From IMG/VR virus record IMGVR_UViG_3300037851_000330, positions 1 through 55,326 of that record: a stretch of DNA of 55,326 bases; one strand, written 5' to 3'. A program made the translations under genes and the position numbers. Numbering within the stretch: position 1 is the first letter of the stretch; every line of letters starts with the position of its first letter. The notes under the pieces are model-generated. The model saw only the letters and a list, made by a program, of their open reading frames with translations. It did no database searches and had not been told where the DNA came from. Positions 1 through 55,326 of this stretch are shown piece by piece. Source of the stretch: a virus. Taxonomy: Duplodnaviria; Caudoviricetes.

Positions 1-1842
1 AACCATCATTGACACCGCTTTGGAACTATCCATACCTCTAGATACAGCTTCTTCTAATACTTGAACTAATGAGCTACTTGGGTCTGCAGAACCTGATGCT
101 GCTAAAGCACCAAATCTACGCATCGTTTCTTCCATAGGACCGTAACCAGCTTTTTCTAAGTTACGAGCTATACCAATTTGACCTGTGTTAAATACTGAAC
201 CTTGATTTGATAATCCTTGACCAACCATGCTGGCAGCTTGCATAGGATCTACGCCAAGAGCTTTCATTTGGTTTAAGAAGTCATTGCTCATCATTGCGTT
301 CATCATTGATTCTCTTCGGCCGCCAGCAAATCTTGTTGCACCTACAGCGCCTTGACTGTAATCGAAATATGATTGTCTGAACGCGCTAGGAATCGCGAGG
401 ATTTGTCTCTGCGCTTCTAAAGCAGAAACATATGCATTTACATTGGTTTGACCAGCAGTTACTCCCTGAGCCAAATCTGAGATCTGAGTAGCTGTATTAA
501 AAGCGCCTTCAGCACCAATAATTAAAGCCTTACCAGTAGAAGATATTGTTCCTCCACCCATTTTGCCTAATGAAGCGCCTTCAGCAACTTCTAATCCTGC
601 ACGCGCTCCAGCATCTAATGCAGTAGCAGCCGCACCAAGACCTTGAACTACTTGTTGAGTTGTCTTTTTGCCTGATGCGAAGTCAGCAGCATTTTGAAAT
701 GCTCCAGTTCCAAGAAGAGCTAGAGATGCCATGTCTCCACCAAGCGCAGCTCTCAATGTGGTATATTGCTGATTCTGTTGAGCAGCAATTTGCCCTCTAT
801 TGCTCAAAGCTTGAATTGGTTGATTTATGAACGCCTGTTGACCAAAGTTAACACCAGCAGAAATTGCTCCACCGGCTGCAACAATGTTTCTCCAAACGCT
901 ACCGCCGCCACCAGCAGATGCAACAGCTTTTTCTTGTTTCTCTAATGTTTCGAGTTTATTAGCTATATCACCTGCTTGTTTATTGAAATCTTCTAATGCC
1001 ATTCCGCCTTTAGAAAATTCATCTTTCAAGTCAGTTAAAGCTCTTGCGGTTTCTAATATCTTTTCATTTAATTCTTTTAAACTAGGAAGTTCTCCAGCTG
1101 CCGCTGCTCTTCTAAAACCTTCTGTTTCTAATCTAGAAGAAGCTCGATTAGCAGCGCCATTGATATCCATGAATTGACTTTGAGGATCAAGACCCATTTG
1201 TCTTGCTAACTGCATTCCTCTACGTGCAACACCGATTTGACTTTCTTGTTGAGTTAAAGTGGCGCCAAGTTTTCTTAAATCAGATTCAGAAGCTCCAGCA
1301 TGTGCAGCTTCTCTTAAACCAGCTGCTGCTTCACGCGCACTTCTGGCAGCTGCAGCAGCTTGTCTTTCAAAATCACTGTACGAAGTTGAACCTACAGCTC
1401 TTGCTGCGATATCCATTGTTCCAGAAGAACTGAAGGCTTCGTTGATACGACTTGTTTGTGCTCTACTTCCAGTGAATTGACCGATTTGAGATGTTAACGT
1501 GTTGTAACCACGAGTTCTAGCAATCTCAACTTCTTGCTCAAATCTTTGAGAAACAAACTGACGACGCTCTAAGGCTTCTGCATATTCATCTCTGTTTTGA
1601 TTGATGGCAGCTCTTAGATCTGGATCTCCAGGACGTCTAGCGAGACCTTCTTGGAACACGTCTGACATCTGACGAAGGTTTTTTAATTTACTCTTGATCT
1701 CTCGTCCTTCTAAACGAAGACGTTGAGCAGCAACTGAGTTAACTTCAGTAGACTGTCTTACGCGAGAAAAAATCTCGTCCATCGATGCGGCAGCACCAAT
1801 CTGGTTGTACCTACCGCCTGCCTTGTTTACATCATCAGCCAT
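1..1842 (-). CDS. tail tape measure protein (5' part; runs off left edge)
   Basis: Open frame from ATG at 1842 (MADDVNKAGGRYNQ..., overlapping upstream TAA), Ala/Gln/Arg-rich helical sequence, downstream of sheath/tube/chaperone genes; absent from the ORF track because it has no stop in the window. Confidence 0.75.
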   Translation of the reverse strand, partial: MADDVNKAGGRYNQIGAAASMDEIFSRVRQSTEVNSVAAQRLRLEGREIKSKLKNLRQMSDVFQEGLARRPGDPDLRAAINQNRDEYAEALERRQFVSQRFEQEVEIARTRGYNTLTSQIGQFTGSRAQTSRINEAFSSSGTMDIAARAVGSTSYSDFERQAAAAARSAREAAAGLREAAHAGASESDLRKLGATLTQQESQIGVARRGMQLARQMGLDPQSQFMDINGAANRASSRLETEGFRRAAAAGELPSLKELNEKILETARALTDLKDEFSKGGMALEDFNKQAGDIANKLETLEKQEKAVASAGGGGSVWRNIVAAGGAISAGVNFGQQAFINQPIQALSNRGQIAAQQNQQYTTLRAALGGDMASLALLGTGAFQNAADFASGKKTTQQVVQGLGAAATALDAGARAGLEVAEGASLGKMGGGTISSTGKALIIGAEGAFNTATQISDLAQGVTAGQTNVNAYVSALEAQRQILAIPSAFRQSYFDYSQGAVGATRFAGGRRESMMNAMMSNDFLNQMKALGVDPMQAASMVGQGLSNQGSVFNTGQIGIARNLEKAGYGPMEETMRRFGALAASGSADPSSSLVQVLEEAVSRGMDSSKAVSMMV

Positions 1843-2363
1843 TACTCAAAATCCTCTTTAATGTCTTCACCGAAATCGTCGCCAAAGATTTCTTTAGCGG
1901 CTTCTATTTCTTTGCGCATTACTTCTTCCATCCAAGACTTGTTATCTGGATCTTCTGCAGGATTTGCTTCAGGTGCTTTGGCTTCTTGTTGCTTACGTAA
2001 AGCCTCCAACTCTCTTCGCTCTTCTTGCTCTGCCCAATCTAAGTTTTCCTGTACGCGCTTATCTTCTATTCTATCAGCATCTTCATCAACGCGAGTTTCA
2101 GCTGCCTTTTCGCGCTCGATTCTATCAAAGAATTCATATAAGAGTTCTTCTAAAGTGTAGGATTGTAATAGGGGATCTTTATAAGGTCTACTGTAGGTTT
2201 TACACCACCAGTTATGTAGAAATAGCAAAAGCTGACGCTCGTTATCAAGCTCAGCATTTGCGTTATATTTAGCAATAGTTCTTATGGCATCAACTAGAGT
2301 TAAGTTGCTGGTTCTGTTTTCTGAACTGCTGTCTCTGCCTTTGTTTTTAGGCTCTCGCGCCAT
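1842..2363 (-). CDS. tail assembly chaperone, downstream (T-like) part
   Basis: Overlaps 2300..2686 in the -1 frame, directly before tape measure; acidic helical protein. Confidence 0.55.
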   Translation of the reverse strand: MAREPKNKGRDSSSENRTSNLTLVDAIRTIAKYNANAELDNERQLLLFLHNWWCKTYSRPYKDPLLQSYTLEELLYEFFDRIEREKAAETRVDEDADRIEDKRVQENLDWAEQEERRELEALRKQQEAKAPEANPAEDPDNKSWMEEVMRKEIEAAKEIFGDDFGEDIKEDFE

Positions 2364-2686
2364 TTAGACTCCTGCTCCATTACTTTATCGTAAAGTGCAA
2401 CAAGGGCATCTTCATCAAGGATATCAAATCCACCCTTGCTTTGTTTCCACCACTCTGGGGCATCAACAATGCGCACTCTCAGGTTGGCTAAAACAACAGC
2501 GAGACCAAAAAGACCATCAGTAGGATTTTGAAAGTCAGCCATTAGTCTAGTTTTTTCAATTTCTAATGCATGCTTTCTAGCCATGTTAAGCATACAAACA
2601 ACTGTAAACTGACCATCATACTTTTTATTAGTTGTGGCACCAGTGTAATCAAAATCAAATACAGCTTCGTTTTTAGGAAGATCCAT
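2300..2686 (-). CDS. tail assembly chaperone (G-like)
   Basis: 128 aa, GGAG RBS, position between tube genes and tape measure. Confidence 0.6.
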   Translation of the reverse strand: MDLPKNEAVFDFDYTGATTNKKYDGQFTVVCMLNMARKHALEIEKTRLMADFQNPTDGLFGLAVVLANLRVRIVDAPEWWKQSKGGFDILDEDALVALYDKVMEQESKWRESLKTKAETAVQKTEPAT

Positions 2687-2733
2687 ACGTCTCCTTTATA
2701 AGACTTTTATAAATTATACCTAGGAAAACGTTG

Positions 2734-3378
2734 TTATACTACGCTGCTGCCGCCAAAACCACGGTTAATTGCATCAAAAACAACACCGTTACTTGGAAGC
2801 GCTATTGCACCTGATTTCTTGGCAGAATCATTTTGGTCATGGTTGATAGGGAAAGATGGCTCTCTTTCGTCTTTCCAGCCAATAGCTTTAAAACTTAGAG
2901 TCATAGTTGAAAGCTGCTCAACTTTCACTTCTTCAACTCTACTAGTTATCATAGCTTTGCTAGTAAAGAACAATAGAGCGTTTGTTGCAGAGTCTCTAAC
3001 TTCTATCTGAATATATTTGTGAAACAAAAAAGAACCTATATTGGCTTGCATGAACTCTGCAGATGGTCCTTGTCCTGGAACATGTAGTGCTGAGATAGTT
3101 CCTTCAACAGCAACTCTTGTTGGAACTATTTCTGCTGGAAGATAATCATCAATAGTCATTATCTCTTGACCAGTTGTGTTTATTCTCCAACTGATTCCAA
3201 AAGCAAAGCCAATCAATCTACCGTTAACTCTTAAAACGCAACGCGCCCCAGATGAGTATTTAGCAGTAGGCTTAGTACTAAAAATACCCGCACCTTGAGA
3301 CGATACGTTATCTAGTAGTCTTTCTTGAAATTCTCCACCAGAACTTAAAGGGCCATTATCAATTTTATTGTTTGCCAT
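2734..3378 (-). CDS. tail tube-like protein (paralog 3)
   Basis: SGARCVLRVNG..IGFA..ISW..E.VP....GTIS pattern shared with the two adjacent tube-like genes. Confidence 0.6.
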   Translation of the reverse strand: MANNKIDNGPLSSGGEFQERLLDNVSSQGAGIFSTKPTAKYSSGARCVLRVNGRLIGFAFGISWRINTTGQEIMTIDDYLPAEIVPTRVAVEGTISALHVPGQGPSAEFMQANIGSFLFHKYIQIEVRDSATNALLFFTSKAMITSRVEEVKVEQLSTMTLSFKAIGWKDEREPSFPINHDQNDSAKKSGAIALPSNGVVFDAINRGFGGSSVV

Positions 3379-3387
3379 AAAAGTCCT

Positions 3388-3969
3388 TTACGAGAATTGT
3401 TGTCCTTGGCCACTGAAACCAGCTAAGAAACTATCTTCGTCTACATAGATGGCTCTGAAAGAATATCTCTCTACCGCTGGTGCAGTTTTACCTGCTATGC
3501 TAAAATCAGCTCTAGTTATTCTACAATCTCTTATCCTTGCTACACCATGTAAGTTACCATCAGCCATCTTCTGAAAGACGTCGATGTTAAAAAAGGTAGC
3601 ATTTTCAAAAGTCTCGGGATTTAATGCGTCTTGTGTTCTTCCATCGTTACCAATATTTTTAGAGACTGGATTGTCTGGGCCTAAAGCACCAACGCCGTTC
3701 CCTTTGTCACTAACGCCATTAGGCGTTGCATAACCTAATCCCCTATTGGTTTCTGCAACTCCGGCTACATATCGAATAACTGTGAAAGTTCCTGTTACTT
3801 CATATGAAAGAGGCTCCAATGAAGATGCTTCGTACATACCAAGCACTTTTGGAGCAGCGTGATTAACTTGTACTGAGTAAGAGAGGTCAGTACAGAAGGC
3901 TATAGTCTTATTATTGACCTTAACTTTTGCGTTAGCACCAGTTAAGAAAAAAGGAGCTAGTTTAGCCAT
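3388..3969 (-). CDS. tail tube-like protein (paralog 2)
   Basis: FLTGANAKVKV..LG.YE..S.EP..Y.V.GT..VIRY closely parallels 3983..4522. Confidence 0.7.
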   Translation of the reverse strand: MAKLAPFFLTGANAKVKVNNKTIAFCTDLSYSVQVNHAAPKVLGMYEASSLEPLSYEVTGTFTVIRYVAGVAETNRGLGYATPNGVSDKGNGVGALGPDNPVSKNIGNDGRTQDALNPETFENATFFNIDVFQKMADGNLHGVARIRDCRITRADFSIAGKTAPAVERYSFRAIYVDEDSFLAGFSGQGQQFS

Positions 3970-3982
3970 CTGTACTTCCTAA

Positions 3983-4522
3983 TTATGATAAATCTGTATC
4001 GCCAGAATTTGCAGCTGTGTAGCTGTCGTCGTCTTGCAAGATCGCGTTGAACGCAAACTGTTCTACAAGAACGCCACGCTTATTGATAGCGCCACCTTTA
4101 CGGGTGAAACGGCAATCAGTAAGTCTGATAACTTTTTGTGAATCGATTGAACCTGCGTTGTCGTACTTTTGATAGATGTCAAGATCCCAAGTTTGAGAAG
4201 CTAACAGTTCAGCTGGGTTCATGTGTTGAGAAGCATTTGTTCCTGTTGGGTTGTTGAAGTTCCAGTTACCAACTCCGTTACCAGTAGCTGCTGCACCGTT
4301 CATACCTTGAGCTACAGAAGTGTAACGAATTACACTCAATGTACCATCAACAAAGTATGCAACTGGTTCATTGCTTACTACTTCATAACGACCCATCGTT
4401 TCGATAGGAATTGTTGTCATTGTGACGTTGTAAGAAACGTCTTGAGCGTACGCTAAAGTAAGGTCGCCTGCCTTAATCTTGGCGTTCGCGCCTGTAATAA
4501 ATGAGGGCTTTTTACCTGCCAT
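3983..4522 (-). CDS. tail tube protein
   Basis: 179 aa beta-rich protein immediately downstream of the sheath gene. Confidence 0.75.
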   Translation of the reverse strand: MAGKKPSFITGANAKIKAGDLTLAYAQDVSYNVTMTTIPIETMGRYEVVSNEPVAYFVDGTLSVIRYTSVAQGMNGAAATGNGVGNWNFNNPTGTNASQHMNPAELLASQTWDLDIYQKYDNAGSIDSQKVIRLTDCRFTRKGGAINKRGVLVEQFAFNAILQDDDSYTAANSGDTDLS

Positions 4523-4607
4523 GTCTTATCCTTGCTAGTTCGGTTCTAGCTTACCTTGAATTTATCAGCATAATTGCTGACTTTTATATATTAACATAAT
4601 TATGCTT

Positions 4608-4639
4608 AAAAAAGCAAAAGGCCAGATTTCTCTGGCCTT
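4608..4639 (-). terminator. intrinsic terminator after sheath gene
   Basis: Minus strand AAGGCCAGA-GAAA-TCTGGCCTT followed by TTGCTTTTTT. Confidence 0.7.
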
Positions 4640-4671
4640 GCACCTATTATCCGAAGATGTTAGGGGTGTTA

Positions 4672-6867
4672 TTAAGCAACGCTTTGAGCTCTTTGCAGAG
4701 TGATATCTGCAAGAACGAAGTCGATACCTTCAACAAGCTTAACAATAACACTTACGTTAATTGTATTGCCATCGATTGTAACAACAAGGTTCTTGTAACC
4801 GTTTGGAGCGTCTGTAGTTGAAACAGTGATTCCTTGTGCTAAGAAAGTAGCCAAGATAGATTCACACACTGATTTAACTTCAGTAGCTTTAACTGTATTC
4901 TTAACGCCAACGTAGATGTTCTCAAGTTGCGTACGGAAATCGTAAGCAAGAACATCAGCGGCATAAAGAACGTTACCTCTGTTGAATACCCAGTTACCGT
5001 CACGTCCGTATGTAGTGTTATCTACGACCACACGGAAACCACCAGTTTGTGGAGCTTCAAGGAAGGTAATACCAGCTTGAATAGCATCTTCAAACATTGT
5101 GTCTGGATCAAAATCAATTACGATGTCCTCTTCAGGAGTACTCATTGATTGAGCAGTTTGACGGATACCTGAGCAATTTAAGAATTTGAATGTCATTGGA
5201 GTTCCGATTGGAGAACCGCCACGAGCGCCAGCAAGTAAACATGCTAAAGCCCAAGGTTGGAACCATTTTACAACTCCACGGCTGTCAACTTGACGAACAT
5301 CTTGAATAACAAGTTGTTCACGGAAGTCAGCTAATAAACCTGCTTGAACTTTACAGTTAGCATACGTATCTTTGATAGACATGTAACCTTGACGTTCAGA
5401 TTTTTTCTTAGTAGTAGCCATTAAGCTTAAGTGAGTTTTCACTGCTTGATGGATACCAAGGATTGTATAGTTAGAAGCAGAATCAGTTAAGTTATCAGCG
5501 ATATCAGCTGAAGCATCTCTTGAGAAAAGAGGCACTACAGAGTTTACTCTGAACTTAGTGAAACTATCTAAAGCGTTAACGATGTCTGCTGTGCTAGTAG
5601 AACCTTTTGTTCCACCAGTGAAAGCAAGTCCACCACCAAGAACTGTTGCTGCCGCATCAGGAAGACCAACTAAAGTTTGGTTAACGATTGAAGCGATAGA
5701 AGAATTCTCTAACATCTCAGTTACTTCTGAAGCATCTTTTTTAAGACGAGCAGGCTTTAAACCAGCTTCACTTAATGCACCAACATTTTGTGCACGATCT
5801 AACTTATCAGTCAATAATTGACCGTAAAGTGTAGATGTAACAGATGCAGACCATCCTGTGTTCATGGCGTTGATACCATTAACAAGATCGTTTAATGTTG
5901 GATAAGAAGTTTTATCTAAAGTGATTACACCGGCATCAGCACCACCAGCAACTGTTAAAACGATTGTGTTCGCGTTAACATCTACTTCAGCAGAGCTTGC
6001 TCCGTTATCAGAAGAGTTGAAACCTAATTCTAAAACAACGTTTCCACCTAGTGTTTCTTCTTCTTCGATTTGGTCACGAGTTTGAGCAATTGTAACTGTA
6101 GCACTTGGTTCAGCTGTTGGATCTTTACGACCAACCACGAAACCAAAAGCCGCAACACCAGTTCCCGCAAGAACTTCAAAGCTACGTCCCCAACCATTTC
6201 TGTGAAGGTTAGAACCAGTTGCTTGAGTGATAACGATTTTATCGCTACCGTTTGCAGAGAAGATTAAACCAGGGAAAGCTGCGTTTAAGTTTGAGATTAA
6301 TGCAGCGCGGTTAGCAGAAGCAGCCACTGTGTATGAAACAGGAGCAGCACCGTTTATCGCGATGTTTAAGATTGTACCAAGACCAAAATCAACAGCACTT
6401 GGTGCAACAGTTACTGTACCAACGTGTTGTGCAGGAGTTTCTGCAACAAGAACGTTTTTGTATGTAACTAGGTTTCCACCAGTTCCATATTCTCTAGCTT
6501 TTAAAGTGCCATATGTATTTGCTAACGCTAAAGAGGCTTGAGTTGAGTTATTTGTTTTGTAGATATAAACAGCTTGCGCTCCTGAAGGAATCGCGCCATC
6601 AGTTGCTGGAGCAAAAAGAAACGCAGCAGCGTCTACAATTGGACCAGAACGGTATTTAGCACGAATTTGAGGAATTTGTTCAGGACTGAACACATTGTTC
6701 TTAATATCTACTTCATTAGCACCTGGTGTTCCAGCGTCCGCTTCACCGAAGATCGCAACAATACCTGTTGGACTTAAAGGAAAACCTCCACCAAGATCTA
6801 TGTCGACCTTAGAGTAGGCACCTGGCTTGTAAATTGTAGCACCATTAAAACTGACGTTGATTGCCAT
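4672..6867 (-). CDS. contractile tail sheath protein
   Basis: 731 aa; N-terminal F.G..IYKPGAYS and G.A..G.P motifs, C-terminal sheath-like domain (V.DNTT..., IDFVLADITL). Confidence 0.9.
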   Translation of the reverse strand: MAINVSFNGATIYKPGAYSKVDIDLGGGFPLSPTGIVAIFGEADAGTPGANEVDIKNNVFSPEQIPQIRAKYRSGPIVDAAAFLFAPATDGAIPSGAQAVYIYKTNNSTQASLALANTYGTLKAREYGTGGNLVTYKNVLVAETPAQHVGTVTVAPSAVDFGLGTILNIAINGAAPVSYTVAASANRAALISNLNAAFPGLIFSANGSDKIVITQATGSNLHRNGWGRSFEVLAGTGVAAFGFVVGRKDPTAEPSATVTIAQTRDQIEEEETLGGNVVLELGFNSSDNGASSAEVDVNANTIVLTVAGGADAGVITLDKTSYPTLNDLVNGINAMNTGWSASVTSTLYGQLLTDKLDRAQNVGALSEAGLKPARLKKDASEVTEMLENSSIASIVNQTLVGLPDAAATVLGGGLAFTGGTKGSTSTADIVNALDSFTKFRVNSVVPLFSRDASADIADNLTDSASNYTILGIHQAVKTHLSLMATTKKKSERQGYMSIKDTYANCKVQAGLLADFREQLVIQDVRQVDSRGVVKWFQPWALACLLAGARGGSPIGTPMTFKFLNCSGIRQTAQSMSTPEEDIVIDFDPDTMFEDAIQAGITFLEAPQTGGFRVVVDNTTYGRDGNWVFNRGNVLYAADVLAYDFRTQLENIYVGVKNTVKATEVKSVCESILATFLAQGITVSTTDAPNGYKNLVVTIDGNTINVSVIVKLVEGIDFVLADITLQRAQSVA

Positions 6868-6925
6868 CTTTAGGGCCTCCTAATAAATAAAGTTCATAAT
6901 AATTATAACACGCTCGCTGAGTTAA

Positions 6926-7204
6926 TTAACTCAACTTCACTCCGTACTTTTCAAGGGCTGCATCGTACTTCTTAACAGTTTCTTTGTTGGTAAGACCGCG
7001 ACCCATAAAATCTGCACGAATAATTTCTTTCATATGTTTACTTGGTATCATGTTGGCTCTCATGGCATACCAAGCATCGAACAACACTAGTTGTTCTTCT
7101 TGTCCTGGAGTTTCTTGTTCAGCAGCTTTCTTTAAAGCTTCTTCACGGGCCTTCTTCTCCATTTCCTTGATCTGTTTTTGTAATAACTTTTTATCACTTG
7201 CCAT
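6926..7204 (-). CDS. hypothetical protein (virion module)
   Basis: 92 aa ORF with AAGGAG RBS. Confidence 0.6.
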   Translation of the reverse strand: MASDKKLLQKQIKEMEKKAREEALKKAAEQETPGQEEQLVLFDAWYAMRANMIPSKHMKEIIRADFMGRGLTNKETVKKYDAALEKYGVKLS

Positions 7205-7245
7205 TGTAAGCTCCTTGTACCATTGTATCTTAGGGCATCAGCTAA

Positions 7246-7893
7246 TTATACTAAGTCCTCATCGTCCGGATCACCTACACGCCCAAAGTGTAAGTCTAGC
7301 TCAGTATCATTGACTATAGTTTTATTTTCATCTACCCAAGCATTTTGAGTAGTACACTTAAATCTAACTCTACGTGTCCAAATGTTCTCATCTTGATATC
7401 TGTCATTTCTTACATAGTCAGACGCCCCAAATGTATGGATCTGGCACCCCAGTCTTTCCATGGTTCTCTTTTCTTTAAACATAATGTAAGACAAGATGTA
7501 ATACATCCATAAAACATAGTCACTTTGCTTACTAGCTATAAGATCTATGTCTACTATGACATTACTTACACCTACGCCCACAGTGTTGTTGTCTTCTTCA
7601 CCGTAGAAGTCGCCTATAGCTGCCTTATTTTCATCCTCATTATCTTGAGACAATGTTACACAAAAACAAGGAACTCTATCTCTGTTCATAGACCAACCCT
7701 GTAATACGGGTAGCTTAGTTGTATTAAACCAGTTCTTAATTTGATCAATATAAGCCTGTCCATAATCGGCATTCATCTCTGGATCCTTATAAATAGCGAA
7801 TATCTCGTCAAAAGCATCAGGATTGCTTTTTAAGTTCTTGATACCAGTTTGAATAACTCTCTGTACTGCAACTTCTGCCATTATCCAAGCCAT
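7246..7893 (-). CDS. putative tail completion/neck protein
   Basis: Upstream of sheath; P-hydrophobic strand pattern (RVPCFCVTLSQD) typical of tail terminators; position-based. Confidence 0.5.
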   Translation of the reverse strand: MAWIMAEVAVQRVIQTGIKNLKSNPDAFDEIFAIYKDPEMNADYGQAYIDQIKNWFNTTKLPVLQGWSMNRDRVPCFCVTLSQDNEDENKAAIGDFYGEEDNNTVGVGVSNVIVDIDLIASKQSDYVLWMYYILSYIMFKEKRTMERLGCQIHTFGASDYVRNDRYQDENIWTRRVRFKCTTQNAWVDENKTIVNDTELDLHFGRVGDPDDEDLV

Positions 7894-8633
7894 TATGTTA
7901 TCTCCTCATACTGTCTTACTATACTTTGCACAACAGTCTGAATGTCATCTTCTAGCTTACGATTTAAGTCAACTAGTACGGCTGCCATGTCTCTTTCTTT
8001 TGCTGGCAATACCCACATCTCAGAAGGATTCTGCTTACTGGATGCCGTTCTAAACTCTTTAGGCCCAGAATCGTTTTCTTTATTCACCATCTGCTCTAGC
8101 TCTTTCTTCCTAGCTATAAAATCTTTAGCAGCTGCAAGGCCAGAAAACATATTTGTTGAACTTAATGGATCAGTACCAGTACTTTTGTTTGATTTTAAAT
8201 TGTCTATAGCGATTTTTTGCGCTTGCTGTTGCTCTCTCTGTGCTTCAAAGATATTTTTAATTTGTTTAGATGAGTTTTTATTTCTCATCGGAATAACTTT
8301 ATATAAACTTCCATCTTTTGCGCGTTTTGGGTTCTTTAACAGGTGAGGGAGCATCTGTTTCTCACCAACCGAGAAATCTACGCGGCCTGACTCAGTTACT
8401 ATCTGGAATACTCCGCCAACTTCAACCGCCTTAATTTGATCAGCAAACTCAGGTACTCCGAGCTCTTGACCAATATTGGCAGCCTCATCTATGGCAGAAG
8501 TTACTAGTTCTGTTATTGCAACCGCTATATCATTAGCAGCTAACTCACACATGTAGTCAGCTTCTCGGTCATTTAAGCCCTTAAATATTAAAGTTTGTCT
8601 TAGTCGGTTGACTTCAAAGCGTGGGTTAATCAT
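7893..8633 (-). CDS. putative virion (neck/tail) protein
   Basis: 246 aa, translationally coupled within the structural operon. Confidence 0.45.
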   Translation of the reverse strand: MINPRFEVNRLRQTLIFKGLNDREADYMCELAANDIAVAITELVTSAIDEAANIGQELGVPEFADQIKAVEVGGVFQIVTESGRVDFSVGEKQMLPHLLKNPKRAKDGSLYKVIPMRNKNSSKQIKNIFEAQREQQQAQKIAIDNLKSNKSTGTDPLSSTNMFSGLAAAKDFIARKKELEQMVNKENDSGPKEFRTASSKQNPSEMWVLPAKERDMAAVLVDLNRKLEDDIQTVVQSIVRQYEEIT

Positions 8634-10161
8634 TCACTCGCGCCTTTTTGATAGCTTTCGCCTTCATGTCTTTCAGAAAATTTTCTTGATCCATACCGTT
8701 CCAATCTTGGCCGAAAATTATTCTGATTTTTCCATTAGGAGAAATTTCTATGCATGGGCGCGATAGATAACAGTAGTCGTTGTCAAGTAAATCTTCATGT
8801 CTTCCTGGATTTTGTGAATACGCTTCTACAGAAACAGGTTTCTTGTTAAGCTCATCAACTTTAGACTGAAGATCTCTTATTTTTTGTTCGATCAGTTCGA
8901 TCTCGTTTCCAACGTCTCCTGTTAATTTGTTGTGCTTACCAGCTACTTCGTGAACGTAATCCTCTAGTTTATCAAACAGAGATAAAATGCGCGCTTCAAC
9001 TTGTTGTAAGTCTACAGCCATACCATTTCTTATTTCTTCACGAATGTTTTCCATTTCTGAATATATATTAGAGATGTTGCTGCGCTTATAGTTTTCTATA
9101 AGCTCGTTGATTCCGCCTTCTATAGCATCATCAGCGAGAGCACCTTCATCTAATATTTGTAGTTCTTTTTCATCTTCAGGTAAATACCATTCAAATACAC
9201 TCATTAATTCTGCAGTTAATGCAGGAAGTGATCTGTTGGCAAATTGATGAACAACTTTATGTCCATCTGATACTCTTCCAGAGTATACATCGTTAACGTG
9301 CTTTCTGATACTTAAAGTATACGTATCGATCTTAACGTCTTTGAAGTCTTCATCGTTCATATCTTTAACGATTTCTCGTAACATTCTGAACGCACCGTTT
9401 CCAATTAAAGAAAGTGCTTGACCATGATCTACTTCATACGTAACTTGATTAGTGCCAGAACGAATAATGTTCTTTTCTAATTGTTCATATGTCATCATGT
9501 CTTTTAAAGAAGTGCTTTTATTTAAACCCTTGCTGTCCATGTAGTTTTTAATAGCATGGCTAGCGTAGTCTCTCATTCTGTCAAAAGGAAGTTCGTGTAG
9601 ATCGAAGAACTTTAGATCGTTCATCTCTCCATTGCTTTTTACCTTACCTTTGAATTCATTAACTACAAAAGACTTAGTCTCATTTCCTGCATGTTTGCCA
9701 GAATAAACTTCTAATGGATTTTTACCAACGATTCCAGCTTCTTCTCTTAGTTCACGAAGTGCGCCTTCATCAAAATCTTCATGTGGTTCTACGTGTCCAC
9801 CTGGAGTAGCCCACATTCCATCATCAGTGCGACGACCCAATAGTATCTTGCCGTCTTTATCTACAACAATGCAACCAGCTCCACGACCTTTATAAAACTC
9901 GTCAAAGCTCTTACGTAAAGAAGCTTTTTTCTTTTTTCTCTCTGTTCTGTCTTGTTGTACTTTTTCTTTAGCCTTAGCGTGATGCTTTTCGCCCCACGTT
10001 CCACCAGTGTTGCTACCAGATTGATCTGGAGCGTCTTTACCTGGACTAGTGTATTTTCCAGCTACAGACTTTGGAGGAGTACCTCTTTCGTGAGATTTTG
10101 CCTTGCCATGTAGTATGGCTTGCATAAATCTCCATTGTCTTTTGCTTACTGCTTTTGGCAT
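8626..10161 (-). CDS. Nudix hydrolase domain protein with C-terminal coiled coil
   Basis: Complete Nudix box GGHVEPHEDFDEGALRELREEAGI. Confidence 0.8.
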   Translation of the reverse strand: MPKAVSKRQWRFMQAILHGKAKSHERGTPPKSVAGKYTSPGKDAPDQSGSNTGGTWGEKHHAKAKEKVQQDRTERKKKKASLRKSFDEFYKGRGAGCIVVDKDGKILLGRRTDDGMWATPGGHVEPHEDFDEGALRELREEAGIVGKNPLEVYSGKHAGNETKSFVVNEFKGKVKSNGEMNDLKFFDLHELPFDRMRDYASHAIKNYMDSKGLNKSTSLKDMMTYEQLEKNIIRSGTNQVTYEVDHGQALSLIGNGAFRMLREIVKDMNDEDFKDVKIDTYTLSIRKHVNDVYSGRVSDGHKVVHQFANRSLPALTAELMSVFEWYLPEDEKELQILDEGALADDAIEGGINELIENYKRSNISNIYSEMENIREEIRNGMAVDLQQVEARILSLFDKLEDYVHEVAGKHNKLTGDVGNEIELIEQKIRDLQSKVDELNKKPVSVEAYSQNPGRHEDLLDNDYCYLSRPCIEISPNGKIRIIFGQDWNGMDQENFLKDMKAKAIKKARVND

Positions 10162-10215
10162 TAAAAGGCTCCTGATGAACTTACATTATCATTATATCTT
10201 ATTAACTTACTCAAG

Positions 10216-11019
10216 TTATGGTTGCCCAATTTTACCTGGAGGATTAAGTAAGAAGTCTCTCTTAACAAGAACCTGCATAGGTAAACGTCTTGCATTTTTT
10301 GAGCCATTTACCATCTCTTGCGTAACCCTTAATTCTCTTAATGTTTGTACTACGTTGTATACAGGATTAGCAAAGTATGAAACTGTAAATGTATCACCTG
10401 CTTCGCGAGCGTTATTGTAGCTAAGTTCTTTTCCAGCAACCCATTCAATGTTTCCATCCACTATGTTAAAATCAATGCCGGCTTCTAGTTCGCGCAATGT
10501 GCTTCCGTTTATGGCAGCCATATATTCTACTTGTGTAACTGGATATCTAAGTCGTTGCTGATTATTACTCGTTGGCTCATATTCCTTTAATTCCCATAAG
10601 CGAACTTCATAGTCTAAAACAACCAACTTATCATAAGTATTAAAATCTGCTTCTGTGCCATCATCGTAGTTAGTTGGAAGACTTACAATAGCAGTCCCAA
10701 TCTCCCATATACCTTGTCGCTCAAAAAGTTTCTCTAAAGAGTTACTCATGAACGTACCAGTTATTAACTTAGGCTCTCCATACTTCAACCATCCTGAATC
10801 GTCGCAGAACGGGCAATCAGGAGTATGTGAGTCATCATCGAGTCTATTCATGTTTGGACATGGAGTGACTTTATAGTGCATGAAGCGGATACCTCGATTT
10901 CTAAGTATCTGATCGTGATTGTCTCCGTTTAAAGCAGGATCAGGTATGTATATAGGCATCGGCGAAGGTGTGCTAGTTGGACTACTAGGAAGTGGCTGAT
11001 CTGGTTTTTTGATACTCAT
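10216..11019 (-). CDS. putative head closure/neck protein
   Basis: 267 aa with CP..CPFC motif, AAGGAG RBS, first gene of the minus-strand structural block; position-based. Confidence 0.45.
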   Translation of the reverse strand: MSIKKPDQPLPSSPTSTPSPMPIYIPDPALNGDNHDQILRNRGIRFMHYKVTPCPNMNRLDDDSHTPDCPFCDDSGWLKYGEPKLITGTFMSNSLEKLFERQGIWEIGTAIVSLPTNYDDGTEADFNTYDKLVVLDYEVRLWELKEYEPTSNNQQRLRYPVTQVEYMAAINGSTLRELEAGIDFNIVDGNIEWVAGKELSYNNAREAGDTFTVSYFANPVYNVVQTLRELRVTQEMVNGSKNARRLPMQVLVKRDFLLNPPGKIGQP

Positions 11020-11078
11020 GGACTTTTCTCCTTAAATAATTATACCATCTGTACAATTATATGAAATGAGGCCTTCCA

Positions 11079-11366
11079 TTGCAATATAATAAACATATGA
11101 GCATGGACCGAAACGAAATCCTTCAAAGGATAATAGATGAAGATGGAAGCTGTAGTTGGGGCAACAAGAAAATTTGTGCAAAGTGTCCACTCAGTAAACT
11201 CAAACAAAGACCAGATGGTAATTACTACTCTTGTGTCGAAGCAGTTGGTGTTGACAACATGACAGAAGAAGAAGCAGACGCAAGATATAAAGAGATAGCC
11301 AAAAGGCTGTTAGTTGATGAGGCTATCGATGAGCTATTAGAAGGTAAATCTGATGAAACTCTCTGA
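11079..11366 (+). CDS. Cys-cluster small protein (likely start 11097 or 11103)
   Basis: G.C....C.KCP motif shared with the next gene. Confidence 0.6.
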   Translation: MQYNKHMSMDRNEILQRIIDEDGSCSWGNKKICAKCPLSKLKQRPDGNYYSCVEAVGVDNMTEEEADARYKEIAKRLLVDEAIDELLEGKSDETL

Positions 11367-11598
11367 TAGTAATAAGCTAATTCTAGAAGAAATAGTCGTA
11401 TTAGAAGGCAACTGTCTTAAAAGAGAGCGTTGCGAAAAATGTCCGTTTAAAATGTCATGCCTACCAGAATTCTTAAATACCGCTCCAACTAAAAATCAAC
11501 GTCTCGAAATGGCTTTAGATTTGATAACCCGGGATATAATACTAGAAGATAGTGAGGATTCGCATCCGTTATGGTACACCGAAAAATCAAAATCTTAA
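11353..11598 (+). CDS. Cys-cluster small protein
   Basis: EGNC....CEKCPF...C, paralog-like to 11079. Confidence 0.6.
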   Translation: MKLSDSNKLILEEIVVLEGNCLKRERCEKCPFKMSCLPEFLNTAPTKNQRLEMALDLITRDIILEDSEDSHPLWYTEKSKS

Positions 11599-11777
11599 AT
11601 CATGAAATAGATATAGTAGAAGATGTTGCTATCACGGTTGATGCCGCTATAGCGACCATGTCTATGATAGAGTATTATAAAGCTTATATTGCAGCAGGAG
11701 AAGGTTATGGGCAACGGGATGAGCGATTATTGGAAACAGAGAATCATGGCAGAGAAGGAATCTATAGTAATAGATGA
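11571..11777 (+). CDS. hypothetical protein
   Basis: ORF with GAGG RBS; overlaps neighbours. Confidence 0.4.
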   Translation: MVHRKIKILNHEIDIVEDVAITVDAAIATMSMIEYYKAYIAAGEGYGQRDERLLETENHGREGIYSNR

Positions 11778-11985
11778 TTGTGCTGTCGCCGTAGCCAAGA
11801 TGCTAGGCTGCTACGAATCCTTCTTGAAAAATAAGAGTGTGTTTTCAAGTACAGCAACATTGATGACCTTACAAGCCCTCTTAAGCACTGCAGAAGATAT
11901 GCACGGAAGACCAGATACAATAATGGGTTCTTCAGATTTCATTAAAACATTAACCAGAATATGCAGCAAAAATGAACAGCAGTAA
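11689..11985 (+). CDS. hypothetical protein
   Basis: ORF in coupled run; start uncertain. Confidence 0.5.
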   Translation: MQQEKVMGNGMSDYWKQRIMAEKESIVIDDCAVAVAKMLGCYESFLKNKSVFSSTATLMTLQALLSTAEDMHGRPDTIMGSSDFIKTLTRICSKNEQQ

Positions 11986-12202
11986 CATAAGAGACGCTTT
12001 AGACTGTACCAACGATGTTCATCTAGATAGCTCTTTCGCAGGTCTGTTTTATATCGTTAGTAGAATATACGCTGTACCAGAAGAAAAACTTCCTGCAAAA
12101 GCAAAGGTTGTTCTTGTCGATACAGCTTACGCTCTGTTTAGTATAGGTCTTCTTAAGTATGTCAAGAAACCAGAAGATGTAGACTTCTTTAAGCTACTCT
12201 AA
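11972..12202 (+). CDS. hypothetical protein
   Basis: ORF followed by hairpin GCCCCT-GAA-AGGGGC. Confidence 0.55.
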   Translation: MNSSNIRDALDCTNDVHLDSSFAGLFYIVSRIYAVPEEKLPAKAKVVLVDTAYALFSIGLLKYVKKPEDVDFFKLL

Positions 12203-12267
12203 ATACTCTACGTGTGCCCCTGAAAGGGGCCCGGGGCTTGCGAGTCGATTTCTAAGTGGGGTTGTAA

Positions 12268-12675
12268 GTGACGCTAGAACAATACTACGACAAAACAAAA
12301 TTCGAACAGCTGCAAGCTTGGCAAGCTATATGTGGTGCTGCAGACGCAGTTGACCGCATGGGTTTCATATCTAGAACAGAAATGGATTTAGTATATGGCT
12401 ACCTTCTAGATCTTGAACCATGGATAGAGTGGTATCCAGAATATGATTCCTACTATGATCAATACAATAAGTACGAAGATGGGTACTACTACTGGGACTG
12501 GCTCGACTCTGAGCACAATGATATCTGCGCCCATTACGAGAGAAGAGATAAAGCGCGCAACCGCCACTACATAAACGTAAAGTGCAAGCGCGACGCTGGC
12601 CTCACCTCATACAAGAACAAAAACTATAAGTTTAAAAACATCGGTACCCACAAGGGCAAAGGCCAGTACTACTAA
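12268..12675 (+). CDS. hypothetical Tyr/Asp-rich protein
   Basis: 135 aa ORF, GTG start after GGGG RBS. Confidence 0.55.
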   Translation: MTLEQYYDKTKFEQLQAWQAICGAADAVDRMGFISRTEMDLVYGYLLDLEPWIEWYPEYDSYYDQYNKYEDGYYYWDWLDSEHNDICAHYERRDKARNRHYINVKCKRDAGLTSYKNKNYKFKNIGTHKGKGQYY

Positions 12676-12986
12676 TCTACCGGGTCGCTCTCCACATTGA
12701 CTTCCTGAGTGCCGAACGGTCTCCACCGTATGGTCATTATGTATTCTTGCTCGCTGGCATCCAGATGGTGCATGTCCAAGAACTTGAAATAGGGCGTGCA
12801 GTATACGCTCTCAACCTCACCTATCTGCATCACCTGGCAAACCGCTATGAAAGCATCTTTTATTGTCGTGGCCTCTTGCGGGGTCGAAACTTGAATCTTA
12901 ACCGTGTGTGAGGAAGGGGACGGGTAGATGTTTATGTATGTGGGCCATAGGTTGCTGGTGAAGCTCTTACGGGTATAGATGCTCAT
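12672..12986 (-). CDS. hypothetical protein
   Basis: 104 aa, ATGA-coupled to 12983..13276. Confidence 0.5.
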   Translation of the reverse strand: MSIYTRKSFTSNLWPTYINIYPSPSSHTVKIQVSTPQEATTIKDAFIAVCQVMQIGEVESVYCTPYFKFLDMHHLDASEQEYIMTIRWRPFGTQEVNVESDPVD

Positions 12987-13276
12987 GGCGTTTTACCTCG
13001 GCCGCTCTGAATATGTATGTGGCCGGTGTTGCCTCCGCCAAGCGAGTTACCCGTTCGGATGGTAACGAAGCCGGTGTTTGATATGTGCTTGCGGATTGGG
13101 ATGTGGATGATGTTGAGATGTGTGATGTTGGGGCCATATTGGATGTCTTCAGGAATCTCAAGTTGGAAAGTATCGTTAGTGAAGCCCATGTTATATAAAG
13201 CGTATATAGCGTCAGCGATGTGTTGGGTTTCATCTTGTGTTAACGGTTTAGGAAACATGATTGTGTGATGTTGCAT
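12983..13276 (-). CDS. hypothetical protein
   Basis: 97 aa ORF leading away from the divergent junction. Confidence 0.45.
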   Translation of the reverse strand: MQHHTIMFPKPLTQDETQHIADAIYALYNMGFTNDTFQLEIPEDIQYGPNITHLNIIHIPIRKHISNTGFVTIRTGNSLGGGNTGHIHIQSGRGKTP

Positions 13277-13607
13277 TTTTATATTGTACTAAAAGGGGTT
13301 CCCTAGTAAGTACCGGTACAGTTGTGCCTAATAGGTGGGGAAGGGTACGGGCTAGTGATGGGGTGGGGGCCAAATATTTAAAAGTGCTCGTATACAGAGA
13401 ATTCGCGCCGGGGGTACCGCTACCGATTCGTGGGTTCCCTTTTTGCTCCGTGGCCAGCGGGTACCGATTCGATACCTTATCACTACGATACACGATGGGA
13501 GTTGTTATGGAAATGGTATTTTATATCATTATTGGACTATCTACGTTTACTGTTTGGTTTGTACACTGGTTTGACTGATTCGATTATTAAATATAACGGA
13601 GGACAAA

Positions 13608-13838
13608 TTGAACTTATTTAAAAAAGTTTTACCACAGAACAATGGCACTGGCAACGTTAGTCTAACCTACGAAGAATGGGACAAGGTCTTCAGTGGAGAG
13701 ATCATCTATCTCACTGTGACCCACGATACGGAACATAGACGTAGAAGAGTAACCGTAGAGATAACGGACAACATGCTCAACTCTGCTTGGGTTTGTGCTT
13801 GGAGAGGTTGCGTAATAATGGCTTACGCGACTCCTTAA
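13608..13838 (+). CDS. hypothetical protein
   Basis: GGAGG RBS, TTG start, promoter motif at 13574. Confidence 0.6.
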   Translation: MNLFKKVLPQNNGTGNVSLTYEEWDKVFSGEIIYLTVTHDTEHRRRRVTVEITDNMLNSAWVCAWRGCVIMAYATP

Positions 13839-13904
13839 TATGCTTAAGTTATTTAAATCATTCTGGCTTTTACTGAAACGAAGCCAGATCAACAAAGGAG
13901 AGAT

Positions 13905-14111
13905 ATGCCAAGAGCAATCAAATTACCAAAGGGTTCGCGTCCACTCGGACCGTTACCACAACCAAAGAACCTCGTCCGTGCGGACTTCCACAAGAAGACG
14001 TGGATGCCAAGCGACGAATGGTTCGCGCGACAGGTCGTCCAACTCCCGCCACAACCCATACGTGGGTTAGTGATACACGTGGACTTCGTATCACGTAAGC
14101 GAGTTGCTTAG
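13905..14111 (+). CDS. hypothetical basic Pro-rich protein
   Basis: AAGGAG RBS; C-terminal VIHVDFVSRKRVA. Confidence 0.6.
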   Translation: MPRAIKLPKGSRPLGPLPQPKNLVRADFHKKTWMPSDEWFARQVVQLPPQPIRGLVIHVDFVSRKRVA

Positions 14112-14164
14112 AGTTTAAGGGGAACGGCTCATGGATGAGCTGGGTGCAGTGGGCTATATGCCTA

Positions 14165-14180
14165 CTGACACTGCTACGCC
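14165..14180 (+). repeat. 16-mer CTGACACTGCTACGCC, copy 1
   Basis: Exact copies at 14165, 15165, 15448, 27036. Confidence 0.9.
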
Positions 14181-14340
14181 GATGCCTCATTATGATGCAC
14201 GGCTCAACCGAATCGATAGTTAATCACGACGATAATGAATGTGAGTTGAATGGTTCTTTGACAACTGAATAGTTTGTAAGTTTAACTGAAACGAATAATA
14301 AACATGAGCAATGACGCTCATGATAACAAAAGGAGAAACT

Positions 14341-14859
14341 ATGAACAAATTAACACAACGTGCCGCTGTCTACAACGCTACTAAACAAGTGTTTGAGGAC
14401 GCAGGTCACGACTTCGAAGACGGTATGAACGTTGATGCGACCATCAGCGACAGCATGCGCAAGTCTATCATCGACATCGTGTGCGCCGGTTTCGCTAAAG
14501 GTGAAGTCGAGTTGAAAGACACGCCGTCTAACCGCGAAAAGCTCTCTAACCCAACTAAGTTGCGTGGGTATGTAGGTGGTCTTGTGAGCAACTGGTTTCG
14601 CAAAGACGAACGTCTTAACGGTGACACAAAGTATCAGATCAAAAATCCGGGTTCACGTGCAGGATCGACTGATCCTCAGCTGAAAGCGTTGCGTGCCTTA
14701 GCACAACAGTTCAAAGGCACACCGAAAGAGGCGATCATCAAGTCTCAAATCGAAGCACGCACGACTGCAATCCAAGCTGAGAAAGCGAGCAAAGTGACAG
14801 TCGACATCAGCGCCTTACCGCCTGAGCTTGTTGAGCAACTTGGTCTGAACAAACAGTAA
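14341..14859 (+). CDS. conserved phage protein, paralog family A (copy 1)
   Basis: AAAGGAG RBS; clearly homologous to 24656..25165 and 46517..47026. Confidence 0.8.
   Translation: MNKLTQRAAVYNATKQVFEDAGHDFEDGMNVDATISDSMRKSIIDIVCAGFAKGEVELKDTPSNREKLSNPTKLRGYVGGLVSNWFRKDERLNGDTKYQIKNPGSRAGSTDPQLKALRALAQQFKGTPKEAIIKSQIEARTTAIQAEKASKVTVDISALPPELVEQLGLNKQ
14587..14666 (+). repeat. 80-nt exact direct repeat (second copy 24893..24972)
   Basis: AGCAACTGGTTTCGCAAAGAC...TCACGTGCAGGATC identical in both paralogs. Confidence 0.9.
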
Positions 14860-14869
14860 TGTTGAAATC

Positions 14870-14893
14870 GGTGGGGTTAGCAATGACCCCACC
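14870..14893 (+). terminator. hairpin/terminator after family A copy 1
   Basis: GGTGGGGTTA-GCAA-TGACCCCACC, weak U tract. Confidence 0.55.
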
Positions 14894-14917
14894 TCTTGAA
14901 CATTATAAGGGAGGAAT

Positions 14918-15154
14918 ATGAGTCATTACTGTGATTGTGAGCATTGCACTATAACCAAAGCGAACAAGCGAAAAGACGCGGTCAAAGCTAAGATCTTAAA
15001 AGAAGTGGACAACCATCCTATCTGCATAGCTTTGTATGTCCTACTGTGGTCTAACACTTGGAGCAAAACTGAATCGAACAAGATAAGAGATGAGATCATA
15101 ACTTACAGGAAGAAACATGGTCTGATCCCAGCTAAGAAGAACATCAGTCAGTAG
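14918..15154 (+). CDS. hypothetical protein
   Basis: GGGAGG RBS; N-terminal CDCEHC. Confidence 0.6.
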   Translation: MSHYCDCEHCTITKANKRKDAVKAKILKEVDNHPICIALYVLLWSNTWSKTESNKIRDEIITYRKKHGLIPAKKNISQ

Positions 15155-15164
15155 GCCCCACCTA

Positions 15165-15180
15165 CTGACACTGCTACGCC
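15165..15180 (+). repeat. 16-mer CTGACACTGCTACGCC, copy 2
   Basis: Exact repeat; preceded by hairpin GTCAGTAGG/CCTACTGAC. Confidence 0.9.
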
Positions 15181-15210
15181 TACACTACCCACTCATACCG
15201 AATCGATGAT

Positions 15211-15435
15211 TACACATCACCACACGGTGATACTACGGAACTCCCTAAAGAGTTGTCCGGTGGATAGGAGTGTACACCTAAAATGTCTCCCAGGAAGTAA
15301 GTTCCTAAAACAAACAAGGCGGAACCAGTCCGCAGGTGGAATACCAACCCACCATTGAATCCTACAACTAAATAGGGGCGACCGACCAGACGTGGGCGAG
15401 TCATTAAGGGAATAGCTAAAACTATTCCCTTTCTC
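15211..15435 (+). ncRNA. candidate multi-hairpin non-coding RNA
   Basis: Follows promoter motif at 15197; at least 7 consecutive hairpins, four with CTAAA-containing loops; no credible ORF. Confidence 0.55.
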
Positions 15436-15447
15436 ATTTCCTAAACA

Positions 15448-15463
15448 CTGACACTGCTACGCC
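15448..15463 (+). repeat. 16-mer CTGACACTGCTACGCC, copy 3
   Basis: Exact repeat. Confidence 0.9.
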
Positions 15464-15543
15464 CTAGGGACTAGGGGACACGCACACTATACCGAATCGA
15501 TCTATACTATTGGCCAATCGCGTGGCCACATATAGACCACGAC

Positions 15544-15615
15544 GTGAGCCGAATCGTAAGCTCGAGTGTGAGCGGTTTGATAAGTCAAAGCGTGAGCCAT
15601 AATGTGAGCCGAGCC
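15544..15615 (+). repeat. 12-bp-periodic RTRAGY iteron-like array (6 units)
   Basis: GTGAGC/GTAAGC/GTGAGC/ATAAGT/GTGAGC/GTGAGC at 15544, 15556, 15568, 15580, 15592, 15604. Confidence 0.7.
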
Positions 15616-15881
15616 ACACCCCCACCCTTTCGCACACATTTGGGCTTGTGGAAACATGTGATTTCAATGGCTTACACCACTTACCACACTCAAAACACGA
15701 GTGATTCACGGTGAGGCACTAGAGGTGCTTTGGTGGGGTTTGATGGGGTCTGGAAGAGTATAGATAGAGATATGCCTAGGTATATGTCTATTGCGCTTAG
15801 GTATAGCCTCTATTTAGTGATTCTCCCTCTCCCCTTATGCTGTACTGAATCGACATGTTTGTTGAATAGGAGGGATTCTAT

Positions 15882-16157
15882 ATGATTAGTAAACAACTTA
15901 GTAATTTGTCTGTTTTGTCGAATTGCTTCTTGTATGAAGGAAAAGTATACGAGAGGTTATTTAAAGACGCTGATGATAGAGCGAGATTAAGGAAGAAGTA
16001 TCCTAAGTATGGCTTCAAGCATAAGTATCGATTTTTTATGAGCAGCGATGACTATGACTACGTAACAGATAAGAAGCTTGTTCGTAAGCTGAATAAGTTT
16101 ATGCAAGACGAGAGTAAGTGGCTCAAAACATATGTGAAATGGCTTCAACATGGGTAG
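15882..16157 (+). CDS. hypothetical protein
   Basis: AGGAGG RBS, promoter motif at 15844. Confidence 0.65.
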   Translation: MISKQLSNLSVLSNCFLYEGKVYERLFKDADDRARLRKKYPKYGFKHKYRFFMSSDDYDYVTDKKLVRKLNKFMQDESKWLKTYVKWLQHG

Positions 16158-16413
16158 TAGTAGCATCATGAATACATGCTTTTATTGTAAGGCGCAATGG
16201 GGTAAGTGTAAGTGCACAGAGGGTGATGAAGTGCTATTTGTAAGTTGGAGCGGAACCAATATCACCAATCCTGGGGTCTCTGAGTGTGGTCGCTTCTATG
16301 TTAACCCTTTACATCACTACGGAACAAAATTCACTGAATGGTTGTCTTATTGTGTGCACTCTGGTAATAAGCATAAATTTGCTCAACCTTTTATTGAAAG
16401 GAGATTCTTATGA
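16150..16413 (+). CDS. hypothetical Cys-rich protein
   Basis: Coupled ORF. Confidence 0.55.
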   Translation: MGSSSIMNTCFYCKAQWGKCKCTEGDEVLFVSWSGTNITNPGVSECGRFYVNPLHHYGTKFTEWLSYCVHSGNKHKFAQPFIERRFL

Positions 16414-16958
16414 TATCGAAGGATTGGACTTTAAATTTTGAGGTTAATGGGTTAAAGGTGAAAGCTCATATTCCACCATATGTCTGGATGTATAGGCAAG
16501 GTGCTATTGAAGAGGTCTGCGTGGTGGATGAGAGAGGCTGTGAGTTGCGAGTTAATACTAAACTAAACATGAACACTAACGATCCGGCTGAACTTGAGGC
16601 ATTGGTTTCTGCTCATACCTATCCTACAAGTGTATGTAAGACATGTAATAGTCCTATGCTTGCACATAGCAGCCACTATCGTACTCCTAATGAGTGCGAG
16701 ACTTGCTGTAAAGAACGCATAAGTGCAGAGTTTAATAAACTAAATGAAAGAGAGCGCTTCAAAGATAAAGTAAGAGATACAGCACATAAAGCTCAAGGTT
16801 ATAAGTTTAAGGCAATAATGAATGTGCATCCTGTTAGTGGTGATGATTTTCAACTCGTTCAATACTCATTTGAGAAACCATCACATAAAGACATAAAAGC
16901 TGTACTTATTGACAACAAATCTACTGTGTTCGATGACTATCGAATAGATGTTTTATAG
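16410..16958 (+). CDS. hypothetical protein with zinc-finger-like CxxC pairs
   Basis: AAGGAG RBS; CKTC...CETCC. Confidence 0.65.
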   Translation: MISKDWTLNFEVNGLKVKAHIPPYVWMYRQGAIEEVCVVDERGCELRVNTKLNMNTNDPAELEALVSAHTYPTSVCKTCNSPMLAHSSHYRTPNECETCCKERISAEFNKLNERERFKDKVRDTAHKAQGYKFKAIMNVHPVSGDDFQLVQYSFEKPSHKDIKAVLIDNKSTVFDDYRIDVL

Positions 16959-16966
16959 GAGGAAAC

Positions 16967-17467
16967 ATGAATTCAAGCATAAATCAAGATCTTAGAAAAC
17001 TTATAGTTGAACAAATGGCTAAATTTGAAGCAGATTTAAGTAGCGATACTCCTTGGAAAGAATGGTATCGTGATAATCACATGAGATTCACCAACATGAC
17101 TGATAAAGAGCTCATCGAGCACGCTGACCTGCATTTTGTCGGCAATATAGCTGACGAGTTTGATAAAAAAATCGAAGAAGCAAAAGTTGAAATGGCTTTT
17201 GAGGAAGTAGTTCTTAACGCTAAACCGCCTATGTCAAGAGATGAGGCGATGGCTGTGTTAGGGTTCTTCATTGGTCGCATTGGTGGAGGTTATCACACAG
17301 ATAATCAGCTAAAGGACTATATAAATGGTGCCACGCGCCTACCCACATTCTCCAAAGATGAACTTGATAGATACCAGCCATTACATGATGAGATGTTTAA
17401 GGTGTTAGGTAACGATTCTTATGTTATGGGTTTGACGATATTTGATAAGGCATTAGGTATCAAATGA
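16967..17467 (+). CDS. hypothetical protein (N-terminal part resembles 37242 and 23394)
   Basis: AGGAGG RBS; TDKELI motif, internal FEEVVL. Confidence 0.65.
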   Translation: MNSSINQDLRKLIVEQMAKFEADLSSDTPWKEWYRDNHMRFTNMTDKELIEHADLHFVGNIADEFDKKIEEAKVEMAFEEVVLNAKPPMSRDEAMAVLGFFIGRIGGGYHTDNQLKDYINGATRLPTFSKDELDRYQPLHDEMFKVLGNDSYVMGLTIFDKALGIK

Positions 17468-17895
17468 GAACAACATCAAAAGAATTAGATAGATTAGCTC
17501 GTAATTTTAGAAAAGCGATGGCTATCGAAGCTAAGAATAGAATGAAGTGCAAAAAGCACAAAAAGGGTAATAAGGTCTTATCAGAGAGATGTCCATGGGT
17601 TAGATACAAAGATCTTCCTAAAGAACTTAAAAATAAGCCTATTGGCAAGATTTTTAAGAATAAAGATGGCTTTGATACTAAGATTACAGTGTTTCATTGG
17701 TGTAACGAATGTGAACACCATGTTGGTAGTTTAAAGAAATGTCAATCGTGTGGCAATAAGGATTTAATAAAGGTTTATGACTGGCATACATGTCGTTATT
17801 ATGCAAACAGTTGTCCAGTAAATCGCTGGGGTTGTTCTATTCATTACAGAACTGTATCGTGTCCACCAACATGCACATGCGATAGGTGTTATTAG
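17464..17895 (+). CDS. hypothetical Cys-rich zinc-binding protein
   Basis: Multiple CxxC motifs. Confidence 0.6.
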   Translation: MRTTSKELDRLARNFRKAMAIEAKNRMKCKKHKKGNKVLSERCPWVRYKDLPKELKNKPIGKIFKNKDGFDTKITVFHWCNECEHHVGSLKKCQSCGNKDLIKVYDWHTCRYYANSCPVNRWGCSIHYRTVSCPPTCTCDRCY

Positions 17896-17903
17896 GAGTA
17901 ATT

Positions 17904-18194
17904 GTGGCAAAAATAGATGACCATGAACAATATAATGACACATTAAATGCAGCAATAGATAAACTAAGAGCTGAAGAGAATTTTGAACCATACGCATTAG
18001 AGAATTGCTGCGAAGATGGTGGATGGAGCTACGATACTTGTATCAGAGTGTTGAATTGCTTAAGTATAGAAGAAACAATGAATGTGTACGACTTCGTATT
18101 TAACGATGAAATGCATTTCACTGATGAATGGCGAAAAGCATTAAAAGACACGATTGATCACTATCATGTTGAAAAAGCTATCTTTGGGGAGTAA
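17904..18194 (+). CDS. hypothetical protein with C-terminal tag
   Basis: GTG start after AGGAG; ends VEKAIFGE. Confidence 0.65.
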   Translation: MAKIDDHEQYNDTLNAAIDKLRAEENFEPYALENCCEDGGWSYDTCIRVLNCLSIEETMNVYDFVFNDEMHFTDEWRKALKDTIDHYHVEKAIFGE

Positions 18195-18196
18195 TT

Positions 18197-18412
18197 ATGA
18201 AGCATAAAATAGTTATAGAGTTTGAAACAGATGACATTTTAAACGCAGATCAACAAAACACTATCGAATTGATGGCTAATGATGCATTCGTACAGCTTGA
18301 AACATTAAACGAAGTTGAATATGATAGCAGAGTTTCATTTAAGAACGCTAAATATACATACTCTAATGATCTTGAAGAAAAGGTCGATAAGGTCATATTG
18401 GAGGAAGAATGA
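18197..18412 (+). CDS. hypothetical protein with C-terminal tag
   Basis: Ends VDKVILEEE. Confidence 0.65.
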   Translation: MKHKIVIEFETDDILNADQQNTIELMANDAFVQLETLNEVEYDSRVSFKNAKYTYSNDLEEKVDKVILEEE

Positions 18413-18677
18413 TATTTGCTTTATTGTTATCTATTTTTGCTCTTGCTGTGGTATCAGAAATAGTGCTTCAAAAATGGGGCATGAATGCACACTTATTATC
18501 AATAGGTGTTTCAGTTTTTATCTTATATCTTATTCTTTTAAGCTATAGGAACTAATATGAAGAAAATAACTAAAGCTTATTTAAAAAGAGAAATTGCTAA
18601 GATTAAAAAAGCTCTAACATTTGCTGAAAAACCAAAACAGAAACCGATTCGACATAAACAAACGAAGAGGGACAAAT

Positions 18678-18830
18678 ATGTATCAACTTAAAAATAGCAC
18701 TATTATTAAAGCTCATAATGAACACGCAAAATCGCAAAGAAAAGAGCTAATATATACAGTGCTTTCTGTTGTTGGAACTCTCGCATTGGTTTTTGCTGCA
18801 ATAAATGTATTTGTAGGTGTGTTGCAATGA
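18678..18830 (+). CDS. small membrane protein
   Basis: GAGG RBS, promoter motif at 18643, C-terminal hydrophobic helix. Confidence 0.55.
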   Translation: MYQLKNSTIIKAHNEHAKSQRKELIYTVLSVVGTLALVFAAINVFVGVLQ

Positions 18831-19360
18831 AATATCCCTTATTTGTAAAAGGTAAAATTACAAATGACGTTTTTGTGAGAGGTTTCACTCATCCTCAAGG
18901 TATATACGCTCAATATTGGCATTTTGATAAGTTGCACATGTATATCAATCCAGTTACACTTGAATATAAAGAAACTAAACTTTCTTTTGAATGTTTAAGA
19001 CAATTAACTTATTTATTAACATTTAAGACCTTAAAAGAAGGTCGGAGGCTTTATGAGTTTATTAAAACAGTTTGCTGGCCAATTGTTGTGGATACTTTCT
19101 TTAAGTATCGTTCAAGGTTTTATCATTTTCTTCGTGTGCTTTTATTTAGCATTCTTAATTTCATCTGGTGGCTAATTCCGCCTTTCTTAAAGAGATATAG
19201 AAAGAACATATGGTGTGGTAGGCATCAACATGTATTCTTTTGCATCTCTTACATTAAGGATTTTAGAGCTAATGCTGTATATCTAGTGTTATTTGGTTAT
19301 GAGTTTTGGATAGGTGAACAAAGACCTACATTTCTCAACAAAAAACAAAATAACGATTAA
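18827..19360 (+). CDS. hypothetical protein
   Basis: 177 aa coupled ORF. Confidence 0.55.
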   Translation: MKYPLFVKGKITNDVFVRGFTHPQGIYAQYWHFDKLHMYINPVTLEYKETKLSFECLRQLTYLLTFKTLKEGRRLYEFIKTVCWPIVVDTFFKYRSRFYHFLRVLLFSILNFIWWLIPPFLKRYRKNIWCGRHQHVFFCISYIKDFRANAVYLVLFGYEFWIGEQRPTFLNKKQNND

Positions 19361-19395
19361 CTTTAACGTAATCGATATTTACACATGGAGGAAGT

Positions 19396-19716
19396 ATGGA
19401 CGCTAAACAAAGTGTGTTCTTTCAAAAAGTATACAATGTTATGCAAGAGATGGAGCAATATATATCAGACTCAGATGAGTATGTTGCCATCATGGAAGCT
19501 GTGATAGCGGAAGCGTCTCATAGAAAAGACGTGTGTATTGACTCACATATCGCATTTGAGGTAAATGGTAAAACATTTAAAAAGTTTGATGAAGTTATTA
19601 GTTGGGCTTGGAAAGAGCACAAAATTGCATATGAGCCAGAAACAGATGCTCCTCTTTCTTTAGCGGAACAACGTAAAGTATGTAAAGATTTAGACCAAAT
19701 GATAAAGGAGGGATAA
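19396..19716 (+). CDS. hypothetical protein
   Basis: GGAGG RBS, promoter variant at 19366. Confidence 0.65.
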   Translation: MDAKQSVFFQKVYNVMQEMEQYISDSDEYVAIMEAVIAEASHRKDVCIDSHIAFEVNGKTFKKFDEVISWAWKEHKIAYEPETDAPLSLAEQRKVCKDLDQMIKEG

Positions 19717-19717
19717 T

Positions 19718-19927
19718 GTGGAAAGAGAAGATAAAAAGAGTTCGTTTGAGATCTCTGTTGCAGCACTATCGCGCTCCATTAACGAGTATAACACGATTGC
19801 AGCCGTATGTAATAGCCATATTGGTGCATGCAGCGGCTGCGCTCTTAGCAATGGGTGCAAACTAAAAGTCTTAAAGCAAGATGAAGAGAAGACAAATACG
19901 TTTGTAGTTAATAATTTAAGTCATTAG
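19718..19927 (+). CDS. Cys-cluster small protein
   Basis: C....GACSGC.....C. Confidence 0.55.
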   Translation: MEREDKKSSFEISVAALSRSINEYNTIAAVCNSHIGACSGCALSNGCKLKVLKQDEEKTNTFVVNNLSH

Positions 19928-20021
19928 TGTAGATAGCTGTAAGTCGCCAAGTAATAGTTTGCGAAAGCTTATACTATTCAGCCGCCAAAAAACAGCTATT
20001 TACTTTTTAAAAGGAGAATGT

Positions 20022-20288
20022 ATGTTCGTAATTGCAGCTCGTGCGCTTGAAGCACCTAAAAGAGTATATGTAAGAGATGAACAAGAGCTTAGAAAGCTTG
20101 CTCAATCATATCCTTATATCTACAGAGTTGGTACAGATCAAGTTCTGGAGATAACAACAGTTGGTTTAGAAAGTAATGTTATTGTGTGGCGAGACGTTAA
20201 GGATATTAGCGTACAAGACGCAATTAAAGATGACATTATTGATGGTGTTGAAGTCGACACTGACAAATCTTACGAAAAAACTCAATAG
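20022..20288 (+). CDS. hypothetical protein
   Basis: AAGGAG RBS before ATG 20022. Confidence 0.6.
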   Translation: MFVIAARALEAPKRVYVRDEQELRKLAQSYPYIYRVGTDQVLEITTVGLESNVIVWRDVKDISVQDAIKDDIIDGVEVDTDKSYEKTQ

Positions 20289-20297
20289 GGGAGAAAA

Positions 20298-21137
20298 ATG
20301 GGTAGATCAGTAAACTATATCGGCTTCGCACGAATTGGCAACCAATTTGGTCCTGCTCAAGGTAATGGTGAATATTGCAAAACATTGCCTGCAGGTCACT
20401 ATAAACTTGAGTACGATCATTACAACGACATATTGTTGTTAAACAGATTCGAGCCAAAACTCGATGACATTCTTAACATAGGAAGTAAAGAATTTAACGA
20501 AGTGTTAAATAATGCTAAGAAGTTTCTTTCTCCTGAAACAGAAGATATTTTTAAGCAAAATGGCTATTTAATGAAGCGATCATATTTCCTATATGGTCCT
20601 CCGGGAACTGGAAAATCTGTTTTGTGTACTAAGGTTTGCAATATCGCAGTTGAGAAAAAGAATGCTATTTCTGTCTATCCAGATGGTCATCAAGCGTTAG
20701 AGCGATTTGTTGAGGTAATCAACGATACAGACCCAAATCGCTTTCTTGCTATTACTCTCGAAGAGTTTGATTCTTCTTTAAGACAAGAAGGTGATCATAA
20801 CTGGACAACTCTTCTTGATGGTCAGTTTCAAGCAGGAAACAGAATATTAGTTGCTTCAACTAATAATATCGGAGCTATTCCATCTCGCTTATTAAGACCC
20901 GGTCGCTTCTCTCGCCTATATGAGATTCCTGCCCTAACCGAAGAGACAAAGCGAGAGTATTTGGTACAAAAAAGTGTACCTACTGAAACAATCGAGCGAA
21001 TAATGAAATACTCTGAATCTCTCACTATCGATGAGATGAAAGAGATCGTTCAGAACGTTGTAATCTTAGGTGAAGACCTTGATTCAACAGTAAAAGCTAT
21101 TACTGCTGCTAAAAAGTTGGGATATGACGCTGACTAA
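20298..21137 (+). CDS. AAA+ ATPase
   Basis: Walker A GPPGTGKS, Walker B-like ITLEEFD, STN sensor, LLRPGRF second region of homology. Confidence 0.9.
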   Translation: MGRSVNYIGFARIGNQFGPAQGNGEYCKTLPAGHYKLEYDHYNDILLLNRFEPKLDDILNIGSKEFNEVLNNAKKFLSPETEDIFKQNGYLMKRSYFLYGPPGTGKSVLCTKVCNIAVEKKNAISVYPDGHQALERFVEVINDTDPNRFLAITLEEFDSSLRQEGDHNWTTLLDGQFQAGNRILVASTNNIGAIPSRLLRPGRFSRLYEIPALTEETKREYLVQKSVPTETIERIMKYSESLTIDEMKEIVQNVVILGEDLDSTVKAITAAKKLGYDAD

Positions 21138-21468
21138 AGAACTGCTTTTAATCATTGGTTCTCTTATAAAAAAGAGAATAGATGAATGTCAACTTGAAGA
21201 AGACGCCTTTTGGGAGATGGATAGATCAACTAGACATATATCCAGAAGGCGTTTTATGCTCCTTGAGATAAACAAGGAATGTATTGTATTGGTTTGTTTT
21301 TTTGATGAAGGTCAAGATAAATGTGCTTGGCTAAAAACTAAAGATAATTGGATTTTAGTTTACACACAGCATACAAACCATATTGGCGCTACTACTACAG
21401 GTGATTTTGTAAAGCATCTAAATGATGCATATACAGCTTTGTCTTTTGATAAAGTATTAAAGGAATAG
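21124..21468 (+). CDS. hypothetical protein with C-terminal tag variant
   Basis: Ends LSFDKVLKE. Confidence 0.6.
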   Translation: MTLTKELLLIIGSLIKKRIDECQLEEDAFWEMDRSTRHISRRRFMLLEINKECIVLVCFFDEGQDKCAWLKTKDNWILVYTQHTNHIGATTTGDFVKHLNDAYTALSFDKVLKE

Positions 21469-21469
21469 T

Positions 21470-21778
21470 ATGGCTTTTAATCGTAAGCATACACCAATTT
21501 ATCCAAGAATTGATGAAGGTTACGTAGCGCCTGAAGGTTTCTTCATGGTGATAGAAGATTATTGTACGTATCCTTTGATGGTTGAATACTTAAACGATGG
21601 TGGCAGTAGACCAAGGTATTACCATAAGATAGATGAAAAATGGGAAGTAAGAACTGAGGTGAGTAGAAAAGATTCCAACCCTCTTGTTAGAGAACCCCTT
21701 ATCACAGATGAATTTCTTAATAAGGTTTATCAGTATTTAGCTGATCAATTGGCAGAAAAGGCAATCTTCGATGAGTAG
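21470..21778 (+). CDS. hypothetical protein with C-terminal tag
   Basis: Ends LAEKAIFDE. Confidence 0.65.
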   Translation: MAFNRKHTPIYPRIDEGYVAPEGFFMVIEDYCTYPLMVEYLNDGGSRPRYYHKIDEKWEVRTEVSRKDSNPLVREPLITDEFLNKVYQYLADQLAEKAIFDE

Positions 21779-22163
21779 AAGAAAAAGCCAGCATCAATTA
21801 GATAACTACACTGAAGTCTTTCAAGAAAAAACAGATGACGATCATGCTATGTGGTATATAACTATTACAAGACATCTGCCAAGTAAACAAAGAACATATT
21901 TTAAACTGTGGTTTAAGAACCCAAGAGAACCTGAAAAAAGAGATAAAAGGGAACCAGATGAATATGTTTGGTATTACAGAATAAACTGGAAACAGGATAG
22001 ATTAGAAAACCATACAGGCATTAAAGAAGGAAAAGACACATTTAATAGCGGATATTGGCGCACTGTTTTAGACTCAGAATCACCATTTAATTGGACTAAA
22101 GATGAAGTGATGCCTAAAATACAATCCATTCTAATGGATTATGAAATGGGCTTACATACATAA
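21771..22163 (+). CDS. hypothetical protein
   Basis: Coupled ORF, 130 aa. Confidence 0.6.
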   Translation: MSRRKSQHQLDNYTEVFQEKTDDDHAMWYITITRHLPSKQRTYFKLWFKNPREPEKRDKREPDEYVWYYRINWKQDRLENHTGIKEGKDTFNSGYWRTVLDSESPFNWTKDEVMPKIQSILMDYEMGLHT

Positions 22164-22207
22164 TACTCTACCGATTCGATATTTAAACATAACAATAGGA
22201 GGGTTTT

Positions 22208-22465
22208 ATGAAATTCAATAACTTTAAGTCTGCACAGCATTCGTCAAATTATAAGAACTTGCAATTGAAGAAGCTTAATAAGAAGCAACCTGTAAAGGTT
22301 TATTCTGAAGAAGAGAAGAAAGCTTTAGCTGCTCAAATGGGTGTTGGTACAGTGCCATCTCGAGTACCAGAGAAATTAGTAAAAGAAGCAAAACTTGAAG
22401 AAAACGTTGACTTATCAGTACTTGATCCTGAGTTGTTAAAACAATTAGGCGTTCAAGTTAAGTAA
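22208..22465 (+). CDS. hypothetical protein with VDxSxLxPEL C-terminal module
   Basis: AGGAGG RBS, promoter at 22170; ends VDLSVLDPELLKQLGV. Confidence 0.7.
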   Translation: MKFNNFKSAQHSSNYKNLQLKKLNKKQPVKVYSEEEKKALAAQMGVGTVPSRVPEKLVKEAKLEENVDLSVLDPELLKQLGVQVK

Positions 22466-22466
22466 T

Positions 22467-22745
22467 ATGAAACACGCTGTACAAAAAGCCATGCAGAGAC
22501 ATGGGGTCAACATAAATATGTCTGACCTATTGTCTCTGCGCAAAAACATCGAACATTTTAAGAACATCAAAGCATGGTTCTATAAGAACGGTCATCCAAC
22601 TCATACAGAGAAGTGGATTGTTAACTATAAGAATGAACTTTGGTATTTAGTTTACGACCCACGATCAAGAAAGATAGTAACTATATTAGACGATGCGCAC
22701 CCTGAGATAGTGAAGAGAGTTGTAGGTATTATCAGTGGCAAATAA
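22467..22745 (+). CDS. hypothetical protein (H-A..K..QR...IVT pattern, RelE/BrnT-like fold possible)
   Basis: HAVQKAMQRHG N-terminus and LVYD....KIVTIL C-terminal strands. Confidence 0.5.
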   Translation: MKHAVQKAMQRHGVNINMSDLLSLRKNIEHFKNIKAWFYKNGHPTHTEKWIVNYKNELWYLVYDPRSRKIVTILDDAHPEIVKRVVGIISGK

Positions 22746-23112
22746 AGGTATGCGCTCTAAATCAAGGCATGATGGCAAATTTAGATTTGCTATAAAGAAA
22801 ATGCATATTTACTATGCAACTAAAGTTAATCCTCGTTGGACTTATAAGGAACTATTGATCAGCATTTGCGAGCGATTAACTAATAAGCAGCTGTCTTGGA
22901 TAATTTCAAGTAAAGATAAATACTATGAACCTATAGTTGAACATGCTAAAACAGAACTATTGGAGCGTGAACTTCTTTTAAAACCAATGATACAAGAGAA
23001 TATGGTTGAGGTCTATGACCACTACGTTCTCACAAAGAAAAAAGAAGCATCTTTATTTAGAGAATTAACAAGCGGAGATAAGGTTTTCTATGAGTCAGAA
23101 GAATACACTTGA
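22735..23112 (+). CDS. hypothetical protein
   Basis: Internal ELLERELLL resembles the 51030-51969 family. Confidence 0.6.
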   Translation: MANKGMRSKSRHDGKFRFAIKKMHIYYATKVNPRWTYKELLISICERLTNKQLSWIISSKDKYYEPIVEHAKTELLERELLLKPMIQENMVEVYDHYVLTKKKEASLFRELTSGDKVFYESEEYT

Positions 23113-23401
23113 AAGACCTAAAAGAGACCCTGACTATGTTTCAGAGCGCTGTGTAGAGTATTGGTGGGCGCCTGAATGGGTTCGAGACTTAAAAGGAACT
23201 ATATGTAAGATTAAGGTCGTTAAGAACGGCAACGATGCTGACCTACATATGGTATCTAAGTCTGGTAATCACTCTTACATCAAAGGAAGAATACAGAAGG
23301 CTTTTAAACAGTGGCATACAGATCGTCAGATAGACTACATTATATTAGGTGTAGACGAAGAAGAATTATGGGTCGCTGACTGGGAAAAGAAAGATGAATA
23401 G
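23090..23401 (+). CDS. hypothetical protein with near-terminal tag
   Basis: QIDYIILG near the C-terminus. Confidence 0.6.
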   Translation: MSQKNTLERPKRDPDYVSERCVEYWWAPEWVRDLKGTICKIKVVKNGNDADLHMVSKSGNHSYIKGRIQKAFKQWHTDRQIDYIILGVDEEELWVADWEKKDE

Positions 23402-23654
23402 GTTTCTACCAGATGAATTAAGGCAACGCATCATTGATATAAACTGTAGTGATGATAACCTACTTGGTAGAGATTTATCTAAAGCAATATGTGAAAGATG
23501 GTCTGATGAAAAGCTAATTAAAGCTTTTGAAGAAAAGATGCATGTTTATGGTATTGCTGGTCTTACAGAACATTTAACTTATAAAACAATATATGTTCCT
23601 TTAATGGAAGATATAGCAGAATTCATGATCTTACAAGAAAAGAGAGATGTATGA
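23394..23654 (+). CDS. hypothetical protein with C-terminal tag
   Basis: Ends IAEFMILQEKRDV. Confidence 0.6.
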   Translation: MNRFLPDELRQRIIDINCSDDNLLGRDLSKAICERWSDEKLIKAFEEKMHVYGIAGLTEHLTYKTIYVPLMEDIAEFMILQEKRDV

Positions 23655-23808
23655 GAGACATTTATGTATGGTTTTCAATAGTTTATTTTGTCTTGATACT
23701 TGGTTTTGGAGGATATCACATTTACCAGCAAAACAAAATAATTTCGTTACTTGAAAAACTAAACGAACCTTACCGAATCGAATGTTTAGATAACGAGGAG
23801 AACTGTTT

Positions 23809-23979
23809 ATGAAAGTATTTTGCAAAATAGAAATGAAGTATGGATCTAAGATGGAGTTTTGGTGTGAAGATGAATTACAAGCTGCCACCAGAATCAAAGA
23901 GTTAAAAGAGAAGGGTGTAGAGATTATCAAGACTGATATCTCTCAACCTAAACCTGAAAATACAGACAACTTACACTAA
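23809..23979 (+). CDS. small hypothetical protein (below ORF-track cutoff)
   Basis: GAGGAG RBS, promoter at 23772; MKVFCKIEMKYG... Confidence 0.55.
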   Translation: MKVFCKIEMKYGSKMEFWCEDELQAATRIKELKEKGVEIIKTDISQPKPENTDNLH

Positions 23980-23987
23980 GGAGAAAC

Positions 23988-24125
23988 ATGGACGAATATC
24001 AAGTGTATCTATCTAACGACGAGTTAAGAAATCTTTTAGACGAAGATCCTACTTTTTGGCCGGGTTATGAAGAGTGGCTTGATGATGTTCAAGCAACAGA
24101 GGAGATATTCCTTGGAGAGAACTAG
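23988..24125 (+). CDS. 45-aa protein with C-terminal tag (below ORF-track cutoff)
   Basis: AAGGAG RBS; MDEYQVYLSNDELR...ATEEIFLGEN. Confidence 0.65.
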   Translation: MDEYQVYLSNDELRNLLDEDPTFWPGYEEWLDDVQATEEIFLGEN

Positions 24126-24289
24126 AATTCTTTTAGCATTAACTAATAAAATAGTTGCTCTTGAACAAGAGCAGCAAATTTATGATTTCCATAGTAAGCC
24201 TTGGTGTCTAATAGATGACGAAATTACTCAAACCAAGAAAACTATTCAAGATGTCATGAACTCTAAATGTCCTTTAATAAGGGGTTAAT

Positions 24290-24583
24290 ATGATTTGGAA
24301 AGCTAAAACACCTAACTATTGGGTTTCTACAGATCAAGGCGAATTACAGACACAGGTTATATTTATAGCCGATAAAGGTTATGCCGCTTGGCGAGTTCAA
24401 GATAACGGCAAGACAGTTGAAAAAGGTAGAGCAGATAGTATATTAACTGGTATGAACATTTCTTGTACAGCACTTTTAAAGTATAAAGCTAATAAAAATA
24501 AGATAGATGCAAAGCTATCTAAAGTAGAACACGAAGACTTTGTTGGCTTACCTGAGTTTATCTCGACCGAATCGAATTTTTAA
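24290..24583 (+). CDS. hypothetical protein
   Basis: AGGGG RBS. Confidence 0.6.
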   Translation: MIWKAKTPNYWVSTDQGELQTQVIFIADKGYAAWRVQDNGKTVEKGRADSILTGMNISCTALLKYKANKNKIDAKLSKVEHEDFVGLPEFISTESNF

Positions 24584-24655
24584 CAACGGGTGGTTGTGTC
24601 TAAAATGATTTAGTCCACCACTTGAAAAACAAAAACATTCTCTAAAGGAGGGAAT

Positions 24656-25165
24656 ATGAAACAAAGAGATGCAGTTTATGCTGCGGTAACAACTGTCCTT
24701 AAGGACGCCGGTAAACAGTTCGAAGACGGTATGAATGTACTGGAGTCGATCACAGATTCTGAGCGTGATGCAGTTCATGCAATCATCGTTCAGGGTTTTA
24801 AAGCCGGAAAGATTTCGTTAGAACAAACGGAGTCAAACAAAAAGAAAATGGCTTCAGACTCTGAAATGAACAAGTACGTTTCAGGTCTTATCAGCAACTG
24901 GTTTCGCAAAGACGAACGTCTTAACGGTGACACAAAGTATCAGATCAAAAATCCGGGTTCACGTGCAGGATCTTCTGATCCTCAGTTGAAAGCTCTTCGT
25001 CAGTTGTACACTCAGTTCAAAGGTACACCTAAAGAAGCTATCTTGAAAACTCAAATCGAAGCTCGTTCTTCAGCTTTACAAGCTGAAAAAGCGAAGCAAG
25101 TTAAAGTTGACATCTCAGCACTTCCTGCTGAGTTAGTTGCTCAACTTGGCTTAGATAAAGAGTAA
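24656..25165 (+). CDS. conserved phage protein, paralog family A (copy 2)
   Basis: AAGGAGG RBS; homologous to 14341..14859. Confidence 0.8.
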   Translation: MKQRDAVYAAVTTVLKDAGKQFEDGMNVLESITDSERDAVHAIIVQGFKAGKISLEQTESNKKKMASDSEMNKYVSGLISNWFRKDERLNGDTKYQIKNPGSRAGSSDPQLKALRQLYTQFKGTPKEAILKTQIEARSSALQAEKAKQVKVDISALPAELVAQLGLDKE

Positions 25166-25193
25166 TCAATAATCAAAGCAAAGAGTTTCTCCT

Positions 25194-25220
25194 AAGGCGG
25201 ACTAATAGTCCGCCTTTTTT
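25194..25220 (+). terminator. intrinsic terminator
   Basis: AAGGCGGACT-AAT-AGTCCGCCTT followed by T run. Confidence 0.85.
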
Positions 25221-25265
25221 CTTTATTGCTAAACTGAATCGACATTTAATGAACGAGGGGGTCTT

Positions 25266-26360
25266 ATGATTTTACTCACTATGTTGTTAATACCTACGCT
25301 TGTAGCGTTTGGGTTTTTTATATTTGGTGGTAAAAAGGTCACATTGTGGGAATTCTTTGGACAGATGGTTGTTCAAGCAATCTTCATGTCTCTAATTGTT
25401 TTTGGAATGTCGCGAATGAATACAAGTGACGTAGAGATAATCAGTGGAGTTGTGACCAATAAGATAAAAGATAGAGTATCCTGTCGACACTCGTACTCAT
25501 GTAATTGTAGAGAGATATGTAGTGGTTCTGGTAATAATAGATCTTGCTATACTCATTGCGATACTTGTTATGAGCATAGCTATGATATAGATTGGGATGT
25601 TCATACTACCATTGGTACTTTTTCTATAGATACTATAGATCGTCAAGGATTACAAGAACCTCCAAGGTGGACTGCTGTAAGGATAGGTGAACCAGTAGCT
25701 ACAACTCATTGGTATGAGAACTATATTAAGGGTTCACCTGATAGTTTATTCAGGCATCAAGGTCTCGTAGAGAAATATGCTAAAGTACTTCCTAAATATC
25801 CATCAAACGTGTACGACTATTGGCATGTAGATAGACTTGTTACTGTAGGTGTATCGTTACCTGATGCGAAGCTGTGGAACCAAGAACTGCAGCGAATCAA
25901 TGGGTTTATAGGACCACGTAAGAAAGCTAACATAGTAGTCGTTGTTGTTAAGAATCAGCCGAGTGATTACTTCAAAGCACTTGAACAGCATTGGATTGGT
26001 TCTAAGAAGAATGACATTGTCGCTGTAATCAGTGTTGATGATTCGTATAATGTGCAGTGGGCAGAAACAATGGCGTGGACAAAAGATAAGATGGTTGAGG
26101 TCGTTGTATCAGATCATATAAGAAGGATAGGTAAACTTGACAGAGAGCAGATATTAGATAATATCGCTAAGTCTGTTGATGCCTACTACGTCAGAAAACC
26201 AATGAAAGAGTTCGAGTACTTAAAATCCTCTGTTACTCCTACGTTTGGACAGTGGATGTTTGCAATGGTGTTTGGCTTTATACTAAGCGTTGGCTTAGGT
26301 ATATTTATGATTAAAAACGATATAGATGACGAAGATCGTCATAGAAAGGTTTGGTACTAA
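25266..26360 (+). CDS. membrane protein with Cys-rich periplasmic region (partner of LemA-like gene)
   Basis: Two N-terminal and one C-terminal TM helices; C.HSY.CNC...C..C motif; L...W.G.KKND motif. Confidence 0.65.
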
Positions 26361-26926
26361 TGGGAACAGGATTAAAGGTAACACTTGGAGTGTTAGGAAT
26401 GATTGTACTCTTGCTCGTTGTGGGAGTAACATCAGTGATAGGTATTAACAACGATTGCGTAACACAGGAGTCTGGTATTGTTGCGCAATATAAGCAGAAC
26501 CAGAATAACTATGATAACTACATCAAGAAGCTAAAAGAGACTGCGCAAGTCCCTGACATGTACACAGAAGATCTTAAGAAGCTTTATAAAGAAGCAATCA
26601 CAGGTCGTTATGGTGCTGAAGGTTCTAAAGCTATGTTTCAGTTCTTAAAAGAACAAAATCCTACCTTAGATGCATCGCTGTACACAAAGATTCAGCAGAT
26701 CATCGAGTCAGGGCGTAACAGCTTTGAAGCAGATCAAAAGACTTTATTAGACAAGAAGAGGGTGTATGAGTTAACACTTAAGCAGTTCCCTTCTAATCTA
26801 ATCACAGGTGTACTCGGTTTTCCTAAGATCGACTTAGCTAAGTATGATATCGTTACTTCGCAAGAAACAGAAGATGCTTTTGAGAAGAAGAAAGCAGATC
26901 CTGTTAATCTAAGAGATAATAAATAA
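26360..26926 (+). CDS. LemA-like membrane-anchored protein
   Basis: N-terminal TM, E.AQVP, GRYG, QEQNP-like, FPSN...LGFP motifs. Confidence 0.65.
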
Positions 26927-26986
26927 CTGGAAGGTTCAGCGCGTAGCACCGATACGGCACAAGCGGGTTCTCGAGCAGGTTATTGT

Positions 26987-27012
26987 AGGCAGACTTCGGT
27001 CTGCCTTTTTTA
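26987..27012 (+). terminator. intrinsic terminator
   Basis: AGGCAGAC-TTCG-GTCTGCCT followed by T run. Confidence 0.85.
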
Positions 27013-27035
27013 TTTCAGTTGCGCCCACCACGCAG

Positions 27036-27051
27036 CTGACACTGCTACGCC
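27036..27051 (+). repeat. 16-mer CTGACACTGCTACGCC, copy 4
   Basis: Exact repeat; preceded by hairpin TCAGTTGCG/CGCAGCTGA. Confidence 0.9.
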
Positions 27052-27086
27052 GGCGCCGCTTACCGCCAATCGCTGTACCGATACGA

Positions 27087-27857
27087 TTGTTGTCTATGAT
27101 GAGAGAACGTAAACTAAAGGGAACAGGTACGATACGCTTGATCGTTGTTAAGCACAACGATATGAATTATGGTGGAATATATCGCAACACTAACCCTGAC
27201 ACGATCACTATTATTAGTGCCACGTTCTTTCCACATGGCTTCATATGTCACAAGACTTGGAACGATGAGGTATCGAGACCTGAGTATACAGAGGATATGA
27301 TTCGTGAAGAATCAGAGGTTGTTGCTTCTCATTTAGAAGATCAACCAAATGGATTCTACGAGATAATAGCGGGTCTAGGTTATACGTCTTGGAGAACCTC
27401 ATATGAATATGAAGAATATGAGCATGAGTGGGATTTACTTGATCCTAAGATTCAAAGCATTAAGTATGAACATGCAGTTAAGTTAGATCAATATGATGTT
27501 ATACGCGGTGAAACAATTGACTTAATGACAAGACAAACTCTTCATAAAGAACAAAGACCTGATTACGCTGATACTGCAATTAACCAGTTCATGTCTCGTA
27601 AGGAGATTAAAGCCAGACATGCTTTTGTTCTTACAAAGCTTTATGACAACTACACATCAACTAGACTATATGAATATACAAGGATGACAGAGAAAGAACT
27701 AGATGATTACATACATATGTCTATGCTTACTATGGACTCTGAATCCATGATGAGCGATTTACAGGAGAAAAGACATAAACTGGCGTTAATAGTAGATGAG
27801 GATGTTAATCACTGTGAAGAATTAAGGCATAGCTTAATGGACCAAGAAGACGAATAA
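27087..27857 (+). CDS. hypothetical protein (start likely 27096/27099)
   Basis: 256 aa ORF behind promoter motif at 27077. Confidence 0.65.
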   Translation: MLSMMRERKLKGTGTIRLIVVKHNDMNYGGIYRNTNPDTITIISATFFPHGFICHKTWNDEVSRPEYTEDMIREESEVVASHLEDQPNGFYEIIAGLGYTSWRTSYEYEEYEHEWDLLDPKIQSIKYEHAVKLDQYDVIRGETIDLMTRQTLHKEQRPDYADTAINQFMSRKEIKARHAFVLTKLYDNYTSTRLYEYTRMTEKELDDYIHMSMLTMDSESMMSDLQEKRHKLALIVDEDVNHCEELRHSLMDQEDE

Positions 27858-28002
27858 CTTAACCGATACGACATATGTATAGAGGTACGGATGACTGAGG
27901 AAAAAATTAAGTCTATATTGCGTTCTTTTGGTTATACTGAATCACATCCTGATTTCTATCGTTTATTAGGGTTAATTAAACTCATAGTAATGGAGCAGAT
28001 AG

Positions 28003-28227
28003 ATGAGAACTTATGAAGTTTTAATAAATCATACTGGAGACCCAGACGATTGGGAACCTACAGGTCAGACTCTTACAGAAGAAGAAGCATTAGAACAGAT
28101 GGATGAGCATCCTTTCGGCACTGATCATGATGAAGAGCAAGGCGTTATCTGTTTATTTAATCAGTTTGGGCAAGACTTTATTCAATTGAGGTCAAATGAT
28201 AAACAAGAAGAAATTGTATATCACTAA
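28003..28227 (+). CDS. hypothetical acidic protein
   Basis: GGAG RBS. Confidence 0.6.
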   Translation: MRTYEVLINHTGDPDDWEPTGQTLTEEEALEQMDEHPFGTDHDEEQGVICLFNQFGQDFIQLRSNDKQEEIVYH

Positions 28228-28726
28228 TAGCTCTTTTAGAGAGGTTTCTTTTTCCAAGAAGTGGAAAAGGATAGGCAATGGCGCATACGCGACATACTAC
28301 AAAATATCTCCTAGAAGAGGAATAAAGATATTTGCTTATACTTATAAGCATGTTCATATTGAAGAAGTAATTCCAGCAGCATATCAAGAATTTAAGTTGC
28401 TTAAAGCTGCATGTAAGAGTGGTCATAGTCCAAAACCTTATGAGATAGTTGTTGTAAAAGGTTTAGGGCAAGACCATATTGGTATCGTTATGCAACATAT
28501 TGACGGCAAAAGAGTGTCTGATCTTAAATGGGAAGTTACTTCAGCGTTTCAGAAAAAGATTAGACTTTCTATAGAAGACTTTTTAAGAGATATGATGCGA
28601 ACTTGCAACGTGTATCATGGCGACTTACATACTGGCAACATGATTGCAAAAGTAAAAAAGGGAAAGATTTCAAAGGTTTATGCTGTAGATTTCTCTCCTT
28701 GTAGTAGTGGTTTTATCAACAGATAG
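28196..28726 (+). CDS. minimal protein kinase-like (RIO/ABC1/APH-type) protein
   Basis: IGNGAYA P-loop, GIKIF Lys, HGDLHTGN catalytic loop, VDF. Confidence 0.75.
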   Translation: MINKKKLYITNSSFREVSFSKKWKRIGNGAYATYYKISPRRGIKIFAYTYKHVHIEEVIPAAYQEFKLLKAACKSGHSPKPYEIVVVKGLGQDHIGIVMQHIDGKRVSDLKWEVTSAFQKKIRLSIEDFLRDMMRTCNVYHGDLHTGNMIAKVKKGKISKVYAVDFSPCSSGFINR

Positions 28727-28734
28727 GGTGGTAT

Positions 28735-29346
28735 ATGTTTGATTTTTTAAAAAGGTTTCGTTCTAATAAGAAAAGTGATGCCGTTCAATCTGTTGTTCAG
28801 CCGCGTCGTGCATTTGACCGTGAAGCAAGAATACACCTCAGAGAAAATATATCAATGTTTCTAAGCCAGCAAAATGTGTTGCCTAAATTTAGCGTTGGAA
28901 AAAGAGTTCTCATCAATATCTCCAAAGGTCCTCAAAGGGGGAACTGGACTCTTTTAGCAGACGATTGGAAGGGTAAAGTAGTAACAGGTGAAATAACTCA
29001 GGTTCTTCTTGATACATCATATCTAGAAGAACTTTTAAATGAAAACACTTTCCTTAAATCACCTCAGGGAACTAGAGAGACACTTTTACAACAAGTAGAT
29101 AACAATAATTATCCATACTTATTGCATTACTGTGATTGGAGTTATAAAATTAAGTTCGATGATGAAGATATGCAAGTTAATTGGCCTGTAAATGAGTATT
29201 GGCTTATAGGTGGTTTTGACGATAAAAAGCTTAAAGAATTTAAGCGTTTACAAAAAAGAATTGACGATTTGCAACTTAAGATGCTTGATTGTGAAGCAAC
29301 AAAGAGTACTCTCTTTGACGAAATTTTTAAGAAAGAAGATAAATAA
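28735..29346 (+). CDS. hypothetical protein
   Basis: 203 aa, C-terminal coiled coil. Confidence 0.6.
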   Translation: MFDFLKRFRSNKKSDAVQSVVQPRRAFDREARIHLRENISMFLSQQNVLPKFSVGKRVLINISKGPQRGNWTLLADDWKGKVVTGEITQVLLDTSYLEELLNENTFLKSPQGTRETLLQQVDNNNYPYLLHYCDWSYKIKFDDEDMQVNWPVNEYWLIGGFDDKKLKEFKRLQKRIDDLQLKMLDCEATKSTLFDEIFKKEDK

Positions 29347-29354
29347 GGTATAAT
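29347..29354 (+). promoter_or_regulatory. GGTATAAT promoter (-10) of NAD salvage operon; representative of second promoter class
   Basis: Same or similar octamer on minus strand at 2713, 6902, 10191, 11039, 37233, 40111, 55282 and plus strand at 40145, 40839, 43275, 46457, each upstream of a gene. Confidence 0.7.
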
Positions 29355-29361
29355 TAAAATT

Positions 29362-29388
29362 GTAGACCGGCAGAGAGTTGGTCGAAAC
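29362..29388 (+). promoter_or_regulatory. conserved leader hairpin GTA-GAC-N4-loop-N4-GTC-GAAAC, copy 1
   Basis: Same geometry as 30504..30530 with covarying stem. Confidence 0.65.
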
Positions 29389-29408
29389 AACATATAGAAA
29401 GGTATTCT

Positions 29409-30491
29409 ATGGATTACAATTACTGTGTCATTATTGGGCGCTTTCAGCCACCACATCTATCTCACTTCTCAATGTTTAAGCAAGGTTTAAAAGAGGCAAA
29501 ACACTTAATTGTTGTTTTAGGTTCTGCTAAATCTTCTCCAAACACAAGAAACCCATTCTCTTTTGAGCATCGAGTCCATATGATTAAGCTTGGTATGTCT
29601 CAAGAAGAGATACAGAGAACTACGTTTGTTCCTGCTCGTGACTATCATTACAATGAAGACCATTGGATCACTGAAGTTCAACAAAGAGTTAACTCTATCA
29701 CAAACGGAGATGTCTCTGTTTGCCAAATAGGTTCATATAAAGATTCGTCTTCGTATTATGTTAAACTATTTCCACAGTGGGATTTCATTCCTGCTGTATC
29801 CAACGTATCTCTAAATGCTACAGACCTTAGAACAGAGATGTTCTCGATACCATACAAAAAAACGTGGAGCGACTTCGGTAACCAAGCCTCATTTGAACCT
29901 GATGATATTAAGCAAGTGCAAGACTATCTTAGCCACAATACTTTAAATGGCGTTGTTGCGTTTTTAACGCAGTTTATGTCTTCGCAGCAATATCTTAATC
30001 TAAGAGAAGAATATGATTACATCCAGAAATACAAAGCCGACTGGTCCCACGTACCTTTTCCTGTTACTTTTAATACTGTTGATTCTGTTGTTGTCCAATC
30101 CGGGCACATCCTTTTAGTAAAGAGAAAACACAATCCCGGCAAAGGACTATGGGCACTTCCCGGTGGCTTTCTTAAGAAAGATGAGCGTCTTCAGGCCGGT
30201 GCAATCAGGGAACTAAGAGAAGAAACTGGTATCAAAGTTCATGCTAGTGAGTTACATAAACATGTTGTAGCAGAGAAGACCTTTGATTACCCTAATCGCT
30301 CACTAAGGGGAAGAACTATTACAACTGCTTTTTATGTTAAGCTTCCTCATGGTGAACTGCCTGAGGTTAAAGGCGCAGATGATGCTGAGAAAGCACAATG
30401 GGTTCCTCTAATGGATATAGCTTCTATGGAAGCAGATTTCTTTGAAGACCATTGGCATATAATTCACTATTTTGTAAATGCAGGTCGATAA
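29409..30491 (+). CDS. nadM: bifunctional NMN adenylyltransferase / Nudix hydrolase (NadM-Nudix, NatV-like)
   Basis: IGRFQPPHLSH nucleotidyltransferase motif, NPF, and Nudix box GGFLKKDERLQAGAIRELREETG. Confidence 0.92.
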   Translation: MDYNYCVIIGRFQPPHLSHFSMFKQGLKEAKHLIVVLGSAKSSPNTRNPFSFEHRVHMIKLGMSQEEIQRTTFVPARDYHYNEDHWITEVQQRVNSITNGDVSVCQIGSYKDSSSYYVKLFPQWDFIPAVSNVSLNATDLRTEMFSIPYKKTWSDFGNQASFEPDDIKQVQDYLSHNTLNGVVAFLTQFMSSQQYLNLREEYDYIQKYKADWSHVPFPVTFNTVDSVVVQSGHILLVKRKHNPGKGLWALPGGFLKKDERLQAGAIRELREETGIKVHASELHKHVVAEKTFDYPNRSLRGRTITTAFYVKLPHGELPEVKGADDAEKAQWVPLMDIASMEADFFEDHWHIIHYFVNAGR

Positions 30492-30503
30492 TTTAAACTA
30501 AAC

Positions 30504-30530
30504 GTAGACGGGTAGGTAACTCGTCGAAAC
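30504..30530 (+). promoter_or_regulatory. conserved leader hairpin, copy 2
   Basis: GTAGACGGGT-AGGTA-ACTCGTCGAAAC immediately before the AAAGGAG RBS of nadV. Confidence 0.65.
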
Positions 30531-30544
30531 CAAAGGAGACAAAT

Positions 30545-32050
30545 ATGTCTGAATCGCAAAAGTTTACACACCCGCTTCTCTTCAACAAAGAGGGCGAATT
30601 GACACCATATAAAACTGAAGTAGAGATGCTTAAGGCATTAACTGCTCTATTGTCAGCAGAGAAAACTCTGAATGACATGCAGAATAACCTTCTGTTCAAC
30701 ACAGATAGTTATAAACCATCGCACTGGCTACAGTATCCGCCTAATACTACCTACACTCAATCTTATCTTGAGTCTCGTGGCGGTAAATATGGTCGAACTG
30801 TTATGTTTGGTCTACAGCCTATTCTAACTTTGTTAGAAAAAGGAATAACTAAAGAGAACGTTGAGCAAGCTGCTCAGTTTTACCAACTACATGGTGAACC
30901 TTTCAATAAAGAAGGTTGGATGTATATAGTTGAGAAACACGGTGGAAAACTTCCTCTTAAGATTCGTGCTGTACCTGAAGGCATGGTTGTTCCAACTGGT
31001 AATGTTTTAATGACATGTGAAAACACTGATCCTAACTGTTACTGGTTAACTTCTTACTTCGAAACAATGTTGATGCGCGTATGGTACCCAATCACAGTAG
31101 CCACTCAATCATGGCACTGTAAGCAAATCATCAAACAGTTCCTTGATGAAACTGCAGATGATACAGCAGCAGAGATTCTCTTTAAGTTACATGACTTCGG
31201 TTCTCGCGGTGTTTCATCTCGTGAATCTGCTGCTATCGGTGGTGCTGCCCATTTAGTTAACTTTATGGGTTCAGATACAGTTGACGGCGTTGTGTTTGCT
31301 AATAATCATTACAATTGCGGAATGGCTGGCTTCTCTATTCCTGCTGCAGAACATAGTACAATCACTACTTACGGCCGTGATAAAGAGGTTGATGCTTATC
31401 GTAACATGTTAAAGCAGTTTGCGAAACCTGGAGCGCTTGTTGCTGTAGTGTCTGATTCTTATGATATTTACAACGCAGTAGGTAATATCTGGGGTAAACA
31501 ACTTAAAGATGAGGTTATTGCATCAGGTGCCACCGTTATTATTCGCCCTGACTCCGGTAAACCATCTGAGGTGGTTCTTAAATGTCTACAACTTCTTGAT
31601 GAAAACTTCGGTACAACTTATAATCGCAAAGGATTCAAGGTATTGAACTACGTTCGCGTTATTCAAGGTGACGGCATCAATGAAGATAGTATCCGCGAAA
31701 TCTTACAGGTTGCTAAGAATGCTGGCTATTCTGCATCAAACATCGCGTTTGGTATGGGTGGAGCGTTATTGCAGCAAGTAAACCGCGATACACAGCGCTT
31801 TGCGTATAAATGCTCTTGGGCTAAGATCGATGGTAAAGATGTTGAGGTCTTTAAAGATCCAGTTACTGACCCAGGAAAAACTTCTAAGAAAGGTAAGCTT
31901 GACTTAGTTCGCCGTACAGCTGATGGTAAACTTGTCACTGTGAGTGGAAGTGAACAGTTTGGTTCTATCATGCGAACTGTTTTCCTTAACGGTAAAGTGA
32001 TTACGAAATACACCCTTGATCAAGTGCGCAAACTCGCTGAAGAAGGGTAA
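30545..32050 (+). CDS. nadV: nicotinamide phosphoribosyltransferase
   Basis: TDSYK.SH, LHDFG.RG, IPAAEHS, VSDSYD, IRPDSG, IQGDG, FGMGG.LLQ motifs. Confidence 0.95.
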   Translation: MSESQKFTHPLLFNKEGELTPYKTEVEMLKALTALLSAEKTLNDMQNNLLFNTDSYKPSHWLQYPPNTTYTQSYLESRGGKYGRTVMFGLQPILTLLEKGITKENVEQAAQFYQLHGEPFNKEGWMYIVEKHGGKLPLKIRAVPEGMVVPTGNVLMTCENTDPNCYWLTSYFETMLMRVWYPITVATQSWHCKQIIKQFLDETADDTAAEILFKLHDFGSRGVSSRESAAIGGAAHLVNFMGSDTVDGVVFANNHYNCGMAGFSIPAAEHSTITTYGRDKEVDAYRNMLKQFAKPGALVAVVSDSYDIYNAVGNIWGKQLKDEVIASGATVIIRPDSGKPSEVVLKCLQLLDENFGTTYNRKGFKVLNYVRVIQGDGINEDSIREILQVAKNAGYSASNIAFGMGGALLQQVNRDTQRFAYKCSWAKIDGKDVEVFKDPVTDPGKTSKKGKLDLVRRTADGKLVTVSGSEQFGSIMRTVFLNGKVITKYTLDQVRKLAEEG

Positions 32051-32085
32051 CAGAATCGATTTCTCGCATACGTGGAGGTTCGCGT

Positions 32086-32406
32086 ATGCGAGAATGCTCA
32101 AAATGTCAAGCTGAATACAATCCTGAAGAACGTAGAGGTAAGCCTGGTTTAATTACAGAATGTAACGATTGCGCTGAGGATCATGTTACTAAGTATACAG
32201 GCAATATGATTTATGACCACAAGACATCAGCAACAATTCAGATAAATACTGATCCATCATTGACCGCTTATATCAACAACTCTACTAAACTGAGGAATAA
32301 AGGTTCTAATTTAGGCAATAACCTAAAAGTTTCTGGTGCCGTAAAGGGCGAAGGTCGTTGTCTAATGACCGCTGGTGGAAAAATAAACGCGAAAGGCAAA
32401 CTGTGA
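32086..32406 (+). CDS. hypothetical zinc-ribbon protein
   Basis: CSKC...CNDC; GGAGG RBS; promoter at 32050. Confidence 0.65.
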   Translation: MRECSKCQAEYNPEERRGKPGLITECNDCAEDHVTKYTGNMIYDHKTSATIQINTDPSLTAYINNSTKLRNKGSNLGNNLKVSGAVKGEGRCLMTAGGKINAKGKL

Positions 32407-32798
32407 AAGCTAATATGTTGAATGTAGAGCACGCATGCGCTCTGCTAATAGAGATAGCACAACTAGAAAAGAACAGACAAGATTTGTACTTAGAAAGATC
32501 AGAGCATATAAAGGCTAAATTGACAGGTAAAGCTGATATATGTGAAGAACTAATAGAAAATACTAAGGTCTTATTAGCTTTAAAGAAAGACAACCTTAGA
32601 ACTCTTGAGCGTAATTTAGATCTTGAAATAGAGTATGGTTGGGTAAATGGAACCAATGTTGCTATGAAAATATGGCAGCTTAACGGTAGAAAACCACCAA
32701 TCGAACTTGTTAAAAGTCATCAAGAAGTTAAAGAAAAAGCAGAAAATTTTATATCTGATTGTATCTTGGGAGCATACGACTCAACCGATACGACGTAA
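32358..32798 (+). CDS. hypothetical protein with C-terminal tag (true start probably ~32403)
   Basis: Ends FISDCILGAYDSTDTT. Confidence 0.6.
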   Translation: MSNDRWWKNKRERQTVKANMLNVEHACALLIEIAQLEKNRQDLYLERSEHIKAKLTGKADICEELIENTKVLLALKKDNLRTLERNLDLEIEYGWVNGTNVAMKIWQLNGRKPPIELVKSHQEVKEKAENFISDCILGAYDSTDTT

Positions 32799-32802
32799 TA
32801 AT

Positions 32803-33147
32803 ATGAAAAGATTATTATTGTCCATAGTCATTTTCTTAATTAGCAGACAATCGTTTGCTAAAGATCCTTATTCCACTTTATTAGATGCTTGTCTGAAAGA
32901 TTCTAGAGTGGAATTCTGCAATAATATGAACAACATGAAAGACACTACACAAAAAGCAGCAGAGAGATATCTGTTAAGTGTAGGCTTATATAATGCAAGT
33001 GTGTTTGTTGGTTCATTTATACAGGCATCTCTAAACCAAAGAGTAGAAATACGTGACAATTCAAGAATATCCTATCTTGGCAATCAAAGAGCATTGATAT
33101 TAAGGCCAGATCAAGTGCTTATAGTTATAACTTGGCCAATAGATTAG
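32803..33147 (+). CDS. exported hypothetical protein
   Basis: Signal peptide MKRLLLSIVIFLISRQSFA. Confidence 0.6.
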   Translation: MKRLLLSIVIFLISRQSFAKDPYSTLLDACLKDSRVEFCNNMNNMKDTTQKAAERYLLSVGLYNASVFVGSFIQASLNQRVEIRDNSRISYLGNQRALILRPDQVLIVITWPID

Positions 33148-33155
33148 AGGAAGCA

Positions 33156-33968
33156 ATGAGAAAAATCATATTTTTATTACTGTTGTTGCTATCTTCTCAA
33201 GCTGAAGGTAAGAAGATAATTGTTGCAGTTATAGATACTGGCTTCGATATGACTAGTGAATGGTCAAATGCATCCGCTAACGGCTTAACTAAGCCAAAGG
33301 TTTGCAAGATGGGGCATTATGATTTTGAGAACAAGACACCAAAGATAAAAGATATAAATGGCCACGGTACTCATATCGCGGGTTTAATAGCTCAAAACAA
33401 CGAGAACACTGATTATTGTATGGTTTTTTATAACTACTATGGATCTGGTGACACTTTAGAAGCTAGCTTAAAGGCATATAGACGCGCAATAGATATAAGA
33501 GTAGATATAATAAACTATTCTGGTGGTGGCGAAGAGTATTCTGCTAGAGAATGCGCTTTAATGAAAGAAGCTCTTGATGCTGGAATAGTGGTAGTTGCTG
33601 CCGCTGGTAATGAAGGCAAGAACCTCGATGAAAACCCATACTATCCAGCGCTATGTGATCCACGTATCATAGTCGTAGCCAACACATATCCCGATGGTTC
33701 ACTTGCACCAAGTTCTAACTATAGCTTAAAGGATCATAAAGTACAGAAAGTACATGGTACTAATGTAATGAGCCTAGGTCTTAAAGATACATACTCTATT
33801 ATGACTGGTACTTCACAATCTACAGCTAAGATGACGTCTAAAATCTTGAACGAGATGAGTAAAATAGATTATGAGACGCAAAAGGTTTGTACGTTTAATT
33901 ACGTCGGCATAATGAAATGTACAAAAACAACGAAAAAAGTAAAATTTAATGCCGATAAGTATAGGTAA
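33156..33968 (+). CDS. secreted subtilisin-like (S8) serine protease
   Basis: Signal peptide; VAVIDTG, HGTHIAG, AAGN, GTSQS catalytic motifs. Confidence 0.9.
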   Translation: MRKIIFLLLLLLSSQAEGKKIIVAVIDTGFDMTSEWSNASANGLTKPKVCKMGHYDFENKTPKIKDINGHGTHIAGLIAQNNENTDYCMVFYNYYGSGDTLEASLKAYRRAIDIRVDIINYSGGGEEYSARECALMKEALDAGIVVVAAAGNEGKNLDENPYYPALCDPRIIVVANTYPDGSLAPSSNYSLKDHKVQKVHGTNVMSLGLKDTYSIMTGTSQSTAKMTSKILNEMSKIDYETQKVCTFNYVGIMKCTKTTKKVKFNADKYR

Positions 33969-33970
33969 TT

Positions 33971-34222
33971 ATGTTCAAGGTTGATGATGTATTGAGAATG
34001 AAGAAAACTGCTCTTGAGAGAGATTTGCAAAATATAAACAGTGAAACTACGGTTTATAAAAATTTATTTAAAGTTGCAGAGCAATATACTTTTAAAGTGA
34101 TTGCTATAAACTTAAATGGCTATATCTTGCAAAGAAACGATGGGCGTGAGTTTGAATCTGCCAACACGTTAGCTCATGATTCTTTTGAATTAGTGGAGAA
34201 CACAAACCAAATCGATAAATAA
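33971..34222 (+). CDS. hypothetical protein
   Basis: 83 aa ORF. Confidence 0.55.
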   Translation: MFKVDDVLRMKKTALERDLQNINSETTVYKNLFKVAEQYTFKVIAINLNGYILQRNDGREFESANTLAHDSFELVENTNQIDK

Positions 34223-34245
34223 GTACGATAATCATAGGAGGGGAC

Positions 34246-34857
34246 ATGGGTATCGCTACAATTATAGCAACGATTTTTACGTTGCTGGTTATTTTTCAGA
34301 TTAAGCACTTTGTCGCGGACTTTTTATTGCAAGTGCCGATTAAATACATGTTAGGAAAGTTTAAGTCTGGCTGGGACTTTGTTCTTCCGTTGGCTGCGCA
34401 CTGTGCAGTTCATGGATACCTTACTCTCATTATATGTTTATATTACGATAAGAGCTACTGGTGGCTTGCTGTAGTTGACTTCGTAGTTCATTTCCTTGTA
34501 GATAGATTAAAGGCAGGACCTAAGTATTTTGGACGCTTTAAGTCTCTATCTGCAAATGAGATGATTCCTTTGATTCAAAAGCATAAAGCCGGTTTATTAA
34601 GTATTGAAGATAAAAAGTTAATCAGAGACAATGGGATTTACTATATAACATTAGGTTTAGATCAAATGTTACATAGCTTAACTCATTACTTCATCATATA
34701 TATGCTAGTTCAAAGCATGAACGAGTTTGTTGTTTTTACTAATTTTGCTCTTGGCGTGATGTTTTTGCCACTGATAGTTATTGCTAAAATATTTTGGTTA
34801 TTTTGGTTCTTCTTTGCGGTCTACAGGTTCGTCAAGATGAGATTGAGTATCAACTAA
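34246..34857 (+). CDS. DUF3307-like membrane protein
   Basis: KHFVADF.LQ, H..VH, HF.VD..K, GLDQ.LH motifs. Confidence 0.8.
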   Translation: MGIATIIATIFTLLVIFQIKHFVADFLLQVPIKYMLGKFKSGWDFVLPLAAHCAVHGYLTLIICLYYDKSYWWLAVVDFVVHFLVDRLKAGPKYFGRFKSLSANEMIPLIQKHKAGLLSIEDKKLIRDNGIYYITLGLDQMLHSLTHYFIIYMLVQSMNEFVVFTNFALGVMFLPLIVIAKIFWLFWFFFAVYRFVKMRLSIN

Positions 34858-35034
34858 TGGTTCTAAATTATCGTAGCGGAGCATCTTATGTTTGAGTGCG
34901 AGTGTATGTTTATTTGGATGTATCAGTTCTATATCGAACTCTGTGAACCCACAAGTGGGACATTTGAACCAAAAGACTAACTCTTGGTGTTGCTGGAGCA
35001 GAACGATTTTACATATAGAGCAGTTTTTGTGCAT
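34798..35034 (-). CDS. possible small zinc-ribbon protein
   Basis: CSIC...CPTCG; fills intergenic gap. Confidence 0.4.
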   Translation of the reverse strand: MHKNCSICKIVLLQQHQELVFWFKCPTCGFTEFDIELIHPNKHTLALKHKMLRYDNLEPLVDTQSHLDEPVDRKEEPK

Positions 35035-35061
35035 TTATTTATTATCTCATAAGGGGGATAT

Positions 35062-35274
35062 ATGTTTTCAAAAAAGTTTGCAAGTCGCCTAATGTTTATT
35101 ATGATTTGCTTCTTGCTCCTAAGAGCGGCTTTTTACTTATTTAACGCACAACCAGTTCAAGCTCTATTTGATATGGTTTTAGGTTTATATTTCGCTAATA
35201 GCTCAGATATTTCTAATATAAAAGAGCGTTTAAACGTTTTAGAGAACGGTGAAGACGATGAAGAAGGCACTTAG
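35062..35274 (+). CDS. small membrane protein
   Basis: Two hydrophobic segments, AAGGGGG RBS. Confidence 0.55.
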   Translation: MFSKKFASRLMFIMICFLLLRAAFYLFNAQPVQALFDMVLGLYFANSSDISNIKERLNVLENGEDDEEGT

Positions 35275-35758
35275 CTTAATCGTTCCCATAATGGCACTAT
35301 GTTACCAAATATTCTTGTGGAATGTTAAAATACCTGCACCGAGACGAGGTATACATCCAGAGGTACAGCAATACGTTGATCGTTTTGTGAAGTTAGCAAA
35401 AGATGTAGGTAATAAAGATTACAAGCATTTTATGTTAAATATCGATATAGCTGATTCTATTAAGGACAGCTTTAATGGAGTTGTAACTAGTGATGACGTT
35501 GTTGGTTGGTGTAAGCCATATATCTATCCGCTGCAGATTATGATTCAATCTGAGCAGTGGAGAACATCCTCTGATATGCAGAGGGAGCAACTAATGTTTC
35601 ATGAGTTGGGGCATTGTTTATTGCGAAGACAGCATGATGAAACAACGTCTCCTAATGGAACACCAATGTCTATAATGTATCCATTCTTAGTTCCAGAGCA
35701 CACTTATGAGACCTTTAGAGATGAGTACATTAAAGAACTTTTTGGAGTCAAGAAATGA
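35258..35758 (+). CDS. exported zinc metalloprotease (metzincin-like)
   Basis: N-terminal signal/anchor; HELGHCLLRRQH and SIMYP Met-turn. Confidence 0.8.
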   Translation: MKKALSLIVPIMALCYQIFLWNVKIPAPRRGIHPEVQQYVDRFVKLAKDVGNKDYKHFMLNIDIADSIKDSFNGVVTSDDVVGWCKPYIYPLQIMIQSEQWRTSSDMQREQLMFHELGHCLLRRQHDETTSPNGTPMSIMYPFLVPEHTYETFRDEYIKELFGVKK

Positions 35759-35967
35759 ACTGGAAAGAACTCTTTGAGATAAAAGAAGAAACAGATCTGT
35801 ATGTCGATCTAGCATGGAATAGTCCAAATAGAACTCCATATCATTTAGTGAATAAACTTTCTGGTGAAGTTGTTGCTAAATATAAAGATCATGTTTATGC
35901 TGTAAAACAGGCTAAAAGAAAGTACAGAAGGTTGATCAAGAAAACAGAAAAGATAATTTTAGAGTAA
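35755..35967 (+). CDS. hypothetical protein with C-terminal tag
   Basis: Ends TEKIILE. Confidence 0.6.
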   Translation: MNWKELFEIKEETDLYVDLAWNSPNRTPYHLVNKLSGEVVAKYKDHVYAVKQAKRKYRRLIKKTEKIILE

Positions 35968-35970
35968 ATT

Positions 35971-36179
35971 GACTGCGGACGTTAATCGTGCACTTTCTAT
36001 CTAAGAATTAGGTAGATGGTGTGGGAGCTGCTTGCAACGCCTTTATGGCGCTCTGGATAAAGTGTGTAACGGTCGAAACAGTCTTAGGTAGATCGTAGGA
36101 AGCGATTCAAGAATACTTTCTATCTATAAGATGACGGTGAATCGTGGCTCTACAGCTCTGTGCACGAGGGCTGTAGAGC
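35971..36179 (+). ncRNA. candidate structured non-coding RNA (~210 nt)
   Basis: ORF-free intergenic; nested stems GACTG/CAGTC, CGTTA/TAACG, TGCACTTT/AAAGTGTG, TCTATCTA/TAGGTAGA (twice), and 13-bp terminal hairpin 36147-36179. Confidence 0.6.
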
Positions 36180-36210
36180 TTATTCCTAATTATAAATTAT
36201 AAGGAGCAAC

Positions 36211-36483
36211 ATGAGAACAAAGGTATTTATTGAAACATTTAAAGGTCATGAGTTATTTGCTATCTACGAAGTAGACGATAATGATAATAAGTTAAAGCAA
36301 ACTCCTGTTATTAGTTTTGGCGGCACAAAAGCAAGTCTTATAGTTAATCACATTGATTCACTAAAGCAATTTGCTGACAAGCGTGCCAAGAATGTAGTTA
36401 AAGCAAACATCGACATCAACAAGCTTTCTCCTGAAGAACAGCAGGCGCTTGAGTCTTTAATGTCAAAGGCGACCAACACATGA
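36211..36483 (+). CDS. hypothetical protein with IDxxxLSPE C-terminal module
   Basis: AAGGAG RBS; FKG......ISFG.TKA..I..HID pattern. Confidence 0.65.
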   Translation: MRTKVFIETFKGHELFAIYEVDDNDNKLKQTPVISFGGTKASLIVNHIDSLKQFADKRAKNVVKANIDINKLSPEEQQALESLMSKATNT

Positions 36484-36674
36484 TATTTGCACTGCTGCTT
36501 GCATTAGTAGGTATTGCTTTGTTGATATTTGGTATCTTCTTCTCTTCTGTCAATAAAGATACTTCTAACGAAGACGTTCAGAGAAAGATGGCCAATGATC
36601 TTAAGCGACAAACAGAAATCTTAGAAAGAAATAGAATGGAGTCATACTCTAGATCTAGTCATTTTAAGGATTAA
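36480..36674 (+). CDS. small membrane protein
   Basis: N-terminal TM helix. Confidence 0.55.
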   Translation: MIFALLLALVGIALLIFGIFFSSVNKDTSNEDVQRKMANDLKRQTEILERNRMESYSRSSHFKD

Positions 36675-36675
36675 C

Positions 36676-36945
36676 GTGAAGATAAAGCTAACTCAACTAT
36701 ATAGAATAATTGATAAAATGAGGTCAGAATGTGACCATTATTCTACATATAATAAGGATTTAGTTGTTGATTTGTCTATCGTTGAAGAAGATCTTAAAGA
36801 TAACTTTGTCGATGCTTTCATTATTAAAGCAGAATATGTTGATACTAATCAAGCATCACATCAAGTTACTTTAGAGGTCTTTAATAATCAAGACTCAGAG
36901 CCAAAGATGACTCACACAAAATCTTATTACGTGAAGCCTACTTAA
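36676..36945 (+). CDS. hypothetical protein
   Basis: AAGGA RBS, GTG start. Confidence 0.55.
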   Translation: MKIKLTQLYRIIDKMRSECDHYSTYNKDLVVDLSIVEEDLKDNFVDAFIIKAEYVDTNQASHQVTLEVFNNQDSEPKMTHTKSYYVKPT

Positions 36946-37213
36946 TTTTACCGGGAGCAGTAGTGATACCAGTATGCGCGGCAGGACTGCCGGCAGTTGC
37001 AACAGGAATACCAGGAGTTACTTCAGCGTTTGTTTGGATTTCATCGACTATATCCATAGCAACATCTGATATTGCGTCTGCGATGCGAGACCACATCTCT
37101 TTTGATACTCCACCGTACTCTGCAGTAGCACCTACTTCTGGAAAGTTTCTAGCTAAACTAGCCTCAATTCGTTTCTTGAATTTCGCCTTCATTGCAGCAG
37201 ATTGTAATGGCAT
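36938..37213 (-). CDS. small putative baseplate/spike-associated protein
   Basis: AAGGAG RBS and GGTATAAT upstream; helical N-part then IPVATAGSPAAHTGITTAPGKIK C-terminus. Confidence 0.55.
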   Translation of the reverse strand: MPLQSAAMKAKFKKRIEASLARNFPEVGATAEYGGVSKEMWSRIADAISDVAMDIVDEIQTNAEVTPGIPVATAGSPAAHTGITTAPGKIK

Positions 37214-37241
37214 TGTAAAATCTCCTTAAAGGATTATACCC

Positions 37242-37490
37242 ATGTTACCACCAAATATAAGACAACAAGTTATCGATGTTCTGGTTCAGAACGAATCTAA
37301 TTTTTTACGCCAAAATACATATGACGGCACAATTGAAACCTTGATGAGAAATGGTTTTAAGGGCTACGCTGCATTCACTGATGAGCAGTTAGTTGCTACA
37401 TTAAAGGCGAAGTCTAGTCAAAATAATAGTTGGGATTGTACGGCTATGTTAAATCAATTAGCAGATTTTATAATCTTAGGACAACTATGA
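37242..37490 (+). CDS. hypothetical protein with C-terminal tag
   Basis: TDEQL motif; ends LADFIILGQL. Confidence 0.65.
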   Translation: MLPPNIRQQVIDVLVQNESNFLRQNTYDGTIETLMRNGFKGYAAFTDEQLVATLKAKSSQNNSWDCTAMLNQLADFIILGQL

Positions 37491-37912
37491 AGATAGAGCT
37501 TTATACAGATGGTAGCGGTACGTCAATGGGAAGTCCTGGTGGTTGGGCTTTTGTTGTTATAGTGGATGGTGTTAAGGTTCATGAATCGTCTGGTTCTGAA
37601 GAAAACGCTACTAATAACACTATGGAACTCACTGCAGCACTTAAAGGTTTAGAGTACATAAACAGCAATGCGCAGTATAAAAGCGCAGATATAACTTTAA
37701 TAAGTGATAGTCAATTGGTTTTAAATTTTGCAAAGGGTACATGGGAATGCAAGAAGTTGCATCTTGCGTTATTGGCTGCTAAATTAAATACATTATTTAA
37801 AACCTTGAATGCAAAAGATCAATGGGTCAAGGGTCATTCTGGCAATGAATATAATGAGCTATGTGATAAACTAGCTGGTGAAGCTAGAGAAAGTCTTATA
37901 AAAAATGGATGA
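37487..37912 (+). CDS. rnhA: ribonuclease HI
   Basis: YTDGS, TNN.MEL.A, SDSQ, WVKGHSG..NE.CD motifs. Confidence 0.92.
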   Translation: MKIELYTDGSGTSMGSPGGWAFVVIVDGVKVHESSGSEENATNNTMELTAALKGLEYINSNAQYKSADITLISDSQLVLNFAKGTWECKKLHLALLAAKLNTLFKTLNAKDQWVKGHSGNEYNELCDKLAGEARESLIKNG

Positions 37913-38165
37913 TGTAGAGTTTGAGAAGCAGCGTTTATATGTAATGAAAAACTGCATAGAGGCTATGCACTTAATGGGACTGTCTGATACAGAAGATGCT
38001 TCAAAAGCAATCAACGTTTTAACATATGAATTTGTTAAGAGTGAATATAAGCGCGCCATGCAATATATATGTGACGCGCTTACAAAAAACTTTAATCAAA
38101 TTTCACAGACTCCGGCGACACAGGCTAATGTCTTAGATCCCTCAGTGTTATCCTCAAGCTCATAA
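37905..38165 (+). CDS. hypothetical protein
   Basis: Coupled to RNase H; 3' end overlaps nrdJ convergently. Confidence 0.5.
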   Translation: MDDVEFEKQRLYVMKNCIEAMHLMGLSDTEDASKAINVLTYEFVKSEYKRAMQYICDALTKNFNQISQTPATQANVLDPSVLSSSS

Positions 38166-40057
38166 TAGCTCAACTCTGAATAATTTATTTTTGGCATCTT
38201 AGAAACCATGTCTTCATACTGTTCTTTGGTGATTTCTTCGTAAGGCGCTTGCTCATATTTTCCGCCATCGTGCGGCAAGAAAGAAACTCCGTTTACGATA
38301 TCCCAGTTTTTATAGACCCAGTTTCCAACCTCAAACCATTCGCTGTCTTTTACGTATATTGTCGTACTAGCGTTGTGTTCACACCAATATTGCTGAAGCA
38401 TCTTATAGTGTTCAAGTTGCTCAATTGCACTCATATCATTTCTTGTAATGCAATTATCTGGAGCCTTTACTGGAAAGCCAACAACCCAAGTAGACACTAA
38501 GTCTTCACTCCATTGCTTATTGCTATCAAAGATAGGACATGCTTGCATATAGTTTGCATCGCCTTTCTTTTTTAATTCAGCAGCTTTATCCCAGTCAGAT
38601 TTTCTAGAACCATTTTCTGGAGTAAACTTAATGCCTTGGTCTCTCATCATTCTAAAAAGAGGATCTGTAGAGGCAATTCTATATCTTCTTATGTAATACT
38701 GAGAATAACGTGGATGTACTCCTGAAGCAGAATCTACCAATTGAGATACAGTTCCACTAGGTTTAACGCAAGTGATTGCTGCTGGCATATTGATTCCCAT
38801 TATCTGAGAAGCCTTTTTAGCAACCTTTAATGATTTAGCTTTTAGTGCCTTTAAGACTTCAGGGTTCATTAAGGCTACGTTGTCCATCTGACCTGTCATA
38901 GAAACGCCTAATAATCTTTCTTCTTCGCAGTTTTCTTTCCATTCTTTTGAAAGATAAGGGAAATAAGTAAATGTACTTTGAATCACTCCGATCCAAACTG
39001 CTGTTTCTACTTTCTCTAAAAGAGTATCTACATCATCTGCAGCTCTAACAACAACCTCAGAGAGGTTGCAAAACTCTTTACTTCTTAATAAGATTTCAGC
39101 GCAAGGATTTGTTCCCATGATGAGATCTGATTTACGACGTGCGGGCGAACGCTCTCGTGCTCCCGCTAAGTTGAATATGCCTCGCTCACCTGTACCAGAT
39201 GCCGCTAATGCTGACCATTCTTTTAAGAAATCTACAGCAGATGGTTTAGATAAATAAACAGCAGAATTGTTAGCCATAGCTCTTCTTAAAGGATATGGCC
39301 ATTCTTTAGCATGCCTCATAGCTTCATCATTTAAGTCTGATAAACTTATCTCGCTTGAACGACGAACGCCACCGACCACAACTATTTCCGCTATCTGGTT
39401 GCATATATCGTGGCACTCTAATGTTGTAAGTTGACGCCCTTGGGCACCTTGAAATACGGTGCGCAAGAAGTTATGTAGGTTAATCAATGGAGCTGGCCCT
39501 GAGCTTCTACCGCCCATTGTCTTTAAACGTGCTCCTTTGGCACGTAGGAGCGAATAGTCCATATCTAGGTCTTTACCTGAATATAGAGCCTTTACTAGCT
39601 CTCTTACAGATGTGGCCCAACCTTCTTTACTATCTGGAACTATATAAGTACCAGCGCCTTCTCCAAGCATAGGACTAACTACTGGTAAGTTATCAACCCA
39701 GTGCTTCTCTACACTGAAGCCATATCCTGTTCCACACATCAATATATATAGACATTCTGCGAAAGAATCTATAGAATCTACAACTTGAAAGCTGCAGTTA
39801 TATAAACAAGTATTATCTGCTTTCGCTGCTGGACCTGCTGCCCAAACTGCGCGCATAGATGGCATGACATCAAATGCTAACATGCTCTCTCTTATCTTTC
39901 TGATTACTTTCTTTGGTATGAGATCTCCCCTCTCTTCAACGATGAAGTTTACAAAGCGTTCTACTGTTTCTGGCCACGTTTCTCTTCTTCCTTGGTCATC
40001 AAGCCATCTTGAGTAGGTACGAGTGTAAACAAACTCTGCTGCCTCATTTCTGAACAT
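38096..40057 (-). CDS. nrdJ: class II (B12-dependent) ribonucleotide reductase
   Basis: RTYSR, GGVRRS, TNPCAEI, CNLSE, VKPSGTVS, C-terminal C...CEI. Confidence 0.93.
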   Translation of the reverse strand: MFRNEAAEFVYTRTYSRWLDDQGRRETWPETVERFVNFIVEERGDLIPKKVIRKIRESMLAFDVMPSMRAVWAAGPAAKADNTCLYNCSFQVVDSIDSFAECLYILMCGTGYGFSVEKHWVDNLPVVSPMLGEGAGTYIVPDSKEGWATSVRELVKALYSGKDLDMDYSLLRAKGARLKTMGGRSSGPAPLINLHNFLRTVFQGAQGRQLTTLECHDICNQIAEIVVVGGVRRSSEISLSDLNDEAMRHAKEWPYPLRRAMANNSAVYLSKPSAVDFLKEWSALAASGTGERGIFNLAGARERSPARRKSDLIMGTNPCAEILLRSKEFCNLSEVVVRAADDVDTLLEKVETAVWIGVIQSTFTYFPYLSKEWKENCEEERLLGVSMTGQMDNVALMNPEVLKALKAKSLKVAKKASQIMGINMPAAITCVKPSGTVSQLVDSASGVHPRYSQYYIRRYRIASTDPLFRMMRDQGIKFTPENGSRKSDWDKAAELKKKGDANYMQACPIFDSNKQWSEDLVSTWVVGFPVKAPDNCITRNDMSAIEQLEHYKMLQQYWCEHNASTTIYVKDSEWFEVGNWVYKNWDIVNGVSFLPHDGGKYEQAPYEEITKEQYEDMVSKMPKINYSELSYYELEDNTEGSKTLACVAGVCEI

Positions 40058-40188
40058 GCGTATCCTTTACCTGATTAGGTTTTTGCTAAATTGTTTTGTG
40101 CTGAACAATTATTATACGTAAAACTGTTTTTGCACTGCACATTGGGTATAAATAATTTTATCAAACATAAACGTTAAAAGGAAAAATA

Positions 40189-40839
40189 ATGCTAAAAGTT
40201 TCTTACGTAGACCACATGGGCAACGATCTAACGATCGTAAATGCAGCGCGCGTTTCATTCAACAAAACGTCAGATGAATTCTCTGATAAAGATAAGAAAT
40301 TAGTAAATTATTTAGCGCAACACGAACATATGTCGCCGTTTGAACATTGTACTCTTACTGTTGTTATAGAATGTCCTCTATATATTAGATCACAAATTCA
40401 TCGTCATCGTACGTTTGCGTATAATGAGGTCTCTCGTCGCTATACTTCTGAAAATCTTGAATTCTATGTGCCATCCTTAGATGATATCAGAAAACAGAGT
40501 AAATCAAATCGTCAAGCGAGCGATGGTCAGCTAGATGAAAAAGAATCACAAGAGATAATAAACTTGCTGGAACAACATCATATTAACTGTCTTAACCTGT
40601 ATAATCAGCTGCTTGAATCTGGTGTTTGTCGAGAGCAAGCGCGTGGAGTATTGCCTCAAAACTTAATGACAAAGTTTTATATGACAGGTAATCTTAGAAA
40701 CTTCCACCACTTCATTAGATTAAGAACTCACGATGGTGCTCAAAAAGAAGCAAGAGATTTAGCCAATCAATTAAAAGAAGTGTTGCAACAAAAATTTCCA
40801 AACGCGATGGATGCTTTAACTTTAGCAGATCAAACGTAG
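40189..40839 (+). CDS. thyX: flavin-dependent thymidylate synthase
   Basis: AARVS, H.SPFEH, RHR....NEVSRRY, EQARGVLP, HAQ-like GAQKE. Confidence 0.95.
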   Translation: MLKVSYVDHMGNDLTIVNAARVSFNKTSDEFSDKDKKLVNYLAQHEHMSPFEHCTLTVVIECPLYIRSQIHRHRTFAYNEVSRRYTSENLEFYVPSLDDIRKQSKSNRQASDGQLDEKESQEIINLLEQHHINCLNLYNQLLESGVCREQARGVLPQNLMTKFYMTGNLRNFHHFIRLRTHDGAQKEARDLANQLKEVLQQKFPNAMDALTLADQT

Positions 40840-40867
40840 GTAAAATTCTACGAAGACAGGAGAAATT

Positions 40868-41521
40868 ATGGCAATAGTTCTTGATAGCGACTCTCATAAA
40901 ACTGATGAAATTTGGGTTATAAAATTCGACGAGGCTAGTGCTCAGAAATTCCGCGAACGCGTTATGTCTAAAGCAAAACAATCGGACAAAGATCCTATAG
41001 TTATCTACATAGATAGCTATGGTGGAGAGGTTGATGCTCTTGCTAAGATGATAGAGACCTTAGATGAAGTTAGAAACCCTATAATCACTGTTTGTATGGG
41101 TAAAGCTATGAGCTGCGGAGCCGTATTGCTTTCTCACGGTGATATCCGTTTCATAGGAAGACACAGTAGGACTATGGTACATGAAGTATCTTCTTGGACC
41201 GCAGGAAATGTTCATGATATAAAAGCAGATTCTGAAGAAACAACTAGACTGAACGAGTACTTCATGGGCTTACTAGCCAGAAACTGCAACATCAAAGAGG
41301 GATATGCTGGTCTTAGAAAGATAATGAAAGGTAAAGATGGGCGCGATCTATACTTAGATGCTAAAGAAACTGTAAAGTTTGGTTTAGCTGATCAAGTTGG
41401 CGTTCCTAAACTTATCGACATCATGTTCCACGAAGCTGTTGTCGTCCCTGAAAAAAAGAGAAAACCTCTAAAACCCGCTACAAAGACTGTAATCAAAACT
41501 ACAAAAAAGAAAAAACCATAA
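40868..41521 (+). CDS. clpP: ClpP-like protease subunit
   Basis: IYIDSYGG, G.AMSCGA (catalytic Ser), MVHE (His), D.YL.A.E...GL.D. Confidence 0.85.
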   Translation: MAIVLDSDSHKTDEIWVIKFDEASAQKFRERVMSKAKQSDKDPIVIYIDSYGGEVDALAKMIETLDEVRNPIITVCMGKAMSCGAVLLSHGDIRFIGRHSRTMVHEVSSWTAGNVHDIKADSEETTRLNEYFMGLLARNCNIKEGYAGLRKIMKGKDGRDLYLDAKETVKFGLADQVGVPKLIDIMFHEAVVVPEKKRKPLKPATKTVIKTTKKKKP

Positions 41522-41552
41522 CAGATTCGACATATAGAAAACAGGAGAGATT

Positions 41553-41876
41553 GTGTCAGAAAACCGTATGAACACTTTTGGATTAGAAGAAGTTAAAAAA
41601 ATAGAGAAATTTTTAGACTTCTTTAAGTTTGAAAAAACTGAAGCTTTCATTAAAGCTTTAGAAGACTTTACGAGCAATCCTGACAGCGAGATGTTCAGAA
41701 AAAACATTGCATATCAATGCTCTGTAGCTATGATGAGCACTCGTGGTAAAAACGAGCTTGTCGATCTTGCTTTTAAAGATCTTTTTCCCGGCTGCGAAAA
41801 GATGAGATTCGAGCTTGAGTTCGATAAAGATCTAGAGGATATTATCGGAGTAGACCCTAACTCTGACCAGGCTTGA
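41553..41876 (+). CDS. hypothetical protein
   Basis: AGGAG RBS, promoter at 41521; ends LEDIIGVDPNSDQA. Confidence 0.6.
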   Translation: MSENRMNTFGLEEVKKIEKFLDFFKFEKTEAFIKALEDFTSNPDSEMFRKNIAYQCSVAMMSTRGKNELVDLAFKDLFPGCEKMRFELEFDKDLEDIIGVDPNSDQA

Positions 41877-42201
41877 GGTTACGTATCTTGCTTGCCTGAG
41901 TCATAACAGACTTAGGTATGTCCCCTCTTTCAACGATGTGATCTAACATTTTTCCGCGAATTCTAGTGCCTGCATAAGTACTAAAGTTTGCGCCAACCTC
42001 AGGTTTATAACGATGCAAAGCTTCCATAAGACCTTGAAAGCCAGCCATGTGTAAATCACCTTCATCTATCCCTTCAGGGATCTTACCTTCATTCTTTAAT
42101 TTGGTGGCATGTAGGTTAATAGTAGGTGCATGTTCAATAAGAAACTGATTTATTTTTTGCTGATTTTCTGGCAGATCCAGTGGACTTTTCTTATTGTTCA
42201 T
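41857..42201 (-). CDS. FliA/WhiG-like sigma factor, region 2 only (114 aa)
   Basis: DL...G..GL.EA..RY.P..GA.F.TYA..RIRG.MLD....D..P.SV matches sigma-28 region 2; stops before regions 3-4. Confidence 0.8.
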   Translation of the reverse strand: MNNKKSPLDLPENQQKINQFLIEHAPTINLHATKLKNEGKIPEGIDEGDLHMAGFQGLMEALHRYKPEVGANFSTYAGTRIRGKMLDHIVERGDIPKSVMTQASKIRNLKPGQS

Positions 42202-42733
42202 AATTTGCTCCTTTCTTTATATTATCACACTTCCATAGTGGTTGTAAATTTGTATAATGGCAAGCTTTTTGTAACTGCAAGGAATCAGTTAAATCGAAGT
42301 GATTCAAGGGAACAATATGATCTATATGCCATTGGCCATGATTTTGCCATGTCATACCCGGTTCAAATAAGGCCTCTATATGTTTTTTAAGAAATTCCAC
42401 AGAGCAACCAAGACTTTTTATTGCAGACCCACTTTTGTAATTTCTTTTAATGGCACAGTTGAGTCTATTTCTAATGATGTGTCTAAGCTTAAAAACTGGA
42501 TCGTTATTGTATCTAAACTTTTTTCTAGCAATCTGTTTATGTTTATGCTTCAAGTAGTTTTTGCTATTATATTCTTTTCTCTTATGGGGATTCTTATTGT
42601 CCCATTCAAATCTTTTGCTGTACATATAATCTCTATGCTCTCGCGCCCACAATTTGCTGTTACATGGCCTACATCTGCCTGTTTTATTTTTACTACCTAA
42701 AGGAGAGTGACATAATGAACATTGCTTATCCAT
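42191..42733 (-). CDS. HNH homing endonuclease-like protein
   Basis: N-terminal CxxC..CxxC; LGCS...L..H.E..F..GM.W.N.G.WHIDHI.P...HYTNLQPLW..DN..K. Confidence 0.8.
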   Translation of the reverse strand: MDKQCSLCHSPLGSKNKTGRCRPCNSKLWAREHRDYMYSKRFEWDNKNPHKRKEYNSKNYLKHKHKQIARKKFRYNNDPVFKLRHIIRNRLNCAIKRNYKSGSAIKSLGCSVEFLKKHIEALFEPGMTWQNHGQWHIDHIVPLNHFDLTDSLQLQKACHYTNLQPLWKCDNIKKGANYEQ

Positions 42734-42787
42734 AAGAAAATCATATCATATTATTAGCTTAATGATAAGATAAAGGGAGAGGTACTT

Positions 42788-43246
42788 TTGAGTAAAAGAC
42801 TTAAACGTAGAGTTAGAGAACTATGTGGGCTCGATTCGTTATCGAAAGAGGATCGTCTCTTACGCGCTAAAGAAATCTTAGAAAATACCAAAATAAAGCA
42901 GAAGTTATGCAACCAGATGCCTGGCCTTACTTTTAAGGATATAGAGCGTACTATGGTTGCGGTTCTTGAAGAGCGCTACCCTACTGAAAAAGAACTAGAA
43001 GAATTAGAACTTAGAGAGTTGGCTCCTGAGAAGTTTGAGCCACCTATTCCAGCTATTGATCGTCCTCCTAAAACAGATGGCTATTTTAGACCTTTAACTC
43101 GCGAAGAAACTGCAGCGCTTTTAGCAGCAAGCAATAAGCCAGTTAAAGATGAACCATTGCCAGCTTACACTAACTATCACACTTACTCTCAAGAAGAAGT
43201 AAGATTTTTATTGCAAGATTATAAGAAAAAATCAGATAAAACATAG
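42788..43246 (+). CDS. hypothetical protein
   Basis: GGAGAGG RBS, TTG start. Confidence 0.6.
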   Translation: MSKRLKRRVRELCGLDSLSKEDRLLRAKEILENTKIKQKLCNQMPGLTFKDIERTMVAVLEERYPTEKELEELELRELAPEKFEPPIPAIDRPPKTDGYFRPLTREETAALLAASNKPVKDEPLPAYTNYHTYSQEEVRFLLQDYKKKSDKT

Positions 43247-43299
43247 TTTTATACCCGTTGAAAGCGCGTTAACAGGTAAAATAGTAGTAACTATTTAAC

Positions 43300-44160
43300 A
43301 TGGAGAAATGCGTGGCTAAGAAGCTTAAATCGTTCTTTGAAAAATGTAAGAAGGTAGTAACGAGTACCTTCAATTTCGCGTTAAATCTTTTATTGATTTG
43401 CGCAGTAGCAGGTACTTTAGGGGTTGTTAGTTTAAACGCTCCAAAAATTCACAACAAGTGGCTTAGGTCAAATGTTGGTGAAAGAGTATATCGCATAATG
43501 ATGCTGGATGAACAAGGTTATCTTCTTGGCGGAGGTACGGGTTTTCAGGTTATTGGGCGAAGCGGTGTCAGCTATATCATGACAAACGCACACGTGTGCG
43601 AACCTTTTCAAAAAGAGGGTTACATCAACGTAGAGATGAAGAACGGTAGAGTTGTTCCTAGAAAGATATTAGAGATATCAAAAGTAACTGATCTATGTCT
43701 AGCTGAAGGTCTTCCTGGTGTTCAAGGTCTAGCTGTTACAAATCAAGCAAGCACTGGCGATCATCTTTATATAATTGGTCATCCACTATTACAGCCACTA
43801 AGTATTACTCAAGGCGAGATAATCGCTAAATCTCTTGTAGAGTTTCCTTACGCACAAATAATCCCTGACGATGTTCCAGAAGAAGAAAGAGAAGACTGGA
43901 TGATGACTGAAGGGCAATGTAAAGCTCAACCTAAATTTAAAGTAGCATCTATGACTTTCTTTGGCCAAACAGTTAAAGTTTGTATGTTGAGCTTAATGGC
44001 ATACGAATCTACGATCACATCTTTTCCAGGAAACAGCGGTAGTCCAGTTGTTGACTCATGGGGCAACGTTGTTGGTGTTCTTTATGCTGGTAACGGTATG
44101 ACTACTTGGGGACTTATCCTTACTAACGAAGACGTTCAAAATTTCTTATCTGCGTACTAA
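43300..44160 (+). CDS. membrane-anchored trypsin-like serine protease
   Basis: TM helix; GTGF, TNAHV, DL, PGNSGSP motifs. Confidence 0.88.
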   Translation: MEKCVAKKLKSFFEKCKKVVTSTFNFALNLLLICAVAGTLGVVSLNAPKIHNKWLRSNVGERVYRIMMLDEQGYLLGGGTGFQVIGRSGVSYIMTNAHVCEPFQKEGYINVEMKNGRVVPRKILEISKVTDLCLAEGLPGVQGLAVTNQASTGDHLYIIGHPLLQPLSITQGEIIAKSLVEFPYAQIIPDDVPEEEREDWMMTEGQCKAQPKFKVASMTFFGQTVKVCMLSLMAYESTITSFPGNSGSPVVDSWGNVVGVLYAGNGMTTWGLILTNEDVQNFLSAY

Positions 44161-44208
44161 CTAATATCCCGTACCGAATCGTAAAATAGATTGTACGGGA
44201 GTATTTGA

Positions 44209-45519
44209 ATGTACATAGACGAATTTGGTGTTCTCCAAGCCGTATCTAAAGTTTCTGGCAAAAACGACAAACGAAAGCTTTTAAAGCAAAACAGTGCAAA
44301 CCGGCGTTTAGCAGATTTGTTAAACGCGTGCTTTAATTACAAGCGCAAATACTTTATAAAGAAATGGGATACGAATTTACCCACAGTGGTCCCTAGTAAA
44401 GCGAAAGACCTACATCAAGACTTCATGAATCTCCTAAATGACCTAGAATCACAGGTTTATAGAGGGGATGTTGCTAAGACAATGGTTGAATCTTTTCTGT
44501 CTAATTGCAGCGTTCAACAGCAGGAATGGTATTCCAAAGTACTGTTGCGTGATCTAAAAGCTGGATTTGGTGTGGATAGCGCGATCGACTGTGGTTTCAA
44601 TATTCCTCTGTTTGAGGTTCAGCTCGCTAAAGACGGCTATGAGTGCAAAAGATTGCCAGCCTTATTGAAGGAAGGCTTATCAGTATCTAGAAAGCTAGAT
44701 GGCTATCGTTGTCTAGCAATAGTGGATAGCAGCGATGAAAGTGTTACCTTATATACAAGAAACGGCGAAGAGTTTCTAAACTTTCCAAGTATTCAACAGT
44801 CATTAGCCAAACTTTGCATCAACAAGAAGCATAATGCTAAATATGTGTTCGACGGTGAGATAATGTCTGATGACTTCAATAAAACACAAAAATCAGCTTT
44901 CGCATCTAAGCGCGGTACCACTGTTGGCGATGTCAAATATCATATATTTGACATGATTCCATACAATGAGTGGGCTAATGATAAGTTTACAACTCCCGCG
45001 TTTGAGCGTTATCAAACTTTAGATTTATGGTTTGGCGTTGCTCAAGCACAAATGCAAGCCCACGACATAACCAACCTGGTTCAAGTAGAACGAACTATGG
45101 TACACAACATGCAAGATATTCTTAGGTTGGAGCAGCAATACATAGCTGAAGGCTATGAGGGTGCAATGGCTAATCCTAACTTGCCTTATTATAAAGGTAA
45201 AAAATCTAACGCTATGCTTAAGTTTAAAACATTCGTAAGCATGGATTGTGAAGTCGTAGACACTTTTCCTGGTAAGCCAGGAACTAAGTATGAGAACATG
45301 CTTGGTGGCTTTATCGTACGCCAAGAGAACGACGTGCTGTGTGATGTAGGTAGTGGCTATGATGATGCAGAGCGACAAGAACTATGGGATAAACAAAAAG
45401 AGCTTATCGGTCGCGTTATGGAAGTAAAATATCAAAATCTCAGCGACGAAGACAAGCGCATGCGATTCCCAATTTTTGTACGTTGGAGAGATTTAGGCGC
45501 TGGACGCGGCAAAATATAA
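44209..45519 (+). CDS. lig: ATP-dependent DNA ligase
   Basis: KLDG.R, FDGE, FD, YEG.M, K.K, RFP.F motifs. Confidence 0.92.
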   Translation: MYIDEFGVLQAVSKVSGKNDKRKLLKQNSANRRLADLLNACFNYKRKYFIKKWDTNLPTVVPSKAKDLHQDFMNLLNDLESQVYRGDVAKTMVESFLSNCSVQQQEWYSKVLLRDLKAGFGVDSAIDCGFNIPLFEVQLAKDGYECKRLPALLKEGLSVSRKLDGYRCLAIVDSSDESVTLYTRNGEEFLNFPSIQQSLAKLCINKKHNAKYVFDGEIMSDDFNKTQKSAFASKRGTTVGDVKYHIFDMIPYNEWANDKFTTPAFERYQTLDLWFGVAQAQMQAHDITNLVQVERTMVHNMQDILRLEQQYIAEGYEGAMANPNLPYYKGKKSNAMLKFKTFVSMDCEVVDTFPGKPGTKYENMLGGFIVRQENDVLCDVGSGYDDAERQELWDKQKELIGRVMEVKYQNLSDEDKRMRFPIFVRWRDLGAGRGKI

Positions 45520-45550
45520 GTAATCACTTATATTTATCAGGAGTATATGT

Positions 45551-46150
45551 GTGAGAAACCTTGTCGGACAAAAATTTTATCTTTTAACAGTGAAAGAATA
45601 TGTTGGTTTAACTGGCGGTGGACAAAAGAAAAAATATGGGATTCATAAAGGTTTTCATACTTGGAAATGTCAATGTGAATGCGGTAAAGAGACTTTAGTT
45701 AGAGAGCTAAAATTATTAGCTGGAACAACTAAATCATGCGGATGTTATAAGAAAACAGTTAAACCAAAATGGACTCTTTCAGAGGGTGAAGCTGCCAAAA
45801 ATTTACTATTTAATTCTTATATTAAATCTGCGGTGGTGCGTAAGCTATCTTTTTCTTTATCAAAGGAAACTTTCATAAATTTAACGTCTAAAACATGTCA
45901 TTATTGTAATAGTGCGCCAAGTAAAAGTGTAAAACGTCTTCATTCAGGTCGCAACGATAAAAATAATCGTTCTATGAACGGTGACTATATTTATAATGGA
46001 TTAGATAGAATAGACAACGATAAAGGCTATACGGACCAAAATGTAGTTACTTGTTGTTGGAAATGTAATGAACTTAAGAAAAACAGTTCTTATGAAGATT
46101 TTTTAGCACATGTTTTTAAAATTGCTGACAACTTAAGGAATAAGAAATGA
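45551..46150 (+). CDS. HNH homing endonuclease-like protein
   Basis: WKCQCECG...KSCGC N-domain; CHYC, GLDRIDN.KGY..NV..CC..CN..K. Confidence 0.8.
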   Translation: MRNLVGQKFYLLTVKEYVGLTGGGQKKKYGIHKGFHTWKCQCECGKETLVRELKLLAGTTKSCGCYKKTVKPKWTLSEGEAAKNLLFNSYIKSAVVRKLSFSLSKETFINLTSKTCHYCNSAPSKSVKRLHSGRNDKNNRSMNGDYIYNGLDRIDNDKGYTDQNVVTCCWKCNELKKNSSYEDFLAHVFKIADNLRNKK

Positions 46151-46437
46151 AACAAAAAGAAACAGACTGCTTTTCTAGATTTGAAGCCCTACATGGCTCT
46201 CTCGATGAATTTGTTGATTTCTTAATCGAAGAAAACCTAATGTCTCAAGACAACATTGGAGACTTTAGAAGAGCTTCTAATAGACCTAAGTTCTTACATT
46301 CGCTTTTACTCAAACACAAACAAGAAGATAAAATCATGTTGTTAGACTTCGAATGGGTGTTACTTCCAATCGAACGCATAAAAATAACTATAGTAACAGA
46401 AAGAACGAGTAAATCCTTCACTTATAACCATGTGTAG
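46147..46437 (+). CDS. hypothetical protein
   Basis: Coupled ORF. Confidence 0.55.
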   Translation: MKQKETDCFSRFEALHGSLDEFVDFLIEENLMSQDNIGDFRRASNRPKFLHSLLLKHKQEDKIMLLDFEWVLLPIERIKITIVTERTSKSFTYNHV

Positions 46438-46516
46438 CCATTTTTTAAAATAATTTCGTATAATATCCTTAAATATCCTGTTGTACAAACACCCATTTGA
46501 TGAGGAGAAAAGTTTT

Positions 46517-47026
46517 ATGAGTACAAGTCAAAAAGACGCAGTTGTAGCCGCAGTAGCTAAAATACTAGGCAAATCGTTCGTTCCCGGCGCAACCAATGTA
46601 AAAGATTCGTTAACTGAAGATCAGTTAACAGAGTTACGAGAAAGTATATTTAAAGGTATCAAGTCAGGCGACATCACCTTTAATAAAGAGATGACCGATG
46701 ATAAAGCGTTAAGACGCTACGTTAACGGCATGATCGACAACCATTTACGCAAAGCAAAAGAGTTAAATGGTGGTCAGAAGTATTCCACTAAATCCACAGG
46801 CGGTTCACGCGATTCACAGATTGCTGTGCTTAAGAAGCTAGCAAAAAACTATGAAGCAGGTACCCCAGAGCACAGTAAAGTTGTTTCTGCGATCAACATG
46901 AGAGAATCTACGTTGGCAGCAGAAAGACAACGAGCAGCAAGCGAGAAGAAAAAGGCATCTGCGCTTAAAAACGTAGATACAAGTATTCTTCCTCCTGAGC
47001 TGTCACAGATATTGAACGACGAATAG
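46517..47026 (+). CDS. conserved phage protein, paralog family A (copy 3, divergent)
   Basis: SQKDAV..AV, YV.G...N..RK...LNG..KY, D.Q...L, VDTSILPPEL shared with 14341 and 24656. Confidence 0.75.
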   Translation: MSTSQKDAVVAAVAKILGKSFVPGATNVKDSLTEDQLTELRESIFKGIKSGDITFNKEMTDDKALRRYVNGMIDNHLRKAKELNGGQKYSTKSTGGSRDSQIAVLKKLAKNYEAGTPEHSKVVSAINMRESTLAAERQRAASEKKKASALKNVDTSILPPELSQILNDE

Positions 47027-47050
47027 TTTGTCTTACCTGACCGTAAGACC

Positions 47051-47101
47051 GAGCCGGTACTGAGTCTTCCACTCCCCTCTAGGTACCGGCTCATTTTATT
47101 T
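47051..47101 (+). terminator. putative terminator
   Basis: GAGCCGGTAC...GTACCGGCTC inverted repeat (large loop) followed by ATTTTATTTT. Confidence 0.5.
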
Positions 47102-47115
47102 CTAAAGGTATTAAG

Positions 47116-47544
47116 TTGATGAAAAAGATCTTGTTGGTAAATAAAGAAACCGCATTAGGCCATAATGATGAGCTGCTTGGGTTTGCTGAAGAAAATGTAG
47201 TTATATTTGAAAAATATAACGTGCAAAACCCTTGCCAACTGATTATATCTAAAGAAGATAATAAAAGTGATTTTAATATGTGTGTAACCTTATGCCTTGA
47301 GCAAGACGGTATATATGTCATCTTTGATGAAAAAGAATTGCTCAACTTAGATCTAAATGTAATCAATTTTGGTTTTTCGGGTAAAGTAATAGATTGCATC
47401 ACTGAAAACAGCAAAAGATACATATCAAGGTATTCAATAGATTTAATTGCTATATCACTATGCTCTTACGAGCAATCTATAGCTAAAGCTTTACTAGACC
47501 AAGAAATAGAAAGTATAATTTTCGATGAAAATTCTAAAAACTAG
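47116..47544 (+). CDS. hypothetical protein with C-terminal tag
   Basis: Ends IESIIFDENSKN. Confidence 0.6.
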   Translation: MMKKILLVNKETALGHNDELLGFAEENVVIFEKYNVQNPCQLIISKEDNKSDFNMCVTLCLEQDGIYVIFDEKELLNLDLNVINFGFSGKVIDCITENSKRYISRYSIDLIAISLCSYEQSIAKALLDQEIESIIFDENSKN

Positions 47545-48304
47545 TGACACGCACTATGGACATTCTAATAATACACATAAGATTCATCAGAAATTTCTTG
47601 ACAACATAAAGAAAGAAATTACGTTTAATGATGTAAGGCTTATAATTCATGCGGGAGACTGGTCGAGCTCTCATCAAGATCAATTTGAAAGAACATTGAA
47701 TATGTGGAGAACTACTCTAGGAGATATACCTATAGTAACTTCACGCGGCAACCACGAGCTATGGGATCAACGTAAGAAAAAGTATGATCGCCTCACTGGC
47801 GAAATGTCATACAGAAGACAACTTCCATGGGAAGTTATGGATGAGCTTCACAAGGAATGGTTTAAAGAGTACAATATTCACCACTTAGAGTCTCAAGGCG
47901 TCTTTGAGATAGATGACATTGGTGTTTTTGGCTTTGATGGCTGGTATTATCGTTTTGACGCACCAACTAACGATGGCGGCATGATAGTTCCATATGTTGG
48001 TGGCGATACTTCTTTAATCTATCACTCTCATAGAGCTTACAAAGCTCTAGATAAGATTCTTGCTGAGGATATGGACAAGTATAGAAAAACTATATGTGTA
48101 ACTCATTTTCCTCCGTTCTGCAAAGAGCCACAATGGCAAGCATATAATGCTAATCCTTCCTTCTTGGAACCCATAAAAGAAAAGTTTGACGTGCTTTGCG
48201 TTGGACATTCTCACCGGTACAGAAACGATATAGAAGACGGAACGCATATAATAAACGCAGGTAGTGGTTATGATAGACCACAATATGTAGTTTTTGAGGT
48301 TTAA
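47525..48304 (+). CDS. calcineurin-like metallophosphoesterase
   Basis: SDTH, AGD, GNHE, THFPP, GHSH motifs. Confidence 0.88.
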   Translation: MKILKTSDTHYGHSNNTHKIHQKFLDNIKKEITFNDVRLIIHAGDWSSSHQDQFERTLNMWRTTLGDIPIVTSRGNHELWDQRKKKYDRLTGEMSYRRQLPWEVMDELHKEWFKEYNIHHLESQGVFEIDDIGVFGFDGWYYRFDAPTNDGGMIVPYVGGDTSLIYHSHRAYKALDKILAEDMDKYRKTICVTHFPPFCKEPQWQAYNANPSFLEPIKEKFDVLCVGHSHRYRNDIEDGTHIINAGSGYDRPQYVVFEV

Positions 48305-48670
48305 GTGCTTTATATAGGTCAAACTAAAAAAATGGGTAGAGGTGTTTTTACTTCTACTAAGATTAAAATGGGCAGTCTCATAGAGACAGCTCACGTTATT
48401 CCGTTTATAGAAACCGACCTATTTGTGAAGTGTAAAGGTTTGCAAAACTATGTATACGAATGGCTTCCAGGTTTCTGCGCTATAGCTACAGGATTTGGTT
48501 CACTTTATAACCATTCTCGTAGGCTAAACGTTTATTGGTCCGTTGATTTTGAGCGAAATGTAATTAGATATTGGGCGCGTAGAGATATAAAACCAAATGA
48601 ACAACTTTTTATTGACTATGGATATGAACCGGTAAAACCTAAAAAGAGGAGAAAAAATGGCAAAAAGTAA
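48305..48670 (+). CDS. SET-domain methyltransferase
   Basis: GRGVF, YNHS..N, A.RDI...EQL.IDYG. Confidence 0.85.
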   Translation: MLYIGQTKKMGRGVFTSTKIKMGSLIETAHVIPFIETDLFVKCKGLQNYVYEWLPGFCAIATGFGSLYNHSRRLNVYWSVDFERNVIRYWARRDIKPNEQLFIDYGYEPVKPKKRRKNGKK

Positions 48671-49007
48671 AACATCATCAATTGACTCGTTGAAGAAAGA
48701 CTTCGACAAGGTGCTTCTAAAGCACGACGTAGAAAACCGTCGCACAGTGGCTGTACTTGTCAAAGGCAATAACATCCACGTTGGTGTGGCAAAGATTCAT
48801 CAAGACGATACTTTAAATCGTCCTAAAGGTCGCCTTATCTCTTTAGGTCGTGCTATTCATGCTAACTTAGTTTACAAAGGCGAACGTGAACTACGTGATA
48901 CAGAGCAGAAACGTGACATGCCTTTAGCTTTCACTGTTGAAACAGACAGTAAAGAAAACACTGAGAAGGCAATCACTGATCTTTTTAACGGCAACTTCTT
49001 TTTATAA
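48657..49007 (+). CDS. hypothetical protein
   Basis: G.A..H..D......GR.ISL.RA pattern; AGGAG RBS. Confidence 0.6.
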   Translation: MAKSKTSSIDSLKKDFDKVLLKHDVENRRTVAVLVKGNNIHVGVAKIHQDDTLNRPKGRLISLGRAIHANLVYKGERELRDTEQKRDMPLAFTVETDSKENTEKAITDLFNGNFFL

Positions 49008-49015
49008 GGTTGAAT

Positions 49016-49444
49016 ATGAAACGAGCAATCTACCCCGGTAGCTTTAACCCATGGCATGAAGGCCACGAAGATATTTTAAGTAAAGCACTTAAAGTATTTG
49101 ATCAGGTCATTATAGCTGTTGGTGTTAATCCTGACAAGGGGCAGATTGCCGATGAAGCTATTAAAAGCATACCGAGCTACTTTGAAGATGATCCTCGAGT
49201 AGCAGTTATCAAGTTCGATGGTCTACTTGTAGACTTTGTAGCCAAGATGAACGGTAACGCAGTCATTCGCGGTCTTAGAAATGGGAATGACTTTGAATTT
49301 GAAAAAACTCAGCAGTATTGGAACGAAGACTTAAAGTTGGGGGTACCAATTGTCTATTTTATCTCGGATCGCAAGTTGGTTCATATCTCAAGCTCTGGAA
49401 TCAGAGCAGTTGCAAGGGCTAAAGCAAATAAAAGAGATACATAA
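49016..49444 (+). CDS. coaD: phosphopantetheine adenylyltransferase
   Basis: AIYPGSFNP.H.GH, N..K, GLLVDF, IRGLR...DFE.E, ISSS. Confidence 0.88.
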   Translation: MKRAIYPGSFNPWHEGHEDILSKALKVFDQVIIAVGVNPDKGQIADEAIKSIPSYFEDDPRVAVIKFDGLLVDFVAKMNGNAVIRGLRNGNDFEFEKTQQYWNEDLKLGVPIVYFISDRKLVHISSSGIRAVARAKANKRDT

Positions 49445-49685
49445 ACTTTCTCTCGGACCAAATGATCTTTTAATTGTTAATCTTGGTAAGAATGTAACTC
49501 AAGATTTAATACAAAGAGCCAGAGAAAACCTACGAGGCCACTTAAAAACTAATCATGTAATAGTTGTCAGTGATTTTGATAATCTTTCTTTCATTAAGCT
49601 ACACATAGAAGAACACCTTGCAGACGAAATTATTCTTAAAGCCGCTATAGACAAAAAAGACAACCCTGACAGAATCGATATGTAG
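49350..49685 (+). CDS. hypothetical protein with near-terminal tag (start uncertain)
   Basis: LADEIILK. Confidence 0.5.
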   Translation: MSILSRIASWFISQALESEQLQGLKQIKEIHKLSLGPNDLLIVNLGKNVTQDLIQRARENLRGHLKTNHVIVVSDFDNLSFIKLHIEEHLADEIILKAAIDKKDNPDRIDM

Positions 49686-49700
49686 ACACACGGGGGTGTT

Positions 49701-49901
49701 ATGGGAAGTTTATCAGCTATTATATTTGCTTTTTGTGCATCAGTTGTTCCAAATAAAAAAGAAGAAATGATGCTTAATTGCTTTGATCAGATGGTTAATT
49801 GCACTATGAAAGTAGGGCAAAAGACTACTGATAAGGTAGTTGAACAGTGCAAAGCGCAAACAAAGAAGAAAGATTTAACTAAACATTGGGACGATCAATG
49901 A
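49701..49901 (+). CDS. small Cys-containing protein
   Basis: Promoter at 49669, GGGGG RBS. Confidence 0.55.
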   Translation: MGSLSAIIFAFCASVVPNKKEEMMLNCFDQMVNCTMKVGQKTTDKVVEQCKAQTKKKDLTKHWDDQ

Positions 49902-49943
49902 TTGCTTTTATAATTGTTCTTTTATGTTTTTTGGGGTTATTGT

Positions 49944-50168
49944 ATGTCAGTAGGAAATTCACCTCTTGAACTTGCATGGGTTTGGGAAGAATTAAATAAA
50001 AAATACGAAGTTGCTCACTCTGGTCCTTCACATAGAGAAGTTATATGCGTCAAAACGCAACGAGCTGTTTTTAGGGGTTCACTAGAAGACACACTTATGT
50101 GGTACAGAAAAAAGGGTCAAGAGCTTGTTGATGAGCTCGAAGATATTCTATTAAAAGAGGAAACATGA
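49944..50168 (+). CDS. hypothetical protein with C-terminal tag
   Basis: Ends LEDILLKEET. Confidence 0.55.
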   Translation: MSVGNSPLELAWVWEELNKKYEVAHSGPSHREVICVKTQRAVFRGSLEDTLMWYRKKGQELVDELEDILLKEET

Positions 50169-50560
50169 GTAGACCTGTAAAACAAGTCATCGTTATGAGA
50201 AAAGACCTTAACATGCGTAAGGGTAAGATGGTTGCCCAAGGCTCTCATGCTTCTATGGCAGCTATACTTAACGAGATGTCTTATGGTGAAGATGAGTACG
50301 GCATGGCAAAAAGAGACATGACTCCTGCTCTTAAACAATGGTTGAGTGGTTCATTTACTAAAATTTGTTTATCTGTGGACTCTGAACAAGAGCTTTTAGA
50401 TATAGTTCAAAAAGCTGAAAGTGCAAGACTTTACTGCGCTCTAATCACTGATGCAGGTAAGACAGAGTTCAACGGTGTTCCAACCATTACATGCTGTGCT
50501 ATTGGTCCAGCGTATGAAGATGAGATAGATGTTATAACAGGACACTTGAAGCTTTTATGA
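50165..50560 (+). CDS. pth2: peptidyl-tRNA hydrolase type 2
   Basis: KQVIV.R.DL.M.KGK..AQ..HA, KI.L, DAG.TE, T..AIGP, ITG.LKLL. Confidence 0.92.
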   Translation: MSRPVKQVIVMRKDLNMRKGKMVAQGSHASMAAILNEMSYGEDEYGMAKRDMTPALKQWLSGSFTKICLSVDSEQELLDIVQKAESARLYCALITDAGKTEFNGVPTITCCAIGPAYEDEIDVITGHLKLL

Positions 50561-50796
50561 GTTTACGTTTGACTTCTGTAGAGTATGCAGCTGAGTGGGA
50601 TAGAGCAGTTAAAGCTGCTGGATTATTAAGACGTGAGCACGACTCATTCACTGAATATCCTATTATTGCTAAACATGCCAGCCTTAGACTGCTAAAATAT
50701 GTAGTTGAATACGATGGCGTTATTTGGACTGAAGGGTGGTTTGTAGCTTGTCAAGAAGAGCTTGCAGAAAGGATACTTCTAGGTGTCATCTATTAA
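50557..50796 (+). CDS. hypothetical protein with C-terminal tag
   Basis: Ends LAERILLGVIY. Confidence 0.65.
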   Translation: MSLRLTSVEYAAEWDRAVKAAGLLRREHDSFTEYPIIAKHASLRLLKYVVEYDGVIWTEGWFVACQEELAERILLGVIY

Positions 50797-51040
50797 AGAA
50801 GCTATACCATTCGTTCCGGGTCCAAAAGAAGACTGCAGGTATTGTGCAGGCACTGGTACTGCTGGAGCGATGGAATGCTGTAACTGGCGTGAAGAAAAAG
50901 GTGAATGCTGCAATAATTACATTGAGGTCAACTTCTCTTGTAACTGCAGCGATCTAAGAAGAATTGAATATGACTTCATGATAAAAGATACAGAGAAAGA
51001 GTTAGAGGAAATCATTCTTGGAAACGAAGATGACAGATAA
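50783..51040 (+). CDS. zinc-finger-like protein with C-terminal tag
   Basis: CRYCAGTG..CNC; ends LEEIILGNEDDR. Confidence 0.65.
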   Translation: MSSIKEAIPFVPGPKEDCRYCAGTGTAGAMECCNWREEKGECCNNYIEVNFSCNCSDLRRIEYDFMIKDTEKELEEIILGNEDDR

Positions 51041-51284
51041 ACAGCTTGAAGAGTATAAGCAAGATATTCAAATGGAATTAGACTGCTTGCTATCTAAACA
51101 CAATAAGGAATCTCGTGATATTTATGTGTGGCAAAATATAGTTCCTAAAATGGACGATAAATTGATAGATGAAATATTAAAGTTGCACAAAATTGATCCT
51201 AGTTATTGGCGGCATCTGTTTATTTCTTTAGTAGAAAAAGAAGCCGAAGATAGATCTGAGAGGATTGTGCTTGGCAAAATATGA
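51030..51284 (+). CDS. hypothetical protein with C-terminal tag
   Basis: Ends SERIVLGKI; paralog-like to 51724. Confidence 0.65.
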   Translation: MTDKQLEEYKQDIQMELDCLLSKHNKESRDIYVWQNIVPKMDDKLIDEILKLHKIDPSYWRHLFISLVEKEAEDRSERIVLGKI

Positions 51285-51537
51285 ATACTATGTAGACGTA
51301 ATGAACGCGTTAATAAGCTGCCTATCATGTCAAAATCCAGAGCAGTGCTTTTATCAAGAGGGTTCATGGCAACACAGCAAAAAACATATTCCCCTAGAAA
51401 TCATAGAGCTTATTGCTGAAGACCCATGTTTGCCATACAGTTCTAAAGATTCCAGTTTTTGGGCGCATTTTGATGAACATATGGTCGAGACTTGTAAAAA
51501 CGAGATAGCAGAAAGAATTATACTAGGTATTAAGTAA
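51265..51537 (+). CDS. hypothetical protein with C-terminal tag
   Basis: Ends IAERIILGIK. Confidence 0.65.
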   Translation: MCLAKYEYYVDVMNALISCLSCQNPEQCFYQEGSWQHSKKHIPLEIIELIAEDPCLPYSSKDSSFWAHFDEHMVETCKNEIAERIILGIK

Positions 51538-51734
51538 TGACACCGAATGACATATTTGATGAACTAGATAAAATTGGTTTGCGTTGTTTTGCAGACAAAG
51601 AGATGATATCTCAAGTTTCAAATGATTTACTGGAAGAAATTATGGACTTAGAGAGTTGTTTTAGTCCATGGTTCGTTGAACTCTGTAAACAGGAGTTTGA
51701 GCGAAGGCTAGAAAGGACTATCCTTGGAGATTAG
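51537..51734 (+). CDS. hypothetical protein with C-terminal tag
   Basis: Ends LERTILGD. Confidence 0.65.
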   Translation: MTPNDIFDELDKIGLRCFADKEMISQVSNDLLEEIMDLESCFSPWFVELCKQEFERRLERTILGD

Positions 51735-51969
51735 TCAAGAATCATGGCTCGCCGTATATGAGGCAGCAAAAGGCAAAACACACGGTTTCTTTCCTGATCG
51801 CTATAAAGATGTGGTTATGCATATGGACGATGCACACCTAGAGTGGTCACTTGAAGACTATAATATAAACCCAGATAAATGGCATATCTATTTCATTAGG
51901 GCAGTAGAAAAAGAACTAGAGAACAGAGCTGAAAAAATAATACTAAATATAACAAAAAATTCACTTTAA
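51724..51969 (+). CDS. hypothetical protein with C-terminal tag
   Basis: Ends AEKIILNITKNSL. Confidence 0.65.
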   Translation: MEISQESWLAVYEAAKGKTHGFFPDRYKDVVMHMDDAHLEWSLEDYNINPDKWHIYFIRAVEKELENRAEKIILNITKNSL

Positions 51970-52149
51970 ACCATTTTTTATGGTATTATAATCTTATGAA
52001 AACGCATGTAGTATTAAATTCTATCAATTCTTTAAGACGATTCTTGTCTTATGCGTTATCGTATAGTCGCTTCAATTGCGAATTACGACTGTCTTTTTCG
52101 GTTTAACGTAAAACCGAATCTATATTTAATGTAAAGATAAACAACTAGT

Positions 52150-52226
52150 TGTGGGATAGCAATCAGGGTGACTGCACTTGACTGTTAATCAAGACTAGGC
52201 TGGTTCGATCCCAGCTCCCACAGCCA
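52150..52226 (+). tRNA. tRNA-Asn(GTT)
   Basis: Acceptor TGTGGGA/TCCCACA, loop CTGTTAA, GGTTCGATCC, G73-CCA. Confidence 0.9.
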
Positions 52227-52227
52227 T

Positions 52228-52303
52228 GCAACTTTTGTAGATAGGGTTATTACACCGGTTTGAAGCACCGAGGAACTCAGTTCGACTCTGAGAGGTTGCA
52301 CCA
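52228..52303 (+). tRNA. tRNA-Phe(GAA)
   Basis: Acceptor GCAACTT/AGGTTGC, loop TTGAAGC, GTTCGACTC, A73-CCA. Confidence 0.85.
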
Positions 52304-52340
52304 TTTTTAAATTGTTAATAAGGAGAATTAAGTTAATCTA

Positions 52341-52699
52341 ATAAGTTGGATAGCGAAGCTACTGCTGAGTAAATCAGAGGAACTTCGGGACTCCACAAGC
52401 AGCATAGCAGGTAATTACTGTCCACCGTAAGGTGAGCGACGGCTACAGAGACGAGTCATCAACATGGTACCGGTTCATATCTAGTATGAAAGTTTGCGAA
52501 AGCTTACACTTTGAACGGTTCCAAACTGGGCGTTATGTTGATGAGTGAAACGAGCGACAGCGTATGCGGAGCAACCTCAAATAGGAGCACAATGACTAGC
52601 TTGAGTCGTGTTCGGGTTGAGGGCTTGAGAATAAACGCGAGTTTATTCCTAGACGGATAGTAGCATAAACAGAATCCCGGGTAACGCTATCCAACTTAT
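52341..52699 (+). ncRNA. rnpB: RNase P RNA (bacterial type A-like)
   Basis: 15-bp terminal helix ATAAGTTGGATAGCG/CGCTATCCAACTTAT; 5' GAGGAACTTCGGGACTCCA and 3' ACAGAATCCCGGGTAA form P4 with bulged U; AGTGAAACG, GAGCAA and CCTAGA conserved-region-like motifs. Confidence 0.88.
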
Positions 52700-52724
52700 G
52701 AGATTTTTAGATATAAAAATAGAT

Positions 52725-52801
52725 GCTCTCGTCGCCTAATGTATATGGCACTTCGCTACGAACGAAGAATAATGTTGGTTAAATTCCAGCCGAGAGTACC
52801 A
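52725..52801 (+). tRNA. tRNA-Arg(ACG)
   Basis: Acceptor GCTCTCG/CGAGAGT, stem CTTCG-CTACGAA-CGAAG, atypical T loop TTAAATT, CCA. Confidence 0.85.
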
Positions 52802-52803
52802 AT

Positions 52804-52899
52804 GGAAGGTGAATTAGACGAGCGAAGCTAACCCTATCTTGAAAATAGGTGGCACGTCATAAGAAAGCGTGTTGGGGGCAGAACCTACGCCTTCCTCCA
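52804..52899 (+). tRNA. tRNA-Ser(TGA), atypical T loop
   Basis: Acceptor GGAAGGT/GCCTTCC, CCTAT-CTTGAAA-ATAGG, long variable arm, T loop GCAGAAC, U73-CCA. Confidence 0.75.
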
Positions 52900-52925
52900 T
52901 TTAGTATAACCTAATTGAGGTGTAA

Positions 52926-53306
52926 ATGGATAAGAAAACATATATGGCTTCTGTTTCAGAAGCGAAAATAATAGCCGATTTTGCTGTAAAAGGCTATGAT
53001 GTATTTACTCAAACTAATGGAAAATCGCCATTTGATTTAGTGGTATATAAAAATAACAAAATTTTGAGAGTTCAAGTAAAGAGCTGTCAAAAAGTTTCTA
53101 AGAGAGGAAAATATAAAGTTCAACTGAAAAAAGTTAGACATAATAAGACGCAAAACAAGATAACTAAATTTGACCCTAATTCTTGTGATGTGTTGGCTAT
53201 ATACTTATTTGGAGCGGATAAAATTTGTTATTTAGATCCACATAAACTCTCTAGTTTAAATGAGATATCAGTTGACCCAAATGATGATTTTAATTTTATA
53301 AATTAA
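52926..53306 (+). CDS. PD-(D/E)XK free-standing endonuclease (intron-associated family-like)
   Basis: E.......KGY.V......PFDLVV......RVQVKS...D..A. Confidence 0.8.
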   Translation: MDKKTYMASVSEAKIIADFAVKGYDVFTQTNGKSPFDLVVYKNNKILRVQVKSCQKVSKRGKYKVQLKKVRHNKTQNKITKFDPNSCDVLAIYLFGADKICYLDPHKLSSLNEISVDPNDDFNFIN

Positions 53307-53395
53307 GTAGATTGTTCTCGTTAGGTGTCTGTAAAACATCGGTCATTAAACAAACGAGCGGGCGACGAATGGTTCAACTCCTTCAATCTACACCA
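53307..53395 (+). tRNA. atypical tRNA-Tyr(GTA)-like RNA lacking a D-arm
   Basis: Acceptor GTAGATT(G)/(C)AATCTAC, A73-CCA, GGTGT-CTGTAAA-ACATC anticodon arm, GGTTCAACTCC T loop; only ~10 nt where the D-arm should be. Confidence 0.7.
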
Positions 53396-53396
53396 T

Positions 53397-53473
53397 ACTC
53401 CTGTAGCCCAACGGCAGAGGCAGTCGGCTTAAAATCGACAAAGTGATGGGTTCGAATCCCTCCAGGAGTACCA
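53397..53473 (+). tRNA. tRNA-Leu(TAA) with short variable loop
   Basis: Acceptor ACTCCTG/CAGGAGT, GTCGG-CTTAAAA-TCGAC, GGTTCGAATCC, CCA. Confidence 0.85.
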
Positions 53474-53491
53474 ACTTTTTATAGGAGAGCT

Positions 53492-53779
53492 ATGGTTAAA
53501 CTTTTATATACATTTGTAACTCCCGATGGCGTTACATTGGATTTTTACGATAATGGTTGCTATGAATCGTATCGCGTAAAAGATCATCTAATTACTAAGC
53601 GTTATTTAGTAGGAAATGACGCCAAGTGGAAAATAAAAGATGGTGAGATGTGGTTTAAGATTTATGATGGAGAGTTTAAAACTGTAGCAAAAGATTCAGT
53701 TCATTACCATAATTACGCACAAGTTGCGGATGCTATAGCTACTGTAATGTTAGAGAAAGCGATTTGGGGAGATGAATAA
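53492..53779 (+). CDS. hypothetical protein with C-terminal tag
   Basis: AGGAG RBS; ends LEKAIWGDE. Confidence 0.7.
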   Translation: MVKLLYTFVTPDGVTLDFYDNGCYESYRVKDHLITKRYLVGNDAKWKIKDGEMWFKIYDGEFKTVAKDSVHYHNYAQVADAIATVMLEKAIWGDE

Positions 53780-54119
53780 AAAGGTTTTAGTTAAACATGA
53801 TAGGATAGCTTTTGATGGAAGAGTTATTAGAAAGATTTTTTATGACGACAACACCTATGAAGTGCTTTTCCCAGATCTTGGCCATGATGGTTTGCCAGTT
53901 ACAGTGTTTGCTGAGTGGAGATTTTATGGCGAGCATAATTGGGAGTGGAAACACGTAGGTGAAGAATGGGCCTCTGTGATAATGGAGAAGAAGGGTTTTG
54001 ATTTTTTAACGGTTATAAAAAGACAAAAAAAAGAGAGAGAAGAATTAGCCGACAATGAGATAATTGCAGATCTACTTAAAACAGCCATACTAGAAAAGGC
54101 GATTTGGGAAAATGATTGA
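53772..54119 (+). CDS. hypothetical protein with C-terminal tag
   Basis: Ends LEKAIWEND; paralog-like to 53492. Confidence 0.7.
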   Translation: MNKKVLVKHDRIAFDGRVIRKIFYDDNTYEVLFPDLGHDGLPVTVFAEWRFYGEHNWEWKHVGEEWASVIMEKKGFDFLTVIKRQKKEREELADNEIIADLLKTAILEKAIWEND

Positions 54120-54417
54120 GTTTTACGGTTGGACATTTGACTTTAAAAAAATGAGAGCCATTGACCACAATGGGCAAAGATTTATGTTAATGAAACTCAA
54201 TAATGAATTTTATGTACAACATGAGTCAGCAAAAGAAAAAGCAGCCCTTGGCATGTATAAGCCAAGTTGGAATTGGCCCAGTTTCAGAATAAAAGAAGAC
54301 CCTGAAACCGGATTGAATTTAGATGGCTGGAATAAACAAAAGAATAAAGAACTCACTCAAGTATACATGACTTGGTGCGTTGAAGAAGCAATATTTGGTC
54401 CCGCCGAAGGACGGTAG
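54112..54417 (+). CDS. hypothetical protein with C-terminal tag
   Basis: VEEAIFG; last codons lie inside tRNA-Arg(TCT). Confidence 0.65.
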   Translation: MIEFYGWTFDFKKMRAIDHNGQRFMLMKLNNEFYVQHESAKEKAALGMYKPSWNWPSFRIKEDPETGLNLDGWNKQKNKELTQVYMTWCVEEAIFGPAEGR

Positions 54418-54466
54418 CGGAACTTCTAATTCTGCGGATGGGGTTCGAATCCCTACGGGACTACCA
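54397..54466 (+). tRNA. tRNA-Arg(TCT), 70 nt, reduced D-arm
   Basis: Acceptor GGTCCCG/CGGGACT, GCGGAA-CTTCTAA-TTCTGC, GGTTCGAATCC, A73-CCA. Confidence 0.8.
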
Positions 54467-54479
54467 AGTTAGGAATTTT

Positions 54480-54749
54480 ATGTGGAAATTGATACAAAAT
54501 GCAGAACAGTGGGAAAATCATAAAAGAGATATCAGTAATGCTTATCAAACTGCTGTGCCGCACAGCCACGACATAATCAGCGATTATCCTTTTATGGTTA
54601 AATCTACGTATGAAGATGGCAGTAGTCGTTACAGGCCATACTTCAGTCATGACTTTTTGTTCTTAGATGACGTCTTGCCGCTTATAAAAGTTGAGCATGA
54701 TAGACTTCTAAACGAAAAGATTGATTCCACTATTTTAATTGGAGAGTAA
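54480..54749 (+). CDS. hypothetical protein with C-terminal tag
   Basis: AGGA RBS just after the tRNA CCA; ends IDSTILIGE. Confidence 0.65.
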   Translation: MWKLIQNAEQWENHKRDISNAYQTAVPHSHDIISDYPFMVKSTYEDGSSRYRPYFSHDFLFLDDVLPLIKVEHDRLLNEKIDSTILIGE

Positions 54750-54829
54750 ACTAACAAGGCGTTAGGGTTGCCTGCTAAGCATACCGAGCCCGATAAGGGC
54801 CTGCAGTTCGAGTCTGCTGCCCTCCTCCA
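54741..54829 (+). tRNA. tRNA-Ser(GCT)
   Basis: Acceptor GGAGAGT/GCCCTCC (one mismatch), loop CTGCTAA, variable arm GCCC-GATAA-GGGC, GTTCGAGTC, U73-CCA. Confidence 0.8.
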
Positions 54830-55275
54830 TTTTCTTTTCTATACTCTAACAAAGCATTAACCATAACTTTCCATTCTTCGTATGAGTAATGTTCACCCTT
54901 CCCTAAATTGCAATCAGTACAACAGGGAACAGAATTATCTAAAGTATAACCTATAGAATTATTTTTCCTATCTATACCTGATCCAATATGTTTTTCAAGC
55001 GAAGAGTTGCAATAATGACATGTTTGCTTTATTAAAACAGAATATTCACTTAAAGATAATGTAAAGCATAAATTTCGCTGCTTTGCTATGCTCTTTAGAT
55101 TCTTGTAACGTACATCTGCATCATGTTTTCGTTTTTGATACCAATTCTTTTTCTTTGACTTAATGCAGGCTATACAGTGCGATTCTTTGTCGCTTTTATA
55201 CCTAGAGTCTTTTCTAACATAAAAGTCAGATAAACTTTTTTCAATATTGCATTTTGTGCATTTTTTCATACTCAT
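54775..55275 (-). CDS. HNH homing endonuclease-like protein
   Basis: KKCTKC..EK....FY..C..C N-domain; CHYC, GIDRKNN..GY..DN.VPCC..CN..K; GGTATAAT upstream. Confidence 0.8.
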   Translation of the reverse strand: MSMKKCTKCNIEKSLSDFYVRKDSRYKSDKESHCIACIKSKKKNWYQKRKHDADVRYKNLKSIAKQRNLCFTLSLSEYSVLIKQTCHYCNSSLEKHIGSGIDRKNNSIGYTLDNSVPCCTDCNLGKGEHYSYEEWKVMVNALLEYRKENGGGQQTRTAGPYRARYA

Positions 55276-55326
55276 TGATACATTATACCTATTTACTATA
55301 CTGATTCGATATAGTAATATAACAAT

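Follow-up and report, generated by a model that had tools for sequence, protein, structure and literature searches.

A C-terminal tag common to small proteins of an uncultivated freshwater phage is a candidate docking epitope

Why should some twenty small proteins of one phage, otherwise dissimilar, end in the same short acidic helix? The question is posed by a ~55-kb fragment of the large myovirus genome of an uncultivated freshwater phage; its whole stretch of 55,326 nt is called the window here, and CheckV puts the record at 33% of the estimated genome. A reading of the bare sequence (the original prediction) had listed 22 main examples, all of which we find at their open reading frames with the quoted endings. 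These 22 carriers (Table 1) are 45 to 146 amino acids long and mostly acidic, with a median pI of 5.15 versus 6.85 in the other 42 small plus-strand proteins (p = 3e-4). The 243 nt that follow the sole basic carrier, 35755 (pI 9.5), contain no gene. The carriers map to the fragment's non-structural block, on the opposite strand to the tail genes and in the same block as the nucleotide-metabolism genes, and they run in tandem at 17904–18197, 23090–23988, 49410–51969 and 53492–54749.

Table 1. Carriers of the tag, with held-out PSSM scores and the number of the 12,964 non-carrier positions that reach each score
Feature	Gene (nt)	Strand	Tag (nt)	Bits	Positions reaching
Carrier, 96 aa	17904–18194	+	18153–18188 (IDHYHVEKAIFG)	5.1	8
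Carrier, 71 aa	18197–18412	+	18368–18403	11.8	0
Carrier, 102 aa	21470–21778	+	21737–21772, best-scoring	19.4	0
Carrier, 103 aa	23090–23401	+	23315–23350, then 16 residues	9.2	1
Carrier, 86 aa	23394–23654	+	23601–23636	10.5	0
Weak carrier, 45 aa	23988–24125	+	near 24078–24113, register shifted by one		
Weak carrier, 146 aa	32358–32798	+	32736–32771	-0.7	64
Carrier, 70 aa	35755–35967	+	35929–35964, protein's end	5.1	6
Carrier, 82 aa	37242–37490	+	37446–37481	17.2	0
Carrier, 141 aa	47119–47544	+	47491–47526	17.9	0
Carrier, 91 aa (start uncertain, ORF opens at 49350)	49410–49685	+	49605–49640, then 14 residues	9.8	0
Carrier, 74 aa	49944–50168	+	50121–50156	8.1	1
Six-carrier tandem array (BLAST, family-out PSSM)	50557–51969	+			
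Array member	50557–50796	+		6.4	
Array member	50783–51040	+		19.0	
Array member	51030–51284	+		1.7	
Array member	51271–51537	+		12.3	
Array member	51537–51734	+		5.9	
Array member	51724–51969	+		13.2	
Row of four, carrier	53492–53779	+		7.6	
Row of four, carrier	53772–54119	+		5.0	
Row of four, carrier	54112–54417	+		5.6	
Row of four, carrier	54480–54749	+		10.2	
Looser tag	11079–11366	+	(LLVDEAIDELLE)		

Definition of the tag and its statistical support

The five-residue core first proposed, [ED]-x-x-[IVL]-[LFW], holds as a C-terminal motif; as a bare core it does not, being part of a pattern of ~12 residues, L-x-[ED]-x-x-[ALIV]-[ED]-[KRE]-[IA]-I-[LFW]-[G/acidic], that is not always terminal and is followed by 0 to 16 mostly acidic residues. 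The tag forms the final turns of the helix at the C-terminus, which a Gly cap or an acidic residue closes. Column −2 is E/D in 20 of the 22 carriers. Columns that played no part in picking the carriers are also constrained: −3 is A/L/I/V in 20, 0 is I/A/T/V in 19, −6 is E/D in 13 and +3 is G in 11. In the tags of 53492, 53772 and 54112 the end reads A-I-[FW].

For the analysis we called 112 genes; 91 lie on the plus strand from 11 kb. The regular expression [ED]..I[ILFW], a post hoc choice scored within the last 14 residues, occurs at 15 of 910 tail positions versus 12 of 10,305 internal ones (rate ratio 14, Fisher p = 2.7e-10), and at 0 of 210 tail positions in the other 21 genes, which are mostly structural. 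A motif-free test counted, among 86 proteins, the pairs whose last 16 residues have a common 7-mer with a BLOSUM62 score of at least 20. It found 79 tail pairs, against 30.2 ± 6.0 in internal windows (maximum 48, 200 draws) and 37.8 ± 6.7 (maximum 58) when the tails were shuffled in place, the tails being significantly alike with no motif set beforehand; 63 pairs are left once those inside BLAST-detectable families are dropped. A coarse residue-class test was not significant, its best pattern occurring in 11 tails (null mean 7.9, null maximum 11).

Held-out scoring with a leave-one-out, family-out PSSM places 19 of the 22 tails in the top 0.1%, each being reached by at most 12 of the 12,964 non-carrier background positions. 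The weak tails are those of 23988, 32358 and 51030. The first scores 7.6 bits in its shifted register and 0.4 bits in the fixed one, and 32358 is matched at E 6.5e-5 by a tail profile that was trained on 32358 itself. Tails of at least 5 bits are found in 25 of the 112 called genes versus 2 of 183 non-gene ORFs. Among the 378 genes called in 19 loci of other phages, the regular expression matches 15 tails, with 19.3 expected.

Could the signal instead be an artefact that stems from the ribosome-binding site of the following gene, from composition or simply from the way helices end in general? GGA is indeed favoured among the +3 Gly codons (5 of 11, versus 20% genome-wide), and in six of the 22 tags the +3 codon is placed where the Shine-Dalgarno sequence of the next called start could sit. 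However, this overlap, a caveat raised with the original prediction, touches the last G/E only, the tag core lying upstream of the Shine-Dalgarno zone; six carriers have no start at all in the 40 nt after the tag, which is present whether or not a downstream gene is coupled to it, and no such signal appears in shuffled tails, non-gene ORFs or the 19 other-phage loci. We regard this explanation as largely refuted and barely credible. The conserved columns are encoded with the same codon preferences as the genome at large (for I: ATC 6, ATA 6, ATT 7), in agreement with the protein-level selection that had been proposed. Taken together, the tag is a C-terminal one, conserved by position and at the protein level.

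The fainter occurrences fared unevenly. The looser tag of 11079 is upheld at 7.5 bits, also in a related contig; 11353 (4.2 bits) and 41553 (3.7 bits) are weak, and 21124 drops out. The protein of 11079 is a Cys-motif paralogue of ORF 11353–11598, whose end reads ..RDIILEDSED... Internal copies had been reported in 22735, which scores 8.2 bits, and 16967, with 4.9 bits. The statement that recognisable enzymes and tail proteins lack the tag is true of the enzymes and of nearly all structural proteins; in the tail-module protein 1842–2363 (minus strand) the stretch ..AAKEIFGDD.. comes close to the tag and is kept in the related contig.

Relatedness of the carriers and occurrence of the tag beyond the contig

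Outside the tag, similarity among the carriers is detectable within the 51030–51724 array only, and weakly in four other pairs, in a comparison whose power is low because each carrier is a single sequence with no outside homologues. Four to five of the six members of the 50557–51969 array, including the 51030–51724 genes, are BLAST-detectable paralogues; between 53492 and 53772 BLAST similarity is confined to the last 18 amino acids. With the tails removed, a phmmer comparison among 25 sequences gave no significant N-terminal similarity (best E-value 0.006), which fits the predicted diversity of the carriers. The AF2 model of the 51271 family is all-alpha (pLDDT 70) and its most confident segment is the C-terminal helix, residues 69–85, followed by G86. 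The model of 53492 has a beta-meander or strands plus a helix at 75–90, at low confidence (pLDDT 54). The two modelled carriers are thus predicted to belong to different fold classes, alpha and beta, the beta-type model being of low confidence. The protein of 50783 has a Cys-rich N-terminal part, and that of 23988, at 45 amino acids, is barely longer than its C-terminal helix.

These bodies bear on the main rival reading, which we consider the less likely of the two, though it deserves to be weighed seriously: the carriers may be one or a few fast-diverging paralogue families, descended by duplication from one small ancestor, whose C-terminal helix is a folding or self-association core that was not free to change, with no common external partner. 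The tandem runs, the BLAST paralogues at 51030–51724, the remaining weak N-terminal pairings (E 0.006–0.02), the confinement of the tag to one lineage and the confidence of the C-terminal helix in the AF2 model are all in keeping with this, and divergence around a fixed tail is directly visible in 53492 and 53772, since their similarity survives only in those last 18 residues. Against it stand the differing classes of the two modelled N-terminal parts, the spread of carrier lengths and the singletons 21470, 37242 and 47119, which are spread across 30 kb and have the best-scoring tags. In addition, an acid in the last turn of a helix is not stabilising (helix dipole, capping preferences), and exposed charges normally drift. 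A purely structural helix would therefore not be expected to conserve the near-invariant acid at −2, and its conservation points to recognition.

A tail-profile search of 1.84 billion representative proteins returned eight of the phage's own proteins, two repeat artefacts and nothing else, at low power since no more than 8 of the phage's own 22 tails cleared the threshold. A search of 5.8 billion proteins gave five matches, all from the contig itself; for carrier 21470 the sole match was the protein itself, with no homologue. The genome of phage Mx1 and two other viral records had no tag match. Looser versions of the tag occur in one related contig (L001), in which the orthologues of 11079 and 11353 retain the hydrophobic pair beside acidic residues. 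On these searches, the tag is restricted to the phage lineage of the contig.

Docking to a common partner and competing functions

Our preferred reading, tentative and given a little under an even chance, is that the tag is a functional epitope through which the carriers all dock onto a single partner. The C-terminal helix would use its final two to three turns to present a small hydrophobic knob formed by positions −3, 0, +1 and +2 (typically A/L, I/A, I and L/F/W), accompanied by acids at −2 and often −6 and closed by Gly or an acidic residue. About 20 carriers would fit one pocket, which would be hydrophobic and have a basic residue or rim, on a partner that could be a host protein or be encoded in the two thirds of the phage genome that the fragment does not cover. 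Tethering would fall to the constant tail and an individual activity to the variable N-terminal part, giving an adaptor or effector library. The carriers were probably multiplied by tandem duplication, with N-terminal parts diverging fast while the tail stayed fixed.

In favour of docking we counted the likeness of tails without a predefined motif and without detectable paralogue pairs, the dissimilar N-terminal parts with their two model classes, and the coupling-independent presence and genome-like codon use of the tag. Counted against it were the non-significant coarse residue-class test and the low confidence of the beta model. There are two visibly tandem-paralogous clusters, and shared descent explains part of the tail similarity; moreover, a conserved host-hub partner might select similar tags in other phages, of which our low-powered searches found none.

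Recognition by the phage's own AAA+ ATPase or ClpP had been proposed too, the tag then being a degradation or remodelling signal, or an adaptor tether, read by the ATPase (20298–21137) or a protease. The window does encode an AAA ATPase, a ClpP-like protease, a trypsin-like peptidase, a subtilase and a weak metallopeptidase match, and the AAA gene sits among the carriers. However, 22 AAA relatives with 48–75% identity and a strongly conserved N-terminal region are public, and the tail profile matches its own contig only, which argues against a conserved AAA reader; nor are loci around distant AAA relatives enriched for the tag. Known ssrA-like degrons have a non-polar extreme C-terminus and ClpX tethers a basic motif, unlike the tags, which end acidic and are not always terminal. 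The AAA/ClpP proposal gained no support, and we think it improbable.

Even less probable is a signal for capsid loading or ejection, suggested by analogy with the T4 capsid-targeting sequence. The latter is N-terminal, is cleaved by the prohead protease and occurs on late packaged proteins. The general idea of one peptide common to diverse proteins is what the two have in common, and the near match in 1842–2363 is a further point in its favour. In contrast to the T4 signal, the tag is C-terminal with no visible cleavage; its carriers are non-structural, stand among nucleotide-metabolism genes opposite in strand to the tail genes in a window with no capsid genes, and the regular-expression motif is found in none of the 21 other genes.

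Precedents and a candidate partner

Binding to one hub remains the best of the functions first put forward for the tag. The T4 proteins gp43, gp55 and gp33, otherwise unrelated, have interchangeable hydrophobic-acidic C-termini that all bind the gp45 clamp (PMC2988020). They may serve by analogy as a precedent for one hub reading similar ends of unrelated phage proteins. The sequences differ: on the carriers' PSSM the endings of gp43 (..SLDFLFG) and gp55 (..SLDFLYEAND) reach −3.0 and −12.5 bits, the T4 consensus S-L-D-F-L-[FY] at the extreme C-terminus is absent from the tag, and the spacing from acid to hydrophobic residues is not the same. The T4 epitope moreover sits on a flexible linker and the tag at a helix end; three T4 carriers have known functions, compared with about 20 small proteins without assigned function here. 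The window, an estimated third of the genome, has no sliding clamp gene.

A constant C-terminal docking element on a variable body, serving one machine, is also known from the SspB tail on ClpX, from poxviral ankyrin proteins with a C-terminal F-box-like domain and from the ESCRT-III MIM helices read by the Vps4 MIT domain. The arrangement is as in the phage; the sequences show no resemblance, and the readers in those systems are known ones.

The most concrete candidate partner, though only a lead drawn from sequence, would be a protein that reads the flap-tip helix of the RNA polymerase beta subunit, sigma region 4 being one example. The tag consensus agrees at 10 of 11 columns with residues 898–908 of Escherichia coli RpoB, which score 16.7 bits on the carriers' PSSM, a value reached by 0 of 197,742 background positions over a span of columns (−6..+4) chosen after seeing the data. 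Over other spans of the PSSM the flap tip scores 9.5 bits (9 of 195,928 positions score as high) and 12.3 bits (2 of 200,463). The match emerged after the tag had been compared with some fifteen other known motifs. Once the five A-I-[FW] carriers are left out, the score falls to 5.2 bits, a value that 66 of 195,928 positions reach, and the reverse direction is weak, the flap-tip 11-mer (BLOSUM at least 22) finding only two sites in the window versus 11 of 75,725 control positions.

Published work names flap-tip contact residues, which insert into sigma region 4, AsiA, gp33 and gp36 (PMC6755090, PMC6648896, PMC7892883, PMC12276001). The columns matching the tag are the named contacts E898, L901, I905, F906 and G907. 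Of the hydrophobic contacts L901, L902, I905 and F906, those at −3, +1 and +2 are kept, but the L902 column (−2) holds the most conserved polar residue of the tag, its acid, which counts against the lead. The flap tip itself acts as a hub helix, with many readers among host and phage factors; it is, however, an internal helix of a 1342-aa subunit and the tag is C-terminal, and the likeness is one of statistical sequence similarity only. In favour of the docking reading, the phage does re-programme host RNA polymerase, as we conclude from its gene for a 114-aa protein that has sigma-70 region 2 but no other sigma-70 region.

If docking is true, the shared tail on about 20 small phage proteins would amount to a plug-in library for one common partner.

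A C-terminal tag on 22 small proteins

All 22 protein endings quoted in the original prediction are present in the window, and their ungapped alignment yields a tag of about 12 residues, L-x-[ED]-x-x-[ALIV]-[ED]-[KRE]-[IA]-I-[LFW]-[G/acidic], whose columns we number −8 to +3. Leu is often found at −8 or −7. Position +2 is always L, F or W (22/22), +1 is I in 19 tags and 0 is I, A, T or V in as many; −3 (A, L, I or V) and −2 (E or D) each conform in 20 of the 22, −1 (K, R or E) in 15 and −6 (E or D) in 13, while +3 is G in 11, the remainder being mostly E, D or K. Columns −6, −3, 0 and +3 played no part in choosing the carriers, as we will refer to these small plus-strand proteins, each named by the start of its ORF. 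From 0 to 16 residues follow the tag, which is predicted to form the end of a C-terminal helix. In the AlphaFold2 model of the 51271 family, helix 69–85 is the most confident part and Gly86 comes immediately after it (pLDDT 70); in the low-confidence model of 53492 (pLDDT 54), helix 75–90 follows a predicted beta-meander. A Foldseek search of the PDB with the all-alpha model of the 51271 family returned no match at E ≤ 0.001.

The carriers (45–146 aa) are acidic: their median pI is 5.15, against 6.85 in the 42 small plus-strand proteins that remain. They lie between 17.9 and 54.7 kb, some in runs and some singly. Without the tails, no significant similarity is seen among their N-terminal parts (best E 0.006 among 25 sequences). 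That best pairing (phmmer) joins 23394–23654 and 37242–37490 (+), which have a common N-terminal stretch, ..LP..[IL]RQ.[IV]ID... The sole carrier family detected by BLAST is the array at 51030–51724, and the BLAST match of 53492 to 53772 is confined to the last 18 residues. No PHROGs family was found for ten carriers. A longer module with an upstream D-[PS]-x-x-W, hinted at by MAFFT, was rejected given its weak ungapped columns; its W enrichment appears to come mostly from the array family.

The core [ED]..I[ILFW] crowds at C-termini (15 of 910 tail positions versus 12 of 10,305 internal ones), and is found at 0 of 210 tail positions in the 21 other genes, which are mostly structural. Since this core was picked after the data had been seen, we ran motif-free tests, counting among 86 proteins the pairs in which the final 16 residues of both contain a common 7-mer scoring at least 20 by BLOSUM62. 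The predicted C-terminal enrichment was borne out, with 79 pairs versus 30.2 ± 6.0 for internal windows of the same proteins and 37.8 ± 6.7 for tails shuffled in place; 63 pairs are left when BLAST-detectable within-family pairs are taken out. A coarser residue-class test was not significant (11 observed versus a null maximum of 11). Of three control sets taken from other phages, two lack the motif-free excess; the third, which shows it, was built from loci retrieved by the same AAA profile, and these loci probably share orthologues. At 19 loci from other phages, with 378 genes between them, the core gave 15 tail matches versus 19.3 expected.

We also scored every tail with a 12-column score matrix (PSSM) built from the tags after leaving out that protein together with its detectable paralogues. 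Against 12,964 non-carrier positions, 19 of the 22 tails ranked in the top 0.1%; 23988 (a register shift), 32358 and 51030 did not. Tail scores of at least 5 bits were reached by 2 of 183 non-gene ORFs versus 25 of 112 called genes, and a six-frame profile search of the window recovered 18 of the 22 training tails and no other match in any frame.

The proposed selection at the protein level agrees with codon choice, which at the conserved columns tracks genome usage (Ile at +1: ATC 6, ATA 6, ATT 7); Leu at +2 uses four codons. In six of the 22 tags the +3 codon is so placed that it could serve the next called start as a Shine-Dalgarno site, and GGA is over-used for Gly at +3. The reservation that overlap with the neighbouring gene might create the ending is thus justified for some of the final G or E residues and not for the core. 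For six carriers, the 40 nt downstream of the tag contain no start.

Genome setting and relatives

The window is an entire contig of 55,326 bp, put by CheckV at 33% of a genome, which would make the full genome about 165 kb; its source is a large contractile-tailed phage. Near-identical pieces occur in contigs from four freshwater metagenome runs (four studies), one of which may be the window's own source. All four are freshwater metagenomes kept as contigs, with no RNA data among them, and mapping their contigs showed short identical pieces, in which the carriers had no variation that could be used. The contigs of two runs omit 52226–52376, with indel differences nearby.

Features of the window (coordinates from a simple in-house call of 112 genes; L001 is a related IMG/VR contig and Mx1 a Myxococcus phage)
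Feature	Coordinates	Strand	Remarks
Tail genes	1–11,019	−
Tail-module protein	1842–2363	−	ends ..EAAKEIFGDDFGEDIKEDFE; orthologue in L001, 16077–16586, ends ..GKKIFGESFGDDIEEDFE
Sheath protein	4672–6867	−	32% identity to Mx1 sheath, 59% to L001 sheath
About 90 genes	11,079 onward	+	early block with NAMPT, NMNAT-Nudix, ATP-dependent ligase, AAA ATPase; also recognisable: ThyX, RNase H, PTH2, phosphoesterase, kinase-like protein, SET domain, cytidylyltransferase, PD-(D/E)XK nuclease
Class II RNR		−	among recognisable genes from 11,079 onward
Adjacent paralogues, C-x-K-C-P cysteine motif and looser tag	11079–11366, 11353–11598	+	kept in L001 at 5032–5295, 4781–5032 (−)
Region with few convincing ORFs on both strands	12000–16000		G+C 0.45–0.46 versus 0.34–0.39 in flanks; genes of L001 counterpart also in mixed orientation
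Three 169–172-aa paralogues, 30–64% identity	14341–14859, 24656–25165, 46517–47026	+	second common ending, ..VD[IL]S.L.PEL..QLG[LV]..
AAA ATPase	20298–21137	+
85-aa protein	22208–22465	+	same second ending; matches only the C-terminal part of the three paralogues
Subtilase	33156–33968	+	non-structural block
Phage-metallopeptidase, weak match	35258–35758	+	non-structural block
ClpP-like protein, Lys-rich tail	40868–41521	+	non-structural block
114-aa protein, sigma-70 region 2 only	41857–42201	−	Pfam 35.9 bits (cut-off 24); recalls T4 gp55
144-aa gene	42191–42625	−	directly upstream of sigma-70 region 2 gene; L001 homologue in structural module
Trypsin-like protein	43312–44160	+	non-structural block
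SET-domain protein	48305–48670
RNase P RNA, class A, full-length bacterial match	52346–52698	+	RF00010, 141.8 bits (gathering score 100); in phage tRNA cluster between tRNA-Phe and tRNA-Arg

The profile of all 22 tails gave 10 matches at E ≤ 0.001 among 1.84 billion representative proteins, eight of them the window's own and two repeat artefacts; since no more than 8 of the 22 own tails clear the threshold of so large a database, the search has limited power. Among 5.8 billion proteins, searched for the longer candidates, the five matches were all the window's own. Carrier 21470 has no homologue besides itself, with only low-score neighbours in the ESM Atlas, and the tail profile matches nothing at E ≤ 1 in the genome of Mx1 or in two further viral records. 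The sole match in PDB sequences, an archaeal prolyl-tRNA synthetase segment (..EEKVEATILGETE.., E 0.0077), was taken as chance. Our search of the literature found no description of a comparable tag set.

The AAA ATPase amid the carriers has 22 relatives elsewhere (48–75% identity), the one at 75% being encoded on a 60-kb contig. We searched IMG/VR with the AAA and ligase proteins for relatives of the early region and found none; the AAA alignment, run against IMG/VR and metagenomes, yielded only relatives of 24–42% identity, the RNR query 18 loci that have only RNR and ThyX in common with the window, the phrog_2087 protein one locus at 32% identity, and a scan of genome contigs only generic cellular AAA proteins. 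The sole close contig, L001, stops about 5 kb into the early side, and its other 46 kb match no window-encoded protein. Its orthologues of 11079 and 11353 retain a hydrophobic pair next to acidic residues. One structural gene comes close to the tag as well: the ending of the tail-module protein scores 8.9 bits and is conserved in L001.

Docking epitope or paralogue family

Two readings of the tag both fit and are not mutually exclusive. In the first, to which we give almost an even chance, the tag is a docking epitope for one shared partner: the tail would form a small knob of hydrophobic residues, with an unchanging acid in its middle and Gly closing it, a pocket on that single partner would read it, and the variable N-terminal parts would perform different tasks. 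The main argument for a docking epitope is the near-invariant Glu/Asp at −2, since an acid in the last helical turn does not favour the helix, and exposed charges are normally free to drift. The second reading, that the carriers are simply fast-diverging paralogues whose C-terminal helix alone is kept unchanged by purely structural demands, is rather unlikely in our estimate. That the carriers arose by duplication is supported by their tandem runs and by the way similarity visibly fades outside the tail. Docking by a shared ending has a phage precedent in T4, where DNA polymerase, gp55 and gp33 bind the gp45 clamp by common, interchangeable hydrophobic-acidic C-termini (PMC2988020). The T4 endings themselves do not match the tag. 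Two more specific proposals, that tagged proteins are loaded into the capsid and that the tag is recognized by the AAA protein or ClpP, gained no support; a complex prediction pairing the AAA ATPase with the tail alignment scored 0.00 and carries no weight either way.

Likeness to the RNA polymerase flap tip

The RNA polymerase beta subunit has a flap-tip helix, EEKLLRAIFGE in E. coli (rpoB residues 898–908), to which the tag consensus is similar; this comparison came after about fifteen other motifs had been tried, which counts against it. On the carriers' PSSM for columns −6 to +4, a window picked after seeing the data, the flap tip scores 16.7 bits, above all 197,742 background positions; other windows give 9.5 bits (reached by 9 of 195,928) and 12.3 bits (2 of 200,463), and in all three the flap tip ranks first or second within RpoB. 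Against the likeness, the flap tip scores no more than 5.2 bits when the five A-I-[FW] carriers are left out, a value that 66 of 195,928 positions attain. In the reverse BLOSUM search from the flap tip only two window sites score at least 22, both carrier tails, but so do 11 of 75,725 control positions. Across all loci, with 562,038 open-frame positions, the best match (score 30) is an L001 ORF of uncertain coding status that ends ..EELLESIFGRPY...

In structural papers, the columns agreeing with the tag are flap-tip residues named as contacts, with sigma-E region 4 (PMC6648896), T4 gp33 (PMC7892883), phiEco32 gp36 (PMC12276001) and T4 AsiA, the last including G907 and E898 (PMC6755090). L902 is likewise a named contact, and the invariant acid of the tag at that position counts against the likeness. 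On this resemblance in sequence, it is conceivable, if improbable, that some 20 small proteins each bear a copy-like flap-tip helix that docks in the groove for the flap tip on sigma region 4 (alternatively on NusA or on a gp33/AsiA-like phage factor). Many different N-terminal effector parts would then be tethered, via the docked helix, to the host transcription machinery or its sigma factors, and the acid at the L902 position would supply a charge contact letting the tags out-compete the real flap.

Shared docking peptides as such are already known. Of the phage proteins without a known function, small early ones make up, to our knowledge, the largest group. If about one in five genes of the block encodes a constant docking helix, many of them would act via one partner. 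Identifying the partner would give a mode of action for all carriers at once, together with a portable tag for tethering cargo; were it a reader of the RNA polymerase flap tip, the phage would have a new route of transcription takeover. Should the carriers instead be a paralogue family, they would be a further instance of motif-anchored gene expansion, as seen in large phages.

Follow-up and report, generated by a model that had tools for sequence, protein, structure and literature searches.

The 16-nt word CTGACACTGCTACGCC (hereafter the 16-mer) is carried by about 55 related uncultured IMG/VR contigs that are otherwise unalignable outside genes, and it is invariant across them, whereas the promoter-like core that adjoins it drifts between lineages. 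We tentatively read the 16-mer as double-stranded DNA recognised by a factor, conserved in the clade and probably encoded by the phages, that would act on the adjacent promoter, within cassettes composed of a terminator, the site and the promoter. The window analysed here, a stretch of 55,326 nt, represents about one third of the genome of its source phage, an uncultured myovirus of roughly 165 kb. Hardly anything is known of how large uncultured phages control transcription, and the 16-mer provides a precise and testable handle on it.

Results

Copies of the 16-mer in the window

The four exact copies reported in the earlier note were all found, at 14165, 15165, 15448 and 27036 on the + strand. 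Its description of their surroundings also held, as every copy lies at or just after a gene or RNA end and 16-27 nt upstream of an ACCGAWWCGAT motif (measured gaps of 26, 16, 27 and 25 nt). With up to three mismatches, 0.27 matches are expected in the window, and five matches were reached in 0 of 100 shuffles. The features around the four copies are:

14138..14175, + strand: hairpin upstream of copy 1 (MFE -21.4 kcal/mol, z -3.44), its 3' arm overlapping the first bases of the 16-mer
14165..14180, + strand: 16-mer copy 1, exact, 54 nt past the stop of ORF 13905-14111
14207..14217, + strand: promoter-like core ACCGAATCGAT, putatively serving gene 14341-14859
15147..15169, + strand: hairpin upstream of copy 2 (9-bp stem, z -3.66), overlapping the 16-mer by 5 nt and including the stop codon of ORF 14918-15154
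15165..15180, + strand: 16-mer copy 2, exact
15197..15207, + strand: promoter-like core ACCGAATCGAT, after which comes a non-coding stretch that folds well
15406..15441, + strand: terminator-like hairpin with a T-rich tail (z -4.36), ending 6 nt before copy 3
15448..15463, + strand: 16-mer copy 3, exact
15491..15501, + strand: promoter-like core ACCGAATCGAT, directed into a non-coding region that carries repeats
26987..27014, + strand: intrinsic terminator-like hairpin and T-run, following gene 26351-26926
27015..27039, + strand: second hairpin, upstream of copy 4 (z -3.91), its 3' arm overlapping the 16-mer by 4 nt
27036..27051, + strand: 16-mer copy 4, exact
27077..27087, + strand: promoter-like core ACCGATACGAT, preceding ORF 27087-27857

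Conservation and orientation across the clade

Across the clade, the 16-mer has the consensus N-Y-GACAC-Y-G-Y-TACGC-N, and its degenerate core occurs in 167 unique copies in 971,484 nt of clade loci and window, where 0.058 are expected. In an earlier set of 751,948 nt, 87 unique copies were exact (0.0004 expected), 40 had one mismatch (0.017 expected) and 16 had two (0.38 expected). Mismatches in this set were confined to positions 1, 2, 8, 10, 12, 15 and 16, with C, T, G or A at position 1 and T or C at position 2. Thirteen positions are invariant, and the changes inside the word (positions 2, 8 and 10) all replace one pyrimidine by the other. Among the carrier genomes, tail sheaths are only 52-65% identical at the amino-acid level and conserved genes 65-84% identical in nucleotides, GC content runs from 35 to 54%, and the sequence flanking the 16-mer holds almost no information. 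Such strictness at 13 positions exceeds that of most protein sites and counts against a protein-bound site; base pairing would fit it too.

The closest cultured relative of the window phage, Myxococcus phage Mx1, is distant, and the 16-mer is absent from it. In 596 Gb of bacterial genomes the word was found in 103 stretches, with about 278 expected, and misbinned phage contigs account for only 4 of these 103 loci. Since the word is at chance level in bacteria, its reader is not a conserved host sequence partner.

Copies are co-oriented with genes throughout and sit early in the + strand block, where the ORFs have few homologs or none. Within genomes the orientation is uniform, with per-genome forward/reverse counts of 8/0, 0/7, 7/3, 4/0 and 1/5. 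Near-copies also occur within ORFs of the complete relative G001 and of G003, on either strand relative to the gene, and an accessory site of a promoter does not explain these, which is a point against our reading.

The promoter-like core and its spacing

ACCGAWWCGAT appears to behave as a phage promoter. With at most one mismatch it has 20 matches in the window, where 1.77 are expected, and 19 of these read along the + strand. Most lie 20-40 nt upstream of start codons, and one lies 37 nt before a tRNA-Asn. In G001 all 24 matches are on the + strand, 23 of them inside the + strand gene block. The core differs by lineage, being ACCGAWTCGAT here and of a CCGAnnCTAT type in relatives, next to an unchanged 16-mer. 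The narrow pattern places a core within 120 nt downstream of 61 of 119 copies, where 0.065 cores are expected per 120-nt stretch, and leaves about half of the copies without one; with a broader pattern, a core is present for 31 of 35 copies in new contigs. The 16-mer and its downstream core always have the same orientation.

Distances from the 16-mer to the core range from 19 to 94 nt, with favoured values of 22-23, 30-33, 40-44, 51-53, 64 and 75-76 nt. Among 69 non-redundant spacers, the highest Rayleigh R, 0.43, falls at a period of 10.5 bp (p = 5e-5 against a null of +/-6-nt jitter), and these spacings are those predicted if a factor sits on one helix face. In a second, independent set, consisting of 22 spacers from 18 loci in contigs not found with the exact word, R(10.5) was 0.38 (p = 0.047), with higher R at a 9-bp period and no peak at 10.5. 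The two main spacing clusters, at about 21-23 and 29-32 nt, are separated by 8-9 nt rather than 10.5. Helical phasing fits the main set, and the second set only marginally.

The first six bases of the 16-mer resemble a sigma-70 -35 hexamer, but positions 1-2 vary, so that this likeness is not maintained. No -10-like element was found at any fixed distance from the 16-mer, and 89 copies showed no TAnnnT-like signal at 17 +/- 1 nt downstream of the first hexamer. Sigma-70-like sites were rarer than in shuffles (37 against 56.8 +/- 6.3). A sigma-70 promoter was rejected, given the varying positions 1-2 of the TTGACA-like -35 and the absence of a -10 element 16-18 bp downstream.

Hairpins around the 16-mer

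The 3' arm of a hairpin runs into the 16-mer at three of the four window copies, as the earlier note had it, and hairpins lie upstream of all four (z -3.4 to -4.4). Covariation, which it had also proposed, was not borne out: the stems in the window are unrelated sequences that show no compensatory changes in one homologous structure, and across the clade the stem end ranges from 9 nt inside the 16-mer to 29 nt before it, so these do not form one homologous covarying structure. They are independent terminator-like stems at variable distance. Perfect stems of at least 6 bp ending between -30 and +10 of the 16-mer accompany 71 of 108 copies, whereas they were found at 57 of 384 random positions; 37 of the 108 copies have no such stem, and in 22 the stem overlaps the word. 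In some lineages a short specific hairpin recurs right before the word, and in some, cassettes of about 60-70 nt form near-identical repeats.

Only 17 of the 71 hairpins have at least four T in the next 8 nt, and the 16-mer itself is not T-rich; an intrinsic terminator as the whole explanation was rejected on these counts. In several relatives the hairpin is an ordinary terminator and the 16-mer starts directly after its T-run, so that it should lie past the 3' end of the RNA, an argument for a role at the level of DNA.

Two further structural claims did not survive. A second hairpin had been described after three copies, yet the spacers fold no better than shuffles (z -0.45 to +0.42), and behind the promoter motif a clear hairpin is seen only at copy 3 (z -2.6), with a weak one at copy 2 (z -1.3) and none at copies 1 and 4. 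The 8-nt complement at 26941 does not exceed chance, as about 1.7 matches are expected per 8-mer in the window. The window contains no complement of the 16-mer of at least 9 nt, the only candidates for pairing in G001 are further same-sense partial copies, and no Rfam family was found in 13200-16000.

Polymerases and candidate regulators

A search for a T7-like RNA polymerase (PF00940) matched none of five genomes, with the control also silent, and there was no RNA polymerase among 10 large ORFs of G001 that were annotated, out of its 37 of at least 300 aa. Transcription therefore probably proceeds via the host polymerase and accessory factors, and carriers of the word appear to rely on the host enzyme. 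Two kinds of conserved genes encode candidate regulators:

11079..11598, + strand: a pair of small four-cysteine paralogs (ORFs 11079-11366 and 11353-11598), which open the + strand block
14341..14859, + strand: gene of the F170 family (~170 aa); across the clade, no other conserved gene neighbours the 16-mer as often

F170 paralogs are located at 24656-25165 and 46481-47026 in the window. Homologs of the four-cysteine proteins are present in 18 and 15 loci with an invariant cysteine pattern. Neither the F170 family nor the four-cysteine proteins match a known family or fold, which speaks against the main reading.

Discussion

Among the roles suggested in the earlier note, an activator site beside a promoter fits best, given that the copies are co-oriented with, close to and at preferred distances from the core, whereas its framing as a structured single-stranded DNA or RNA signal finds no support, given the variable hairpin position, the stems missing from 37 of 108 copies, the relatives in which the 16-mer follows an ordinary terminator, and the lack of a pairing partner in the sequences searched. 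Recombination, nicking and DNA-entry roles are minor candidates. In the cassettes we envisage, a hairpin or intrinsic terminator would end the upstream transcription unit, the 16-mer would be recognised by a putative sequence-specific factor, and the lineage-specific phage promoter core would be used by the host RNA polymerase. At the core promoter, the factor on the 16-mer would touch the polymerase complex and tune how strongly, or when, some of the early-block promoters fire. Such cassettes would lie between small, fast-changing early genes and non-coding RNAs, like the PeSL cassettes of T4-type phages. That the multi-copy F170 proteins or the four-cysteine proteins in particular read the invariant 13-nt core, as parts of an undescribed phage system re-targeting the host RNA polymerase from phased upstream sites, is a doubtful guess. 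A bolder candidate would have the word as a strand-specific nick or loading point that acts as a sequence-defined transcription enhancer.

Alternatively, the 16-mer may itself be a promoter of a second temporal class, used by the host polymerase with a phage-encoded or phage-modified specificity factor, which we regard as unlikely. Transcription would start a few bases downstream, and many early units would have tandem promoters. The word is non-palindromic, rich in information and strictly oriented, like phage-specific promoters, it comes after terminators, and 2 nt after it a purine is favoured (69 of 89 copies) and T avoided (4 of 89). In G001 a variant copy (5398) and the ribosome-binding site that lies 8 nt after it have no core between them, several last-in-cluster copies lead straight into non-coding structured or repeat regions, again without a core, and three of five genomes have weak sigma region-4-like ORFs. 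However, there is no -10-like element at a fixed distance, the likeness to a -35 hexamer is lost at the variable positions 1-2, and no phage RNA polymerase was found in the genomes searched; moreover, a core follows most copies by 5-45 nt at preferred spacings, which two independent promoters would not need.

It is improbable that hairpin and 16-mer act together as RNA or single-stranded DNA, for instance in termination or antitermination, RNA processing or stability, or as a hairpin-type promoter or priming site, read through base pairing or by a single-strand-binding factor. The enrichment of stems over random positions (71 of 108 versus 57 of 384, with the stem overlapping the word in 22 copies), the four significant window hairpins and the lineage-specific short hairpin repeated directly before the word agree with such a unit, and exchange of pyrimidine for pyrimidine is what wobble-tolerant pairing allows. 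Set against this are a hairpin-to-16-mer distance of -9 to +29 with 37 of 108 copies lacking a hairpin, the position of the word past the T-run of canonical terminators, a window without a complement of at least 9 nt and only same-sense partial copies in G001, and the lack of enrichment in bacterial genomes and of an Rfam family in 13200-16000. We give equally little credence to the 16-mer as primarily a site of DNA transactions, either a crossover for site-specific or homologous cassette exchange or a strand-specific nick site of the kind reported in some other phages. The word does flank early genes that are small and poorly conserved, as well as paralogs from a single gene family, with uniform orientation within genomes, the near-identical cassettes of 60-70 nt would be good recombination substrates, and the extra near-copies inside ORFs disregard gene direction. 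Yet no recombinase or nicking enzyme is tied to the word, compared contig pairs were either 100% identical or at most 84%, the contigs aligned to the window, which are short fragments, showed no joints at 16-mers, and the preferred spacing to the promoter would be left unexplained.

Whichever factor reads it, the 16-mer offers a way to locate the early, fast-evolving gene block in metagenomic contigs and to tell its orientation, and it points to conserved candidate regulators without a known fold. Should its reader be found, this would be a new sequence-specific DNA-binding module with an asymmetric site of 13-16 bp. The cassettes may also account for early-gene exchange among such phages.

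Comparison with known systems

N4-like phages have hairpin promoters that are read by a virion RNA polymerase. Here too, a hairpin stands beside conserved bases at early transcription units, but loops are 3-10 nt, stems and their position are variable, a third of copies have none, and no phage RNA polymerase was detected in the genomes searched. An N4-type hairpin promoter was rejected on the stem ends (-9 to +29 from the 16-mer) and the 37 of 108 copies without a stem.

At T4 middle promoters, sigma is appropriated by MotA and AsiA, and the MotA box lies at a fixed distance from the -10 element. Like this box, the 16-mer is a phage-specific, non-palindromic upstream element that would replace a -35 before a -10-like element, and in the closest-spaced class (about 22 nt) its TGCTAC would be placed close to -30, assuming that -7 is the end of the core; unlike it, its spacing to the core varies from 19 to 94 nt. 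The MotA and AsiA Pfam families (PF09158, PF09010) matched none of five genomes, with control genomes equally silent. Activator sites at several phased positions are known from CRP class I and class II promoters, from the asymmetric boxes of monomeric MarA/SoxS-type regulators and from the P2/P4 Ogr/Delta late promoters. The 16-mer would share with these an oriented or helix-face-dependent arrangement, placed upstream of the core at several discrete distances, and, with Ogr, small Cys-rich proteins, here encoded by the first early genes. It differs in being far more invariant and in that no regulator homology was found, and activation is putative here.

The stem-loop cassettes of T4-type phages, PeSL and PmSL (promoter-early and promoter-middle stem-loops), are reportedly also treated by Arbiol et al. 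2010 (PMC2839356). Homologous cassette exchange is said to have been proposed for PeSLs. Comeau, Arbiol and Krisch 2014 (PMC4122927) describe PeSL cassettes as a stem-loop before a promoter, repeated many times in hyperplastic regions of small variable genes, with sigma-70-like promoters (-35, N17, -10) that differ between phage pairs, and also mention the TGCTT Mot box of T4 middle promoters. The phages studied here are not T4-like and have no -10 at the standard distance, the core being a different, lineage-variable motif. As in PeSLs, a stem-loop or terminator stands just before the promoter (at 71 of 108 copies and all four window copies), and the cassettes are repeated, well conserved within a genome and concentrated among small variable genes; unlike in PeSLs, an extra, clade-invariant 16-mer is placed between stem-loop and promoter.

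A conserved 16-mer across related phages

The exact 16-mer occurs on the plus strand of the window at 14165, 15165, 15448, and 27036, as first noticed from the sequence alone. Allowing up to three mismatches added a single match against 0.27 expected, at 43556-43571 (−), where 14 of 16 positions are identical and the match runs antisense within a trypsin-like protease ORF (43300-44160). Among the IMG/VR contigs, the exact word was found in 66 stretches on 47 contigs, seven of which (L007, L013, L041, L044, L045, L049, and L056) were left out as chance matches because they hold single copies within long ORFs and carry no clade marker. A further 15 contigs with variant copies were recovered through a conserved neighbouring protein family, bringing the clade to 167 unique copies in 971,484 nt, where 0.058 would be expected. 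These numbers, in the window and in the clade, rule out a chance origin; the 16-mer is a real, strongly selected, and clade-wide element. Since several contigs are identical duplicates, about 34 distinct genomes were estimated among the first 40 contigs.

Variation within the word is confined mostly to positions 1 (C, T, G, or A), 2 (T or C), 8 (T or C), 10 (C or T), and 16 (any base), with positions 12 and 15 altered solely in atypical copies. Some variants are fixed by lineage, all copies beginning, for example, with T, G, or CC, and flank preferences are weak (C at −3, with purines favoured at −1 and 2 nt past the word). The carriers share 52–65% identity in the sheath protein and 65–84% nucleotide identity in conserved genes, and their GC content ranges from 35 to 54%. 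In the Myxococcus phage Mx1 the 16-mer did not rise above the control level, and the F170 family of ~170-aa proteins that often adjoin the word was not found, in a search run without a positive control. Bacterial and archaeal genomes (596 Gb) held 103 word stretches, fewer than the ~278 computed for chance, which rules out a conserved host sequence or RNA as the partner of the word; the four of these 103 loci with the F170 marker gene are misbinned phage contigs. String searches of the literature with the word, its complement, and sub-strings, over an incomplete set of journals, returned unrelated papers only.

Genomic context and orientation

As the entire IMG/VR record of 55,326 bases, the window has an estimated completeness of about 33%. 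It encodes a contractile tail sheath and other virion proteins, metabolic enzymes (NAD-salvage enzymes, ribonucleotide reductase, thymidylate synthase, and DNA ligase), four tRNAs, and an RNase P RNA, with virion genes on the minus strand at 1-11019 and nearly all genes on the plus strand from 11079 onward. Mx1 is the sole cultured relative found by the sheath (32% identity), and the cultured-phage collection gave no match to 13300-16300 (blastn) or to F170 (tblastn).

In the five relative genomes G001–G005, of which G001 is complete, forward/reverse counts of the word at up to two mismatches were 8/0, 0/7, 7/3, 4/0, and 1/5, and reversed-pattern controls gave 0 matches. Canonical copies are concentrated in the first 12–15 kb of the early block. 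ORF-internal near-copies, some of them antisense, were also seen in G001 and G003, including one at the same place in the dCMP-deaminase-like gene of both; G003 has three more copies at 15/16 identity, and its number of ORF-internal near-copies is beyond chance.

Several other features of these genomes were recorded. The NAD-salvage pair at 29409-32050 (+) consists of a cytidylyltransferase/Nudix fusion that resembles nicotinamide-nucleotide adenylyltransferase, followed by a nicotinamide phosphoribosyltransferase, and a further Nudix-domain protein lies among the virion genes (8626-10161, −). On either side of the protease and ligase genes lies an HNH/endonuclease VII-like gene (42191-42733, −, and 45551-46150, +); the two may be free-standing homing endonucleases. 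The RNase P RNA is a full-length bacterial type A molecule (52346-52698, +; 141.8 bits, model positions 1-367) that sits within the tRNA cluster between tRNA-Phe and tRNA-Arg; another is encoded in G005 (178 bits), none in G001–G003, and nothing evident on phage-encoded RNase P RNA appeared in the accessible part of the literature. Among the products of G001 are a DNA polymerase of 1343 aa that includes an exonuclease region (59753-63784) and a GroEL-like chaperonin (69788-71470).

Hairpins and cassette structure

Throughout the clade the order of elements is constant and in one orientation, running from a hairpin to the word, then to a promoter-like core, and finally to a gene or non-coding RNA. 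The earlier note had described a covarying hairpin at the 16-mer, and a hairpin does lie upstream of all four window copies (z −3.4 to −4.4), its 3′ arm overlapping the word in three, but the hairpins do not form one covarying structure. Perfect stems of at least 6 bp ending within −30 to +10 of the word accompany 71 of 108 copies versus 57 of 384 random positions. G002 and G003 have a textbook terminator as their hairpin, its T-run reaching exactly to the word; other lineages have a short GC-rich stem that lacks a T-run and abuts or overlaps it. Stem ends range from −9 to +29 relative to the word, 22 stems overlap it, and a T-run follows just 17; given this variability, the stems are a regular companion of the word and not a single structure with compensatory changes. 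Some lineages repeat the entire ~60–70-nt cassette almost identically, like the promoter-early stem-loops (PeSLs) of T4-type phages.

Two smaller claims about pairing were not borne out. A further hairpin had been reported after three copies; the spacers between the 16-mer and the downstream motif do not fold better than shuffles, and past the motif a clear hairpin is present at copy 3 only. A complement of 8 nt, noted at 26941, is no more than chance would give. A search for a second conserved element in the spacer found CCAC within 14 nt for 25 of the 163 copies; control windows gave 7 and 9 per 163, a difference too weak to call. An Rfam search of 13200-16000 yielded just two sub-threshold rows.

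Non-coding units occur near the copies. The stretch from the copy-2 core to the terminator before copy 3 (15205-15447, +) is non-coding, folds well (z −3.08), matches no Rfam family, and is a candidate small RNA of ~235 nt; similar short ORF-less units lie between consecutive 16-mers in G001. The unit after copy 3 starts with a ~380-nt non-coding region, in which GTGAGCC/GTGAGCG occurs four times at 15544-15610 (+), spaced 12–25 nt apart. Relatives have short repeats of their own at the equivalent place, in G001 (contig L072, 7379-7700; CTGTGGGG/GCCCCAC five times) and G004 (contig L074, 1378-1480), and in the contig of one relative 66 nt are skipped and 24 nt are missing within the repeat region at 15488-15591. 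The region may serve as a replication origin or form a structured RNA.

The downstream promoter-like core

The motif ACCGAWWCGAT lies 26, 16, 27, and 25 nt downstream of the four window copies, in agreement with the earlier note. With at most one mismatch it matches 20 times in the window, where 1.77 matches would be expected; 19 of the 20 are on the plus strand, and most lie 20–40 nt ahead of start codons, with one 37 nt ahead of tRNA-Asn. All 24 core matches in G001 are on the plus strand, 23 of them within the plus-strand block (121.8–166 kb and 1–24 kb), and none is oriented toward the minus-strand structural and replication block. Judged by its sequence context, the motif is most plausibly a phage promoter. 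The distance from core to ribosome-binding site is small (8–9 nt in the tightest cases), so the start point would be no more than a few bases from the motif end and the motif would act as an extended −10-like element.

A core of the CCGAnnC[GT]A[TA] type follows within 120 nt in 61 of 119 copies, where 0.065 cores are expected per 120-nt stretch, and with a broader pattern a core accompanies 31 of the 35 copies from further contigs. The core varies by lineage (ACCGAWTCGAT, ACAGACTCGAT, CCGAnnCTAT, and CTGAnCCTAA), whereas the word is constant. The word stands at only 5–6 of 24 cores in G001 and at 4 of ~17 in the window, so that only some of the promoters are marked by it.

The −10 element of a canonical sigma-70 promoter is absent at the 16-mer, which rules out that assignment, and sigma-70-like sites are rarer than in shuffles. 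Searches for a T7-type RNA polymerase (PF00940, five genomes) and for MotA and AsiA gave no matches, with control genomes likewise silent, and no RNA polymerase was among the 10 annotated of the 37 G001 ORFs of at least 300 aa. Matches to sigma region 4 were sub-threshold only; a 170-aa ORF near the packaging genes of G001 (46063-46575) has a weak sigma region-4-like helix-turn-helix.

Possible helical phasing of the word and the core

Distances from the word start to the core cluster at 22–23, 30–33, 40–44, 51–53, 64, and 75–76 nt. For 69 spacers, with similar ones collapsed, the Rayleigh R was 0.43 with a peak at the 10.5-bp period (p = 5e-5, against a null in which every distance was jittered by ±6 nt). 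The 22 spacers of 18 loci from contigs not found via the exact word gave an R of 0.38 (p = 0.047), without a distinct peak at 10.5. These data give moderate support to a requirement for the word and the core to occupy matching faces of the double helix, which favours a protein on duplex DNA touching the promoter complex.

Candidate partner proteins

Two protein families were considered as readers of the word.

Window genes of the candidate partner families
14341-14859 (+): F170 family protein, ~170 aa
24656-25165 (+): F170 paralog
46481-47026 (+): F170 paralog
11079-11366 (+): four-cysteine protein, first gene of the plus-strand block
11353-11598 (+): four-cysteine paralog, overlapping the preceding gene

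F170 was found in 51 loci of an earlier set of 89, and 44 of 52 F170-centred loci have at least one word copy no more than 4 kb away; such copies are invariably on the strand of the F170 gene and often lie 20–140 nt past its stop codon. The family is a frequent, non-obligatory neighbour: obligatory adjacency was ruled out, F170 ending at most 200 nt upstream at 28 of 109 sites and starting at most 250 nt downstream at 15 of 103. It belongs to no Pfam or PHROG family, and all 120 listed of its 204 metagenomic homologs are unnamed or "hypothetical". The protein is all-alpha with an invariant KNPGSRAG-type loop, and its structure model is confident (pLDDT 91). Foldseek returned nothing at E ≤ 0.001, the top VIA Z (5.6) is at noise level, and residues 1–96 gave weak winged-helix-like rows in VIA.

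The four-cysteine proteins, whose cysteines are invariant, are conserved in 18 and 15 loci, the second with the pattern C-x6-C-x2-C-x5-C, and matched no family or fold, including with the model of Z2, one of the two (pLDDT 80). A sigma-70-like site lies ahead of their genes at 11061-11090. Either F170 or the four-cysteine proteins could conceivably read the word.

Possible functions and comparison with known systems

Our tentative preference, held at somewhat below even odds, is to see the 16-mer as an upstream site recognised by a conserved and probably phage-encoded factor that would act on the phage promoter beside it; the site would be housed in a terminator/site/promoter cassette. That the 16-mer itself represents a separate promoter class seems unlikely. 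An RNA or single-strand signal formed by the 16-mer and its hairpin is improbable: a complement of at least 9 nt is absent from the window, the search in G001 found nothing but additional same-sense partial copies, and the variable position of the hairpin also speaks against it. We give just as little credence to a recombination or nick site; the contigs from four DNA runs placed on 11000-29000, all short fragments, have no joints at the 16-mers.

Among known systems, an upstream recognition site within such a cassette is closest to the PeSL and promoter-middle stem-loop (PmSL) cassettes of T4-type phages. The layout is alike (PMC4122927), although the promoter type differs from that of the cassettes found here.

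Follow-up and report, generated by a model that had tools for sequence, protein, structure and literature searches.

A candidate hairpin-plus-pseudoknot RNA module in a predicted ORF-less early transcription unit of an uncultured phage with a contractile tail

The window analyzed here, a contig of 55,326 bases taken at its full length, is a fragment of a contractile-tailed phage and was estimated by CheckV to be about 33% complete. Its 731-aa tail sheath protein matches phrog_279, with the best cultured relative being Myxococcus phage Mx1 (32% identity). Long ORFs on the minus strand stop near 11.0 kb, and most ORFs between about 12.3 and 38 kb lie on the plus strand; among the ORFs called from 12268 to about 38000, the single minus-strand exception is a 104-aa ORF (12672 to 12986). 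The stretch under study, 15211 to 15446, lies in a zone (12 to 16 kb) with a GC content of 0.45 to 0.46, compared with about 0.37 elsewhere in the contig, and this zone is predicted to consist of many very short transcription units. Upstream of the plus-strand early units, about 470 GC-rich bases (12990 to 13460) contain no convincing ORF, and the first promoter box follows at 13464. Very short hydrophobic ORFs (23 and 21 aa), each with a good ribosome-binding site, stand directly behind promoter boxes in the window (13507 to 13578) and in the relative G001, where the counterpart is located on the reverse strand of locus L046 (about 2789 to 2854 of the oriented locus); the early array is common to both. 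The DNA from 14300 to 16200 and the protein of a 182-aa ORF have no match among phage GenBank records. In addition, the 182-aa protein used as a query against IMG/VR and the JGI metagenomes yielded no confirmed relative, and a 20-mer from the RNA region gave 0 matches in the JGI metagenomes.

The unit preceding the stretch carries a 78-aa ORF and ends in the hairpin GTCAGTAGG/CCTACTGAC (15147 to 15169), which overlaps the first bases of an exact copy of the 16-mer CTGACACTGCTACGCC (15165 to 15180). This copy is followed by the promoter-like box ACCGAATCGAT (15197 to 15207) and by the hairpin H1 (ATCACC acac GGTGAT, 15216 to 15231). Behind it lies H2, called P0 below (AACUC/GAGUU with the loop CCUAAA, 15239 to 15254), then the purine G15255 and the core of a putative pseudoknot (15256 to 15290), which was recognized by the comparison of six lineages and corresponds to H3 (15267 to 15290). 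Hairpins specific to the window occupy 15292 to 15402 and include two further CUAAA copies: H4 (15292 to 15306), H5 (15319 to 15333), H6 (15335 to 15353), H7 (15361 to 15376), and one more (about 15378 to 15402). The predicted intrinsic terminator (15406 to 15441) combines a 10-bp stem with the loop CUAAAA (H8, 15406 to 15431) and the tail TCTCATTTCC. A second exact copy of the 16-mer (15448 to 15463) opens the next cassette, whose unit has an exact-consensus promoter-like box (15491 to 15501); all of these features are on the plus strand. In this order, 15197 to 15441 would represent an early noncoding transcription unit, in which a phage-type promoter box is followed by a 5' hairpin, a structured body, and an intrinsic terminator, and would fill one slot in an array of terminator/16-mer/promoter cassettes. 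The box at 15491 leads a second ORF-less unit (15502 to 15844), which contains four to five GTGAGCC/GTGAGCG repeats, is about 93 to 95% identical in relatives from two runs with a 24-nt deletion at 15568, and has no Rfam match.

The promoter motif that the original prediction placed at 15197 is a recurring box of this phage. Its 10-mer core, CCGAATCGAT, has 34 matches with up to two mismatches on the plus strand of the window versus 14 on the minus strand, and the 12-mer form has 23 matches in the window versus 3.1 expected. By inspection, at least 12 plus-strand copies are located 20 to 40 nt upstream of a Shine-Dalgarno sequence and start codon. The copy at 52114 precedes a cluster of tRNA genes (52150 to 52303, 52725 to 52801, and 53397 to 53473), among which lies a full-length bacterial class A RNase P RNA (52346 to 52698; 141.8 bits, E 1.4e-43). 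An RNase P RNA was also found in two of the five complete relatives searched, G006 and G007, at about 178 to 180 bits.

The stretch had been described as ORF-poor, with coding on the minus strand named as an observation that would speak against an RNA. Two ORFs do overlap it, a 50-aa ORF on the plus strand (15206 to 15358) and a 75-aa ORF on the minus strand (15210 to 15437), both without support, and the description holds in the sense that there is no credible gene. The minus-strand ORF covers the entire region, and its codon score of 0.05 bits/codon exceeds the mean of shadow ORFs (-0.09 ± 0.19, versus 0.34 ± 0.10 for genes). However, a search of 5.8 billion protein clusters returned no homologue of it, and its Shine-Dalgarno-like AGGAA abuts the ATG, so that the ribosome-binding site is misplaced. 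The plus-strand ORF scores -0.37 bits/codon, a tblastx comparison of the region with related loci totaling 0.6 Mb had no match at an E value of <0.1, and the neighboring ORFs are on the plus strand apart from the 104-aa one. In addition, the helix covariation described below disregards both reading frames. It is therefore very improbable that either ORF is a real gene, and these observations support 15211 to 15446 as a predicted promoter-to-terminator unit without a credible gene.

The 16-mer occurs exactly at four positions in the window (14165 to 14180, 15165 to 15180, 15448 to 15463, and 27036 to 27051; 0.01 expected) and in 66 IMG/VR stretches. With up to two mismatches, 4 to 10 copies are present in each of seven complete relatives of 166 to 177 kb, mostly co-oriented and clustered within 10 to 20 kb; Myxococcus phage Mx1 has no 16-mer. 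Outside the window, the loci concerned are L001 to L066 and L235 to L254, and some lineages have TTGACAC... instead. The 108 instances share one layout, in which a GC-rich hairpin, in many cases a clear terminator, precedes the 16-mer and a variable spacer leads on to a promoter-like box, a leader, and a gene. The box behind the 16-mer differs by lineage, its distance from the 16-mer varies, and conservation ends sharply at the edges of the 16-mer, with none at a fixed distance 3' of it. The sequence starts with C/TTGACA and was considered as a -35 box; this was rejected, as TANNNT follows at 16 to 18 nt in only 8 of 105 instances and no sigma-70 -10 element stands at the right spacing. The 16-mer could instead be part of the terminator, a processing site, or a protein-binding site. 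A string search of the literature for the 16-mer and the core motifs, with supplements outside its scope, returned nothing or only unrelated primers. The two copies that the original prediction took as the bounds of the RNA are exact on both sides, but they belong to the clade-wide cassette and are not an RNA-specific delimiter. A sequence from run X3 is identical to the window over 15165 to 15458, while a 98%-identical strain from run X2 matches 15107 to 15349 and diverges after 15349. In a relative from run X4, a different sequence precedes the 16-mer at 15448, which makes the boundary mosaic. In the array of G001 (bases 400 to 2760 of the oriented locus), every slot examined contains an ORF.

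Cassettes of a related kind are the PeSLs of T4-like phages, terminator/promoter units that mediate gene shuffling in hyperplastic regions (PMC4122927). PeSLs and the present cassettes are both short composite stem-loop/promoter units, recurring in a variable early region next to unrelated small genes, and both coincide with insertion or replacement boundaries between relatives, such as the mosaic boundary in run X4. The present cassettes differ in having an invariant, sharp-edged 16-mer between hairpin and promoter throughout the clade, with a promoter box that changes by lineage, and in that the sigma-70 early promoter of PeSLs (-35, 17-nt spacer, and -10) has its match in only those 8 of 105 instances. 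The comparison concerns the cassette frame and not the RNA.

A multicopy family of early proteins of 170 to 180 aa is encoded beside the 16-mer cassettes in nearly all loci, with two members in the window (14341 to 14859 and 24656 to 25162), and is characterized by the motif SNW(L/F)RKD..LNG....KNPGSR.G..D. The 239 metagenomic homologues of the family all lack an informative name, and neither Pfam nor PHROG gave a match. The AlphaFold model is confident and all-helical (pLDDT, 88.8) and has no fold match in the PDB.

All eight hairpins listed in the original prediction are present in the minimum-free-energy fold of 15208 to 15440. On the plus strand, the fold of 15211 to 15446 reaches a z value of -3.38 (-70.2 kcal/mol), a stability matched by 1 of 200 shuffles; the z value of the minus strand is -2.50. 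CTAAA occurs six times in this stretch versus 0.6 expected, which makes it the densest CTAAA cluster in the window, and CCTAAA occurs four times there versus 23 times in the whole window. The predicted placement of four CTAAA copies in the loops of different stems was confirmed (H2, H3, H7, and H8), and the sixth copy is located at 15441. Likewise, ACCA lies in two loops (H5 and H6), with five copies in total, and the seven GGA copies fall in stems, stem-loop borders, or linkers, with none centered in a loop. At least six CTAAA were reached in 1 of 5,000 dinucleotide shuffles, although 15 of 2,000 shuffles contain some 5-mer six times. No tandem or direct repeats were detected within 15211 to 15446 by Tandem Repeats Finder and a direct-repeat scan. 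By eye, GUCCGCAGGUGGAAUACCAACCCACC...CAACUAAAUAGG (15326 to 15376) resembles a degenerate second copy of the core GUCCGGUGGAUA...CACCUAAAAUG, and such a duplication would explain part of the CUAAA excess. In the window, antisense targets of CACCUAAAAUG are fewer than expected by chance. The only candidate in the clade for another CTAAA-dense element (in L046) is coding sequence of the 170- to 180-aa family. Two further ideas were rejected: mimicry of the anticodon loop of the phage tRNA-Leu(UAA) rests on a few letters shared by CUUAAAA and CCUAAAA, and mimicry of CRISPR repeats by the hairpins likewise has support limited to a few shared letters.

Only H2 and H3 (15239 to 15290) recur elsewhere, and together they form one module present in six lineages; H4 to H8 have no counterpart in the relatives. 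A BLAST search of the RNA against five relatives gave a single match of 31 nt (E 0.0015) in G002, within a 199-nt ORF-less slot that is bordered by two exact 16-mers and has a promoter box upstream. Four more lineages came from approximate-match and pattern searches: G007, G010, L235, and the G004 group, which comprises four contigs with the same sequence. The module occurs exactly once per record in all five records searched whole, lies 91 to 147 nt 3' of a 16-mer in the six lineages, and in each of them adjoins a gene of the 170- to 180-aa family; in the window, G002, G004, G007, and G010, it stands behind the first or second 16-mer of the array. The pattern search did not find it in four of the seven complete relatives or in one fragment, indicating that the module is accessory. 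No additional members emerged from a descriptor search covering 1.17 Mb of clade loci or from looser patterns applied to the collected loci. The pattern CCGGTGGATAN{6,16}CCTAAAA matched 22 stretches, of which 1 was real, and the covariance model R1, built from the window and G007, returned only known members with weak scores and missed G010. By inspection, hairpins of other sequences stand at the position of H1 in G002, G004, G010, and L235.

The module has a constant order: the P0 hairpin, one purine, UCCGGNG, and the helix S2, whose loop contains CNCC-UAAAAUG. P0 has 4 to 5 bp and ends exactly one purine before UCCGG in all six lineages, with the arms AACUC, GCAU, GUCAG, GAGU, GCUA, and AGUC and their complements; its summed length over five lineages was reached by none of 20,000 shuffles, and a P0 was found in 9 of the 119 bacterial pattern matches listed. 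S2 has 4 to 9 bp and is complementary in all six lineages despite six unrelated arm sequences (GGAG/CUCC, CUGUG/CACAG, UGGUGGU/ACCACCA, GACACA/UGUGUC, GCAGUUCA/UGAACUGC, and UGACAGUUU/AAACUGUCA); it sums to 30 bp over five lineages, and again none of 20,000 shuffles scored as high. P0 and S2 thus covary across the homologues collected. RNAalifold on a MAFFT alignment captured only the third helix, S1, because P0 and S2 are not column-aligned, and their covariation was therefore counted by script. S1 joins the linker GGNG to the loop CNCC, and its third pair varies among U-A (three lineages), C-G (two), and A-U (one). In the window, GGUG (15259 to 15262) pairs with CACC (15275 to 15278) in S1, GGAG (15267 to 15270) pairs with CUCC (15287 to 15290) in S2, and the A-rich third loop is UAAAAUGU (15279 to 15286). 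The GGNG/CNCC covariation and the crossing of S2 by S1 indicate a putative H-type pseudoknot with an A-rich third loop, with the proviso that S1 has only 4 bp and that an alternative inner helix of 2 to 3 bp (CA/UG) is possible.

The control set consisted of sequences that match the same pattern by chance, with at least 120 matches in bacterial genomes; none of those listed carries the 16-mer. Both helices are present in six of the six clade members, compared with 2 of the 119 bacterial matches listed and none of 19 unrelated IMG/VR matches. The S2 helix of the window, at 4 bp, is the shortest of the six and on its own is at background level (53 of the 119 bacterial matches listed). The six lineages include sisters (G007 with G010, and G004 with L235), and the invariance of UCCGG and CCUAAAAUG is partly by construction, since the search patterns fixed those letters. 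The Rfam searches place the region in no known family, Csr/Rsm included: none was found at the gathering score in 15150 to 15500, only a chance snoRNA match (15780 to 15892) appeared in 12900 to 15900 at E values up to 5, and the G002 locus gave no match at the gathering score or at E values up to 5. Together, these comparisons support the view that part of the stretch is under selection for RNA structure. The hairpin and pseudoknot kept in six lineages suggest that the conserved part is probably a real structured RNA.

The functional core would then be the module of about 55 nt at 15239 to 15290, composed of P0, one purine, UCCGGUG, and S2 with the loop CACC-UAAAAUG, in which the loop CACC would pair back to the linker GGUG and close the H-type pseudoknot with its A-rich third loop. 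It may act as a plus-strand RNA that presents UCCGG and CCUAAAAUG to a conserved partner. What follows the module differs among the lineages. In the window, five further hairpins and then a terminator come 3' of it, and in G002, a terminator follows immediately, so that in these two lineages the module may be released as a free RNA of about 150 to 225 nt. In G004, a second promoter box stands 7 nt after the module and is followed by a gene of the 170- to 180-aa family. In the three other lineages, a ribosome-binding site and an ORF lie 10 to 25 nt past the module, and there an mRNA may carry it at its 5' terminus; the three ORFs are unrelated, being an MRGHKF-type ORF in G007, another ORF in G010, and a 21-aa ORF in L235. 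By inspection, frames that start at the AUG of this conserved loop extend for 3, 5, 10, and about 34 codons, and the one in G007 continues in frame into the downstream gene; there is no conserved peptide. In L235, the pseudoknot leader and the 21-aa ORF are followed by a sequence that resembles a tRNA, with a T-arm and CCA end (reverse strand, about 8700 to 8780 of the oriented locus).

A self-contained RNA module that binds a host or phage protein is compatible with all six of these contexts, and on the basis of sequence comparison, we lean modestly toward this putative function. A cis-acting leader, in the form of a ligand- or protein-controlled attenuator, a translational operator, or a processive antitermination RNA like HK022 put or the Bacillus EAR, fits about as many contexts and is a possible, though clearly less probable, explanation. 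The module is promoter proximal in all six lineages, it is at the first or second 16-mer position in the window, G002, G004, G007, and G010, terminators stand 3' of it in the window and G002, and a leader fits equally well where a ribosome-binding site and ORF follow directly, as in G007, G010, and L235. Its topology with an A-rich third loop is also that of small pseudoknot aptamers. preQ1-I and SAM-II are H-type pseudoknot aptamers with an A-rich 3' loop, and the module shares with them the succession of helix 1, short loop, helix 2, helix 1', A-rich loop, and helix 2', the size of about 35 to 45 nt, and the promoter-proximal position. However, the module has an additional conserved hairpin, P0, 5' of the pseudoknot, and the genes downstream of it are unrelated between lineages, unlike the constant gene class that follows a metabolite riboswitch. 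Among Rfam riboswitch and leader families, the models of preQ1-I/II/III, SAM-II/V, fluoride, guanidine-III, and others gave no match in 12900 to 15900 or in G002 at E values up to 5. HK022 put and the Bacillus EAR are processive antitermination RNAs of about 60 to 70 nt just behind an early promoter, with terminators downstream, and the predicted module resembles them in this layout alone. Of the seven complete relatives sharing the terminator-rich array, four lack the module, which speaks against a core role in antitermination. In addition, the second promoter in G004 and the new promoters past the terminators of the window and G002 make the downstream genes independent of read-through.

The unit might also be a relic, the leader of a lost gene in which only the pseudoknot module, or nothing, is functional and H4 to H8 and the extra CUAAA copies have arisen by drift. 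The ORFs behind the module in three lineages, the mosaic cassette boundaries, and the unconserved 3' half would all agree with such a history. The retention of an exact-consensus promoter box and a strong terminator, the fold that is more stable than shuffles, and the same ORF-less layout found independently in G002 do not, and we regard a relic as improbable.

The original prediction saw in the stretch a decoy RNA whose repeated CUAAA loops would bind a protein. The structured ORF-less unit was borne out, and the CUAAA of H3 falls in the most conserved sequence, CNCC-UAAAAUG; what was not borne out is the conservation of the repeated loops. The five other lineages each have one CUAAA, that of the pseudoknot, the H2 loop is different in every lineage, H4 to H8 lack counterparts, and even the 98%-identical strain diverges after 15349. 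The extra loops are thus specific to the window, and a sponge function of the flagged RNA is only weakly suggested by its sequence. In such a function, several CUAAA loops would titrate a host regulator or defense protein in the manner of CsrB/RsmZ or of pseudo-ToxI. The CTAAA enrichment is real, four copies do lie in loops, 15326 to 15353 resembles by eye a degenerate second copy of GUCCGGUGGAUA...CACC, and the enriched 5-mer falls within the conserved core CCUAAAAUG, which was identified independently, so that the extra copies could be added sites for the same partner. This multiplicity is nevertheless absent from five lineages, the P0 loop is unconserved, the 3' half is already replaced in a close strain, and the presence of some 5-mer six times in 15 of 2,000 shuffles and the failure to match Rfam weigh on the same side. 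The likeness to CsrB/RsmZ, several hairpins with the same short loop motif, is confined to this window, and the motif is CUAAA rather than the GGA that is exposed in many loops of those RNAs; here, GGA lies mostly in stems and is loop centered in none of the seven cases. Type III antitoxin RNAs (ToxI) and the pseudo-ToxI decoys of phages provide a precedent for a phage RNA that neutralizes a host defense protein, and the module is similar to them in being a pseudoknot-forming RNA with an exposed A-rich stretch. However, tandem repeats of 34 to 45 nt are lacking, and the unit is therefore not a ToxI-like array; a toxin gene was not identified either. A multivalent CUAAA sponge is accordingly quite unlikely and conceivable only as a specialty of the lineage of the window. 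Under the preferred reading of a self-contained module, the extra CUAAA loops would have been added in this lineage only, possibly as further sites for the same partner.

A broader interpretation is that the module serves as the recognition core in a phage early RNA of a class not described before, bound by a conserved host or phage protein such as a ribonuclease or defense effector that recognizes CCUAAAAUG, that its motif has been multiplied here into a multivalent decoy, and that, with the invariant 16-mer, it would be part of a novel way to organize and control early transcription in a clade of uncultured myoviruses of about 170 kb. This combination is speculative and, taken as a whole, rather unlikely. 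If the unit proves silent, it would serve as a warning that motif repetition without relatives is weak evidence for a sponge. The 16-mer is kept letter for letter while the adjacent promoters diverge, which points to an undescribed conserved sequence-specific partner, and the cassette frame may matter more broadly. Structured RNAs of phages are few and come mostly from cultured model phages. With helices that covary in six lineages, a constant location within the early region, and no counterpart in Rfam, the module is a testable candidate for an RNA-based early function, which may lie in regulation, antitermination, or counterdefense, in widespread uncultured phages of freshwater, wetland, and soil.

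Follow-up and report, generated by a model that had tools for sequence, protein, structure and literature searches.

The nadV and nadM-Nudix genes together make up the NARP2 pathway, with which phages restore NAD+ in the face of defences that deplete it. Cis-acting leader RNAs on NAD-metabolism genes are represented by the NAD+-I (nadA motif) and NAD+-II (pnuC motif) riboswitches, and small hairpins are read by proteins as translational operators in the case of the MS2/PP7 coat proteins, the autogenous repressors of T4 and the E. coli thrS operator, where one operator can serve several cistrons. The guanidine-II (mini-ykkC) riboswitch consists of two tiny hairpins that each have a conserved loop and are separated by a few nucleotides, and its second hairpin overlaps the Shine-Dalgarno sequence, and the sarcin-ricin/loop E bulged-G module, with the letters AGUA/GAA, is a recurrent protein-binding module. 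At the DNA level, NrtR controls nadM-nadV in Synechocystis through sites that, in the portion of the report available to us, are described as palindromic, 21 bp long and built on a GT-N7-AC core (Rodionov et al. 2008, PMC2330246). In T4-type phages, according to the accessible portion of another report, PeSL cassettes combine an early promoter, a stem-loop, a Shine-Dalgarno sequence and a start codon; the position of their stem-loops relative to the promoter varies, GGGG...CCCC terminators are the typical form, and the associated genes are ORFans, and PeSLs act as terminators or recombination sites that are not gene-specific and have no conserved loop (Arbiol et al. 2010, PMC2839356). The NARP2 preprint, in the portion available to us, contains nothing on how the pathway is controlled, and the words hairpin, UTR and riboswitch are absent from that portion (10.1101/2024.02.11.579819). 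Our literature searches, one of which covered the 10 best-ranked of 23 papers by title or abstract, found no description of a nadM/nadV leader hairpin.

Here we describe a small hairpin, H1, that stands ahead of both NAD-salvage genes in one stretch of 55,326 nt (the window), an IMG/VR record of an uncultured freshwater phage with a completeness of ~33%. H1 resembles the NAD+-I and NAD+-II riboswitches as a cis-acting leader RNA on NAD-metabolism genes, but it is far smaller, at ~19–27 nt with roughly 3 conserved unpaired bases, and stands before nadM and nadV instead. An initial reading made from the letters of this DNA alone (the sequence-only reading) had seen no match to NAD+-I, and the searches agreed: the NAD+-I model (RF03013, gathering score 37.5 bits) matched nowhere in the record at E ≤ 10, positions 29250–30650 included, and no family in Rfam 15, of whose library the NAD+-II model is presumably a part, matched the leaders. 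A hit to the CRISPR repeat family CRISPR-DR22 (14.7 bits, E 7.3) was at chance level and was set aside.

Two copies of H1 in the window

The nadM-Nudix gene (positions 29409–30491, plus strand) encodes a 360-aa protein with an NMN adenylyltransferase domain and an ADP-ribose pyrophosphatase domain (Pfam CTP_transf_like, 9.9e-11; NUDIX, 1.3e-22), and nadV (30545–32050, plus strand) encodes a nicotinamide phosphoribosyltransferase of 501 aa (Pfam NAMPT_N, 1.4e-30; NAPRTase, 2.2e-63). H1 copy 1 precedes nadM-Nudix at 29362–29388 (plus strand; GTA-GACCGGC-AGAGA-GTTGGTC-GAAAC) and copy 2 precedes nadV at 30504–30530 (plus strand; GTA-GACGGGT-AGGTA-ACTCGTC-GAAAC), both 27-nt copies being as first read to the base. 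In copy 1, a 7-bp stem (29365–29371 with 29377–29383) closes the loop AGAGA (29372–29376), and in copy 2 a 7-bp stem (30507–30513 with 30519–30525) closes the loop AGGUA (30514–30518), each with GUA on the 5′ side and GAAAC on the 3′ side. Folded alone, both copies adopted the 7-bp stem and 5-nt loop, at −9.5 kcal/mol (z −3.65) for copy 1 and −9.0 kcal/mol (z −3.04) for copy 2. Compensatory changes and G-U pairs had been claimed for this stem, and four of the seven pairs indeed differ between the copies with pairing kept in every case, while G-U pairs number two in copy 1 and one in copy 2. The nadM start lies 20 nt past the end of copy 1 and 25 nt past the end of its stem, and the nadV start lies 19 nt past the stem end of copy 2.

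Within the 55,326-nt record, the two copies were the only sites of the pattern GTAGAC-N13-GTCGAAAC at up to 2 mismatches; shuffling the record gave a mean of 0.19 sites, and 2 sites were reached in 1 of 100 shuffles. Exact occurrences of the pattern in IMG/VR, found in 93 stretches, were rejected as chance matches, since four further stem pairs were present in none of the 93 and the maximum was three. In two of these stretches, L029 and L038, an RBS and an ATG come after the pattern.

Upstream of copy 1, a consensus scan located a promoter-like site, TTAAGA-16-TATAAT (29327–29354, plus strand; 10 of 12 matches), whose TATAAT ends 7 nt before the hairpin, the spacing given by the sequence-only reading, with a predicted transcript start at ~29361. 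Among the sequencing runs listed for the sequence, none was of RNA. In the closest relative, L006/L146, TGGTATAAT lies 6 nt ahead of its GTAG. Downstream of copy 1, the hairpin previously proposed to cover the nadM start codon was recovered by both a hairpin scan and the MFE fold as an RBS hairpin, H2 (UAUAGAA-AGGUA-UUCUAUG; 29393–29411, plus strand), which carries the Shine-Dalgarno AAGG in and beside its loop and the AUG (29409–29411) in its 3′ arm. The RBS regions of nadM leaders have a median folding energy of −4.8 kcal/mol, compared with −2.3 kcal/mol for control genes.

Copy 2 was correctly described as abutting the RBS of nadV. In that region (30533–30550, plus strand), the Shine-Dalgarno AAGGAG (30533–30538) begins 2 nt beyond copy 2, and a weak hairpin, AGACA-AAUA-UGUCU (30537–30550), takes in the nadV AUG (30545–30547) in the MFE fold of 30498–30560, with a z of only −1.89; a comparable hairpin surrounds the nadV AUG of the L146 relative. 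Taking H2 as a small hairpin that holds the Shine-Dalgarno and/or the start codon, one follows copy 1, and the side of copy 2 has the weak AUG hairpin only. The MFE folds of the window and L146 both contain a long-range pairing of the 5′ flank UUGUAG with nadM codons 2–4, and we treated it as incidental because it cannot form in nadV leaders or in L210.

Gene specificity, position and spread of H1

When the best hairpin with a 5-nt loop was chosen for each leader within −85 to −8, loop sequence ignored, its loop read RNNGA in 49 of 96 nadM leaders and 48 of 89 nadV leaders versus 23 of 1015 other ORFs from the same loci. Many of the copies are related, so that counts are not independent, and the bacterial set is drawn mostly from one order. 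Absence from homologous leaders, or equal frequency ahead of unrelated genes, had been set as grounds for abandoning the motif, and these counts go the other way; together with the sense-strand G-U bias and covariation described below, they uphold the original proposal of a cis-acting RNA that is peculiar to this pair of NAD-salvage genes. If only strong hairpins are considered, AGAGA and AUAGA are the dominant loops of the NAD genes, and no loop exceeds 3 of 212 in the controls. From the 3′ end of the hairpin to the start codon, the distance is 18–32 nt in 43 of 49 nadM cases and 19–32 nt in 44 of 48 nadV cases.

The H1 family has a stem of 5–9 bp of free sequence and the pentaloop consensus A-N-N-G-A, ends mostly 18–33 nt before the start codon, and is usually followed in the leader by H2, with its Shine-Dalgarno or AUG. 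Set against a sense-strand ANNGA pentaloop ~18–32 nt before nadM or nadV, copy 1 fits (AGAGA, 25 nt), and copy 2 fits in position (19 nt) with a loop, AGGUA, whose fourth letter is U, a trait it shares with L183 and L116. The loop AGnnA of the sequence-only reading holds for both window copies (AGAGA and AGGUA) but gives way to A-N-N-G-A in the family.

H1 is found in phages of many hosts, in Xanthomonadales, in cyanobacteria and in one Anaerolineae genome, covering at least 3 bacterial phyla, and its structure and loop are retained while the proteins diverged to 30–45% identity. Many copies are operon-internal, some without a promoter. Phage BUCT-ZZ01, which infects Synechococcus elongatus PCC 7942, has both H1 and H2 ahead of nadM and an imperfect H1 ahead of nadV. 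In phages, H1 stands before nadV in 39 of 63 loci with nadM-Nudix versus 2 of 13 without (p 0.004), and in bacteria in 56 of 64 loci with nadM-Nudix versus none of 16 without. H1 is absent from ~40–50% of the homologous nadM/nadV leaders and from 6 of the 10 cultured phages checked, including the tested NARP2 phage KVP40, and is therefore dispensable.

Across 346 kb in five phage contigs, all such hairpins of at least 7 bp lying 19–28 nt before a clear gene start belong to nadM or nadV, and no further regulon members were found in these contigs. The sole other NAD gene is nadA in G002 (E 1.6e-85), and the AUAGA hairpin found 28 nt upstream of it, with a stem of 4 bp, does not exceed the background rate. 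In a pair of complete Xanthomonadales genomes, the full GG-AYAGA-CC hairpin plus leader occurs solely at the nadM and nadV sites; three extra hairpin-like sites returned by a GGAYAGACC scan lie inside long open frames, have neither RBS nor ATG, and were discarded.

The promoter, stem-loop, Shine-Dalgarno and start codon of copy 1 are packed into a single short cassette between genes, which is the PeSL layout as given in the accessible portion of that report (PMC2839356), and on this ground H1 might be taken for a generic phage intergenic stem-loop or a chance repeat. We find this hardly credible, because H1, in contrast to stem-loops that vary in place, are typically GGGG...CCCC terminators and are linked to ORFans, as far as that portion describes them, is tied to one gene family, keeps a conserved loop at a fixed distance from the start, and occurs in bacterial chromosomes and in operon-internal copies that lack a promoter.

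A weightier alternative, which we hold to be possible though well short of probable, is that H1 has no reader at all, and that H1 and H2 would be passive structure inherited with the nadM-nadV cassette, serving as an RNase stabiliser (5′ or inter-cistronic), as a processing mark, or to fix translation efficiency or ribosome standby. This reading accommodates the location of copy 1 at the predicted transcript 5′ end, as in L006 and several other phages, that of copy 2 between two cistrons, and the dispensability of the hairpin in many relatives; in addition, no NadM or NadV column or length was found to separate H1-bearing from H1-free genomes, the largest frequency difference being 0.33. However, a passive hairpin needs neither a conserved loop nor a fixed start-codon distance, the other genes of the same genomes make no use of it, at the background frequency given above and with none in the 346 kb of contigs, and the retention of structure and loop across such protein divergence also speaks against it.

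Sense-strand RNA structure, loop classes and flanks

H1 is an RNA structure of the sense strand, specific to its genes, fixed in position and broadly distributed. Among hairpins selected by Watson-Crick pairs only, the non-Watson-Crick cells of the NAD leaders comprise 39 G-U versus 6 A-C, against 31 versus 27 in controls, and this excess of G-U over A-C argues for sense-strand RNA structure and not a DNA operator. The seven stem pairs all vary on both sides in the two class alignments, with paired cells at 92.0% and 94.3% versus ~50% in shuffles, values raised by selection in that the aligned copies had been picked as hairpins. Covariation scores were 1.08 and 1.11 versus 0.23 and 0.25, as high in 0 of 500 shuffles, and the signal collapses once the partner column is slid. 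The classes were aligned separately because a pooled MAFFT alignment of 101 copies displaced the AUAGA class by 4 columns, making it unusable.

A covariance model (R1) for which phage copies were the sole input, run on 80 bacterial loci (492 kb, both strands) gave 37 matches at E ≤ 1, all on the sense strand, 35 of them 22–25 nt before nadV and 2 of them 18–19 nt before nadM. On three whole bacterial genomes, R1 gave no match at E ≤ 10 and missed the known leaders as well, a silence that is uninformative because a search of 5 Mb is beyond a model of this size. A second model (R2), built from 59 class-1 copies with the window excluded, placed copy 1 at the top of the window (22.9 bits, E 0.0067, rank 1 of 18) and copy 2 at background (14.0 bits, E 0.97, rank 9 of 18), and the class-2 model R1 detected neither window copy. 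Copy 2 appears to be a divergent copy, recognised through its likeness to copy 1 and its position.

The sequence-only reading had kept a DNA operator open as its alternative. On this view the inverted repeat would be bound by a dimeric regulator of NAD genes, for which a host NrtR is an example. The repeat does lie beside a promoter-like site ahead of NAD genes and, as far as the available portion of the NrtR report goes, resembles NrtR operators in being a site ahead of nadM-nadV, which NrtR regulates in Synechocystis, and of other NAD genes (PMC2330246). Nevertheless, the asymmetry of mismatches contradicts this alternative, G-T being tolerated and the mirror A-C not; the arms have no conserved sequence and covary, unlike sequence-conserved DNA palindromes; every model match lies on the sense strand; and the fixed landmark is the start codon, not the promoter, with many copies operon-internal. 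The GT-N7-AC core, moreover, is not common to the two window copies. We consider the DNA operator largely refuted and highly improbable.

Loop identity shifts among lineages, from AGAGA and AUAGA to AGGUA and six-letter loops, and AGGUA, AGUUA, AUGUA and six-letter loops are found in the lineage of the window and in RaK2/CBB. The loop class is usually common to both leaders of one genome, the stems of which share nothing (32 loci). In class 1, both loops are RGAGA, and in class 2 the loops of H1 and H2 differ.

The flanks had been thought invariant and to form a GU-A/GAA-AC internal loop closed by G-C and U-A. They are identical in the two window copies, but GTA...GAAA is present in 13 of 101 copies and marks the sub-lineage to which the window belongs. 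The closure is not conserved and this part of the proposal falls: in relatives, A, G or U stands in place of the 3′ C, and A, C or U in place of the 5′ G, and all that persists is a 5′ UA and a 3′ GAA(A). The stem of the UA...GAA subgroup is exactly 7 bp in 11 of 13 copies, and loops of the window sub-lineage may end in GUA or UUA in place of AGA. With its helix base flanked by a 5′ (G)UA and a 3′ GAA, this sub-lineage resembles the sarcin-ricin/loop E module in its letters, but it has no conserved closing helix beyond the module.

Other known elements were considered and rejected. The letters of H1 do not fit the hammerhead core, the GGA of CsrA sites is mostly absent from H1 loops, covariation supports a C-G closing pair outside a 5-nt loop, in disagreement with the CAGUGN loop of the IRE, and pairing of the loop with the 3′ end of 16S rRNA offers no uniform complement.

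The leader might also be a riboswitch, in which H1, alone or with H2, would bind NAD+, NMN, ADPR, nicotinamide or PRPP and alter access to the RBS. Such a ligand would suit the strict tie to NAD genes across phages of many hosts and bacteria that share no obvious dedicated protein besides NAD enzymes, and the layout of two small hairpins, the second with the Shine-Dalgarno, recalls guanidine-II, with RGAGA in both loops of class 1. However, about three loop positions only are conserved and these themselves drift, H1 and H2 have no strand in common, and no alternative pairing was seen that would relay a signal. The H1 and H2 pentaloops are of another sequence than the guanidine-II loops, they cannot pair mutually, and in class 2 they differ from each other; purine-only loops are unable to kiss by Watson-Crick pairs; the loop class tracks the genome and is not universal, and no Rfam riboswitch matches. 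We regard a riboswitch as unlikely.

A candidate reader and the proposed control of NAD+ rebuilding

Taking these observations together, we favour, at about even weight, the reading that the window copies belong to a widespread nadM-Nudix/nadV leader RNA absent from Rfam, of which they show the local sub-lineage form, with H1 acting as a translational operator whose reader is most plausibly a protein. H1 is like the MS2/PP7, T4 and thrS operators in its small size, in the specific sequence of its loop on a stem of free sequence, and in its place within or just ahead of the ribosome-binding region, but it differs from them in being spread over unrelated phages and bacterial chromosomes and not belonging to the repressor of one phage. 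We infer the regulation of translation by H1, the protein nature of its reader and the identity of that protein, for which the leading candidate would be an NAD-pathway protein such as NadM-Nudix.

In the proposed mechanism, a trans-acting reader would recognise the H1 loop and, in the lineage of the window, also the UA/GAA helix base one 7-bp stem away. Bound within the upstream part of the 30S footprint, beside H2, it would set how frequently ribosomes start on both genes, and the output of the costly NAD-rebuilding pathway would thereby be tied to one signal. The shared loop class per genome, the drifting loops and the fixed 7-bp stem point to a lineage-specific reader over a fixed ligand pocket. 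Since H1 spans phages of many hosts and at least 3 bacterial phyla, a single dedicated host protein is unlikely, and the reader may instead be a ligand or the ribosome.

The Nudix fold is used by NrtR regulators for sensing ADP-ribose. More speculatively, we suggest as a tentative reading that H1 is the operator of an undescribed feedback loop, in which an enzyme of the cassette, with NadM-Nudix as the candidate, would bind the ANNGA loops of both mRNAs and release them when its substrate or product changes, or in which the RNA itself would bind an NAD-breakdown product. Under this feedback-loop reading, the reader would make a second contact at the loop-E-like UA/GAA module of the window lineage, which lies precisely one 7-bp stem away from the loop. 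A need for control is plausible because, according to the portion of the preprint available to us, the NARP2 pathway overproduces NAD+ and consumes PRPP, and the KVP40 operon is toxic to clone in E. coli (10.1101/2024.02.11.579819).

A covarying, gene-specific leader common to many phages and to the chromosomal nadM-nadV operon of Xanthomonadales provides a concrete handle on the control of NARP2. The leader is a candidate new RNA family for Rfam and would represent a protein-RNA operator pair or else a riboswitch class of very small size, new in either case, and it may be used as a marker of the true start codons of nadM and nadV. If the feedback-loop reading is true, H1 would be an RNA-level sensor within a counter-defence pathway, and phages and Xanthomonadales would rebuild NAD+ only during its destruction, of which Thoeris-, DSR- or SIR2-type defences are possible agents.

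Leader hairpins before nadM-Nudix and nadV

The window is a 55,326-nt IMG/VR virus record, estimated to be ~33% complete, of a tailed phage encoding tail sheath, virion proteins, ribonucleotide reductase and DNA ligase, and its DNA is present in freshwater metagenome runs. The two 27-nt copies of a pentaloop hairpin (H1) described in a sequence-only reading matched the sequence letter for letter: copy 1, GTA-GACCGGC-AGAGA-GTTGGTC-GAAAC at 29362-29388, lies upstream of a nadM-Nudix ORF (29409-30491; CTP_transf_like 9.9e-11, NUDIX 1.3e-22), and copy 2, GTA-GACGGGT-AGGTA-ACTCGTC-GAAAC at 30504-30530, upstream of a Nampt/NadV ORF (30545-32050; NAMPT_N 1.4e-30, NAPRTase 2.2e-63). Their shared pattern, with at most 2 mismatches, had no third site in the record (shuffles averaged 0.19 sites and reached 2 in 1/100), and in isolation both copies folded to the 7-bp/5-nt hairpin (−9.5 kcal/mol, z −3.65 for copy 1; −9.0 kcal/mol, z −3.04 for copy 2). 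The surroundings were also as that reading had placed them, with the TATAAT of a promoter-like TTAAGA-16-TATAAT ending 7 nt before copy 1, a start-codon hairpin after it (29393-29411; Shine-Dalgarno in the loop, ATG in the stem), and only 2 nt between the end of copy 2 and AAGGAG; the nadV ATG itself falls within a weak hairpin.

We collected 67 nadM-centred loci and the best 80 of 212 confirmed nadV loci from IMG/VR, and inspection by eye and script revealed a pentaloop hairpin with free stem sequence in most collected leaders. The loops formed two classes, class 1 (AGAGA, AGUGA, AGCGA, AGGGA and GGAGA) with a C-G closing pair and class 2 (AUAGA or ACAGA) with a G-C closing pair. The nearest relative by NadM (L006, equal to L146/L168; 59% identity) likewise has a copy upstream of each gene, but with other stem sequences, GTA-GGCCGAC-AGAGA-GTTGGCT-GAAAAC and GTA-GGTAGGC-AGAGA-GCTTACT-GAAAAC. 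A covariance model of 59 class-1 copies, with the window left out, placed copy 1 at rank 1 (22.9 bits, E 0.0067) and copy 2 at rank 9 of 18 (14.0 bits, E 0.97; E values are rough for models as short as those used here), marking copy 1 as a clear member; copy 2 (loop AGGUA, closing pair U-A) is a divergent one, recognisable from its resemblance to copy 1 and its location. At two further IMG/VR loci, L029 and L038, an exact GTAGAC-N13-GTCGAAAC has a 6-bp stem, and AAGGAG and ATG come straight after it.

Several other features of the window were recorded. A 243-nt ORF-free gap at 35968-36210 (+) holds internal direct repeats (ACTTTCTATCTA..., TTAGGTAGAT), a GTA-GATCGT-AGGAA-GCGATT hairpin, a 9-mer in common with copy 1 (GGTCGAAAC) and a strong terminal hairpin; it folds at −69.4 kcal/mol (z −3.25), has no Rfam match and is a candidate gene for a small RNA. 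A tRNA cluster (52150-52223, 52228-52300, 52725-52798 and 53397-53470) encloses a full-length bacterial class A RNase P RNA at 52346-52698 (+), which scores 141.8 bits against a gathering score of 100 and spans model positions 1-367; such an RNA seems an unusual thing for a phage to carry, and a literature search returned no example. A 511-aa ORF among the virion genes (8626-10161, −) carries a second Nudix domain (PHROG MutT/NUDIX 3.2e-21), an ORF two genes upstream of nadM (28196-28726, +) has weak kinase-like matches (RIO1 5.5e-05, ABC1 3e-04), and a subtilase (Peptidase_S8, 2.3e-29) lies at 33132-33968 (+), ~1.1 kb downstream of nadV.

Gene specificity and covariation of the stem

Specificity was measured on non-overlapping ORFs of at least 60 aa from the window, L003-L006 and L100-L246, with NadM and NadV labelled by blastp, leaving out ORFs <100 nt from a locus edge, duplicates identical over −90..+30 and NAD ORFs starting >60 residues from the query N-terminus. 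For each gene, the best 5-nt-loop hairpin in −85..−8 was picked blind to loop sequence. Strong hairpins preceded 64/96 nadM genes (AGAGA in 17, AUAGA in 16), 59/89 nadV genes (AUAGA 14, AGAGA 8, AGUGA 8, GGAGA 5) and 212/1015 other ORFs, in which every loop occurred at most 3 times. An RNNGA loop was the best hairpin in 49/96 nadM, 48/89 nadV and 23/1015 other leaders; the motif is gene-specific, its presence in homologous leaders and rarity before unrelated genes being among the points on which the sequence-only reading had let its proposal depend. The 3′ end of the hairpin lay 18-32 nt from the start in 43/49 nadM and 19-32 nt in 44/48 nadV leaders, and a scan of five phage contigs over their full length (346 kb, both strands) placed all such hairpins of at least 7 bp that stood 19-28 nt upstream of an unambiguous gene start at nadM or nadV. 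A generic element or chance is scarcely credible.

In loop-anchored gapless alignments, one per class, all 7 pairs varied on both sides, as expected of the covarying stem proposed earlier. Class 1 (n=61) was 92.0% paired (~50% in shuffles) with a covariation of 1.08 (0.23), and class 2 (n=40) 94.3% paired (~52%) with 1.11 (0.25), percentages that are inflated because the aligned copies were picked as hairpins; 0/500 shuffles gave covariation as high in either class, and sliding the partner columns abolished the signal. The unbiased figures are the blind-loop counts and a comparison in which sites were re-selected with only Watson-Crick pairs counted (a minimum of 4 of 6), yielding sites at 58/96 nadM, 59/89 nadV and 94/1015 control genes. 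Among the remaining non-Watson-Crick cells, G-U outnumbered A-C by 39 to 6 in NAD leaders, versus 31 to 27 in controls. In a DNA palindrome, G-T and A-C should be tolerated equally, so the constraint acts on the sense-strand RNA. This asymmetry and the free arms make a DNA operator, the alternative offered by the earlier reading, highly improbable, and the leader hairpin is very probably a real, gene-specific cis-acting RNA.

The same two properties rule out an NrtR operator, described in the part of PMC2330246 available as a 21-bp DNA palindrome with the core GT-N7-AC; the words phage, hairpin, riboswitch and Xanthomonad are absent from that paper's text. A PeSL cassette was likewise rejected as the identity of H1, as such cassettes are, in the available part of PMC2839356, neither gene-specific nor loop-defined, unlike H1.

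Distribution among phages and bacteria

A covariance model of 40 phage class-2 copies, run against 80 unseen bacterial nadV loci (492 kb, both strands), gave 37 matches at E≤1: 35 lay 22-25 nt before NadV starts and 2 lay 18-19 nt before NadM starts, every one of them in the sense orientation, with zero outside these leaders. In bacteria the hairpin occurred in 47/79 non-redundant nadV leaders (from the 80 best genome matches), nearly all Xanthomonadales/Lysobacterales, and nadM-Nudix lay upstream in 64/80 nadV loci with its own promoter, H1 and a small hairpin carrying the Shine-Dalgarno and/or AUG (H2). H1 was also present in one Anaerolineae and two cyanobacterial genomes, the latter with a GGAGA loop at nadM and AUAGA at nadV, so both loop classes can serve one cell. 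Of 201 evenly sampled cyanobacterial genomes, 10 encoded NadV, two of them with H1.

Among ten cultured phages, DSS3_MAL1 had H1 and H2 before both genes, and Synechococcus phage BUCT-ZZ01 had H1 (AAAGA loop) and H2 at nadM and an imperfect H1 at nadV. RaK2 and CBB showed a variant with loops of six to eight letters containing GUA(G), KVP40, Mendera, phiM12, RB43 and AS-gz had H2 only, and CcrBL10 neither. In Klebsiella phage RaK2 (L346), an annotated HNH endonuclease gene (3566-4591) separates nadM and nadV, and an 8-bp ACAGA-loop hairpin followed by a GUAGUA-loop hairpin lies upstream of nadV.

Other loci offered separate observations. In one phage (L243, G002:C1:43320-44198, −), the quinolinate synthase gene nadA (PF02445, E 1.6e-85) adjoins nadM and nadV; a 4-bp AUAGA hairpin stands 28 nt upstream of it, which may make nadA a third member of the regulon or may be coincidental. 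AGAGA/AGUGA hairpins precede 108-254-aa ORFs without Pfam match just upstream of nadM (L112:1608-2436, L112:1157-1561 and L125:1663-2429), which may be insertions that captured a leader. In L101/L104/L149, a second inverted repeat, (G)TA-GGAC...GTCT-GA, lies upstream of the AGAGA hairpin ~60-90 nt before nadM, its ends resembling the window's GTAGAC...GTCGAAAC, and surrounds a recurrent GATATAT(A) that may be a phage-specific promoter.

Translational context and the putative reader

Three things are kept constant in H1: the helix, about three conserved loop letters and the spacing to the start codon. Over −24..+8, nadM leaders folded more stably (median −4.8 kcal/mol; −4 or lower in 72%) than 623 control genes of equal G+C (−2.3; 27%), and nadV leaders (−2.8) did not. 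The spacing to the start codon puts H1 in the upstream part of the 30S-covered region, adjoining the hairpin that holds the Shine-Dalgarno or AUG, which is the anatomy of a translational operator; we give about even weight to H1 being an operator read by a putative trans factor. A reader-free structural role is rather unlikely.

Three observations point to a protein reader over a ligand pocket: both leaders of one genome mostly belong to one loop class while the stems are unrelated (32 loci), the loop drifts between lineages, and H1 and H2 have no shared strand to pass on binding. A riboswitch is distinctly unlikely. Among proteins, NadM-Nudix would be the candidate, since nadV H1 co-occurred with nadM-Nudix in the locus (39/63 with versus 2/13 without in phages, 56/64 versus 0/16 in bacteria; the counts are not independent) and the element travels with the nadM/nadV cassette from host to host. 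Two findings speak against a protein: none of the NadM or NadV residues and lengths compared tracked H1 presence, and the spread over phyla would also suit a ligand, or the ribosome itself, as the reader.

Rfam gave no family at the gathering score, either across the window or across 15 loci from phages and bacteria, and at E≤10 both leaders of the window and a Luteimonas leader (L265) were likewise free of matches; the nadA RNA (RF03013) had no match at E≤10 in the record, in line with the earlier reading that NAD+-I does not fit. A targeted literature search (supplementary files lay outside its scope) retrieved no description of the leader, and hairpin, UTR and riboswitch have 0 occurrences in the text of the preprint on NARP2, the NAD+-rebuilding pathway of nadV and nadM-Nudix (10.1101/2024.02.11.579819). 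The nadM/nadV leader is a candidate new RNA family.

An xUA directly 5′ of the helix and GAA directly 3′ occurred in 13/101 collected H1 copies, 11 of which had a helix of exactly 7 bp and a first base G, and UA...GAA flanks recurred in four copies with other loops (L167 nadV, L210 nadV and L169 twice). The nadM and nadV leaders of L169 (~1850 and ~2960) are near-identical over ~45 nt, GTA-GGATTCC-ATGTA-GGAGTCT-GAAATATTTTTAAGGAGGT, which looks like a recent copy-over between the two. The G-C/U-A closure across the flanks that had been proposed was unconserved, with G, A, C or U before UA and C, A, G or U as fifth letter after the helix. The (G)UA/GAA letters resemble those of the loop E/sarcin-ricin module. 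The fixed stem length from loop to flanks fits a reader touching both, and the window contributes a distinct sub-lineage form of the nadM/nadV leader RNA.
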